Shown piece after piece: positions 1 to 64,000 of a stretch of DNA of 64,000 nucleotides (within the stretch, counting starts at the first letter, position 1; the number at the start of each line of letters is the position of its first letter). Under the pieces are notes generated by a model that saw nothing but the letters and a program-made list of their open reading frames with translations, had not been told where the DNA came from and searched no databases. The stretch covers positions 58,342,001 to 58,406,000 of the forward strand of contig OX638153.1 in NCBI GenBank assembly GCA_951804945.1, written 5' to 3'. The translations under genes and the position numbers were made by a program. This DNA is from Podarcis cretensis. Its lineage: Eukaryota.

Positions 1-165
1 CCCTATTTATCTACTTGCATCCGGAGGTGCTTTCGAACTGCTAGGTTGGCAGGCGCTGGGACCGAGCAGCGGGAGCGCACCCCGCCGCAGGGATTCGAAC
101 CGCCGACCTTTCGATCGGCAAGTCCTAGGCGCTGAGGCTTTAACCCACAGCGCCACCTGCGTCCC
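1..165 (-). mobile_element. Sauria SINE (Squam1/POM-type), 5' tRNA-related head; cut off by the window edge
   Basis: The reverse complement starts GGGACGCAGGTGGCGCTGTGGGTTAAA, carries a Pol III B-box GGTTCGAATCC, then ...CCAACCTAGCAGTTCGAAAGCA...GCAAGTAGATAAATAGG. The same sequence recurs at about 18980-19090. Confidence 0.85.
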
Positions 166-2081
166 TTCTCTGGATATATACTTGTATAAATAAGATGCTA
201 TTGAAGTGAACTAGTTAACTAGCTTTTAAGGTTCAAAACTGTGAATATTTTAAAATGTACCACTTTTGTTCCTTTTTAAATTCCTAGGAAATAAATATGA
301 GCCAGGAAGACTTCCTTCTTTCATAGACTCTGTTTAATAGATAAAACCTAGTGCTCTTAAAATAATCTAGGTTGCTTCTTTTTATTTTACAAGAATCTGG
401 CTATATTAATCTTAGATGATTTTGAAAATCTTTTATCATTTTCATGCACATGGGCTTTTATACATGCCGTTGTATGATACTGAAGTATTTTAACTGTAAT
501 CTTTTTAATAAATGAATAATTTGAAATTAAGAAAAAGAAGTGGCCATTGACTTTGCTTTGTGTTTTCGTGAAGTTTTGATGCCCATCTCTGCAGTGACAC
601 ATGCTGTTGTAGCATTTTTAGATATGGCTCAAAATAATAAATAGATAGGTTATATTATGAAGTCAATACTGTGCTTCAGCATGGTAAGAAAAGTACCGTT
701 TCATATTGTCCCCTTCCACCACCCTTATAGGAATTGCTTATTTGTTTCTTTAAAACTTGCCTTAAAAGCTAGAGTTAGACACATGAGTGCCTGTATTTTT
801 AATTTGTAGGAAACAAACTCATTTCCTATAGCACTGGATCAGATGACTAGGGAGACTACCTGTAAAGATTATTACATTCCCACACTCTCCCTTTAATTGA
901 TGATAATGTAAATTACTGTCATATTTGTGCAAACATAAGCCTCTTACAAATAAAATCTTCAGTTACATGAAACTTCTTAAAAGCTAGGAAAACGCAGTTT
1001 GCATTGCTGGTTTGTTGCAGTGTGTTTGAATGTTCAGAGAGCAGATCATTGACACAGTTCTTCAGGGCTCAAGCCATTCTCTATAGTTTGGTGAACTAGT
1101 CTGAGGTTTGTTTCTGTTTGGCATTGCTTCCTGATTCTTTTCAAAACCTTAACATTGCAAAAGGTGTATTTTGGCCATAAGTGTGTTGTTTTTCTTGAGA
1201 TGAGAGAATGGAGTCTGTTAAATGATTTAATTGGGTGTTGAGCCCATAATTTTTGTAAAGAAGTTTACATTTTCTTTTGCACGAGCTATGTCAGTTTTCA
1301 TACTAGTGCTTTTTGAAGGAGCTGAGATTTATAATCTGACAAACTGCATTTATGAAATCGGGATGCTGACGGTCCCTTTACAGTTGCAAGGCTCTTGAAC
1401 TCATCTATCACTTACAAAGGTTATTGGAAAGGGACTATAGGAATTTTACTCTCCTGCAACCATTAGATTGGCATTTATTTCCCTCCTTCTCTTTAATCCA
1501 TACTGTGGCAGAGTCGCAAAAGTAATTCAAATGCATTTTTTCAGCCCTTACTTGCTTACCCCCTGCAGTGTCCCACAAGATTATGAAATCCAATTTGGGC
1601 ACAAAAACCTCTCCCCTGGACTACCAGGAAACATAACATCAGCCTGCCAAAGTACCTAGAATGTTGTGTTTGACCTTATAGATTGTCCTTGAGGTACTTA
1701 CGGAATTAGTTGCAAACTGACTCTGCTGCTTCTGTGTCTCAGTTTTATAGACCAGAAATGCTCATGTCAGGCTATACATGTTTAATCCCTACCAGCTCAT
1801 TTCATTTCTCTTCTCATCTCCCTCTGCCCCTGTTCCAGATATCCTTGTCTATTGCATAAGTCCTACTTGTTTGGAAGAGATTTGTTTGTCACCAGAAGCT
1901 CTGCTAAAATAGGGAATGCGCATGACAAGACATTTGTAACTGCTTTTCTCCCCCCAAAGCAAGCATGCAATTTTCCTTATTGGTTGCAGGTTTTAAAGGC
2001 AATAGGATGTTTTAAAGACCAATTCTGGCCTCTGGGATAATGACAAGTGTTTTGCCTGCATAAACAATATATATTTTTTCC

Positions 2082-2907
2082 NNNNNNNNNNNNNNNNNNN
2101 NNNNNNNNNNNNNNNNNNNNNNNNNNNNNNNNNNNNNNNNNNNNNNNNNNNNNNNNNNNNNNNNNNNNNNNNNNNNNNNNNNNNNNNNNNNNNNNNNNNN
2201 NNNNNNNNNNNNNNNNNNNNNNNNNNNNNNNNNNNNNNNNNNNNNNNNNNNNNNNNNNNNNAGCCTTGCGCTTGGGGGCTTTGTGCAAAGGAGATGCTCA
2301 GCTGTNNNNNNNNNNNNNNNNNNNNNNNNNNNNNNNNNNNNNNNNNNNNNNNNNNNNNNNNNNNNNNNNNNNNNNNNNNNNNNNNNNNNNNNNNNNNNNN
2401 NNNNNNNNNNNNNNNNNNNNNNNNNNNNNNNNNNNNNNNNNNNNNNNNNNNNNNNNNNNNNNNNNNNNNNNNNNNNNNNNNNNNNNNNNNNNNNNNNNNN
2501 NNNNNNNNNNNNNNNNNNNNNNNNNNNNNNNNNNNNNNNNNNNNNNNNNNNNNNNNNNNNNNNNNNNNNNNNNNNNNNNNNNNNNNNNNNNNNNNNNNNN
2601 NNNNNNNNNNNNNACAGCCGACCAGCACACGACGACAATTAATCAGTTTCTGCATACTAGCTTGAACGCACAAGGCCCAGAAATGAACTCCTTTTNNNNN
2701 NNNNNNNNNNNNNNNNNNNNNNNNNNNNNNNNNNNNNNNNNNNNNNNNNNNNNNNNNNNNNNNNNNNNNNNNNNNNNNNNNNNNNNNNNNNNNNNNNNNN
2801 NNNNNNNNNNNNNNNNNNNNNNNNNNNNNNNNNNNNNNNNNNNNNNNNNNNNNNNNNNNNNNNNNNNNNNNNNNNNNNNNNNNNNNNNNNNNNNNNNNNN
2901 NNNNNNN
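2082..2907. other. Cluster of three N-runs (2082-2261, 2306-2613, 2696-2907) separated by 44-nt and 82-nt islands of unique sequence
   Basis: Directly visible; lengths 180, 308 and 212 nt. Confidence 0.99.
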
Positions 2908-3034
2908 TAAAAAGTGCTCTCTGCATAGACATGGTTCCTCTCTCACACACAGATAGACATTTGAAAAAGTGCTGCATCTGTATGGCTTTATAATTAGTGC
3001 TGGCAAGTACAGTCTTTTCCTCCTCCCACCCTCA

Positions 3035-3076
3035 GAAGAAGAAGAAGAAGAAGAAGAAGAAGAAGAAGAAGAAGAA
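3035..3076 (+). repeat. (GAA)14 microsatellite
   Basis: Perfect GAA run; produces the spurious poly-E in ORF 2969..3226. Confidence 0.95.
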
Positions 3077-5744
3077 AAGCATCGACGTAGTTGGCATGGT
3101 TATTGTGATATCTGTTGTGAGATGAGGGGCTGTCTTAAAAGGTGGTTCTGTTCAGCTGATAGTCCTTTGGAATGCTTTCATCCATCCATTGCATCTGATT
3201 CCAGCATTTGTTTGGATGGTTTATAGGCATGAAAGTTGCAATATCACAGTTAAATTGCTTCAGTGCGACTATGAGGACATTTTAGGTAGGGGTGGCCGCT
3301 GAGTTTCCTATATCATTGATATTAATAAATTGTGTATTGGGTTTAGGGGTAGTACCAAGCGTTGGGGTAGCTATGTTGCCATGCAAGTGAATTCTGTTAA
3401 TTACAAGTCTTCTCACACAAATGGAATTTGTCAAGGGTCTCTTTTAGACACTTAACTGTCTAAGATTAGAACATAGGATTGTCTCAAAAACATGCTCCTG
3501 TTAGCATTGTAAAAGAGAAGTGATCTTTACCTTGCTGCTGATAGTTCAAGTGTGCCTAACTGTTAAGATAAGAATTTCAAACCCCATTCACATGCTCAGC
3601 TTTCCCAGAATTTTCTGTACTAGAATCATGATTAAGTTCCATGGAAATGTTGTTTCACAAGAGAGGCCAAGGAAGCTCATACTTCTTTTCAGACTTTCCT
3701 TACAGATATGTTACATATCCAATGCTTGCTTATAGGAGGCATTTTTATTGTGGGATTTTGTGTGTGTCCTCCATTCTTCACTGCCCCACATAATCCCACT
3801 GTCTTTCTGATAAGCATTTGGTGATCATGGGATAATTCCAGACATTACCTTCTACGAGTACCATGTGGGTTGAGCTCAAGGGTTGAGCTGTCATTCTGGA
3901 AATGTTGGCTTGCTGAGTGCTAGATGTGGGGGAAGATTACCAGAGCACATACTATGAGGTAAACTGGTCTCAAAAAAGACCTGATTAATTGTGCCTTGTG
4001 CTTCATGCCTGAAATTGTACTGCTTGTGTGAGAGATTCCACATATCTTGCTTTTGTAAAAATATTTGTCAAATGAGAGCAGCCTGGTGAAAAGAAAGCAT
4101 TCAATCTAGTACGATCAAGAGCTGTCAGGGTTTTCACCCACATCTTTTGGGGTGGGCTGTGGGGAGGCTTCTGCTTTCTCCCTCCCATGTGATTTTACTG
4201 CAGTTTTGATTTCTTTGATGCTGTATTCTGTCTTCACAGTTTTAGAATTTCACTCAAAACATTCCTTTATTGGTCAATAGAGGGCACCAGCAATTCCTAA
4301 TTTTTGCTTCCAAGGGCCCAGACCCTAGGTCCCAAAGAGTGCTATGAAAACCTGATGAGCAGTTCAGTGAGGAGTGATGCCTGCAGATGTACTTATTTAT
4401 TTCACCTTTGAAATGCATAGCAGAATCTAAAGATTGCAAAGAATTTCCTGTGTTCTAAAGCTTGTTGTCCACATGGAAACCAGATTTCCAGTTTCCAAGC
4501 AATCGGTTCCATCTTTGCTGCTTCTTAAGGAGCATAATCTTTTCCAGTTTTCATCCTTTGCCAAGCGTAACTTAACTTGCTGACAAAAGTGCATGAGCAG
4601 CGCTCCTTTTTAATAGTCTGCTGTGTTGGTGCAGTAGAATGGGGCGACGGCAAGCTGTGAGCCACCATATGCACTTGGCAGTCATTGTCTGGTCTTTGTT
4701 CAGCCAACCTCTTAGTCTTGCCACCTATAAAGATAATGAATAAAACAAAGGTTTCAAATTAGCTGTTTAGTTTCAAGGAAGAAATTGGTAAACTTGAAGC
4801 ATGTTGGGACAGGCAACATAAAGGCTGTTGAATTCCATGGCATTTGGTAATGCATTTATCCTAGAAGGAAGGCGAAGGAGAGAGAAAAAAGGGAGCATGC
4901 GCTTCAAATATATGTTATTATTCTTGGTGCTGCCACTTGTTAGTACTGTATTCAGGTACCACCCTAAAAGTATAATGTATGTACTAGTTTTACTTTTTCT
5001 TCTTCTCTACTTGTGTTATTAATTCCATATTTCCCACCCATATTTTAACCTTTTCATAGACTTATGTCCTTCATCATTAGTCAGTCTGTTTCCAGTTTCA
5101 GATCGTTCCTTAAAACATACTCTATAAGTAGATTGACCAAGACAGTGGATGGTGCTTTGTCTACCCTTTCCTATCCAAACTCGATTCATGGTAACTCAGT
5201 CTTTACCATTTGGGTTAGCCAAAATACTTGTTGGGTAGAAATCCTGTCTGTTTTTATATCCTATATAACATTCTTTATTTATACCAAAGTCTTCAACTGT
5301 AAAAGAGCTTCTGGAACAGCTAGTATCAGTACGTAGCAAATATATCAGCTTGCTAAACTATATTGTAACAGTGGCATGGTATTTTGGAGTTCCTCTGTGT
5401 TCCTCTTAGTATTTAGGTTGCAACTCACAGGACTAATTTGGGTCTTTCCACAAAGTCACTGCTTCCAGGAGCTGTTTGCATGCTACATTTCTAAGTCCCA
5501 TAAAAATATTTTTTAAACATTGTGATCCTTAATTTTGTAACATACAGTTGCTAGCATATAAAGTCCGGAACAACTCTGGATTCAAGTACCTAAAAGGAAT
5601 GTCTCCCAAATAACTACCCAAACCATGTATTACGATCAGTGGGTGATGCCTTGCTTTCTGACCCATCTGTGGGCATGGCAGTTAGGACAACGACATGTGA
5701 CAAGTCATTCTTAGTGACTGTGCCCATTTATACAATCTCAGAAA

Positions 5745-5900
5745 AATAGAATTGTAGAGGTGGAAGTGATTCAAGGATCACTCTAGTCCAACCCCCTGCA
5801 GTGCAGGAATCACAACTAAAGAATGCCTGATAGATGGCTAGCTAACACCTTTTTAAAAACTTACAGTGAAGGAGAGCCCACCACCTTCCAAGGTGGTCTG
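5745..5900 (-). mobile_element. Degenerate CR1-type LINE 3' end, apparently interrupting an old L2-like fragment (about 5558-5990)
   Basis: atagaattgtagaggtggaag...ctagtccaaccccctgc resembles the reverse complement of a CR1 3' terminus. Recognised by eye; boundaries approximate. Confidence 0.5.
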
Positions 5901-6009
5901 CTTTTCCTAAACAACATTTGGTTGGCACCCATAGTTGATACATTTAAATAAAGGCTGAAGACATTTTTATTTGTCCAGGCTTTTTGATCTTAATGGAAAC
6001 ATTAAGGAT

Positions 6010-6645
6010 AAGTATTAGGACCTGTTCATAACTTGATCATAAATGATCTAGAGTTAGGAGTGAACAGAGAGGTGGCCAAATTTGCTGATGATACTAAATT
6101 GCTCAGGGTTGTTAAAACAAAAAGAAAATGTGAAGAGCTCCAAAAGGACATCTCCAAACTGAGTGAATGGTCAATAAAATGGAAAACGCAGTTCAATGCA
6201 AAGTGTAAAGTCAAGGCAAAAAAGATTCATAATTTCACATATATGCTCAGGAGATCTGTCTGTGGCTGACCAGGAATGAGGGATCCTAGTAGATATCTCA
6301 ATGAAGATGTTCACCTCAGTGTGCAGCAGCTGTGAAAAAGGCAAATTCAATGCTAGGGAGCATTAGGAAGGGAATTGAAATCAAATAAGGTGGTTATACA
6401 AATCTATGGTACAGCCACATTTGGAATACTGTGTGCAGTGCTAGTTTCCTCACACGAAATAAGACCTTGTAGAGTTGGAAAAGGTTCAGAAAAAGGCAAC
6501 CAAAATGATTGTGGTAGTTGGGATTTCCCAATTTAGAGAGAAGGCAAATAAGAGGTGACATGAAGTTTATAAATAGATAGAAAAAAGTTGTTCTCCCTCT
6601 CCCATAACATTGGAAGTCATGGATATCCAATGAAGTTGAATGTTC
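6010..6645 (+). mobile_element. CR1 LINE ORF2 (reverse transcriptase) fragment, decayed
   Basis: Translation INDLELGVNREVAKFADDTKLLRVVKTKRKCEELQKDISKLSEWSIKWKTQFNAKCKV contains the CR1 RT FADD motif. Downstream are gccacatttggaatactgtgtgcag and ttggaaaaggttcagaaaaaggcaac motifs, with stops and frameshifts. Confidence 0.9.
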
Positions 6646-7152
6646 AGCAGACTCTTCTTAGGTTCTTAACGTTCATTATCAAAGTCATTGAAGTGGAAGT
6701 AATTCCATTGTATTAAACCCTAGTATTGTTGTGAGCCAGGGCATCCCACTTTAGTTATGTAGAAGAGTTCAGATCCAGCATTATGGAAGTGCTTGGACAC
6801 ATGCTGGGAATACAAAAAATCTGACTTTGTAATATTTTGAAAGTCTTGTTTAATTAGACGGGTATCTGTCATGAAGGAATATGTCTAGGGTCTGTTTATA
6901 GTGGCTTGCTCTTTTTCATGATACTGGATATGTCACAGGCTATGTCTATGGCAGACACTCATTCCAATTTATCCAATTGCGTGCCAGACAAAATAAAAAA
7001 TATTGACGCGTCTTAACAAAAAGAATTCAAAGGAAGTGAAAACTCATAGGTAATGTTGCTGAAAACATCAGATTTTTTGCTTTCTTAGATCAGTGTTGAA
7101 AGGAAAATATCTGAATTAATGATTTCCACCTTTTCCCCTCTCATCTGCATAG

Positions 7153-7230
7153 AATTCATCTGAGAGAGAAGACTGTAGCAATGACGAGCCCCCCAGGAAG
7201 ATCATTCCCGAGAAGAATGCACTCAGGCAG
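7153..7230 (+). CDS. BTRC: BTRC coding exon (human exon 3 equivalent), 78 nt, phase 0/0: [26 protein letters not shown]
   Basis: Pyrimidine tract plus catag acceptor ending at 7152; donor CAG|gtatgc at 7231; peptide closely matches the beta-TrCP1 N-terminal region. Confidence 0.95.
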
Positions 7231-9901
7231 GTATGCACTGAATTTAGGTGTGCAAAACCCACCCAGCCCCTTTACTTGAATGACCTAGAGTCCTTTGACA
7301 TCCCTTGCAACTTGGAAAGATACAAAACACATAAAGGAATTATTATTATTTTTCCCTCCCTCCCTCCCTCCCTCCCTCCCTCCCTCCCTCCCTCCCTCCC
7401 TCCCTCCCTCTCTCTTTCCTGAAGGAGTATATAAGTTTTCAAGTTACAACAATCATTCTTTGGAAGGCACCTTGGAGCTAATTCACATCTTTCCAGAGCA
7501 GTATGCAAGCTTACTTTCTTATGTATCGTACATTGCTCCAGTAATGTGCCTTAGAGAGCAGTCTTGTGGGTCAAGCAGGTGGTGTGATTCTTTGCTGAGC
7601 TAGTAATGGATGGATACTGAATTCCTTGTCATGTGCTGTACAAGAGATCCACGTATTCTGCAACCACCCTTGACCTCTTGGGGAATAGGAAGTTTGTATT
7701 ACTATCAGGCAAGTTTTCAGACCAATAGGCCTTGATTCTTATGTGTGTGGCCATAACTAAAGGAACAAACATTCAGTTATATTCCTAATCTAAACTTGAA
7801 CCAGAACAGAAGAAAGGTGAGCTAATAGGCTTTTCAGTTAATACAGAATTGGCTGCTAATTTAAAAAGTGATTATTGGAATTTAGACGCACTCCCTTACA
7901 CACAAGGGTTATTGATGGTTTATGCCATAGTCTTAACCTTCAGCTGCTGTTACCAGTTTGCAGACAGTAGCATTCTGGTTAGTGAGGCCTGGTAGCTGGC
8001 ATCAACAGGGTGCAGCTGAGATTTTCTTGGACAGTAAATAAAGAAGAGGTATTACTTGGCTGAATTCATTGGAAAAGCAAAGTCAGTCCAAATTGGCCTG
8101 CAGGCTATATCTTTGAGATCAGATATGCTTCCAGCCATGTATTTGTGAAATCAATGCTCCTCAGATATGCATTTTCTTATTTCTTTTTTTTTTTTTCAGG
8201 ATCCACACAACACTGTTGGCATCAACATTTCAACCAATATCACTATCCCACCCTCCCTTTAATCTAGATTTTCCGTTTCTGGGAAAGATCCAATATTAAG
8301 GGGTTTTGTGTGTGTGATATTGCATAAAGGATAAAGCTGTTGCCATTGATCCATTTGTGATATCTCAATATCCTGTTGGTAAATAAATTCCCTGTCTGGA
8401 TAGTCCCATAGGGACCTAGAAGGAATCGAGAAAGTAATGTGTTTCTTTTCTGAAAAACAGTTCTATTTTCTTCTTTGAATGCAAACGTATATTATCTTCT
8501 GCTTTGCTCAGGAGAGGGCAAATTTGTTGTGTGGGGGGGAGGGGGAAATAAGGCTGGACATCCAGCCACTCCTTAAACTTCCTATTGTCCTTTTATTTAG
8601 TAAAATGACCCTAAAATTCACAACAATCATTCTCACTCATGAAAGGACAGCATCAGTATGTGATCTGCAAGTACATGGGTTAGAGAACTTTTGCAAGCAT
8701 CATCTGCTTGATCTATGTACACATGGCAAGTATACAGCACTGCTTATTATGCATTGCAGAATGAAAACACATTTCCACATGGAGGTGTAACCTATGGTGG
8801 CCTTTATTTTGGCTCCATGCATTTAAAGTGTAAGACTTCTCCCAAATAATCTTGGGAACTGTAGCTGACCTCCTACAGAGCTACAGCTAAAGTTTCCAGG
8901 AATCTTTACGGGAAGTCATGTACTTTAGGGGAAGTCATGTACTTCAAATGTTTAGTGGGTACCTTTGACCACTTCCCATTACTCTTGCATAGAAGCAGTG
9001 GCGGAGCTTCATGTTCCGGCACCGGGGGGCGGAGAGCAGGCAGGGGCGGGGCTGGCGTGCATCCTGGGGGTGTGGCATGTCGCCTGCGGGGGCATGGTGC
9101 CCAGCACAGGCAGGGGGGCAGCTGCAATGGCACCCACCAGGATCACACTGCCGGGGACAGTGTGCTCCTCCCACACTTCGCTTCCTCCGCCAGTGCATAG
9201 ACGAAGCCAGCAGAGAGAAACATAACCTAGTTTAAAGCCATGTACCGTTTAGAGAAGTAAATATAATTAGGTCTTATTAGCATGTATTCTGTGAAGAAAG
9301 ACTTGGGGGGAAATTGAATGCTGGGGGGCCGTGGGTGGGGGAGGTTGTGTGGATGTGTGTTTGCAGCCTTGGAAAACCATGACAAGGGGACAAAGTTTTT
9401 GGCAACTATGTTTAAGCTAACAAACGAATTTTNNNNNNNNNNNNNNNNNNNNNNNNNNNNNNNNNNNNNNNNNNNNNNNNNNNNNNNNNNNNNNNNNNNN
9501 NNNNNNNNNNNNNNNNNNNNNNNNNNNNNNNNNNNNNNNNNNNNNNNNNNNNNNNNNNNNNNNNGAGTGCCCATTAAGTCCGGTGAATACAGATGGACCG
9601 GCAGGTCACACATGGGACTAATCTGATTCATTTTAAAAATAAATGTGTGAATTATTGAATCAGTCTCCTGGTTTGACTCCTGTTTTGTGCATGTGTGCAG
9701 TCTTTTTAAAACAGACCCTCAAATGCTTCAGTGCCTTTTTAACCTGTATGTTTCCATTTTAAATTCAACGTTCTTGCCAAAAACTGTAATTAGTTTTCAG
9801 TAGCCATCATTTAGTGTTGGATCCGAATAGTAGATTGATTAGGTCAGGCATTTGTTATTTTAAGGGCTTCGTCTCCATTTCTGAAGAGTTGGGGCTTAGT
9901 A

Positions 9902-9964
<63 letters not shown>

Positions 9965-12900
9965 GCTTTTAGAAACCAATGAGGGGGAAGCTCCCCAGGG
10001 ACCTTTGAGCCTTTTGGCTTTTGGTTGTGTTAAACAGAGCCATGAATGAAGATCTGTAAATTTATTGCAGTGCCATCTGGGTTTTCCCGTTCCTTTTTGT
10101 AGGAACCATATTATTGTTGGCTTGTATCTGTCTATTGTAGTGGTCACTCCCCAGGAGCTTGCCCTCATCCTCCAAAGGAAAGTGATGAATAGCAAGGGTC
10201 AGCAGGCATAGGTCACAGGGCAGCTGTCCGGAGCTGCCCTGAACTTGATTACCCTACTGTCTTTAAAAATATTGGCACAATGCAGGTTGTTTAAAGAAAG
10301 CTTCTCTCTCCTGTGCTCAAATGGGGTAATAATGAAGTGCCTTTTTGCTGTCAAGACTTGCTCTATGGGGTGAGTTGGGGGTGGATCTCTGTGGAGAGGA
10401 AATCGTGTCAGAAGGTGCCATGGGGATGTGCTGACGGCAGCGGGATTGCAATGATGTGCATTGCACTTTTCATTGGGATCATCTCTCCTAAGAGTTTCCC
10501 GATGGAAGGAAAGTGAGGCACCCAAGACCCTTCTCCACCCCACCCCGTCCCAGCCACCCAGCATTTTCATGAACTCTTCCTTCAGCAATTTGACACAGAG
10601 CTGCAACATTTAGAGGTTGGGGAGGACATACAAAGCCTCTGACATTTTGTGCTGCAGGATGCTTAAAAGTATGGGCAAGCCAGAGCAAAAGAGAGGCAAA
10701 AGTAAAGGAACATCGCTTCCTAGTTACTGTAGAGTAGGCTGTAGATGTTTCTGTGAGGAAAAGAGTTGGTGTCTAAGCTGTAATTTGTATCAATCTTGAA
10801 CGCTTGTTAGGAAAAAGCGACCCAGTATGAAGGAGGAATAGTTATTTCAAATGTGCTTATAATTTGCTTTTGTGTTTTCCTATCCACTATTATTATCCCA
10901 AATATCACTTGTGCAGAAATCCTTGCCTGTTCAGCAGAAATGTTGTCTTGCAGCCTAAAAACTCTGTGGTTGCCCCCTGTCCCTGTTTCAATGCTAATCG
11001 GGTCTGTCAGATGTGCGGCATTTCTGCATTCCCCCGTAATGGAGTAAATTGCTTGCGTTGTCTATTGTCCTGACCTTTTGTTTCCGTGTCCACTTACAGG
11101 CCAATGAACGTGGGTAGTGATAAATAAAGCTCTGAGCAGGACTCTCAAGTCTTTGAAAACAGCATGTTGCCATCTCCCTAGTTATATTTCTTTAAGTGTT
11201 TACGTGTATGCTGAATTCTTTTCTCTTGTGTGGCTGGAACCCTGGGGCCTCGGAGCCATGAGAGAGGCCAAGAAGCTGACAAAGTAGCTGTCCCCTTGTT
11301 AGCTTGTTCCTTTCTTTTAAAAAACAACCACAAAAAAACCACAAGATGAAACCCATCTGGCTCAGGGCATTACATTTTCCTCCCCCATGCACCTCTATAG
11401 ATGAAGAGTTTCACCTGCAGTGAGGGTTTACATTGATTAGGAAGGGTGCAGTAATTCAACTCTGGCCATCCACTTCACTGATACTTTGCAGTCTTTAAAG
11501 GTGCTGACCCATTGAGTTAAGCTGTCAAGAGGAGGATAAAAAAGGAGCTCCGTCCCAGGAGGTAACAGCTGCCAGGTTTTCAACACCTTGTGCGCTGCTG
11601 GAGAAATGTCACCAATTGTCAATGGGGAAGAAAAATGACTGACTTGCCTGCCATCTTCCCTTTTAATGACTAGCCTTATAAAATGAAGGATTTAAGCCTT
11701 GGAAGATCAGCCACCACAAGGCAAACTTTTCATTGGCAGGCAGAAAATCTAGAGCATTTTAAAGAGGTGCTACATATACAGTAGCCCTTTGGGGGAAAAG
11801 ATGCAGTTAGCCCAGTTGGCTAGGGCGACCTTTGAATAATGGTATAAGCATAAAAAGTTTGCGGAAGCCACTTGCATCCAGCGTTAGCTTATCTAGGGGG
11901 AAAGGCAGGAGGGGGAGCTATATTCATAAGCCAGTGAACTGAGAGAAAGCATACTGTATTTCTGCTCTTTGGAGGACAATTTGTTTTCAAGCTGCTACCA
12001 GATGGCTAAATACCATGACATTTCTCTTTTGTTTGGATTTTTTTTTCCTGTTTCAGTTTTTGTTTTACAAGCAATTCAGTACTCCTTGCTTTTGTCAATA
12101 TTGTTTTACTGAATAAGTTTCAGTGGCTCGGGAATGGGACACAAAGTAGCATTGTCCTTCTCCTTGTTTTGATTGATAAAAAAGGACACAAATGTTGGAA
12201 ATGGGCTGAGCATTTCCTCCCCCCATTTGTTTTTAGGTTAGTCATTTTAATTGTACTGAGTAATTAGAAGGTACATACAGCCAAGGGAGCATTGTTATGG
12301 AAATTGCTCAGGAAAACCCATTCCCCATTTGCCATCACCATGTGTTGAGACAATTCTTCCCTCTAGTGGCAAAATTAGGGACTCTGGCTCCACAGTAGGC
12401 AAGGTGTAATTGCAATATGACAAACTGAGCTTTGGGGACGTTTCTGTAAATGTTCTTGGTTTTGGCTTGGCTAGTCTATATTTTTTCTTGCTGACTTCCT
12501 GCAGAGATCTTTTCCCCTTCCCACAAGCATTCCAAGCAACAGAGACTAGACATTTTACTTTAAATATAGAAACGATAATCACAGTGGATTCTGGGTAATG
12601 CTCTGCAGCTTGACTTAATTCTCATCTTCCTTTTTTTTAATTACCTGTTTATAAAAACGCTTTTAAATTTGCAGGCATTATTTAATACTTTCGGAAGAAG
12701 CACCTCATTGGAAATAAATAAATAAATTGCCTTTTTAAAAAATAGTCTGTGTGAAAGACCTTAAGGGTAATTAATGGAGGTCTCATAAGGCCCTGTAAGT
12801 GAGATGAAAGCGATCTTTCTGAATCTGCAAGAGTGATTTGTTCGTATAACTTCCCACTTCCACTGAATTCTTCAGAGTCTAATAACTATTTTCTTACCAT

Positions 12901-15900
12901 TTGGCAATTGGCGCTTTGCTGCAAAAGCCCTTGTTTGAACAATGAAAAAAAGAGTTTAATAATCTTGTCTCTGGAAATGACTTGGGGGAAGATTGTACTC
13001 TTGGATTTCGTTGTTGTGTTTTTACTACAATAATATCTTTCTCTGATAAATCATGTAATTATTGACTACAGGGGTGGGAAAGAAATCTTATTGAACATTT
13101 AGATTCTCCAATTAAAGTGCTGGTGTGCTGAAAGATGAGATCTTTTGGATGAATTGTGAAATAACTTTTTATTTAGACCATGCAATTGCAAAATCCATCC
13201 ATTGGTATAGATGGAGAACTTGGAAGCCCTCAGGGATTCAAAGGATTAAAAGTAGGCCCACTTGATCCTGACATTGGAAGGACCTGTGGACCATTTTATT
13301 CACTGCATAGGAACCAACTCTGGGCTTGGTAAATGCATTCAATAGAGTGCTGAATTCCCGTCCTCTGAATGTTGTGATACGATGTGTGTGTTGGTCATGT
13401 TCGTCCTTTGTAGCTTTGGGCATAACCTAAAAATGTGAGACCTTAAGACGTTTGTCAGTCAAAGAGATACAGAGTTGTTAATATACCCTGCGCTGCTATG
13501 GAACATAGATATGAAGCAGTTTCTGCTAGTTTAAAACAGGTATATTTTTAGTCTTTATGGCTGCAGAGAGAAGGTTAGCCAAGCATTACAGTGTTTATTG
13601 AAAAGAAGACAGACCCATTTCATACTTTGCTCATTGTTTCTGTATTTTAGATACTCCCTCCTTACCACCTCAGACCACCTCAAAATATTCTGATTTCCCC
13701 CACAGATTATGAAAAGACAATGTTTTACACTTCATGTAATTTTTAAGTGGTACTCCAGACAGTCTCTCCACATCCATAGCAGCATCTGCAGGTGGTAATT
13801 TGGACCTTTGTCTGGCGATAGATGCTGCTTTGCATCGCCGAGCTCCTCTCATTGCATTTCTGCTCCTGACATGATTTGAAGCGGTCATACGTCGGTAGAT
13901 ATTTTTTTCCCATTAGTGTGTTGCTATAGGCTGCTTAACACTCATCTCAAACAGCTTTTGCAAGGTTAAAGGAATGTGGCTTGGTAACAAGTTTGTGTCA
14001 TTTTAAATATATACCTTCCAGTAAATAAGGAGGAGCCTAGCAATCAATCCCTTTTAGTGTGTTATATGTTTCACCTGACAACTAAACCCTCTATTGATTA
14101 GCCATTACTTTGTTGGATAATCCTGTGTCATTGAAGCCACTGTAAAAATTAAACTCTTTAAAATGTTTTACCCTAGCAGCAGTGTGAAAATTGAAAACTT
14201 GTTCAGAATTATAGCCAGCTTTCACCAAAAGGGTAGTTTTCAACAAACTGGTTTATGCTTGCATTCTTTATATGCAGTATAAAACCGTATTAAAGCACTC
14301 CAACGCAAAGCTATCTGCCTCTGGCTCAGTATCTGGCTGCCATTTCAAACAGTGCTTCCTGTGGCCTAGAAATGGCCTCTCTTGGTGATTGGGGAGGAGA
14401 TGCTTGGACAGTTCGGGTTTCTGAGCTAGAATTGAAACAGAAATCCTTTTATAGCCAAAACATGGAGTTTGGACTTCTGTAGAATGATCAATAATGTAAC
14501 AATGCTTTGTGAATCTCACAAAGGAATTCAACATGAGGTAATGACAGGGGTGGCAGTGTTTGGGTGATGAAAAATTGAAACCTTCTAATCAATTTAAAAG
14601 GTGCCCCTGATTAATTGGGCAGCAGATTTAATGAAAATGTTTTTATGCCTTTTTAAACACTGTGGCTTGCATCTTAGTAGAGGCATTCCTCCTAAGCTTT
14701 CACACAGAAGGGGATGCACAAGATATTGCCTGCTTCAACATATGTGGGTATATTCCAAGAACAAATTATGTGTCTATTCCTCTGTGACTGTGGCTGAAAA
14801 CGCAATATTATCTGTATGACATACTCTCTCAGAGAGATGCTACCCTTAAATTTTACAAAACCACAAAGAGCTTGGGGTCAGGTTATTCGGAAGATCTCCT
14901 TGTTCTGTATATATACCTACCTACCCGATGAGGCAGACAGTTACTAGGAAGAGGGTCTTCTCAGTGGTGGCACCCAATTATGGAACATGCTTTATAAAGA
15001 GACTTGCTTGGTGTCAGCCTTGCAGCCTTTTTGGCAATAGGTTAAAGCCTTTTTATGCATCCAGGCCATTAAAAAAACCCACAAGTTGTTCAATCTGGCC
15101 ATCTCAGTCTTAGGATTCATGCTTTATTGTTTCTCTTTGAGAAGCAGGTTTTTTATGCTACTTTTATTATTTTACATTTTATTCTTAATATTTTATTTTA
15201 TTTTTTAAATTTCTGTGAGCTGCTTGGACAACGTATGTTATTGGGCAGCCATACAAATGCAGTAAGTAAATAAATAAGCAGTTGTTCAAGCTTCCTCAAG
15301 AATCATTGAGCCCAGAAGCAGAAAAGTTTACGTGGCAATGCTTTGTTTTGTCCAAAGTGAAATAGGAATGAGCCAAATCCACTATGGAGCACCCTTCCTC
15401 ATGCTTTGAATTTTTGCTCCTTCACAGGAATATTAAAAAACACTTTTGCTTCTTGTTGCTGCTGGGTTTTTTGGGATGGAATGCAAAGAGGATCTTTTGC
15501 TTTTTTGGTTTTTATTTAGATTTGTGCTCCATTGTGTGTTTTAGTTTTCTGTAAACCACATTGAAATACTCTTGGAATGTACACCTTTGTAGAAATTAAG
15601 TAAATAATAGCTTCGGTTCCCCAGGAAAATAATAACCTTGTGGAGAACAGAGTGTTACCACCTACCCCACATTTTAACAATTGACAAAATGAGCTTTTGC
15701 AGGTGGTGGGGGAGGTTGGGTCTCTGCTTTAAACCACTGCTGTAGAAGAGTTTGGAGTTGGAATATTCCCCCGCCCCGCCCTTAGATTTCTTAATTTAAG
15801 AACTTGGAGGTGCATTTTTTTTCATGGTCCTTGAAATGTAAGGCTCTTGATTTAAGCAGTACAAATCCCTGTAGGGCAGACTTGACCATTGTGTATGATA

Positions 15901-18900
15901 TCTCTGTATGACTATATAATGCAGGCTGTCTGCTTTAAAAGTAGAAGCCCATGAATGCAATTAGCTGCTCTAAATACATGAAACACCTTACCTTTAGAAC
16001 AAATACAGTTCCATTATCCAAACCATTATTTCGTTTCTTCTTCACAGACCTATAATAGCTGTGCCAGGCTCTGCATCAACCAGGAAGCAGTTTGCTTAGG
16101 GAGCACTGCTATGAAGACTGAAAACTGTGTGGCCAAAGTAAGTAAAGCTGCAACTGTCATTCTTGTACCAGGTCAATAAGCTGCAAGTTCTCTCTTCATT
16201 GGAGAGGCAATTTAATACTGTGCTTTCTGAATGTATCCGTGTAAACCTAATTGAGTCCATAGGGTCTTATGGGAACTTATGTAGTTCTTTATCGGTAATG
16301 CACATTTTTTTGTTTTAATCCTAAGAATCCCTGCCTCATTAGTTCCCTGCCTGTAAAGGAAAAAGGTGAGATATAAATAAATATAATAATTATAATAATA
16401 ATCATTAGTTTTTGAAATTAGGGTGATAATATGGTGAAAATTTAGAAATGAGAGTTGAAAATCCTAGTGGTTTTTTTTTTTTTAATCTTATGATTTGTTG
16501 GGTCCTTTTAAACAAAAAATGTGCCAAATGTATCTTAGCAATAGCCATGTAAATATGAGAAATGCACGACTCAACTGTTGCACCTCCAACTGGTGGTTTA
16601 TTTATTTTTATGCTGTCTTTGTCCAAACAAGTTGTCCATGTTTGCTTCCAGCAGAGAGAAGCACCTGAGTGGGCATTCAGATTGTAGGGCTGCAATCCTG
16701 CCTCCTTTCTGAATTTAAGCCCCTGCAATTTTAGACAGGGAGCATATGATATTCTCATACCCCCCCTGCTGGCCACTGTCTCAAGTCACACAACTGGAGC
16801 CGAGGTGGGGGATTTGATTCACATACGGAGACATTATCAGTGGGTTAGAAGGGCGGTGTTGAAGACGCATCTGATTTTAAAACAAAGCACTTTCCAAGGG
16901 ATGGTGGATTGGGTATGTTCCCTTTTGCATTGCCACATCAAAAGAGACATTCTCAGGGAAATGTGCATCCTGTCTTTGGCTTCCCCTGCAACTAAATATA
17001 ACTCCCATAAAATAAGAACCGTGTCTGAGGGATTGTGAATGACTGGAAAACATTCCAGCCACGATACAGTGTATATAAAAAGGGCATGTTTAGCCTTGCT
17101 TAAGCTTCATGTTTCCATTGGAAGGAAGTTCAGGATAGCCCTGCAGGACAGATCAGTGCATGCAGCCATCTGTTAGCAAAACCAGCTGGCGCTTTTGCAG
17201 CATCTCTCCCCCTCCTCTTCTCACCCCCAACAAAATGGCTGGTAGAGAAATGATTGCCCTCTTCTCCCTCCTCATTCCTTGGGATTTCTTCCCGTAATGC
17301 CTTCCCCCCAGAATATGTATTCTTGCTCTAGATTGATGCCATATCCAAGAAACCTTTCTTTAACTTTACTCAAATATAAAAAATAATCCCTTTGGCAGAC
17401 AGTAATGCCATGCAAATTTTCTCCACCTTTCTGTAAAACTGCCTGTCGCATACAACGTTTCTCCTCAAGTGTGTCATTCTACAGAATCCAACATCCATTT
17501 ATGTATGGTGCCAATGTGTGAGCAGTCTGAGCAAATCGCTCAGTGTGCATAACTCTGTGGGAAGCTTGCTTAACCCCAGACAGAATGAAATTCTCCCTAA
17601 GGCCAGATAGATACCTCTGTTTGAATTTTGGCATTCAGTAGTATTCATAATGTTACTCTAGAGGACCAAGCTGTATGGCGTCACACCCTCTGTACAATTG
17701 TGCGTGTCTCTGTATGCTTTTGCATAGTTTGCAGCTCAGTGTAGTAGGAGCTACAGCGAGCTGGTCAGACAAAGGACTAAGCCATAGTTTAGTATTGTGG
17801 TAGCAAACCTCAGCAGGCCTTATGCTTGCTTTCTCCCTCTCCTCCTCAGGGGCAGCTACAAGGAAGAGTTTGGAAGGTTTTTGCTTCTGTTTTAGATTAA
17901 CCACAGCTCACCTTGTTGTCTAACCTCTGTGAAGCTGTGGTTAATTTTAACTTTGGCTTATTTATTATTATTTTTCTAGTTCTAATAATTTATACATAGT
18001 TTAATACTGCAGTTGTATTGTGTACAATAGGTGTTATGGAGGGATACAGCATAAAAATAGTTAAAATAAACCATAAGATTCGGGGGGGGGGAGCCTGCTG
18101 AAAGTCTTTACCAAGCATAAAATGTTTACCAAGCATCAGGGAGCAGGCTGCCTTATTTCAGCTTGGAGGGAGCTCCTCAGAATTGGACTCACAATACTGA
18201 ATGCACAACCAGTAGTTTGTGAAGCTGGCTTATTTCTGCTGATCAGCAGTTAATCTTAAACTGCTGATCAGTACCACAGTTTAGGGTTCAGATGATTCAT
18301 AAACTGTGGTTAACATAAAACAGTAACAAAAATTTCCAGTGTCCTCCTCGTGTCCACAGTAGAATGAGGGGAGAGAGTGTGCAAGCCATGACATACATAT
18401 CAAGCAAGTAAGTGCAAAGAGTGTAGCTTAGGGTGCAGCTAGGTGATGTAGTGGCATGGTGGGTCTTTTGCAGTAAGAGTCGGGAAATGTTGGTGGAGCC
18501 CAAGTCTCTGCAGTCCCTGTTCCATGTGCTGTATGAGTCCAGTGGAGCAATTAAAATGTGATGATACAGGGTCAGAGTTCAGGCTCATAATTTTGGGGGG
18601 GATGGAGGCCTTGTGGTTGTCTTTTTCCTAATACTCTGAAAAATACGGCGATGTCCAGTCCTTCTATGGCAGATGGGGGACATCAGCTCTGTAATGCAAA
18701 TGCATCTTCTTAGTTGAGAAGCGTTTTGTGTAGTGTTGTATCCAAACTGATGCCTTGATTCTTACTTGAAAGGTAAAGGGTAAAGGGACCCCTGACAATT
18801 TAGTCCAGTCGCGAATGACTCTGGGGTTGCGGTGCTCATCTCGCTTTACAGGCTGAGGGAGCCAGCGTTCGTCCGCTTCCACAGACAGTTTTTCCGGGTC

Positions 18901-21889
18901 ATGTGGCCAGCATGACTAAACCGCTTCTGGCAAAACCAGAGCAGCGCACGGAAATGCCGTTTACCTTCCCGCCGGAGCAGTACCTGTTTATCTACTTGCA
19001 CTGCATGCTTTCCAATTGCTAGGTTGGCAGGAGCAGGGACCGAGCAATGGGAGCTCACCCCATTGGCAGGGATCCGAACCTCCGATCAGCAAGCCCAAGC
19101 GGCACACTTATTTTTCTACAGATGGGTGTTTCTCCCTCCCCCCTTTTTCTGCAAGCATATAGCTGTCTTCTTGGAAACCCCCTTCAGGTTCTTGGTTTCA
19201 AATTCTCAGCCTGAAATTATAAAATAGCTTGGCAGAGTTTTCCCTGCATGCGCTTCCTCTCGCAGTAAACTTTTCTTCTACGCAGAACTCATTCGTTTGA
19301 CCAGAAGTTGTGTGAGGCTGGCAGGAAATCACAAGGGAGCTGCACTTACTAAAAGTAGTTTGTAGCACCTTTAATTAAAGGTGTGCCCTCAAAATGGTCG
19401 CCCACAAAAATTAGAACTCTGTTAATTTCCCCTGGGATCTTGACAAACATCTATGAGAAGAAAGCAGGAGACAAAAATTAGGTAATGAATCCTCGTCTCT
19501 GATAAAAGATATGGTCCTTCCAAGCACTGCTGCACCAGAGTGTTTATTCTTGGGCACATATTTTGCATATTTGTGTATTGCTGGGAGTGGTGTTCTTAAA
19601 ATGTGTGGGGAAGCATTGAACTCTCATAGGAAGTAGATATTTCTCATGATGGTGTGTATAGACGAGAACTGCATTACTAGTTCAAAACCTTTTGAAAGTG
19701 GAGTTGACATGGGATATGCATTGCCAAATATCCTGAAGACTAAACAAACCACTTTGCAGAGATTCAATATTGTAGTATCTGTGAATATATCACTAGTTTG
19801 TTTTATAGGTGAAATTCAGTGGGTATAAATTGAAACTTAAAGTTCTTGTGGGCCTCCCTTTGTACAGAGGAATCTGTTCCCTTTTGTAGCCCTCAACATC
19901 ACTCTGCCTTTCCAAAATGAATATTCAAAACTGGCCCAAAAGAATGCATTTTTAAAAAACAGTGTAGGGTATATTTAGATGTGGAGATTGTTACATTACT
20001 TTTTTCTGGTTGCAATGTTAGCACTTCTGCCCTCGTTTCTAATGTTACTGCATTAACTGTTGTGTTCTGAAACTGTGGCTTTCCATATACTGCCGTGTTA
20101 CACTAAATTCCATTCACACCAGTGAACATGGTGTGACACAACAGTGGACATCATCAAACATGCCGCCATTTTTTATGTGCATGCACTCTTCTGTTCCCCT
20201 GTGATTCACCCAGGAAGCTGGCAGGAAAGAACTGAGTGCCAGAATACTGCCCTAAATTTCATCACATAAGCAGCAGTGAAAACCACAGGGAAATTTCAGT
20301 ACAAAACTCCTGTGATTATCCAGGTTAATGGGGTTGCAAACAGATTTTTTTCTGGAAGCATTTTGCGTGCAAATGAGTGCTAAACTTCCACTAGATTTCC
20401 TGAATTGACATGTGAAAGATCACCTAAAACACTAAAATTATCAGGTAAGGAAAATGGAATAAAGTGCTGTCTGAAGGCAGCCATAGTAAATGCCTGACAC
20501 TTGTTGACATAGGAAGATTCTAAGAAGATTTAAAGAAGAATGAAGTAGCTATATAGCTGGTAATGATCTGCAAACCCAGTCTGCCAAATCTTTTAAAAGG
20601 GATATAAAATCTCAGATGGAGTTTAAGCTGGTATCTAACCATCAGCATGCATCTGTCAACTGCAGAAGCCGTTCAGCATGTTGGCAGTATTAAAATTATA
20701 GCTACCATCAGACATAAGGTAGACCAGGCATTAGAGCCAGTCTTTGGTTTCCTAGGATTATAGGAGATATGAATTTCAGGTTGTAGACTCCTCTGTCTCC
20801 TTTAAAGGATCCTTTCATTTAGTTTCAACAGACTTCTCTGTCTTACTAATTCAGCACCTGAGAACAGTATGGACTGGCTGTTGTGCCGAACTTTCTTTGA
20901 TAAGGCATCCTCACAACTTTTTACTGGAGCTCAAGGACAGGCAAGGTGTTGCTTTCACTGGCGCAGTGAAAGCCAGCCAGGCAAGCAGCTGTTCTGTTAT
21001 TTAGTAAGCTTGGCTCTTCAAGCTACGTATTGGTGACTGTGATCACTTTAGCTATCCGGTAGAATGGTACACAGCTAAAAATGCCTGCTAGTGAAGTGTC
21101 CCACTTTGGGGATGCAGAACACCTGGACAGATATGAAAAGTTCCAGAAAGGAGATGGGGTTCTCAGACAGGTAGACCTTTTCCTTCCCCTCATCATCCAA
21201 GACACGGCTGAGTTGAATGCTCTCTAGCATTGAATCTTAGGAAGTCACTGCTTTCCCACTTGCTCCATCATCCCTATATGAATTGGAAGGAGTTGCTTTG
21301 CCGCAGCAGTTTTTTCCTGGTGGGCTGCTTTCCTTCAGAGGAGTTGGATATGTCTTGTTCTGTCATTCATTCTGATGCATGTGTTGAATTAGTTTCCTAC
21401 TTCGCAGATCTTTTGAACACGTGCAGCATGACTCCACACCCCTTGCTATGAGTAGATAGTTGACTGGTGGTGGTGGGTGGGCAGAAGGTAGACTATATTA
21501 GAAGGTGAACCTGGCATCAAAAACACTAGCTTGAGAAACTCTGAGTTTAGTGCTCCTGAGATTTTCGGACCCTGAGAATGTTCAGGCCCTTCAATGTGCA
21601 CATAAGGTCTTGACCAGTCTTGTTGGGATCTCCCTGGAGGTGTCTTGCCAACCTTTTTCTTAAGTGAAGTACCATTTATCTATTGTGACTTTTCTGTGTT
21701 CACTACTGGGGGGGGGTGTTCCGCTTTTCTTTCTGTTGGACTCTGCTATGGTCTATATTGTGCCCAGGTTCACGTTTCCTTTATAATTATGGTTGAACAA
21801 ACCTAATACTGCCTTCCAGGAACTGATGCATTTCCATCGTAATGCTGTACTTGGCTCAAAATTGTTCTTTAACTTGTGGAATTAGAATC

Positions 21890-21954
<65 letters not shown>

Positions 21955-24900
21955 ATCTTTGGGAGATAATTTCTCAAATGGAAATAAAAAGTGTTATAAC
22001 TAATGTAAAACTGAGATGAAGTTTACTTAATACCCACAAGTATTCTGCCTCCATGAAGCATAATTAAAATCATCCGAAGGGTTAGGCTTTTCAGTTTCTT
22101 TACAGTGGCACGTTGGTCATAATCTAAGTATGAGGCTATTTTGCCTTAATTTGGAATATTTTACATTTTCACAGTCTCCCCCTTCCCCCATCCCTAGTCA
22201 GAGTTATTTGCAAAGGGATTGAAGAAAGAATGTGCACGTCTCCCCTCCCGTTCCCCTTCCCACATTCTCCAGATTTTGATAGAAGATTTGTTTTATTTAT
22301 TTCCAAAATTATATCCGCAGGAAACAAGCCGTTTAAATTCAGATTATGCTGAATCAAAATGGTGCTGGTATGAGAAGCAACGTGCTGTTTTATGAGCACG
22401 GAGTCCCTTTTCTCATAACTGATTGATAGTAAATATTTTCCTGAAGAGTTATTGCCAGCCATGAACAGTGCAACTGTTTCACTGGGTTTTTTTTCTCCTG
22501 TAGTACTTGCTGTACCAGCCATTGTCTGTAATTAAGATCTACAATTCACAATGCAGACGTTTGCACTTCCTCTGGGTCTGAGCTATTTATAAGGTATTTC
22601 AGCTGTTCAGAGTTTCTTTTGAGTGCTAAACTACATGTAAACAGGCATTTTTCTCTCTCCAGTATGCACACATTGTATATCAGTTGCCTTTATTTCAGCC
22701 TCCTCCTTTCTTGGAAGCTACTTTATATGTTGGGTTCATCATGAAATAAATAAGGGTAGAAATAGTTCTCTCCACCCCCAACCTCCACTCCAGTGATTTT
22801 TACAAACCATTGCACCCTCCCCCAGCCTGTTTTCAACCAAGGGCCTCTTAAATGCTAGGGATACCCAGCCACTTTTGCCATTAATGGTTCTACTGAATTA
22901 ACAGATGAGTAGCAAAAGAGTGGCATGCTAAAGCTTTCAACCTTATAGAACTGGAGGTAGAAATAAAAAAATCTCATGATTCAGTCTTCCTTCAACCCAC
23001 TTCTGTCTCCCTTAGGAAAATATGCAGTTATCTGTGAGTCACTTGACACAGACAAGATTTTCCTTGGTGATCATAGGGAGAAACTATGTGCAACGATCAT
23101 GTGTCTATTTAACGACTTATGTCTGAAAGCAAGCATAATTTAAAAGGGCGATATTTATGCATGTTTCATTGGTAATGTACCATTTGTGGTCTTCTGAACC
23201 GAACACCTTGCAGATGTAGATTTAAACCACAGCTCAGCAGTGGAATTCATGGACAAGTTATATAATAATAATTATTATTTATTATTTATACCCCGCCCAT
23301 CTGGCTGGGTTTCCCCAGCCACTCTGCGCAGCTTCCAACCGAATATTAAAAACACAATACAGCATTAAACATTAAAAACTTCCCTAAACAGGGCTGCCTT
23401 CAGATGTCTTTTAAAAGTAAGATAGTTGTTTATTTCCTTGACATCTGATGGGAGGGCGTTCCACAGGGCGAGCACCACTACTGAGAAGGCCCTCTGCCTG
23501 GTTCCTTGTAACTTCACTTCTTGCAGTGAGGGAACCACCAGAAGGCCCTTGGCGCTGGACCTCAGTGTCTTGGCTGAACGATGGGGGTGGAGACGTTAGT
23601 TGCCTTAGTTTTCCTATCTGTAAAGTGGGGAGAACAATGGCGTATTTCATGAAATGGTGGCAAAAATCCACTTCCTGGGCGTAAGTCGTCAAGTTGGAAC
23701 ATCTGAGTGACCTTTTTGGATAACAGCCTAGTGTGCTGCAGGAACATCACCAGACCTAGAAATCTGAGGGAAGAATTTTGGAAGGGAAACTCTGTTCTAG
23801 CCTTATCCGCTCTTTGGCTAAGTTGAGAGCAAGTTTACATGGGTCTGGATCAGCTCAGAAAGGCTCTTGTGTCTTTGTCCCTAGGAGGAGTAATAATGAG
23901 AAGCAAGTTCCTCATCAGGCATGTACTGCAGCATTGCCCGCTGATGCATGCCGGATCACCCGCATACAGGGATCACGTGACCACTCCAAAAGTCAAACGA
24001 TCAATTCGCCTCGTTTTGGCTCTGTAGTTAATGCACAAACAGNNNNNNNNNNNNNNNNNNNNNNNNNNNNNNNNNNNNNNNNNNNNNNNNNNNNNNNNNN
24101 NNNNNNNNNNNNNNNNNNNNNNNNNNNNNNNNNNNNNNNNNNNNNNNNNNNNNNNNNNNNNNNNNNNNNNNNNNNNNNNNNNNNNNNNNNNNNNNNNNNN
24201 NNNNNNNNNNNNNNNNNNNNNNNNNNNNNNNNNNNNNNNNNNNNNNNNNNNNNNNNNNNNNNNNNNNNNNNNNNNNNNNNNNNNNNNNNNNNNNNNNNNN
24301 NNNNNNNNNNNNNNNNNNNNNNNNNNNNNNNNNNNNNNNNNNNNNNNNNNNNNNNNNNNNNNNNNNNNNNNNNNNNNNNNNNNNNNNNNNNNNNNNNNGC
24401 ACGTTTCTCCGACTGTGGCATGGCGCACCATTTTCCATGCAGGAATTCGGAGGAGTAAAGCTTGGCAAAGCCTCACTAAAGAGGAGTCCATTAGGAGAGG
24501 AGGGGCCAAGCAGTACTGAGAACCATACTGCTCTGATTTACCCCGTATGGTAGAAAAACTCAAAACGGCTTGTAAAAAAGAAATTAGTCAAAAGCAACAA
24601 AGAAAAGCCCAGGACAGATTTTTTTTTTCTTCTTATTTCTTAAAATTAAAAATAATGGTTAACACAAGAGATTGCTATGTTCTACTAAAAATGAGGTGGT
24701 GCCCTAAAGGAGTCATAACTGCCCAAGAGAGATTTTCTCTCTCTCTCTCTGGAATCCACCAATTTGTGTTTTTGTTGCTTGTTGCTGTGCTTAGATTTGG
24801 AACCGTTAACTTTGAATTTCCCTGGTTGGATTTAACTTTTTTAGTGAAATATTGTGCATCCTCACTGTTCTGTTGGAGCCTTTACAAAGAGCTAATTTAG

Positions 24901-27900
24901 ATATTTGTATAGAATTCATTTTCATGTCCTGTCTGCCACAGAACAAGACTGTTACTGCAACTGATGTGCCTGGCATATAAGGATTCTTGTTTTGTTTCTT
25001 TACAAATGCTTCATTTAGTCATATGGTTGTGGAAGCTTTGAATCATGGTACACAACACTAGTTTCTGTCAGTTATATCAGCACTCAGCACTGCTGTGGAA
25101 CTATAGTCTCCTCTAACCTCTGAGAAGGTCTCTTTCCATGTATTGTTGAGGCACCAGGTAGCAGCACAAAGCCATCTCTGCAAAAGGTCCTCGTTGAACT
25201 TGCTGCCTTATCGATCAAGTAAAGCTTTAGAGTCTTTTGACCTTCAGAGAATCTGCTGGGTACTCACAACAAGATGTCTGACCTTGGGAGCAGCTCTTGA
25301 GAATGTAGAACGTTATTGATGTGTCTTGTGTACCTTGTTGTGCTAGGATACTGCTTAATATGATATTTTGAGTTGCAGAAGTGCAGGGGTTTTTGTGTTG
25401 GCTGTTTTATTGATTGCCATATTTCAATTTTAAAGCACATTTGTGTTAAATCTGGTCAGAAGGTTACACAGTTGTCTGCCCTTGGTATTGTGTGCAAATT
25501 CACATTCAGATTTGCAGGATGGCCTTTCCTAATGCCCGAACTGCAACATTTTCATTGTTCCTAATCTGCTGTACACATCAAGATGCCAATTAACTGTGTC
25601 AGGGCAGCAAGCTTTCTGCTGCTCCTGGAATTAGTCTAATAAATACTGCCTCTCAGCTGAAGCCTCTTTCTTTCCGTTTGAAAAGAAAATGCTATCTTAC
25701 TTTGCTGGAGCTGCACATCAATAAGCTGCAGTGTCCTAATAAAGCCACTCAGTGTCTAGGTTTNNNNNNNNNNNNNNNNNNNNNNNNNNNNNNNNNNNNN
25801 NNNNNNNNNNNNNNNNNNNNNNNNNNNNNNNNNNNNNNNNNNNNNNNNNNNNNNNNNNNNNNNNNNNNNNNNNNNNNNNNNNNNNNNNNNNNNNNNNNNN
25901 NNNNNNNNNNNNNNNNNNNNNNNNNNNGTCACATTAACTTCAACCGCATGGAAAAGATCAGGCGGAGCAAACGGGGATCCTGCCCAATCGGAACACTGAA
26001 ATTAATGAGAAGAGCATTGTTCTGTGATCAACCTTTTAATTAGCAAGACGGGAGACAGAGGGAGTGATGACGCCGGCAGCACAGCTGCGCAGTGACAGGC
26101 ATGCCTCCTGCAAAGGGGAAGGGAAAAGCACACGCTTTAAATTATCCTGCTCTCTGCTGCTTGCCCACCAGCAGCATAGCTTTGTTTTGAACCCTTTTCT
26201 CAGCTGTGCAAACAATGCCTGCGTTTATTAGAAAACTCTAAGCCACTCACTCCCCAGCATTCGTGTCTGCGACCACTCCTGTCGTGGGGAAAATGTGATT
26301 TTGAAAGTTTTAGTATATTTCACATTTGAACCAGAGAGGGGTCATTATTCGGTAGCAGCCTGGCCCATGTGCCCCTCTTGCTTTTCGGCAGCTGTCTCAT
26401 AATAAGTCTTTCCCGTTCAAAGGACTGACACACCGTTTGTTTGTGTCAAATGGGGTTGGCAATGAATTGTGGCACTATCCTGCTGTCTGAGTTGCTGTGC
26501 CTTTCCTCACTATGGCTGTGCTAAAGGGTGTCATAGAAATGTAGGCTGTGGGTGAAAAGTTCAGCCTTGCAAAGTGTGCAGAAGATGCGTTGAGGATTGA
26601 AGTTAAATAACTTCCTGTCCAGGTCCTCTTTTTGAGTGAGGTTTGAAGGAAGCAGAGAAGGCAAAGGACAATACTGAGAGGATGGCGTTGCGGAAGAGGA
26701 GAAAAGCACAGAAACGTTTAATACTCTTTTAAGAAATCAAACAACCAGCATTTTAACCAACATCTATAATTAAGCATTAAAGTGGTCCTCTTGTTGTCTC
26801 TTGTGTGCGCATGCACACACACAGAGCATTTATCCTCCCCCCACACACATAGTGTTGCTTTTCTGTATCTGCTAAACTTGCACGTTCTCTTTATGTGTTG
26901 GCCCAACAGCAGTACTTGGTGATTTTTCAAGCAACTGTGCTAATTGTGGACAATGAACTGAAACTTTATGCAACACAGTAAATGTGTGGTTGCCTCCTCT
27001 GGTTTGCACGCAACTTCTGTTTGATTTGTTGAGCATTGTGCGCTACCTGGAAGTACTGAGATTAAAGCAAAACAGGACCCTTCCTTCACAAAGTCCTTAA
27101 ATGCCAACCAGTTGTGTACTCAATTGGCCTAGTCTTAACTGCTCAAATGAAGCATTTGTCCTTGATGCAGGAGACCATTACTAAGTACTGTCTAAGAAAC
27201 TGACTGTCTTCAAAAGGTTAAAGGTATTAAGAATGCAAAGGTATTCCTAAGGTTGGAGACTTACAACAAACAAAGACTAGATTATTTTTCAAATGTTCCT
27301 TTATGAAGAGTTCTCCATAAAGGAAGTTTTCTAATACAGTATTTTTAAAGTTATTTTTGGTAAAACTAAAATAACAACCTATTTATCACTGTATTCTTTA
27401 GAAAGCAGTTTACCTGTGGGCTGTGACTAAATGAGAATTTTCGGTTCTCAGATAACTTTATTTTCAGGAAGCTATAGGCAAGGAGAATAAATGTTTGTTT
27501 GAACGCATTCACTCTTGACACATTGGTGCTGAAATTCTGTGGTGAATGTTATGAAACATGATTGGTGATACTGTTGATCCTGGGACTACTTATAGAAAAA
27601 TTCATGAGGAAACCACTCTTTAACATAAATAGAACTTGAAGCATACATTCTTTCCCCGCTCATATTTGGACTTTTTACTTCTCTTTTATCATTTGGCCCA
27701 GTTTGGTGCTTGAAAGCATTGCTCTTTATGGCATCCCATGTTTGGGACTGTGAAGAGTTACTGTTCTTTTCAAATGTTACTGTTCTTTTCAAATGCAAGT
27801 AATTTATTTTTGTTAGTGGGTATGTTGAGGCTGACGGATGCATTATGCAGCTTTCTGATCACCCATGGTTATTTCCATGCCAATTCTGTTTGGCTGATCC

Positions 27901-30900
27901 CTTCCCTACTCTTAGCTTGAAATGGAGAAGGAAATAATTGCTGTAGCTTTGTATTAAACAGCAGAAGACTATCAGTGTAAAATATTTAATGCAAGGTATT
28001 AACATTTCCCCCTGTTTTGTATCAATCTAGAAAATGTTATTTTGTTAGTTTCTAAAACACTTTTGTGAGAAAGTAATTCTAGTTTACATAGTCAGGTCAG
28101 AAAATACAAGGCTTCAGTTTAGGTGAAACCCCCCCCCCAACTGCCCCTGTATAATAACCTATAATTTAAAAAATTGGTTGCTATGGCTGTGTTTGCATAT
28201 AATGATATGCCAGTGACTCTGCTTATTGTGGTTTATTATGCAGTGTGGTAGTGCATGCTTTCCAATCACTCCCAATTTGTTCCTCTCCTGGTGCAAGTGA
28301 GATAAACCAGTACACCTTGTGTTTTCATTAAGTCTGAACCAGAGATTGTAGCTTGTTGCTCCCTAACAAGCCAGGATCCATAAGGCAACAACAAACCATA
28401 GCTGAAGGTTGGCTAACAACCATTACTTGTTAGGGAGCAGCAAACCACCATCCCTGTTTCCAACATAATGGGAAACGGGGAAACAAACCAGGAAGCCATT
28501 TGCTTTACAGCACTCCACAATCAGCCCAAAACTCCAGCTTAATGCTACGTGTGAAGGCAGCCACAAAAAGTGGCCACTAATCTGAACTAAACTGCATAGT
28601 AGATGCCAACATGTAATGAGCTGTTTATCTGAAGCAATTTCGCTAGCATAACATTCAATAAAAAATTTGCTAAACGGTGCATTTGTGCTCATATGATATA
28701 ACTAGGCGTCTCTCATACGTTCGGTCAATTATCTCACCTCACAGGTGCAGCCAGAGAGTGGCTATGAATCTGCTTCACAGCTTTGACAAATGAGCTCATT
28801 GTTTTTTGTTTTCTTAATTTTGGTTCATCTGTGATTCAAGTTTATCCTGGATTTTTAATTTTTCACGAGGTTGCCAAGATTTAAAGTCAGCCATATGAGT
28901 GCTGCGGTGGCAGATCTGCTTTTCCGTACAATTTGGGACCTCAAGACAGTTAACGACCATCAAATGTATGTTAGTCTATACTAAAATGTTAAGAACACAT
29001 GGTTCATGAATAAAGCAGCAAGAGAAAGTAACTTCCTTTATTTAAAAGTCCAACTTTGAAGATCATCTCCCCCCTCCCCATGTCACATCATCATGAACTA
29101 GTATTGTAGGGGCTGTGCGTCAGGGCTGCTTCACAACAGGCAATCTTGATAGCTTCCACATATAAGCACAACAGGGTGAGTTTAGCAGTTTCATTTCTTA
29201 ATTTCTTGCTTTTGTAGGTTTGAATCAGCCCCATAGTATGTTAATAAAGAGGAAGGAAGGAGTTCAATTTATACTGGTCATTAAGGATCCCTTGGTGCTT
29301 ATCGCAAGAGTGAGGTTATTAACCCTGATGTTCTTCTGGCCAAATTCAACTCGTGATGATTACATTCTGCGACCTAAATTACTTTTGTAGTTTTCACTAG
29401 AGAGATTGACTTTCGTGGTTTCTCCTGGAGAGAGTGACTTCTGCTTTTAAAAATGCTCTCTAACAAAGTGATTACACGTTCTGCCCCAGAAGTGGCGGCA
29501 CCTCAGTTGAAGTGGCATTGTTCTTGGCACAGCTTAGGTGCCTTTTTGAGGAATTCTGAGCCCTCTGTTTAATAAACAAATGACACTATGTATTGCTGAA
29601 GGTCATCTAAAATTTTCATTATAATACTAGAAAACAAATGTGCACTTAATTCAGTGCCACTCATTTAATATTTTACTTCACTGATCAAAATTTAACTACA
29701 TATTTTATCAATCTCTCTTTCTGAAAGAGAGAGCACCAGTAGAATTTAAAATATAATAAATTAATGCAGAGGAAAGTATCAAAAAGTAAAAGTCTTGCTT
29801 TAAAAGCATAGCATTCAAAATATGACAGAAACTGGCTATGCTGAACCTTAAACAAAAAGTGGTGAAGTGCAGGAAAGATTACCCAGCTGCCTTTTGCTAC
29901 CTTGAAAAAAATATTATTTCTAAACAGACAGTTCCATTTTTAGCCTACTTGAATAATTATTTTAAAGTATTTTATTATTGCAATTGGTACTTAAGGGAAC
30001 TGATATGTTTTCCTGTTGTTGCCTCGAAAAGTCAGTCTGGGTGGCTATATCATCATCATTACTATTGCCATTAGTAGTAGTAGTAGTAGTATTCACATTT
30101 ATATACTCTCCTTCTGTAGTTCTCAGGGTGGGTCACATGATACATTGCAGTTTCAGTTGTAGGTAATTGCTGCGATCATTAGTATAGGCTTTTTGTTATA
30201 CATAATTTCTTGCACTGTGTGGTGACCACTGCCCTTGATCTAGTTGATTTTTATATGGAAGTCATTATACCAAGAGCCAAACTCGATTAGACACCATTCA
30301 TACCATTAGCAATTGCATGAGTGGTTTTTAAAAGGTTAATAGCAGGCATAGAGAAAGGGTGATCCAGACTGAAACTCTAGAAAGGGTTTGCTCATTACTG
30401 CAGTCCCAATCCAGATTAGGTTTCTCCTGCAATGGGTCGGTGCATTAACCAGAAGGTTGGTAGCTTGAGCCCACCCAAGGATGGCTGTGGGCAAGATTTC
30501 TGCATTGCTGGGGGTTGGACTAGTTGACCCTCAAGTTTCCTTCCACCTTTATGATTCTATGACTTTTGCACTTCAGGGGAGGGGGGACTTTTATTGTTGT
30601 GAATAAAATGGAGGGGAAAACAATATATATTGGGACTACAGAAGATGGTAGATTATTAAACTACACATCCTTACAAGGACCCCTTTTCCAGATCCACCAA
30701 CTATTTTTTTTTTTTTAAAAAAAGACAGGTTCACAATTGCTAATTGTGCGAACAATTTCTTACTGGTTTGCCTAAAATGCAAGAATCTGCAATTTGTACC
30801 TAGAGAAGCCTCCATCTAAGACACTTTCCCTTCAAAAAACTGTGAGCTTGACTTTCTTTGTTCTTGACTTCACTTACTCAACGTGAGTATTGCTGTGAAA

Positions 30901-33900
30901 TGTCAAAACTGCAAGTTGCAGATAGTTTCAAAACATTTTCTGATTAGATAAAGTAACATTGTACTATTACACCACTTATTTCATGACTGTGAACATTGCA
31001 TGTGCCATGCAAACTCTAAACGATATTACAAATATTAACAAGACTATCATACAATGCAACACATCCTATTATATCAAGATATCAGAAGTTTGAAAGGTAA
31101 ATATAAATATTTTGAAACTTTCAAAATAAATAACATGAGCTGTGTGAGCATTTATACCTGGGGTGAGAAACCTGTAGCCCCCAGTCAGCATGGTGACTAC
31201 TTCCAGTGAAAAATTGTGTAACTCCTTTAGTTGTCAATAAAACTGAAATAATTCATTGCTATATAACTTCTCATTGTTTTATCAATTTCATATAGTACCA
31301 TACAGCCTAACTTTAATGAAAGAACATCTAGGGCATTGTCTTCAATTACTCTTGTCTCCACTTACTCAAATATTTTCCTGTATACCCAAGGCAACGTAGC
31401 CTCTCATGTCTGCCTTCATTATTTCTGGAAATGGCAGTCCAGTGTCTCGGCTAATTCTATGAGAATAGATTTGCATTTGGAAAGTTAAATATTCTTGTGT
31501 ATAGTTACTTCTTGTTGACCTAGGATCTTCCCATCACAGGGTAAAATAAAGCCCCCTTTGTCATTGCCAGCATCTTTGAAACTTAGTTAATGACTAAAAT
31601 ATTTCACTGTTAATTCTCCTGACCTCAGGATTCCTGTTGATTCCTCTGATTGCCTGTGTGCTTGGACTGAGCTCTCCTGTACAACATTAATTTAGAAGAT
31701 ATAAAAATGAAAAATATCTCAATTAGCAGTGACACCACAAAAAAGTTAGACTGTTAATTGAGTGAAGCTTGTAATTCCTTAGCAGAGCTGACTAGTAAAC
31801 CCTCCTTGTAATGCTTTGATAGTAGGTAATAAAAATGTTGTTTAATTAATGCCAGTGTGAGTTCTTTTTGAAGCTTTGGGTTTTACAAAACTGAGTAAAT
31901 CAAAGAACTGAACCAGAATGCTTCTCTGTGCTGTTAATTTAAGACTGTCACTTCCATTTGAAGTCATGATTTATATTCTTCAATATTGATTACTTGGGAT
32001 GCATCTGAATGCTGTGTTCAGAAAAAAAATGCAATTAAACCTCACAGTAAGTTAATGCATCCTAGCCTGTGATCTGGTTTTCTAAATTGTCTTGTATCTC
32101 AGGCAGAGTGTAGGGACTGGTTCACAAGGAACATTTGTAGAAAACCATACGGTAAAAAGGACCATATATGTTTAAAAGAAATGAATTGTGCTTTGTACCC
32201 TCCTCTAATACAAGAAACTGTGTATGTTTCTAAATAGGAGAAGGGAAAGAGGTCAATCTGTTAGCCCATCCAGCTCGGTATACCATTAAAGTATACTAAT
32301 AATGGTACTCCCAATTCCTGTTGAACCCTTAGGGCTCCTACAATGTAAAGTTTTTGGATACCCTTGGCGAGGGGTCAGGTAACCTGTGGTTGGAAGAAGA
32401 ACGGGCTGTAAAAAATCTTCAATGAATTTGTCTTGACCTTTCCATTTAAAAAATGTTTTTGTATTTATTATTTTATTTCATGAAATCTATACACCGCTTG
32501 ATTGCGAAAAGCCTCAAAGCAGTTTGCAGAGAGCAAAATAATCAGTAAACACTTAAACAACTCTTAAAAAAATTTAAATCAGCAATGAACTAAGAACAGA
32601 TTAAAACATTATGCATATCAACATTCTACATCTCTGAGTGGGCTCACCTAAACAAACATGTTTTTAACAGGCATCAAGAATAGTACAATGAAGGTGTCTG
32701 CCTGATGTCAACAGCCAGGGAATTGTTCCAAAGTGTAGGCACTGCCACACTCAGAGATTGATTTCTTGGAAATGCAGAACCAGTTGGTTGGTTGGTTGCT
32801 GGCAGTAAATTCCAAACATCCATGGCGGGTATATTAAAAAATATCCCTTTTTTGTTTCATATCTTTTACAAAACCAAAAAAACCCACACAATTGGGTACA
32901 CCAGCCTCCATGTATGCATTTTGTTCATGCAAAGAATGATTTCTACAACGAGGGATTGAAACAAGCTGGGTGGGTGGCAAGAGTATAGTGGCTTCTATTG
33001 GCTTCTGCATTGGCTTCATCTACCTGCTCTATGGACAAATGTGTACAGAGGCCTGCAATTTCATCTTCACATTCCATGTACTTGCCACTAAAACTCTCCT
33101 TTAAAGCAAACCAATAGAGGGTGAGATCTGCAGGGCAAGATGGTGTGGAATCATCTGAAGGGACAGGATGTTGCTTTTAGTTTAGTACCAAGTGCTGTGG
33201 AAGAAAGTTTTCATTGTCTCCACCCAGCACAATGTCTCCTGGAAGGCTTGGTTTTAGCTGCTGTTTTCAGTCACTTGTCTTCCTTCCTAGCAAGTCCTGA
33301 GAGGGGTGGAAAAAAGAAAAATGTAATTGTGGTTATCCTAACACAACCTATTGTACTTATCACTTTCTCTCTGTCTCCAGATGGCAGAAATATTAATCAT
33401 TAACTTCAAAAACTCAGCAAAGTTTGGAAATCCCCTGGTGGTTAAATATCGAACTTGCTGTGATAAGTAAGGTAACTTTACTAAAGTGCTGCCTCTCTAG
33501 GGCACTTCTCTGAACTCCAGGAATTTGTTAGCTGGTTTCATATTGGTATTGATTTTAAGGCAGCTGTCAGAATGTAGTGTGTCTATCAGGAAGAATCATG
33601 GAACTTCAGCAATGAAAAACACACGGTATGCCATTTGCTTTTAGAGTTCAGGTCTTAGTTGCTCAACAGTCTAGAAGATTGGCTGGCTTAGTTTAAATAA
33701 TGCGTTCCAGTATAACCTTATACAGGTTGCCATTTTGAGTTAAGGAGCTTGGAGCTATTAGTATTGGTTCTGTACATGACAAATGCCCGTGCTTCAACTT
33801 GACTAAGGAGTGGGAAAATACTTTATTATACGGTGCCATCAGTGAACATAACACTCTACAGAGATAAAGCACTGGAGAGGTCCCTGCTCTGATGATTTTA

Positions 33901-34236
33901 CAGTCAAGGATTACACATGAGGGAAATGTGGAGAAAGCAATGATAGGGAAAGAAGAGAATGGTCACATATCAAGATGGTGAGGAAAGCTGTACGTAAGTA
34001 ATAACAGGAAGGAGTTGGGGCAGGAAGAGTAACAGTTGAAGAAAGGCTTTGCAAAAAAAGCAACACAAACATTTAAAAGGCCCCATTGTTTGGGAATGTT
34101 AGAAGAAGAATGCTAACATTGTTTGATATATCTTTTTGGGATACCAGCTTTTGTTGGTTTAAAAAATGTGCAAGCATTCAAATATACAGAAATCTTCATT
34201 GCCAAATAACTAATTTTTGACAATTATTTCTAAACA

Positions 34237-34270
<34 letters not shown>

Positions 34271-37200
34271 TCTAGACAGGTTATTTTTGAACTTTTATAC
34301 CTGTAGATACTTTAGGTAGACAACTGCCTATTTAACTGTACTGAAGGTATAATGGAAGTATTTGTTTGCTTTGTCTCAGGCTAGAGAGACAAATTATATT
34401 ATAATTACAATTATAATAATTTTATTAATAATACTCTGAGGCATAGAATTTCTGTTGTTCAAAAGCTTGAATAACTTTTTGATATCACCTACTCTTTTCT
34501 TTACCTTTCCCCCTATGAATCTGCATAGCAGTAGCTCTTTTGCAATACTATCTTGGAAATCCTCGGATAATTCTTTTTTATTCTGAACTATCAATAGCCT
34601 GTTTAAGTTACCTTTTGTGTGGCATTGATGCTTTTCCAAGCCTGGCCTTTCTAAAGTACCCTATCTTTGGAACGACAAGGCAACAAGATTTGATCATTAG
34701 GCTTCTGGCTTTTGTTATATCACCACCAACAGTACCCTGCATTTACTTACCTGAACTTCAACAGAACTAGTGGGAATAGCCTCTTCATGTGGCAACAAAA
34801 AATAAAATAAAAGCAAATTAAAAATAAAAATAGAAGTGTAACGTTTCACAAGCAGCTGTAAATTGTAATTTTTTTGGTATATATAGTTCTCTGTTAAAGA
34901 AATTGGTAGAGGGAACACTAAAACTTTTCTAGAATAACAATTTTGTGGGTATTAAAAATTTTAATCAATGAACTTCCTTTTTAACATTTAATTTCAGTTC
35001 ACATTAAAATTGTAACTGCTCTTTAACTTCGAAAAGGCTGAACCGTTTGGAAGTTAATCAAATGCACAAAACTTCTGTTTTCTGCCTTTATAACTGACAG
35101 AGTAAAGCCAGAAATGATGATTAGAAAGTAGTTTGATCAAGGAGGGAAATTATGATATATCAAAGTAATGGTTTTAATGTATTTTTCAGAAGGCTAGATG
35201 ATCTAGTGGGTAACCAACTAGCTGGTTGTGTCCTTGCAAAACATTGTCAAGATGTCCTTGATCGAGGATGGACAACAAACTTCGCATGCATAATTGTTAT
35301 AACTGGTGTTTTAATTTTAGCATCTTTTGTATCTGGCAACTTATGTACATGTAAAAGCTGCTTCAGACTCAAATGTTTTTGTTACCATCTTTTGGACAGG
35401 TAATATATTTGTACTAGGAGGCATGAGTGAAGATTGTAGTTTTTCCCCCTAATACCAGTTCTTTTCTTTGTCCTACAAACCCAGCTGACACTCTTAAGGG
35501 TGCACAGCACTGTTCCAGGGTGTCTTAGTTGTGTTTGGGCTTGCTCTTCTGGTTTGTAGTAGATTAAAAGGGGATATGTCCTTCACTGCTGAGAAAGGTG
35601 CAAAATCTGAAAGCTGACTGACATGATCAGTTTTGTCTCCTTGCCCTTCTCCTCAAAGACCCACCTGTGAAGCATCCCCATGGAGGATGTCCTATGGCTG
35701 CTACTTTGCAGAAGCGAGGTTCTGCTTCTACAGTAATAGGAATTATCCTGAGAGAGGAAGAGATGGTGTCCATGGGGGCAGGGAATCTGGAGGCAGGATT
35801 GCATAGAGGTAATTTGACCATGTGAACCAACTTTGTAAACATCTAGGGCCTTACACCTCTAAGTCAAGTGTTCAGTTCTTTGTTGCCTCATTTCAGGCAG
35901 GTCACCTGAGTGTGTTCAAAAAGCCTTTCACTAAAAGCTTTATCTGTTTTTAAAGCATCATAGTTTCCAGATTTTAATCTCGTCATTTAAACTACCTAGG
36001 CTTCTCATGCCACGACCTCATGGTTCTCTTTTATCACCAGAAGCTGAACCCATTTTAGATCAACCTCTGTAGACAAACCTGAAGTTTAAAAGTTGGGAAA
36101 ACCTCTCTCTCTTTCTTTCCCAACCTCACGGAAATTTTATTTCAGTGATTTCACCAGCATTTAAAATCCAAATGGAAGACCTATATCAAAGGGAAGTTAT
36201 ACAATAAGAGTCACCAGATTCCAGACAATTAAACTTTATTAGTCTGTCTGAAGCATAAAGTAGTACCTCTTAAAAGAATAGTTTTTCATCTCCTCTCCCT
36301 GTTGCTGTTTACTGTTTAGCAGTGTGGGAGAGGCACAACTCTTTTCTTTCAGGAATGCATTTTCCTTAGTCACTGGAGAAATTCTCTAGTATTCTTGGAC
36401 TACATGTAGCCCACTGCAGGGTGCAACAAAAATTAGTCCCTAAATGTGGTGACTAAAAAGTCACCTGTTCCTCTTAAGCCAGTGATTAAGTACATGTGGC
36501 TCCAGAAACATTTTAAGTAGCTCATAGGTGTTTGCTAAAACTGCAAGAATTCTGACTTATTTCATAAAAAATAAGTGTTTCTTATCCTCCTGTATTTCCA
36601 GATAGAACTTTGATTCTGTTGTTGTAAAGGTTTAGAAGAAACAGGGCAAATAAACTTAAAATGCACTATTTAACTCTCAGCTTTCTTTACATACATAATG
36701 GAAGCAGGTGTTCTGATTTCACATATTCCTATCTACAGATTTAAGGTACGGTGGTACCTTGGGTTACATATGCTTCAGGTTACAGACTCCGCTAACCCAG
36801 AAATAGTACCTCAGGTTAAGAACTTTGCTTCAGGATGAGAACAGAAATCGTGCTCGGGCAACGCAGGAGCAGCAGGAGGCCCCATTAGCTAAAGTGGTGT
36901 TTCAGGTTAAGAACAGTTTCAGGTTAAAAATGGACCTCCAGAACGAATTAAGTACTTAACCTGAGGTACCACTGTATTGGAGAATAAATGGTGCTGAACC
37001 AAGGTGCTCATCTTTTCCTTGTGTGCTGAACTCATTGTAGTCACTTACTTTATACTGGAGTAAGATTCAAAGTTTGCCATCACAAAAAAAATTACATATA
37101 TGTAAAGTGAGTTTATTTTGAGAAATAATCTCCTGGCAATGTATTGGAGTTTTGCAAAAGCTGAAACTGTTGACAAAGAGGCTGAAGTAGTGGTGGGCAT

Positions 37201-40200
37201 AATACAAAGGATGCTGCCCCCTCCAAAAATAGGTTGAGGACTAGAAACTTGCTTTTTTGAATGAAAGCTAAAAGCTGCAAGAGGTCTAGCTCGTTATACC
37301 CATGCTGTCCCTATAGTTTACCAGAGTGGTTGCTCATTTCAGCATAATTTCACAAGCCTTTTGTTGAGATGCATCTTTTATCAAACTTCTTGCTGCATAA
37401 TTAGAAACCACATGTGGGCATGTAATAAATAAGTCTTTCAGTAGGGAGAGTGAGATTAACTTCAGTGCAACTTTTTGTATTTACTTTCTGAAATAAAATA
37501 GCAATGAGATCTTTAGCATCTTTTCACAGTGGTTGTTTTGACACTACCAGGTGATTTACTTCTAAGTTGCACTGGATATTTAGATGTTTCAGTGAGCTCA
37601 CAATGTGGAAAGGGTGATTCAGCACTGGTTGAGCAAGTCCTTCATCAATTAACCTCCTGGAATGAATTTGCACAAGCTGGGCTGGTAGAGGGAGGTAGAC
37701 TGAAAATGGTAGCTTGCAAACTGAGTTTCTGAAATAAAAGTAAATGGACTGAGTGGTTTGAAAAACTAGCTCTCTCACTTTGAGTCTGCCAGCTGACATG
37801 TTAGCAAGACAAATTCATTCAATAAACTCAAGAAATGTGAGTCCTTTTTTTGGCCTAAACATTCTAAAGTATGGGAGTGCCATCTTTAGGGAGCTGATAT
37901 TGTTCAGTCAGTAGTTTGCCCAGAGCAGAGTGCTAGTGGCTCTCAGACTCAGTCCCAGCAATCCTCCACAAGCCAGAAGTTAAATTTTCAGTCCTTCTTG
38001 GATATAACAGAAGAATCTGTACCTTCTTCAAAATTGCATTTAAAGAAAATCACTCTTAACAACAACCTTGGAGTTTAACAGATAAAAGAGTAGGGTAACA
38101 AAGACACTCGGTCGCTTAGAATGTGTTACACTTCCTGGAAAAAGTTTGTAAACAAGCAAACAAACAAACAAGATGCTATTGAGACCTATCCCAAAACATT
38201 ATATTGGGATACACTTGTTGTAATGAGACAGAGGCCAGCGGAGGGGGAGTTGGTATGACATATAAAAAATTGGTTCCCAACATGTCTCTATCTCTCTCCC
38301 TTGTTCTGAAAATCTGGTTTCTAGGATCCTATGCACCATCTCATACAGTAAGAAACAGCTCACAATGACAGGACAGGGGAACGTTGAGAGAGAGTGTGTT
38401 AATATTTTAAGTGCTCCTTAAAGTATGCCGTTTTATAATCTCTTAAAACTGAATTCATGGCTTAGTCATTGGGAAAGATCCAACAAAGATAAATCATGTT
38501 GTTTTCAAGAGAAATGTTTTAAGCACATTCTTTTCCCTCCTATTGAAACCAGTGGTGTTTAATTTTGGTGGGATCGTGTCCATTAAAGCTTCTCTTCTAT
38601 ATTTAAAAGAATAATATAGTTCCAAAATAAAGCATTGTAAAGATTATATGCTATTTTAGTATTGTTCAAATAATGAATATTTTGACTCCATCAACCAAGC
38701 AGCTCAAACACTTTACTATCACTGTGATGGAGAAATGCTACTGTGTCCAGAAACAGCCAGGCTAAGTGAAAGTTCTGGAAACGTAGTCTTCAAGTAAGTG
38801 ATCAAGTCCTTATCAGTATAGAGAGAACCAAACAGAAATCAATCCTGAATTTTACATCTGTCCCTTTAAGTCAGTATAAATTCTGTAGTGCAGAAAGCAT
38901 ATAGACTGCATGACCAAAGACTTTGGATTATGATCCTGGGTTTGCTTTAAAGCACTGATGAGCTGAGTTGCCATCTCATGATACCCTTAGAACTTAGTTT
39001 TCCAAACTGAGTTTTTAAAATGTGTATTTTAAGGGAAATAGCTTGGTTAATTTCAGATTCACACCAAATCTGCACCCCACTCTGCTGCCACGAAGTAAGT
39101 AGTGGGAAGAGGGAGAAGTTGGCCTTTTCTGGCTCTGATTACAATTCAAGCCTTCAAAAAATGGGGGAGGAGGCCATGGCCCTGTTGGGAATGCTGCTTG
39201 CTTTGGGAGTGCCAATTTCATAGTCCAAACAGGATCATTACAAAGTTCAGCAGTGTAATTAATATAAAGCTTCTACTTAGTTGTAAACAAACATGTTTTT
39301 ATTTGTTGTAGTAACCATTTTGTATGTGTCCCTTGTTGAGGAAATGTATGAATTGAAATCTGGAGACATAATTTAAATGTGTTCCACTCTGCAGATCCAT
39401 TCTGCAGATGAAAATAATGCAGGTTACGTAGTGTAGTAAGTATGCTGATACAGACTGGCACAATTTCCAGTAGTGTGTCCCCCCTTTATTGAATTGTATC
39501 AGATAAAATAAACATACTGCAATATAGGACACAAAGAAGAAGGGACAAAACCTGATTCCCTGCTATAGAAAAGCTTTCCCCTTTAGTTTCCAATACAGTT
39601 ATGTTCCAAAGGCCTTGCTAAAGAAATATGTTTTTAATTAACAAAGTCAATCATTTCATTTGGGAGCTTCACAGATTGGGGAGCCACAGACAGGAAGGCC
39701 CTGCTCTGTTTCATTGCCCTATGGGCCATCCCCATGGACAGCAACACAAGCTGGGACTCTCTAGTGTTCTTTACAGGCTGGCAGGTGTTGAGGAAGGCAT
39801 TCATTTCAGTACTGGGTCATCTAGAACTTGGTACATCATCAGCAATACATTGGATTGCACTTGGTGAATTTGCTCTTTCCCTTCTCACTGCCCCACATAA
39901 TAGCTGGACAGCAGTATCTTGCACTACCTGCGTTTTCTGGAGCCATCTTCAAGGGTAGCTCCATATAGTGTGCATTGCAATAGTCCAACCAAGAGCATGG
40001 ATTCTTGATACCAAGGTGTTCTAGTTCGGAATAATCATAACTGGTAAACATTGTAAACCAGAGTTTCCTTGTTGTAGTCAGTCACATTGTATCCTGTTGC
40101 TCTTTCCGGTCATTTCATTGCTAGATTATCTAATGTCGCACTCCCTGCAACCCTTTCAGTTGGGTTCCAAAGTCTTGCAGTGGGAGGGTGGCCTGATTCT

Positions 40201-43200
40201 CCCCACCATTGCTATCCCAAATAGCATGAACCATCCAATCTGCTGCCATTCAGTACTGATCTTACTGTGAATACACATGAAAGGCCCAGTGAAACCTGTT
40301 GCTATGGTTGTGCCACTGCCTCCTGTTCCCTTGCTGCAGTGTTCAAATGCCCCCTCTAGGATGATCAGCCCCCTTTGTTTGTATGCCAGCTAACCTACTC
40401 AGTGCAGCTGATACTTTGGTTGCCAAACCACAAAGCAGTGTTTAGGTCTGACTGCATTTCAGTACCGTATTGTCTTTCTTCCCCCATCCCCAAGTCTCTC
40501 TGCCCTTGCCTGTTCTCCTCCTTCTGCCTTTGCTTAGGTAATGTCCCCAATGCTTTTAACTTCACAGCAAAGTTAGAACGCTGCGCAGGAAGTTAACTGC
40601 CTCGAGTCTTTTAAATTTAAGTAACACACACCAAATAATAAGCTGTTGGTTGCGTTTTTTTGTTTTGTTTCTGTTTTGTTGGTGTGGGTATTTTTTTTCC
40701 CTGCCTGCAAAGAANNNNNNNNNNNNNNNNNNNNNNNNNNNNNNNNNNNNNNNNNNNNNNNNNNNNNNNNNNNNNNNNNNNNNNNNNNNNNNNNNNNNNN
40801 NNNNNNNNNNNNNNNNNNNNNNNNNNNNNNNNNNNNNNNNNNNNNNNNNNNNNNNNNNNNNNNNNNNNNNNNNNNNNNNNNNNNNNNNNNNNNNNNNNNN
40901 NNNNNNNNNNNNNNNNNNNNNNNNNNNNNNNNNNNNNNNNNNNNNNNNNNNNNNNNNNTGTTTGTCAGTTTCTCAGTGGAAATTAGAAGCAGTTTTTTTG
41001 CAATTCCCTAAGCTGCTGCTCTGTCATATTTTACATAAGCACTGGGAAAACGTCTTGTAATTAGTGCNNNNNNNNNNNNNNNNNNNNNNNNNNNNNNNNN
41101 NNNNNNNNNNNNNNNNNNNNNNNNNNNNNNNNNNNNNNNNNNNNNNNNNNNNNNNNNNNNNNNNNNNNNNNNNNNNNNNNNNNNNNNNNNNNNNNNNNNN
41201 NNNNNNNNNNNNNNNNNNNNNNNNNNNNNNNNNNNNNNNNNNNNNNNNNNNNNNNNNNNNNNNNNNNNNNNNNNNNNNNNCCCCAATTCTCTTCACTTGG
41301 GCCCAACCAAAAATTCTGTTAAGGTGGCTCTGTAAAGATCAGCATGTTTACCAGCAAAGAACAGAGGCAGCTATAGATGAGGAGTGCAGGGGAGGGTTGG
41401 ATGAATCTGTTCGACCCTGATGCTGACATTGAGGGACGAATACTGCCAAATCTTAATTGGGTCTCAAAGCTAGCACTGGGTGCTGCAGTCGGCTTCCCTG
41501 TGGTGGTGATGATGGTAATAACACTTAGCATTTGCATAGATAGCTGTCCTGCCCTGACATTGTGTAAGAGCCTTACAACACCTGAGTCCCAGGCCTTCTG
41601 CTGATCTTCCATGTGTGCTGGCAGCAAAAGTCAACTACATCCATGCAAACAAGCTTGACCTTGCCTAGTTGAACGCTATGGCTACAGAGCAGGGTGGAAA
41701 ACGGAAGACAAAAGATGAGCGCAAGCAAATAGTATGGAATGGGAAGGTGGGTGAAGGGGCCATTGTTCAGTGCTACAGCATATGCTGTGCATATGGCAGG
41801 TCCTAAGCTCAATTCTTGGCATCTCCATTTGGAAGAATCAGGGAAAAGATGATGGGAAAGACCTCCATCTGAGACATGGGAGATCCATTGCCAGTCAGAG
41901 TAGACTGTACTGGACTACTTGGATATATGGTTCAACCTGCTATAAGGCAGCATCATATATTATGTAGCAAATCCGTACTCTCCCAGGCATGCAAAGCTGA
42001 ACTGTGTGATGAACGTTTGTTTTTAGGACACACACTAATACATGTTACTATTTGGTTGCCTTGCTGAGAGAGACCTAAAAGGTGTTCTTCGTCTGCACGA
42101 TAAGCTGTGCTAGTCAACAATGTCAGCAACTGAATCTTACCAAATCATAGTGCTCCGTGAGAGAGACCAAATACAAGGGAAGTGTAGACTAGAGTCCCTC
42201 AGTGTACTCAGATGTGACTAGTTAAATGGACTGCATATAAAGAAGTACATATAAAAAAGTTCCTTCTCCATAGCCTCCCCCGGTGGCCAGAAGTAAATCA
42301 TTCTCCAGTACAAAAAAACCTCTCAGGGGAAACCTATAGACAGTTGTGCAATATGGGAGCAGGTTATTTCCCAGGCTCCGAAGCTCTATGCTGTTGGCAA
42401 ATGTATACATGTCCTTGTGTTTAACAACCTTTTTATATTGCATAGAGCCCTAGCAAGCTTCTTTGAAATATGTTAATATTTCATTATCTGTGCCCACTTG
42501 AAAGCTCCAACAGAATAGTGATTACACAGAATTTCCTTGCTGTGAAAAAGCTTTCTCTCTCTTTCCCTCGCCCTATCATGTTGTATCACAGGTTGGATTC
42601 TTATAGATGGCACTATTGACTCTGGGGTTAGAGTTCAAGAGTTCATGACCCAATGTGCCTTGCTTCCCTTGTTGCTATAATGGTCATCCCTGACCATTAG
42701 CCATGCTGGCTGGGACTGATGGGAGTTGTACGCCAACAACATCTAGATGGCACCAAGTTGACTGACCACAGTTTCTTCCTATTAATTTTGTGCTTCCCCA
42801 GTGAGGATAGTGTGGGTTTGTTGTTATTATTATATATGGTGTGGATGTAGTCAGGGGTGAACGAAGGTGTCGTGACACCCGGGGTGGGGCATTGCTACGT
42901 AGGGCGCATGTGCGGCATTGCTACATGCACTGTACATAGCAATTTGCCACCGGCGGTACTCCAGCGCCATACGGACGGTGCCGGGATCCCTCCGTTACCG
43001 CTACAGCCATGAATGGAGGATCCTCTACATGCGGCTGTAGCGGTGACGGAGGGTTCCCACAGCTATGTACAGTGCATGTGCGGCTCCCTTGGCCTGTAAA
43101 GCGAGATGAGCACCACAACCCCAGAGTCATCTGTGACTGGACTTAACTGTCAAGGGTCCTTTACCTTTACCTTTTTACAGCTGTTGGCAACAATTGGGTA

Positions 43201-46200
43201 AACCTGTTTAGCTCGTGGAAATGCTTCTGCACATCCAACAAAGTTTCAATTCATACTTTTCACTGCCCAGGCTGCATTGCAAATGGTGTTTGAAGGTTTC
43301 CTGAGTTCAAAAAGCAGCTTTTAATATGGGTCACAGCTTTTCTGAGGAAATAACCATTGTATCAGAGTGGGAGAAACACACCCTTCTCTGGACCTTGACC
43401 AAGGATTGCATCTTTAATGCTTATGATACTGGGACAGAAAATCATTGTGATTTTTATCAATAGGCAAGTCCATTTTAGTTTGGTGATACAACAGGACATT
43501 AGAACATATTCCTTCCTCAAAAGTTTCAGCATATTGGGTTTATCCTTCTTTATCTTAGCCTTTGCTTCATTGTACATACTGTACGACCACCACAGTAACT
43601 GTTTTACCTAAAGGATCTTGTAATAGACAGCTCAGCAGAAACATTGTGTGCCCTCGTTGAGATCAATAGAATGCCCTTGTGTTCAGGACTGTTCAATTGA
43701 TCTCCAGAAGACACCACTGAGACACTCAAATAAAGCAAAGCTGCATTTTGTTGAGTTAAATTCTAAGAAGAATATATGACCATGGCAAAATGCTGCTCAT
43801 AGTCCTAGTAGTTTTTCTCACATCAGAAATTGAAGCGGAAAGAGGTAAGCACTTGGGCTAGGTTAGAGAAACCAGTTTTTTGGAGGTTCTGGAGATGTGT
43901 CTATTGAAAAGTGAAGGGAAGTCCATATGGATTACACAGACAGAATGTCCTGAAGCCCCCTTCCCATCCCCACTTCTCTTCCTTCTGCAGTTCTTCTTTC
44001 CATACGTTTTCTAATAGCTGTGTTTACATCCTGGGACGGCCCATGTGAGAGAATGGCAGGGCCAGCCACTAGCAGGAGGCAGAGAGTAGTAAAACCTCCA
44101 TGGCTGTCATCTGACATCCATTGGTAAGGACATAGGGACTCCTCCCCTCAAGCATAACTTAGAGCAACTGTGTATTATTTACACCCCATCACTAGTTGTC
44201 ACAGCTTTGGAAAATTGTGGAATGAAATATAGGTGGGGAAGGGGCCAGCATTCCTACCTCTGCTCTTTCAAACAGCTAGATGATGATAATGATGATTTAT
44301 TTATTTATAACCCACTCATCTGGCTGGGTTTCCCCAGTCACTCTGGGTGGCTCCCAACAGAATATTAAAAACACGATCAAACGTTTAAAATTTCCCTAAA
44401 CAGGAACATCATCTCATTTTCCAGGTGAATGGGCAGACCTGCTTTTACAATCATGAATTTGCCAGTAGCACATATAGTTTTGACTTGACAATCAAGCTTC
44501 CCTCTTCTTTCTTTAGTGAGGATGCAGGTGTTCGGTATACCCAATATTGCTGGAGTTATTTTCTCCTTGTGGAATACGGAATAGTTTTTTTAGGATTTTG
44601 AGATTGCTAGTCATCAGTGGGTTTCTAAGAAATCACTACTTGATTCTAGGTTTTTGTTGTTTTACTAGACTTCGACAGATGCTTCAAAATATTTTAATTG
44701 AATGCTTTAGAACGGGGGGGGGAGGGGAGCTGTGCTTTTACAGCTTTGTGGAGATTAAAGGACATGCAATGAAGTTTATATGTATAGGAGTAGGGATGCT
44801 TTTTGTAGTCATAAAGGGTTATACTGCCTAGAAATTACATAGCACCTTCCATAAACTAAGTCAGAGAGGGTTGAAATGACTTGCCCAAAGCCACAAACTG
44901 AACAGCCTGGAACCAAATGGGATATTTTCAGTTCCAGACTGCCCCCCTCCGGCATGCATACTCACACATACATTCCCTCCCATATAATTATTATTTCCTT
45001 CCATCACCTCATTCTCAGTACTGTGCAGCAGAGTATGCTACAATTCAATTGGTGAGTTTGATTTGAAGTCATAGAAGGAAACTGCACATTGGAGTGAGGA
45101 AGGAGTAGCAAGAGAAGCGCCGGGACAGAAAATGGGGGGTCTATGGGTGAAGGAAATATATACTCAAAAGAATTTATTAACAAGGCTCAAATATTGCCAC
45201 TCTGTGATAATCCTTACACATGCAAGGCATATCGTGGTTTTTCACTAGTGAACCTGTACTGACTGTTTTGGCTTCTTCACAAGTTCTGTGGAACTGCATG
45301 TTGGAAGTAACAGCGCTGCTGTTTCCTGTGGGACTGTGGAGAAGGGCCATAACTCAGTGGTAAAACAACTTGGACAGCTGCTGGAGTCAGTGTGGGCAGT
45401 ATTGATCTAGATGCATGAATGGCCTGACTCAGTATTAAAGCAGCTGCTTGTGTTCCTATGCTGCTGTTGGCTTACTTGCTTATCCTGGGGGAAAGAAAGT
45501 GTTGCCTTCTGGAAGGAGCCCACCACTGCAAAAGAGGTAGGGATGAGTAAAAGTGGCTTGTGAATTTCTCACCTATCCCAACCAACCAAAATTGTAAGGT
45601 GCTTAAATATTGTTTAAATCCTAAAAACAGTTCAGACAACTCAACAGAAATGCAAAACCATTCCAGCAGTCAAACAATTCTCCTTCTGGCTCAGATGAAA
45701 ACATGAGGGGAAGAGACGTCACTCAAAGAGCTGGTGTCCTTTGCTTCAGGACCTTCGATACATCAGAGAGCACACCTCCATTGCAGCTCTCACTGCCCAG
45801 TAGGAGCCAGCAGTCACAGAACTGGGCAGTGGTTCCTCTAGAAAAAGAAATTGCCTTGGGGAGAGCAGGGTTAAAGACAGGCTCAGTCCCACCAGGAGAC
45901 CTCAGGTTGTTGCTGAGACAAACAGCACTCCTTGGGTGAGTTCCAGCCACATCCTGCCACTGTGATTTATCCAGGGTCCTGACAGGTGGTGTTCTGTCTT
46001 GTCTGTTGTGCTCATGCATAGCCGTCTTGATAGTGCTCTCTCAAACTAGGCTTGCCCCACCAGTTGTGACTCCACTCTTCTAGACATGAAGAGCTGACCT
46101 TTCTAGTAAGTGCCACTGCTTTGACTTGGCCTTCCTGGTATCACTGAGACATGCTAGGACAGGACAAACTATTCAAAGTAACTACTTAAATAAATAGTAT

Positions 46201-49200
46201 TTGAAAGCCACTGAGAGGTCCAGGAGAATCAAAAGGGTTACACTCCCCTGTCTTCTGACTGTGGTGGTCAAACCAGGTGAAGAAGGCAGTTTCAGTTCCC
46301 AAACTGGGTCGAGATCCAAATCCAAAATGGGTCTAGATAATCCAGGAATTTGCTACTATCTGTTAAGATATATCATCTAAAGAGGGAGGAATAGCAACTA
46401 GTTGATATTCTGACAAATTATATAGGGTGTCTCCAAAAACCACCTTCAAGGCAGTCAAAGCCACTCCCTTTCTCTATTTGGTTAAAAAAAGATCAGTGCA
46501 TTCAGCTGGAATGCACAAGAAATCCACAGATTGTTTTGATGAAACAAAATTGTCTTCATATTTAGTCCACCTTTTACACATCGGAAGGAAATATATCATC
46601 TGAAACATGCTGGATTCCTATGATTTCCAGTCATTTAAGGCTGGGGTAGCCAACATGGTATCCATCAGATGTTGTTGAATTATAAATCCCATCATCCCCA
46701 GCCACCATGGCCAATAATGAAAGATGTTGGGATAACTTCATTTGAGCTATCTCTATTTTTATAACTATACAGTGGTACCTCGGGTTACATACGCTTCATG
46801 TTACAGACTCCGCTAACCCAGAAATAGTGCTTCAGGTTAAGAACTTTGCTTCAGGATAAGAACAGAAATCTTGCTCCGGCGGCGCAGCAGCAGCGGGAGG
46901 CCCCATTAGCTAAAGTGGTGCTTCAGGTTAAGAACAGTTGCAGGTTAAGAACGGACCTCCAGAACGAATTAAGTACTTAACCTGAGGTACCACTGTATGT
47001 TTTAAATCTATGTAAAATAGTTGCCAGCGTTGTAGATACCCAACACATTAGTATTTCATTGAGCACTTCAGCCTGGAAACAGTTTAGAGATTCGGGGAAT
47101 TGGGGGGTTATCATCTCAGGATGTTTGATGGTATAGACTGGTCCTCAGAGGTCGCCCTTGCATCCTGACTTGTAACATTGCTGCTTATGCAGATTGGTGA
47201 TTTGGCTCACTTGTGTTCAGAATTCAAAGACAATGTTTTTTCTGAGAAGGGAGTAGGTAAAAAGGCAGAAGGTAATGATTTTAAAAACATGCTGGATGAA
47301 GACAGCCTGCTGTAAGATTGGCTGTGCAGCAAATGAAATGGGAAATGAAATGAGGTCAGGCTTATAAAATACACCATTTATCAACTATCTAAATCTTAAT
47401 CCAGCGTTTCATTGGTTTTCTCGTTCTGCAAACAACTGAACTGCTGTGAAAACAGCCACAGAATCCCTCCAGGCCAGTGTTCAATAGAGTCCAACCTTCA
47501 TGCTTTAATGCTAGGCTATCGCCAACAACATTTGTGCATGGAGAAACCCAGCACTTCTACACCAAGGAGCTATGTTTTATCATTTCCATAAAGACTGTTG
47601 AGGCCTCAATAGAGAGCGAGGATCCAATTTTGTTTATGATGTTTCTTGGTTTGCCAACCAAATATTTTGCTTGTCGGTCAATTGCTGAAGGAGCATTAGC
47701 AATCAATCATAGGTATGATTGTTCTGCATGGCGTAGAATCTGTCTGTGTAGCATACGGATCCTAGTGGTATATGAAAAAATATGTAAGATCTGTTTTCAT
47801 TCTAACCCTCAATCTGCAAAAAACCCACAAAAAACAACAACCCACATCCTTTATTTTCATATAGTACCGTATATTAGAAAAACAAGAAGTATTTCCAGAA
47901 GACTGACATTTCGGCATAAGGGTGAGGCTTCTAGTTATCAGGGTGCAAGTCTTTATGTATAAAGGACACTGAGCTTTGTGTCCATCTATATTCTTTCCAC
48001 ACTCAGCCATGTAAGACCAATAACTTGGTTCGCCTGATCAAATGCTGCAATTCAGATTAGATCCCAGCAGTTGCACAGGGAATTGTTTGGTCCTATAAGT
48101 TTACTCTTCAGTGCAGTGCCTTTACAAGATCAAGATTGGAGTATTGGGTTATTTCTTTTTATCACCATGCATAACAGTCTGTAGCAAGTCGCTGCACTAT
48201 TCTTTAATGGACTATTACAATTATGTCTAATAACAAATGTGCACTATCTAAACTTCTGATGGCCTTAACTTCTTGGAAGTCTTCAAGACACGCACACTTG
48301 TCCTCCCTAGATGTGTTTCAGTCTATTGGAAGGAAATGTCTGAGACAACATATGCTAAAGGACCTTTAGTTTGGTAGTGATGGAACAACATGGGACATCA
48401 TAGGATGTCCTCAATAGCAGCAAGATACTGTTACTTAAATCTAGTTAAATTTGTCAACAAAACATTTGAATTGTCCCTCCTCCTTAAAACTATCATAGAA
48501 GAGGTTCATACTTTTTATCCATTCCTGAAATTTGTTTTTGAGGAGCCGGTTTCATGGTGAGTATCTTAACACTATAAAACCAGAAAGTCAAAGCACATAG
48601 TTTTATAAAATGTTATTTTTAAAGTTTCACTTCTGTATGTTCGTAGTCTTTGAATAAGACATATTTGTTTCATACTCTGCATGATGCTGAACAGCAGCAT
48701 TGGGGACCTCCCCTTTTGTATCTTATATATTTTTTTCACAATTTTAGTAGCAGTCCAGAATGGACTTTTAAAAAAGGTTTTAGGTGTGAAGCATCAGACA
48801 GGCATGTATCAGTACACTAAAGTGGCTGGAAACTGGCAGAAGTTTAGACTATATAACATGTAATTAGGAGCTGGGTGGATTTGTTTGTTCCATCACATGG
48901 GTAGGTTTATGTGTAATGTATTGTCTTCTAAGGATGTCAAATTCTCTGCCCTGAAAAATTCAGTGTTGTACATTTTCTTCTCTTCTTCCATAGACAAAAC
49001 TTGCCAATGGCACTTCAAGCATGATTGTGCCAAAGCAAAGGAAGCTATCTGCAAGCTATGAAAAGGAGAAGGAGCTCTGTATCAAGTATTTTGAGCAGTG
49101 GTCAGAGTCCGACCAAGTGGAATTTGTGGAACATCTCATCTCCCAGATGTGTCATTATCAGCACGGGCACATCAACTCATACCTCAAACCTATGTTACAG

Positions 49201-52200
49201 AGAGACTTCATCACGGCACTACCAGGTAGTCTGAAAAGCTATTGGCAAACACACAGACTTTGCAGGCTTCAAAAACGTGTAAAAAGACCTTGACTTCTCA
49301 TATCTCTCGAACAGCCTTCTTCAGTAGCAGGGTGTTCTGTCCCGGAGTCATAGAAAGGAGTTGCCATTTGAGGATATGTCACCTATCGTAAAATGTATGC
49401 TCTCATGGTCTCCCCCCCCCCCAGGTGCACTTGTTATGTTTGGTTAGTTGCCTTTCATTTACTGGGGGCACACAACAGTTAACAGGATTTGGATCATAGA
49501 AATTAGCATGGTCTTGGGGCAGGGGTCATCAAGTTCATGTCATTTCTATACAGCATATTATTTCCTATGAAACATGTTCAGTTCAGTCTAGAACAGGGGT
49601 AGTTAACCTTTTTTATACCTACCACCCACTAATTCATCTTTCTTGATGGTAAAATTTCCTTACTGCCCACCAGTGCTCAATGAAAGAAGGATTCAGCTTG
49701 TGCCGTAGAAGCCCCTACCGCCCTCCTAGAATCCTGAAATGCCCACTAGTGGGCAGTAGGGGCCAGGTTGACAACCCCTGGTCCAGAAGCTCCTGTGAGG
49801 GAAGTCCTCCTTGCCATCTAGAAGGGATTCCTCCCACCCTAAATTGTGGTAGAAAAGAAAGATGCTCTATAGAAGGTGGTGGTTGTCATGTTCTGCAGTC
49901 ACACTGTGCCTGCCACATATGCTCATAGGTAAAGTTTTGACATTTCTTCTTTTTTGCCTGGAATTTTGCCCAATTTATTTAGCTTTAACATAGTGAATGA
50001 TGAAAATCTAAAGCCTTAACATCACAGCTTATACTTAAGTATATTCTTCAATAGCTTTTGGTGTTGGAGAAATAAGCTGTATCTATCACTGCCTCACTGT
50101 GGCAAATGGAACATTGGGCTGTGGTGAGCCCAAACTTGGGACTAACATGGAGAAGCAAACTGATGTGCCCTCACCTCCCATTTTCAGGTTGGAGGTGGAT
50201 ATTGGAGGCAGAAGCTTATGGGCTTATCTCTGCGCCCAAGGGGTGTTCCAAACTTGGAGCCACTGTTGGACACAGAGGCAGATCAAGTCAGGATGCCTCT
50301 GCCTTCAGCTGTGAGATGAAGCAGGAAAGTGGAGGCCCATCAGCTTGTCTCTGTGCCTGAATGTGCTCTGAGCTTTTAGCGCCCAAGGAACACACTGGAA
50401 AGCAACCTTCTGTCCTAACAGTGAGCTGTGGGCAAGCAGGAGCTTACTTTCTGCCCCTCCCCAGCTCCAAACTCAGAGCTGAAAAAAGGAGCAGATTCTC
50501 TCCTAACATTGTGCTGCATTCGAGATGTAGCAGAAATAAGGGACAGCACCCCACTCCTTTGGAAAAGGTGGTAACAGCAAAGTTTTGTTTGGTCTGTTGA
50601 GTATTTCTTTTACTTGCTTAAGTTTGTCTTGTCTGTCAAGTGGAATTATGCTGCTTGGTTTATTTTTCATTTTAGGAAAACATCTGGGAGTGTCGGGGTT
50701 GAAAGAGTTGTCTCTTAGAAATCACATTTCTTTATAAAATTACTTTTCATAAATTTGTCCTGAGAATATGGAGGGAGGAAAAACTACTTTGATACTTGAG
50801 AAGCTCATTATCAGGTCTTCTGCTTGTCAGCAGCAAAGTCTTGGTACAGCGTGTCCTCTGTAAATCCTGATCAGAATCATCTGATAGGCATCTCACTCTG
50901 AATCGTCTGCTTAAATGTAAAACATGTGACCCCAGCCATCCCAAAATGCATTCATGGCTTCCTACGCTTAGCCTCTGTTGTTGACAAATGAAGCTCAGTC
51001 TTTGGGGCAGCTGTAACAAGAGCAGGAAATGAAGCATTTGATCTCTCTCTGGATGTTTTTATTTGGAGAGAAAAGTTGCCTGCTATGCTAATCTGGCATG
51101 CTTGACTCTTTCCCAAGTGAAACTGGGGGTGAGGGTGGATTTGATCAAGCAACTAAAGTAGCCTTGCAAATTGAACATTAATCTACCCACTCAAAAAACC
51201 CAGTAGCTCGTATTCACTAGATGCCACAAGAAATCATGGTTTACCCACAATTCCAATTGATGATCGCTCATGACTTTAGACAGAAGCATCCCTCCAGTTT
51301 GAGAGCGAGAGTCTCTCCCTCAAGATCCCACAAGAGCACTTTGGTCTATGTGCATGTATTTTTTAGGTCTTCTCTGTGCTAGCTCTATGATAGGAACTAG
51401 CATATATGAGAAGCATTTGTAATGTGGGAGCACTTCTAAGTTCTTGGTTCAATTATAATATACGCCTTAAGTATCCAGTACTTTCCAACGCATGGCAGAA
51501 GGATTGTAGCTCAGTGATAGAGCACATGGGTTGCATACAAAAAGATGCCAAGTTCAGTTCCTGGCATCTCCCAGGTAAGATTCTTCTCTGAACCCCTCCA
51601 CTGTGAGTTGTAGACAATACTGAACTAGATTGACCCAGTGATGTATATGGCAACTCCCACTGTTCCTAAAACTTTCTAGTCCTGTAGTAGTAGTTATTAT
51701 TATTATTATTATTATTTTATTTATTTCCCCAGCTACTCTGGGCGGTTTCCAACAAAATATTAAAATACATTAGTCTGCCAAACATTAAAAGCTTCACCAC
51801 CACCACCCCTTTTTGTAAGTGATAATTGGACCTCTTAGGTTCTGTAAGTGGCATACCCAGTCTCCCTTCAATAATAATAATTAATTAATACCCCATTCAT
51901 CTGACTGGGTTGCCCCAGACAGACCATTTCTGTCATCCTGTCATTAGTTTCAAGAACTCTAGCAAGTTACTTTCTACTTTTGTCTAGTAAAACTTTGGGT
52001 CTACATTTCAGACAACCTCCATCTACTCCAGGTGTGTTTGGAGTAGGGTGCAGGTATGGCTACTCAGGTGCCTTCTTGATCACTATTTTTAGCATAACAG
52101 TTGCATTTCTGCTTCTAGGACTGTGTCTAATCTCCTCATAGAAATTGATTTAAAAATAAATGCTGAGATTTTGACATGTGAATTTTGTAAACAGAAAGGC

Positions 52201-52698
52201 AATTTTTTGTTGTTGCCCACCTTAATGCATTGCCTGTTTACATGACTGCCCAAAATCAGATGGCAAAAAAAGAAGTCTTCCTGACAGACTCCCTTGTGCC
52301 TTACAATAGAAACCAAGTGAAGCTTTATAAGTGAAATCATCTTATTTTAAAGTCCTCTTATTCTTCTGAGGCCACTGCACACACTGAGGTTTAGTGTAAG
52401 GTGTTCAGTTAATGGAGGAACCCATCCAGTTCAAGCAGTCAAGGTTGAACCCCATATTTGCTTATGTGGTATTGACCAGCTTATTACTGTCATGCCCCTT
52501 TCCTATTTTAGTCAATGCCATTTTTTATTTATTTTTATTTTAAATGGCAGCTGTGATGAGACTCACTGGCTGTTCTAACAGCAATGCTGGAAAATGTTAT
52601 CAATTTTCACTGTTTTTGCTGCATGTCTTTTACCGGGTAAAATTAATGGCATCAGTAAAACTCTTTATTACTTCCTCTTTTTTGTGCACACTTCTGTG

Positions 52699-52745
<47 letters not shown>

Positions 52746-54514
52746 ATATATAATGAGTGAGAGAAAGAACACAGGTAACCCTTCAGGCTTCATACTGTAT
52801 TAGGAACAGATATGCACTTTATTCCTTTCTTCTTTGCATCAAAAAGTAGCTTTCTGAGCTGGTGGAATACAAGAACAGCTGTAGTAGCAAAATGAGAAAT
52901 GGTCCTAATATAGCAAGATTTGGGGGGGTGCGTCATCAAGTGAGAAAAGCCTTCCATTGAACATCCCCCTAGTGCTAAAACTCATAGAAATAGATTGCAA
53001 ATGGCTTCCAGGATTATTGATCATCTCTAACGCTTTCCACTTTTATCTTTAATGCTTTGCTGTTTCTTATCCATAAGAAGCTACTGGTTTCAGAACTTCA
53101 CAGGAGACTATTTTCTGTCCAATCATCCCAGCTCTGCATTATAGGGAAGGGAATGAGCAACAGTGGGGGTGAAAATGTCTGAGCAGAGATGGGCTTCTCA
53201 TGAACTCTCCAGTGCTGATTAATTGCCTATACTTTTTTCCTTCCAGCTCGCGGCCTGGATCACATCGCCGAGAATATCCTGTCGTACCTGGATGCCAAGT
53301 CTTTGTGTGCTGTTGAGCTGGTGTGCAAGGAATGGTACCGAGTGACATCTGATGGCATGCTGTGGAAGAAGCTGATTGAGAGAATGGTCCGGACAGACTC
53401 GCTGTGGAGGGGTTTGGCGGAGCGGAGAGGATGGTGAGAGCATCTTTCATGCATCTTTTCCCTTGCTCAGTGAGGGAGTAGGAGTAGGTGCTGCTAATTT
53501 ACGACTTGCAGTGGTATGGTTTTTAAATGGTATGGGGCTGTATTCAATGGAATGCTAAGGAGATCATTCCATCAGTGCAAGAATTTCTACTTCTCTGATG
53601 GAACGATCTTCCATCGCCTCCCATCACCTGCTGTTCTGTGGGTTCTCCAGACCCTCCAGAACAGATTTGGGGATGGCATGGGAAAGGTCCCATTGTGCTA
53701 ACAGGAATCCTTGCACTGACTTAGCCTAGCAAAACAAGTAAATTGAAAACAGCTTTAGGTCATCGGTATGACAGTTCATTTTATTTGAAAATTGAAGACT
53801 GCCTTTTAAATTCTACCATTCAGTCTTCATTTTTTTTCTGAGGCTGTTTTTTGGGAGTATGTATTATTTCCTAACTTGGGGCAGGTAGGCACTTTCCCTT
53901 GATCTGGAAGCAGAATCCAGTAATTTAGTTCTACCTCCAGAGATGACTGGCCAAGCTTAGTAACAGGAACAGGGGATAAGTCCTCTCATATCCGGAATAT
54001 ATATATTCTGCTGCTCCTCCTTCTTTTCATGGCAATGGCGGTGGTTGTGATGGCAGCCCTTCCTCTCCCCCATCAAAATTGTTTTTCCTTTACCAAAAAA
54101 GGGAAGGAGAAAAATCCCTAGATGCTGTATGGAGTTTTTAGAGCCACTGTGGTGTAGTGATTAGTGTCAGGATAGGACCAGGGAGACAAGCATTCAAAGC
54201 CCCACTTAGCCATCGGGCTCACTGGGTGACCTTGGACCAGACACTGCCTCTAACCTTAACCTACCTTACAAGGTTGTTGTGGGGATTAAGTGAGGAGCAG
54301 CAGAACTATGTATGCCACCTTTAGATCCTTGGAGAAAAAGATGGGCTATGAATATAATCACTCAATCAGTCAATAAACCCAATGCTTTTCGGCATATATC
54401 AATGTTAGGCCTTCATTGGAGGTTGAAATGTAAAGTCGAAACAAACTGCAGAGCCATCTGATAATAGAAGTCAATTTTTTTTCTTTACCGTCAGGTGATT
54501 TGCAATGACTTTAG

Positions 54515-54575
<61 letters not shown>

Positions 54576-57500
54576 GCTTATATTTTTTTCTTTGGATGCT
54601 GGTTTAGCAGCAGATGTGCTGGAAAAGCCCTCCAACCCCATTTCCTCTCTCTCTGCCTTGCTGTATGAAGGGAAGAGGTGCAAAGCCTTGTTGGGTGGGA
54701 GGTAGCAGGGCTGCCAGTTGTAGCTGCCAGTGCCAGATGTGGACCATCAGCCAAGTCCAGAGTCTGGGGTGGTCACTCTGTTTCACCTCAACCCTCCACC
54801 AGTGATGGCCCTTCTTTTTGGTGGGTGAACAAGCAACGTAAGTCTGTGTAACATACAGTATCCTTCCCTCCCGTTACTTAGAGCAGTCTTTGATATATTA
54901 ATTCATTAGACTTTCAGAAGTTTCTGTACTCGTTGTACAACTAAAGTAGGTGCATTTTACATGTTATGAATGTGTTAGGTCACTTTTGTTTTCCTCAGCA
55001 GATTTTCACAATTAGAGACCTGTTTTATCTTTAGCCATAAAGCCAAGAGTACAAACCACTGAGGGCAAGCATGCAGAAATTCAGATAGATTAGTTAATCA
55101 GACGGAATAGTTTTTTCTATTATGCAAGACTTTCCCCAAGTCTAGAGCTGCTCTGTTAACATTTCATTAGATGCTTCGCTCTCTTGGGTAATCCCTTTAA
55201 TACATAATTTTCTATCCAAGGAGCCTCCCTCGTATGTTGTCTGTGAGGAAATGGGTATGAATATTTCATAAACAAGACAAAGGTGACAGCTAAGGCATTT
55301 TAGCTGCTATTAAAACAAAAATTAAAAATAAGGCCAGAAACTTGCCAAGTGCAAATTCTATTAAGGGCTTTGGCACTAGAAATATGTTACAGTTTAATAG
55401 ATTATGAGGGCAGAAAAAATGTTTGTGTAATGCTTTCAGTGCTTCGAAAAATACCTAAAATACAGTTCTGTATTTAGTATTGATTTCTAGAGGTACCCAG
55501 ATTACTTTCCCATGGCAGAATTAACAACAAGCAAGGCACAGACATTACTTTTGCCGCTTCAGAATCTGTAGTGAGCAAAACTGACTTCTGATTGTGGAGA
55601 TCTTGGTGGGTCATAGTTAACATGTCAAACAGCACACTGACAAAATGTCTAGGCAGTAATGCGAATGTGCTGCTTCCAACATCTTCAAGATGCCTGCATA
55701 GAGTTCTCTTCCAGGGAGATGAATGATGCATACTCATAAGATAGAAAGTGGGGAATGAGTAGCTTCTGATACCTTCTCGGCTAACAGTTCAGCACTGTGG
55801 TTCTTTTTCTCATTAGGGACACAAATCTGCTAGTTTGCAGAGGGTACCATTGCTTACTTATAAGGTGTTGCTGAGCTACACACACAACTAGGGAAAGTTT
55901 GCAAAGCTTGATATTCTTGTAGGCAAAGCATTATACCTGCCATATTTTAAAACATGGGAGATTTGTTAGAGCTTAGTTTTTCCAGAAATGTGTGTTTGAA
56001 ATTGTATGTATTTTCCCCCCTTGTATCACACTGCTCAGTATTTTTATTAGTCATTTTGTTGATTCAAATCACTCTTCCAAAGCATGGTTTACCTTGCACG
56101 TGCCCAGGGCACCTCACGCAAAAGGAAACTTCTCAGTGTATATTTTCAGATTTGTGGCAAGGAAGGAATGCATAGGAAAAAACCTGTCGGAAATAATGCA
56201 ACAGTGAAAGGGGGAGCAGAGAGCTGGCCTAGGCTAAATGCCATGCCTCACATGCCAGGATTATACTCTGAGGATTTGTGCCCATTTCTGCTTCACAAGG
56301 AATGTTGCCAGGCAGAAGAGTTGTTAGCATGCCCATGGTGGGGTTTACTAGCTTCCGCACAGTGTTAGGTGGCTCCTTAACTTTAGGATGAGGAATTTTA
56401 AAAAATTTACACAGCATGAAGTGATTGCCGTTCACTGGGTTTCCCTCCCTTTCTCTGGCAAAAATGTGCATTCCATGACCAGGCTAAGTTGAGGAAGAAG
56501 CCAATGCAGTTTACTCAGAAGATTAGAGGAGCAGTAAAATGCTATTGCTGATACTATGAATTGCTTAATTTCTTTTTGTTTTGGAGCAATTAGAATGTGG
56601 GGAACATACTGAGGTCCTCTCCTATTCTCACTCTCCTTTGAAGGACCCTTTTATCTATCCACCTTTATTTGCAAAACGGCCTTATATTTATTTAGATGCC
56701 TACTATTTTATGAATTGCCACATGTCTAAAGGCAGTAGTATTATGATGCGGACCCTACAGCATCCCTTTTAAATCTGGTCTAGTCATCCATTTTCATCTA
56801 CCAAACACAAGAGCTCTACAAGTCTCTCTCGCAAATCCTTGAATGAAATAGCCATGGCTAAATGAGCAATGCTGCTTTTCTTTCTTTCTTCCTTTCTTTT
56901 AGGGGACATTATCTTTTTAAGAACAAGCCGCCCGATGGGATAGCCCCTCCTAATTCCTTCTACAGAGCACTTTATCCCAAAATTATACAGGATATAGAGG
57001 TAAGAGCCAGAAAACGGCTATGCAATTGTATGTGAAACCCTCATCTGAGCTCCTTTGTTGTGTGTGAAACAATTCAAATTTCCTGCACAGATGCCAGCCA
57101 GTTACAGCTTCCTACTGCATCTACCGTAGAATGAAAGAGAAGCTGGATGTGATAGTGTGTACATATTTGTACACATTTTCCCTCTGCGTCCTGTTATAAA
57201 AAAAACAATTTAGTAGTCTGTCTTTAAGACACTTAGGAGTCATATGTACCAAATCCATTGATATTTGGTCTCCCCTTCTTTGAAGGGAGTTGAATGTTCA
57301 GGCACTTGGATTATACCATCTCACCACAATTAAATCTCAGTGTATTATACCATTTCAGTTCAACTTCCATGATTACACTGAATTAAATTTGGCAACCTTT
57401 CCGTTGAAGAAGCATATCACAGTGTCACATTTGTGATCAAGGGATGTACAAAGTTCATCACAGTAAGTCTTACTGACTCAAACAACTGTTTGAGCTTCTC

Positions 57501-57996
57501 CAAGTGTCACTGAGACCAAATCAAGGCAACCTGCATTTTTTACAGTACCCACTGTTGACCTTAATTCTGGAGAAGCTGTTCAAAAGAAAAGAGAATTGCT
57601 CTTAGGGATGGTGGGGAAGGAGATCAGACAAGAGGACCAAACCATGTTTCAATACGCAACGGTAGCTGCCAGGATACTGCTAGCGCAAAACTGGAAAACC
57701 CCTAATATTCCAACCATTAGAGACTGGCAATCTAAGTTATTTGAGTATATAGAGCTAGCAAGGATGACACAGAAGATCAGGCATCAGAAAAATGTAAAAT
57801 TTATCAACGATTGGAGTAAATTCCTTACATACATGGAAACAAATCTAGGTAACATTAAAATCACAGTTGGCGATACATAAAGTTTGAGAGGTGTAAACAA
57901 GGTAAGAAAAATACCCTGCAGGAAAATAACATGGGAGTACAACTCAAGCCGTTTTGAAGGGAAGTCAATCACTGTTTTGGGATGGGTGGGTATATA

Positions 57997-58047
<51 letters not shown>

Positions 58048-60110
58048 TTTCTCTTTTGTATGGGTGTATGTGCCGGTGGTCTTGTAATTTTGCCATATGG
58101 TACCTTTGTTTGTTATTCCTTTTTTTTTCTTGTATTTGTTTTTTCTGTTTGTTTTTGTTCATATGAAAAAGAGCTCAATAAAAATATTTTAAAAAAAACA
58201 AAACAAAAGAAAAGAGAATTGTGGCCAGTTCAGCATTCTTGAAGATCACTGAAGGGACAGATACCTGTGGAGCCATCAGTGTGGGGGAAGGGGGAAAACC
58301 TACCTAATGGACAGTCAACACAAGGGGAAATGAACATCCCGGGTTTTATCCAATGTTAGCCCTACTCAGAGTAGACACACTGAAATGAATGGAACTAATT
58401 AGCCTACTAATTTCAGCTATATTCTAGATATCTGGTGCCTTTGCTTTCTTTGTAGTAACTAGAATCATCTTAGAGGGATTTGAAACTTTATGGAAGCTAG
58501 GGATTGGGAAAGTGGCGGGGAGAAGGACTTGTCCCCTTTCCTTCCAGCTTGCTCTGGTTCTATCTAATGATAAATGATTTCAGCATCAGAGCTGCTTCTG
58601 TTGTCCCAGGAGTCCAGCAGGCTTTATTGGTGCAAAATTTCCATGTTGTTTGTTCCACACTTTATAATTGTTTCTCTCTCCCCCAGACAATAGAATCAAA
58701 CTGGCGGTGTGGAAGGCACAGCTTACAGCGAATCCACTGCCGAAGTGAAACAAGCAAAGGGGTTTATTGTTTACAATATGATGATCAGAAGATAGTAAGT
58801 GGCCTCCGAGACAATACCATCAAGGTGAGAGCTCCCCAGTGGGCAATGATTGAACACAAAATCCATTCCCCAGAAGAATGCAGGTGTAACTTCATTTAGG
58901 AGGACTAATGCAAGAGAGAAACAGAGAAGGATGAGGTTAATCCTTGTCTTCCTTTCCCTCCCCTCGTGCCCCCCATCAAGTCTGACTATGAATTGCATTG
59001 GTTTTCCTCCCTTTCTTCCAAACAAGGAGGATAAATCTATATTATCTGTTTCATTTTCTTGCATTCTGTTCAGTGCTAGCCACGTTATTGGTCCTTCAGT
59101 AATTAAAGTCTTCCTGTTCCCTAATGAGAAGGGTAAAGACTATGTTCATATTAAAACAGAGATATTAAGGATAGTTTATATTGCTCCAAAGTGCCTGTGG
59201 AATACAAAGTGCACTGTGTGCCACTTAGAAGAAGTTCTGCTCGCCTTAGTAAATAAAATGCTGCGTTACAGAAAAACAAAAGAGCCAGTCTAGCAATACA
59301 ATCTGTTTACCTTGTGGTGAAATCCCAAATGTGTGCCCTTTTTGCCTTCCTAGATTTGGGACAAGAATACGCTAGAATGCAAGAGGGTTCTGACTGGACA
59401 CACGGGGTCAGTCCTTTGCCTCCAGTACGATGAGCGGGTGATCATCACTGGATCATCGGATTCCACTGTCAGGTAGCTATTTATTTATTGAGAATGCTTA
59501 TATCCCTCCTTTCTAACAAATACAGGCCTCCAAGGCAGTTTACCCCATAATTAAAACAATCCATTTTAGTGAAAAAATATATAAAAGGCAGAGAATAGAG
59601 CCAACAGTCAATAAGCAAAAAAAATTAAACAGAAAGCAGTTAACCAACCAGATAAAAGCTTTTGAAAATTAAGCCTAAAAGTTAACAGTTTGCATGCAGT
59701 GTCAAACCGTAGTTTGGAATACCGTATTTTTCCCTCTATAACACGCAGATTTTTTCTCCTAAAAAGGAAGGGGAAATGTCTGTGCGTGTTATAGAGTGAA
59801 TGTGTGGTCCCTGGAGCTGAAAAATCAGGCAAAAATCAAATCACGGCGCTTCACGGAGAAGGGAAATCTGAAAAGAGGAAGCGGCTGCTTTCCTGCATTC
59901 TGCCTCAGGGTCTTACTGCCCACCCTCCTCTGTTTCGTTGCTGTGTTTGCTGAAACGGAACAAAGAGCAGGGAAAGCCCCTCCCCTCCAGGCAAGCAGAG
60001 GGGAATTCCTCTCTGTGCTCGGGTGCTGCTGGGGGAGAGGGAGAGAGAGGGGGGAAGTGAGAGAGGGGGGGAGGGGGAGGGAGAGAGAGAGGGGGAGGGA
60101 GGGAGGGAGG

Positions 60111-60156
<46 letters not shown>

Positions 60157-61206
60157 TGGCTTGGGTGGGGGGAAACTTTTGCCTTTCTTTCCTCCCTCCC
60201 GTTAAATCCCTCTCCTGCATTCTTAGCCAGCTGCTTCTCTGCACACCCCTCTCATGTCCCTTATTTGTTTTTCCTTCGCTCCCCACTTAAAATGTGGTTA
60301 CAAAGCATAGATCCACATGGATCCTCAGGATCTTTGCATTGGGTCACCCCAAATTCACCATCAGATCACATAGCATGTCCATGGCTACAGCCTGCCCCCC
60401 CAAAATCACGCACCCACTGTTGCCTGGGGCTGCAATGGTGCAAAAACGTGGTTAAAAAGCATGGATCCACATGGATCCTCAGGATCTTTGCATTGGGTCA
60501 CCCCAAATTCACCATCAGATCACATAGCATGACCATGGCTACAGCCTGCACCAAAAAAATCACGCACCCACTGTTGCCTGGGGCTGCAATGATGCAAAAA
60601 TGTGGTTACAAAGCATGGATCCACAGGGATTCTCAGGATCTTTGCACTGAGTCACCCCAAATTCACCATCAGATCACATAGCATGTCCATGGCTACAGCC
60701 TGCACCAAAAAAATCACGCACCCACTGTTGCCTGGGGCTGCAATGGTGCAAAAACGTGGTTACAAAGCATGGATCCACAGGAATTCTCAGGATTTTTGCA
60801 TTGGGTCACCCCAAATTCACCATCAGATCACATGTCTGTGGCCACAGCATGAAGCCTAAAAATGATACATCCACTGTTTCATTCAGAATGTTTTTTCCCT
60901 TGTTTTCCTCCTCTAAAAACGATGTGCGTGTTATGGTCAGGTGAGTGTTATAGAGCGAAAAATACGGTAAATTATATTGAGATTGGGGGATTGTATGATG
61001 AGTGTCTTGGCTACCATGCTACTCCTAGTGCTCAAGAAGAGGTTGGAAGTAAGAAAGATGGATTTGCTCCACAAGCCCTATTCAAATTCTGCCCTCAAAA
61101 CAGAGACAGTGGAAGGCATGCACAAAGAATGGAAGGCTGTTTCTATAAGTTTTGGTAAAAATAGCCTTCAGAGTCAGCAATTTAAACCCTTGATTCCAGG
61201 GTTCTC

Positions 61207-61239
<33 letters not shown>

Positions 61240-62948
61240 GTCCTTGGGAACAGATAGCTGTCAGCACGTTTTCTTGAGCATACAGATTCTGCTTGCATGA
61301 AATATCCAATTAAACTGTTTTTCGTTTAGCAGGAATATTTTAAATTCCTTAATGCCAGCCATTAATATATTATACAATGCTTTTAGCAGGACAAAAGGAA
61401 TATTTCAAATTGTGGGTGCTACATGACATTTTTTATTGCTCAGGAATTGTTCAAGTCCTGTGGCCTAGAATTTTTTTAAAAAACAGTCATAAGAAAGAGC
61501 AGCATATTTGGTTCAGGGGTAATTCTGTGTTGGGAGTAAATTATCCATTTTGGAGGCTTTGCTGATTTGGAATGGGTTGATATGGATTATTTGAAAGCTA
61601 AGAAGACTGAAATGTGCTGAGGAAGGACCTGCCTTTTGAGAAATTTTGCCCTTGTTCTTTTTAGACATGATTTTTAAAACAAAGGTGGAAGCGCTCCGCA
61701 AACTAAATTCTGTACTAGTTTAGATGTTGCATTACGCCCACAAGCACAGAAACTCAGCACATGCAGTAGAAGATTTCAGTCCTCAGATCTTCTTTCCTGT
61801 TAAATCCTTTTGTTTTGAGGTTCTTGCTTTTTCTTACTCTGTTTGGACATTACAGTGTTAACTTTTGTTTGTTGGACTCCATAGCTGTGCTGTTGACTAA
61901 ACCCAAAGGAGGACAGTTTGCTTCAAATTGCAGCCAAGCCCAAGATTCACAGTGTGACACTGAGCAAATTACACATTTTCTCATTTTCAGTTCCCCATCT
62001 GTAAAATGGATATAATAATGTCCTACCACACAAAGTTGCTGGGAGGAAGAATTAGATTCTTATTGAAATACTATTTGAATTTACCAAATTAGGCGGACAG
62101 ACTTACTTATTTAGCACATCTTTTACAGGAATGTTTGGCATATTTCCCCCTTCTGCTTAATAATGGATCTTAAAACATCTCTCTCCTCCCCCTCTTTTCT
62201 CTCTTCTGCCACAAATTCCAGAGTGTGGGATGTTAATACGGGTGAGATGCTGAACACCCTGATCCATCATTGTGAAGCAGTACTGCATCTACGTTTTAAT
62301 AATGGCATGATGGTGACATGCTCCAAAGATCGGTCCATTGCCGTGTGGGACATGGCCTCCCCAACAGACATCACACTACGAAGGGTACTGGTTGGACACA
62401 GGGCAGCCGTCAATGTGGTCGACTTCGATGACAAATACATTGTATCAGCATCGGGGGACAGGACGATTAAGGTGCAAACCATGAAATCATGATGACATTA
62501 GACATTTATTTTATTTATTTCTTTTTCGCAATACATTTATACTGCCTTCCTATACTGCCTTCATCAAGAGGGCATGGTTCCCTTCTTCACACACACTTTG
62601 ATTCTCATCATCATGCTGTTAGTGTAGATTGGGCTGAGAGAGTGAGTGGCTGGCTTAAGGCCATCCTTTTAGTTTTATGCCTGAGTGGGAATGTGATCCA
62701 CTGCCTCCTAGTCTTTAATCCAACACTCAGACCATCACACCACACTGTCTCCCATCAACAATCTATGACTTTTTCATAAACATCCCTGTCCATTATTTTC
62801 TTCTGTGTGTACTTGTGTCTCTCTTACAGGTCTGGAACACAAGTACCTGTGAGTTTGTGCGTACATTGAATGGCCACAAGCGAGGTATTGCATGTCTACA
62901 GTACAGAGACAGACTAGTAGTGAGTGGTTCATCAGATAATACAATCAG
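7153..62948 (+). CDS. BTRC: BTRC (beta-TrCP1, F-box/WD40 substrate receptor of SCF E3 ligase), partial multi-exon CDS: join(7153-7230,16048-16137,48994-49225,53247-53433,56903-56999,58687-58824,59354-59472,62222-62471,62830-62948)
   Basis: The spliced translation runs [35 protein letters not shown]...[29 protein letters not shown]...[20 protein letters not shown]...-...[10 protein letters not shown]. All introns are GT-AG with compatible phases. Diagnostic residues ([46 protein letters not shown]) match BTRC rather than the paralog FBXW11 as I recall them. Confidence 0.97.
7353..7410 (+). repeat. (TCCC)n microsatellite about 120 nt downstream of the exon 3 donor
   Basis: Perfect TCCC run; (GGGA)n on the minus strand. 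Confidence 0.95.
8996..9195. mobile_element. GC-rich 200-bp non-autonomous hAT-type element (MITE)
   Basis: Ends CAGTGGCGGAG... and ...CTCCGCCAGTG (10/11 inverted match); 8-bp flanks CATAGAAG and CATAGACG (7/8, TSD-like). Confidence 0.8.
9433..9564. other. N-run (132 nt)
   Basis: Directly visible; unique flanks. Confidence 0.99.
9904..9962 (+). repeat. (AG)n microsatellite
   Basis: Perfect AG run of about 29 units. Confidence 0.95.
14860..15278 (+). mobile_element. Old L2-type LINE 3' fragment
   Basis: ORF 14928 shows [13 protein letters not shown] (L2 ORF2 C-terminal R.FS..AP.LWN-like motif), followed by a T-rich 3' region and a taaataaataa tail. Confidence 0.6.
16048..16137 (+). CDS. BTRC: BTRC coding exon (exon 4 equivalent), 90 nt, phase 0/0: [30 protein letters not shown]
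   Basis: Acceptor ttcttcttcacag|ACC; donor AAA|gtaagt; peptide matches the BTRC-specific N-terminal segment. Confidence 0.95.
18769..19105 (-). mobile_element. Sauria SINE, near full length, 5' head decayed
   Basis: Starts with (AAAGGT)-like units, the reverse complement of the (ACCTTT)n tail; internal tgactctggggttgcggtgctcatctcgcttta; ends in sequence similar to 1-120. Confidence 0.85.
21893..21952 (+). repeat. Compound (TC)n(AC)n microsatellite
   Basis: Directly visible. Confidence 0.95.
23262..23596 (-). mobile_element. L2-type LINE 3' end (5'-truncated) with (AAT)n tail
   Basis: Minus-strand translation [36 protein letters not shown] matches the L2 ORF2 C-terminus. The 3' UTR motif cccatctggctgggtttccccagccactctg recurs at about 44311-44350, 51720-51745 and 51890-51920. 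Confidence 0.8.
24043..24398. other. N-run (356 nt)
   Basis: Directly visible; CpG-containing unique flanks. Confidence 0.99.
25764..25927. other. N-run (164 nt)
   Basis: Directly visible; unique flanks. Confidence 0.99.
27757..27795 (+). repeat. Perfect 19-bp tandem duplication (GTTACTGTTCTTTTCAAAT)x2
   Basis: Units at 27757-27775 and 27776-27794. Confidence 0.9.
30430..30562 (+). mobile_element. SINE or LINE fragment with a CR1-type 3' tail
   Basis: ggggttggactagttgaccctcaagtttccttccacctttatgattctatga resembles the CR1 3' terminal motif. Confidence 0.55.
36749..36974. mobile_element. 226-bp Tc1/mariner (pogo/Tigger-like) MITE, copy 1
   Basis: TA|CGGTGGTACCTTGGGTTA...TAACCTGAGGTACCACTG|TA: TIRs and TA TSD; a second copy of the same length is at 46770-46995. 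Confidence 0.9.
39880..39995 (-). mobile_element. L2-type LINE ORF2 fragment
   Basis: Minus-strand [16 protein letters not shown] resembles the L2 SRLDYCN..L.GLP motif. Confidence 0.6.
40715..41280. other. Pair of N-runs (40715-40958, 41068-41280) separated by a 109-nt unique island
   Basis: Directly visible; lengths 244 and 213 nt. Confidence 0.99.
41753..41962 (+). mobile_element. Degenerate tRNA-derived squamate SINE (Squam2-like)
   Basis: tRNA-like head and ...ccagtcagagtagac...taaggcagc tail; related decayed copies at about 45340-45460 and 51497-51668. Confidence 0.55.
43081..43175 (+). mobile_element. Sauria SINE 3' fragment with ACCTTT tail
   Basis: ggctcccttggcctgtaaagcgagatgagcacc...ccccagagtcat...gggtcctttacctttaccttt is the reverse complement of about 18770-18865. 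Confidence 0.85.
44290..44404 (-). mobile_element. Short L2-type 3' end fragment (same family as 23262-23596)
   Basis: catctggctgggtttccccagtcactctgggtggctcccaacagaatattaaaaacac is shared with about 23298-23355. Confidence 0.75.
46770..46995. mobile_element. 226-bp Tc1/mariner (pogo/Tigger-like) MITE, copy 2
   Basis: TA|CAGTGGTACCTCGGGTTA...TAACCTGAGGTACCACTG|TA; internal repeated TCAGGTTAAGAAC motifs; colinear with 36749-36974. Confidence 0.9.
48994..49225 (+). CDS. BTRC: BTRC coding exon (exon 5 equivalent), 232 nt, dimerisation (D) domain: [77 protein letters not shown]
   Basis: Acceptor tcttcttccatag; donor CAG|gtagtc; overlaps ORF 49021..49293. Confidence 0.97.
49594..49780. mobile_element. 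187-bp hAT (Charlie-like) MITE
   Basis: TIRs CAGGGGTAGTTAACCT and AGGTTGACAACCCCTG (14/16); 8-bp TSD GTCTAGAA and GTCCAGAA (7/8). Confidence 0.85.
52704..52747 (+). repeat. (CA)n microsatellite
   Basis: Directly visible; other CA runs at about 34242-34268, 54534-54573 and 61208-61237. Confidence 0.9.
53247..53433 (+). CDS. BTRC: BTRC coding exon (exon 6 equivalent), 187 nt, F-box: (A)[61 protein letters not shown](W)
   Basis: Acceptor ttttttccttccag; donor ATG|gtgaga; phase 1 in and phase 2 out; F-box consensus ILSYLD...VCKEW...LWK. Confidence 0.96.
54140..54376 (+). mobile_element. tRNA-derived CORE/MIR-like SINE (Squam3-like)
   Basis: gagccactgtggtgtagtgattag A-box-like head, ctgggtgaccttgg core and acctaccttacaaggttgttgtg body, ending in a caataaa tail. 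Confidence 0.65.
56903..56999 (+). CDS. BTRC: BTRC coding exon (exon 7 equivalent), 97 nt, linker: (W)[32 protein letters not shown]
   Basis: Long pyrimidine tract plus tag acceptor ending at 56902; donor GAG|gtaaga. Confidence 0.96.
57599..58203 (+). mobile_element. 5'-truncated L1-type LINE insertion (ORF2 C-terminus, 3' UTR, A-rich tail) with perfect TSD
   Basis: Direct repeat CAAAAGAAAAGAGAATTG at 57581-57598 and 58204-58221; open frame ...[15 protein letters not shown]...[10 protein letters not shown]...DWSKF; AATAAA at about 58177 followed by an A-rich tail; (TTA)n at about 58001-58047. Confidence 0.8.
58687..58824 (+). CDS. BTRC: BTRC coding exon (exon 8 equivalent), 138 nt, first WD40: [46 protein letters not shown]
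   Basis: Acceptor ctctctcccccag; donor AAG|gtgaga; lies within ORF 58504..58899. Confidence 0.97.
59354..59472 (+). CDS. BTRC: BTRC coding exon (exon 9 equivalent), 119 nt, WD40: [39 protein letters not shown](R)
   Basis: Acceptor ttttgccttcctag; donor CAG|gtagct; GH...WD40 motif. Confidence 0.96.
59722..60967. mobile_element. 1246-bp non-autonomous Tc1/mariner (Tc2-like CCGTA termini) element
   Basis: TA|CCGTATTTTTCCCTCTATAACAC ... GTGTTATAGAGCGAAAAATACGG|TA (22/23 TIR match, TA TSD); no transposase ORF. Confidence 0.88.
60288..60852 (+). repeat. 154-bp tandem repeat, about 3.6 copies, inside the Tc2-like element
   Basis: The GTGGTTA(C/A)AAAGCAT anchor recurs at 60294, 60448, 60602 and 60756, an exact 154-bp period. 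Confidence 0.92.
62222..62471 (+). CDS. BTRC: BTRC coding exon (exon 10 equivalent), 250 nt, two WD40 repeats: [83 protein letters not shown]
   Basis: Acceptor ...aattccag|A GTG TGG; donor AAG|gtgcaa; lies within ORF 62163..62492. Confidence 0.97.
62830..62948 (+). CDS. BTRC: BTRC coding exon (exon 11 equivalent), 119 nt, WD40: [39 protein letters not shown](R)
   Basis: Acceptor ctctcttacag; donor CAG|gtaaga; later exons are not seen before the window end. Confidence 0.96.
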
Positions 62949-64000
62949 GTAAGAAACACAACAGTTACCTGAACAGCATGCTGCCTCTCTCAGAGCCAAA
63001 CCATACATTACACATCAGTGTTTGCAGTCTTCTCAAATGGCCATTTTTTCACAAAATGCCAATTTGAGACAAAGCAGCGGTGAAGGTGTACTTAAACATG
63101 TTCTTGTCTGTTCCCACTCCAAAGGCCCTGCTCCAGCACTTTATCGTTTAAAAAGAAGCAGTCAGTATTAGACTAATGTTGCATGCAATTGTAATGTGCT
63201 CTTTAGCACATCCGCGTGCCCTCTACTTATTAAACTGAGATTGTACTGCTTCTGATTGCAGGTAAAGGATTGCACTTCTGAATTCTCCCCCGCATACAAA
63301 AAATAAGCTTTTTTCTTTTAAAAACAAACAAACTAGTATAGTAGATAGAGACCTGTTCCTATGCCTTTGTCCTGTTTTTTTTTTTAAAAAAAGAAATGGG
63401 GGGAGATGGTTCATTATTATTTTTGGTTAAATGTAGGGGAGCATTCAAGACAGGTATCCCTCACCTGCAGTTTGAAGTGATGTGGCTCACACTAGCCCTT
63501 CAGGATTATACCACTTTACTCTGTGTTGTATGTAAACCAGGCCTAATTTGTTACTAAATAAGGTTTTAAAAAGGCAGGGGGTGCCATATACCTAGAAATG
63601 TCAAGATCCGCCAAAAATCTGAGTTCAAAATGAATTCAATATATATTTATTTAACTCACATAATACAGCTGAATTAACTATTTGAAGTCTTGCTAAGGGT
63701 ATCTTAGAAAGAGCAGTCATAAAGAACCAAGAAAGGAGGCTAATGCACAAATTTGGGGAAGTGCTTTGGATTCAAGAGAAAGTAACTATGAGGCAACACT
63801 TCTGTCTTGGTTTTTTGTCATTTTCAACTTTTTCTCTTTAGCCACCAGGAACAGAAATTTCTCAGCTTTGTAGAATTTTCAAAAATCAAAAGTCTGCACT
63901 CTATTCCATGTATTCTTAAAATGGCCATAGCCCTGACAGCAGAGTAAAACTTGTGTTCTAAAATGCTTCTGTAAGAAGGAAAAGCTTTTGTCGTTGCCTC

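What the first reader, a model, noticed from the sequence alone, without database searches (positions are those of the whole stretch)
2082..41280. Eight N-runs look like masked ultraconserved elements rather than assembly gaps
Seen: eight N-runs (180, 308, 212, 132, 356, 164, 244 and 213 nt; 1809 nt total), all in the large 5' introns. Their lengths are irregular, they have no repeat or microsatellite edges, and several are split by tiny unique islands (44, 82, 109 nt) that are too small to be contigs. Established, from memory and needing verification: human BTRC introns host several ultraconserved elements (about uc.305-uc.309), in the LBX1-BTRC-FBXW4-FGF8 (SHFM3) regulatory landscape. I recall a close pair upstream of exon 3, a pair about 2 kb apart after exon 4, and one further into that intron. 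That arrangement matches 2082-2907, 24043/25764 and 40715-41280. Inference: near-identity to human or another vertebrate caused them to be hard-masked, for example by a contamination screen. The most constrained DNA of the locus would then be missing, and the N-runs would act as a map of deeply conserved enhancers.
Basis: partly seen in the sequence, partly recalled or inferred. Interest (0 to 1): 0.75.

Follow-up and report, generated by a model that had tools for sequence, protein, structure and literature searches.

The report
Masking artefact over known BTRC elements
The eight blanked stretches in the introns of this reptile-like BTRC gene are most likely computer masking rather than a trait of the genome, and they likely cover five long-known ultraconserved elements, so nothing new is shown.

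Summary
The eight N-runs are present as described and all lie in BTRC introns 2-4; no coding exon is hidden. Their lengths are not irregular: 7 of 8 equal 16k+4 (P about 5e-7 for that modulus), which points to a program. 800 kb of the same contig on both sides, through the LBX1-like and FGF8 genes, holds 0 N, where the window's rate predicts about 100 runs. The task text says stretches were replaced by N before reading. So the runs most likely belong to this window copy, not to the deposited assembly; a contamination screen and a genome-wide N map are not supported. The bases under N were not seen. The elements are published; uc.309 lies in enhancer hs326. Verdict: artefact over known elements.

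The parts
2082..2907 (.). N cluster 1: three runs (180, 308, 212 nt) with islands of 44 and 82 nt, BTRC intron 2; likely over the orthologues of uc.305 and uc.306
   Evidence: span 826 nt against 828 bp for human uc.305 start to uc.306 end; identity inferred from position
7153..7230 (+). BTRC coding exon 3 (78 nt, AG/GT borders), unmasked
   Evidence: tblastn; borders
9433..9564 (.). N-run 4 (132 nt), intron 3; no counterpart among uc.305-309
   Evidence: left out by the best fits
16048..16137 (+). BTRC coding exon 4 (90 nt), unmasked
24043..24398 (.). N-run 5 (356 nt), intron 4; likely over the uc.307 orthologue (232 bp in human)
   Evidence: inferred from position
25764..25927 (.). N-run 6 (164 nt), intron 4; likely over the uc.308 orthologue (277 bp in human)
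   Evidence: start-to-start distance from run 5 is 1721 nt against 1829 bp for uc.307 to uc.308; inferred from position
40715..41280 (.). N cluster of runs 7 and 8 (244, 213 nt; 109-nt island), intron 4; likely over the uc.309 orthologue, the core of human enhancer hs326
   Evidence: inferred from position
48994..49225 (+). BTRC coding exon 5 (beta-TrCP D domain), unmasked
   Evidence: Pfam PF12125 E 5e-26; 99-100% identical to amniote BTRC proteins, about 80% to FBXW11
53247..62948 (+). BTRC coding exons 6-11 (53247-53433, 56903-56999, 58687-58824, 59354-59472, 62222-62471, 62830-62948): F-box and WD40 repeats; no N in this part
   Evidence: WD40 match

Best explanation
The N-runs are most likely software masking laid on this window copy, and they likely cover the reptile orthologues of the known human ultraconserved elements uc.305-309 in BTRC introns. 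Shown: positions, intronic location, the 16k+4 length pattern, no N in 800 kb of neighbouring genome. Inferred: that the mask fell on DNA nearly identical to a distant vertebrate, which explains why synonymous-diverged coding exons stay visible while non-coding blocks vanish; that clusters 1, 5, 6 and 7-8 correspond to uc.305+306, uc.307, uc.308 and uc.309. If so, the hidden DNA would work as developmental enhancers hosted in the introns of a bystander gene inside the Lbx1/Btrc regulatory domain, with LBX1 the likeliest target (inference from the mouse domain map); some are also transcribed in mammals.
For: Masking: 7 of 8 lengths are 4 mod 16, P about 4.5e-7 for that modulus (moduli 2-40 were tried, so about 2e-5 after correction by hand); 0 N-runs in 80 of 80 neighbouring 10-kb stretches against about 100 expected at the window's rate; the genome is 1.51 Gb in 51 contigs, the window's contig 103 Mb; the task text states that stretches were replaced by N. 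UCE position: hg38 coordinates of uc.305-309 from Table S2 rows of PMC6941714; linear fit of 4 human anchors to 4 of 5 clusters, scale 0.694, relative residual 0.008, matched or beaten by 213 of 20,000 random layouts; 826 against 828 span; between-cluster ratios 0.67, 0.70-0.72 and 0.94 for the close pair; the reversed orientation fits 8 times worse (0.045 against 0.005). Literature: uc.306 and uc.308 BTRC-intronic (PMC3626580 supplement rows); uc.309 antisense in a Btrc intron (PMC8749388 passage); BTRC holds one of 52 dense human UCE clusters (PMC13513235 passages); UCEs map to birds and reptiles at about 89%, the strictest sets at 94.5-95.5% identity (PMC11276968 passage); hs326 is a positive enhancer whose interval contains uc.309 (PMC3637097 section 12; build conversion by hand); Lbx1 and Btrc share one TAD (PMC10020157 section 6).
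Against: The bases under N were not seen, so no identity to any UCE was measured. The genome's own copy of this place was not compared, so the absence of N there is inferred from its neighbours. Run lengths do not match UCE lengths one to one (1809 nt masked against 1306 bp for the five UCEs; run 5 is longer than uc.307, run 6 shorter than uc.308). Run 4 has no partner among the five. The geometric test is post hoc, has a free scale and offset, and gives only p about 0.01. Human exon coordinates were not found in any call (0 papers), so the intron-by-intron match in human rests on recall. The task text warns that an N says nothing about the sequence beneath it. The eighth length (213) breaks the pattern by one base. 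No enhancer activity or target gene was tested in this species.
Confidence: 0.8

Rival explanations
1. The deposited assembly itself was hard-masked at vertebrate-conserved stretches, for example by a contamination screen, so N-runs map conserved enhancers genome-wide.
For: Positions fit uc.305-309; the length pattern shows a program at work; the assembly's own copy of this place was not seen.
Against: 0 N in 800 kb on both sides. That stretch covers BTRC introns 1-2, two homeobox genes, FGF8, and the place where uc.302 (232 kb upstream of uc.305 in human) should fall at any scale up to about 1.7; its orthologue was placed by synteny and not checked by sequence. The task text names masking by the scan.
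Confidence: 0.04
2. The runs are software masking, but over something other than uc.305-309 (other conserved non-coding DNA, or stretches masked for an unrelated reason), and the positional fit is chance.
For: p only about 0.01, post hoc; lengths do not match one to one; run 4 is unexplained; the task text says N tells nothing of the sequence.
Against: Three separate features agree: 826 against 828 span, the pair about 1.7-1.8 kb apart, and a constant 0.67-0.72 scale between clusters in the right orientation.
Confidence: 0.14
3. The runs are true assembly gaps (low coverage or unresolved repeats).
For: Assembly gaps also read N and cannot be told apart inside the window (task text).
Against: Islands of 44-109 nt; no repeat within 126 nt of any of 16 edges; shared length residue; no gap in 800 kb around; 51 contigs for 1.51 Gb.
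Confidence: 0.02

Closest known systems
Human/mouse/rat ultraconserved elements uc.305-uc.309 (Bejerano set) in BTRC
   Same: Host gene, intronic setting, order, orientation and relative spacing.
   Different: No sequence identity could be measured; eight runs against five elements; lengths differ; distances between clusters are about 0.7 of human.
VISTA enhancer hs326 (chr10:103,266,649-103,267,972 as given in PMC3637097)
   Same: Contains uc.309 (conversion by hand), which by position corresponds to the cluster at 40715-41280.
   Different: hs326 is 1.3 kb and the cluster 566 nt; no activity data for this species.
dedUCE cluster 39 (BTRC, 11 UCEs of at least 100 bp within 25 kb; PMC13513235 Table 2)
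   Same: Shows that BTRC introns hold more conserved blocks than the five numbered ones, which could account for run 4 and the longer runs.
   Different: Coordinates lie in a supplement that could not be read, so no match was tested.
Lbx1/Fgf8 two-domain regulatory locus (SHFM3; PMC10020157)
   Same: Gene order homeobox, homeobox, BTRC... FGF8 is kept on this contig.
   Different: The known Fgf8 limb-ridge enhancers lie in Fbxw4 introns or beside Fgf8, not in Btrc; Btrc introns belong to the Lbx1 domain.

Membership tests
Ultraconserved elements uc.305-309 (orthologues) | Near-identical sequence to the human element over about 200 bp or more | not tested
   The bases read N in this window; no identity was measured.
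Ultraconserved elements uc.305-309 (orthologues) | Located inside the BTRC orthologue, non-coding | tested here: met
   Gene is BTRC and not FBXW11; runs lie between mapped exons; no further exon of 39 N-terminal parts tested maps near a run.
Ultraconserved elements uc.305-309 (orthologues) | Colinear order and spacing with the human elements | tested here: met
   213 of 20,000 random layouts as good; 826 against 828; reversed orientation 8 times worse.
Ultraconserved elements uc.305-309 (orthologues) | Same intron as in human | tested here: inconclusive
   Human exon coordinates were not found; the match to introns 2 and 4 is recalled.
Ultraconserved elements uc.305-309 (orthologues) | Length equal to the human element | tested here: inconclusive
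   305/224/232/277/268 bp against runs of 180+308+212, 356, 164, 244+213; mask edges need not be element edges.
Developmental enhancer | Drives tissue-specific expression in a reporter or on deletion | not testable with these tools
   Known only for human hs326 as reported in PMC3637097.
Assembly-wide hard mask of conserved DNA | N-runs also at other conserved elements of the same assembly | tested here: not met
   0 N in 80 of 80 10-kb stretches from the TLX1/LBX1-like genes to beyond FGF8.
Assembly gap | Flanked by repeats or contig-sized pieces; lengths round or free | tested here: not met
   Edges 126-1994 nt from repeats; islands of 44-109 nt; 7 of 8 lengths 4 mod 16.

The most novel reading that the evidence does not exclude
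Run 4 (9433-9564, intron 3) and the extra masked length around uc.305-306 and uc.309 mark amniote-frozen elements that no UCE or enhancer catalogue lists, that is unrecorded candidate enhancers of the LBX1 domain kept from reptiles to mammals.
Probability: 0.08. Interest if true: 0.2.

Novelty: not a real feature. Interest (0 to 1): 0.06.

Why it matters
Biologically little: the N-runs are not a trait of the genome, and what likely lies beneath has been catalogued since the first UCE list and partly tested as an enhancer (hs326). For the scan it matters as quality control. Masked stretches in vertebrate windows can look like findings, carry a recognisable length pattern, and may fall on the most conserved non-coding DNA, which first-stage readers then cannot judge.

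Tried and rejected
Hidden coding exon under an N-run: rejected. Every exon from 3 to 11 is visible, exons 1-2 and 12-14 lie outside the window, and the parts before exon 5 of 39 of the 51 best hits gave only five weak scattered matches elsewhere, none at a run. Known structured RNA in the visible window: 0 Rfam matches at gathering score; N stretches cannot match. Repeat-edged gaps: rejected. Concentration in 5' introns as evidence: rejected, chance 0.26. UCE coordinates were sought without success in the supplements of PMC8701292, PMC11065071, PMC8961524 and by name in PMC6941714, then found there by coordinate prefix; rows for uc.303 and uc.304 did not appear between the rows for 302 and 305. 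The dedUCE supplement was too large to read and may hold a partner for run 4. Human exon coordinates recalled from memory were searched in full text: 0 papers; passages of two SHFM3 papers gave none. A PAX search in the own genome put the nearest PAX genes 13 Mb and 44 Mb away and was not followed up. LBX1 was not within the first 200 kb upstream and was reached in the next 200 kb. Earlier findings of the scan: one unrelated note, none near.

Full report
Observation. None of the 16 edges lies closer than 126 nt to a tandem repeat or to a repeat found by BLAST against 800 kb of neighbouring DNA. The lengths are not irregular: 180, 308, 212, 132, 356, 164 and 244 all equal 16k+4, and 213 is one more. 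The chance that 7 of 8 share a residue mod 16 is about 4.5e-7; moduli 2-40 were tried. Starts and ends share no residue.

The gene. The exon at 48994-49225 encodes the beta-TrCP D domain (Pfam PF12125). It is 99-100% identical to amniote BTRC proteins and about 80% to FBXW11, and a second copy at 75% DNA identity lies on contig C3 (likely FBXW11). tblastn with 17 vertebrate proteins maps exons 3-11 on the + strand, with AG/GT borders; exons 1-2 and 12-14 lie in the neighbouring DNA. Exon numbers follow this chain and agree with recalled human numbering. Runs 1-3 fall in intron 2, run 4 in intron 3 and runs 5-8 in intron 4. No constitutive exon is missing, and no alternative N-terminal segment of 39 proteins maps beside a run. 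The species was not determined; exon 5 is 100% identical to two lizard entries and one bird entry.

Are the N's in the assembly? The genome has 1.51 Gb in 51 contigs; the window lies on a 103-Mb contig. I took 400 kb on each side of the window. 0 of 80 10-kb stretches hold an N, where the window's rate would give about 100 runs. This DNA includes BTRC introns 1-2, two homeobox genes upstream (named TLX1 and LBX1 from recall; one search confirms only a homeodomain) and FGF8 downstream (E 2e-30 to FGF8b). Human uc.302 lies 232 kb upstream of uc.305, so its orthologue should fall inside this N-free DNA; that was placed by synteny and not checked by sequence. An assembly masked at conserved elements would show N there. 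The assembly's own copy of this place was not compared, so this last step is inference.

What likely lies beneath. The bases were not seen; only position can speak. Table S2 of PMC6941714 (supplement rows) gives hg38 chr10 coordinates: uc.305 101,451,677-982 (305 bp), uc.306 101,452,281-505 (224), uc.307 101,484,225-457 (232), uc.308 101,486,054-331 (277) and uc.309 101,507,273-541 (268). uc.306 and uc.308 are listed as BTRC-intronic in PMC3626580 (supplement rows), and uc.309 as antisense in a Btrc intron in PMC8749388 (passage). Cluster 1 spans 826 nt against 828 bp from uc.305 start to uc.306 end. Runs 5 and 6 start 1721 nt apart against 1829 bp for uc.307-308. The long distances shrink by 0.67 and 0.70-0.72. 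A linear fit of the four human anchors to four of the five clusters was matched or beaten by 213 of 20,000 random layouts, and the reversed orientation fits 8 times worse. Against this: the test is post hoc, lengths do not match one to one (1809 against 1306), run 4 has no partner, and human exon coordinates were not found in any call.

How it would work. From the literature: UCEs map to birds and reptiles at about 89% identity, the strictest sets at 94.5-95.5% (PMC11276968, passages). A mask aimed at near-identity with another vertebrate would therefore hit them and spare exons that have drifted at synonymous sites; this is inference, and the reason for the mask is not stated. BTRC carries one of 52 dense human UCE clusters (PMC13513235, passages; supplement unreadable). 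The enhancer hs326, called positive and limb-related in PMC3637097 (section 12; the only paper with the term), contains uc.309 once the builds are converted with the offset given by uc.306 and uc.308 (by hand; the passage names no build). In mouse limb buds Lbx1 and Btrc share one chromatin domain, apart from Fbxw4/Fgf8, whose limb-ridge enhancers lie in Fbxw4 introns or beside Fgf8 (PMC10020157, section 6 and passages). So the hidden elements would be enhancers hosted by a bystander gene, with LBX1 the likeliest target; nothing of this was tested for this species. Transcripts from uc.306, uc.308 and uc.309 are reported in mammalian cells (passages of PMC10086085 and PMC9139194). Passages of PMC11031364 and PMC5003447 gave only background on the locus.

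Right: masking and not gaps, and probably the UCE assignment. Wrong or unsupported: irregular lengths, masking in the deposited assembly, missing constrained DNA, and N-runs as a genome-wide enhancer map.

Novelty and score. The reported feature is an artefact; what it likely covers is long known. The boldest reading left open is that run 4 and the extra masked length mark uncatalogued conserved elements (probability 0.08), but the 11-element dedUCE cluster in BTRC probably includes them. I make no claim that anything is absent from print. The scan's index showed nothing near this place and one unrelated note by words. Interest 0.06.

Noticed in passing
window 60289-60833: Tandem array of a 154-bp unit, 3.5 copies, 94% alike, in BTRC intron 9.
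   Followed up: no
window 1-64000 against L001-L080: The window is poor in interspersed repeats: 6.9% covered against 8.5-27.5% per 50 kb in the neighbouring 800 kb (the two measures are close but not identical), as expected for a conserved regulatory block.
   Followed up: partly
window 1-182, 18764-19106, 43073-43185, 36735-36988, 46753-47003: Copies of high-copy interspersed repeats (30-57 overlapping hits in 800 kb); families not identified.
   Followed up: no
window 57494-58014: 128-aa open frame that looks like the end of a LINE ORF2 (recalled), followed by a TTA repeat; no Pfam match, one similar stretch in the neighbouring DNA.
   Followed up: partly
L017:3122-3199: An alternative BTRC exon between exons 1 and 2, seen in bird protein models (P0028, P0031), is present at 85% identity in this genome.
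   Followed up: no
L023:9607 to L024:74: An open frame resembling a GLUT/SLC2A sugar-transporter exon (recalled) lies about 24 kb after the last BTRC coding exon; two sturgeon gene models fuse BTRC with a PF07690 transporter (P0001, P0044), which hints at an old neighbourhood.
   Followed up: no
L052:1011-1313 (+), L059:8658-9167 (-), L064:7971-8348 (-), L066:1947-2276 (-): Homeobox exons (TLX1-like and LBX1-like by recall) upstream and FGF8 exons downstream: the gene order of the SHFM3 locus is kept.
   Followed up: partly
window 9433-9564: The one N-run with no partner among uc.305-309; it could correspond to a shorter catalogued element.
   Followed up: partly
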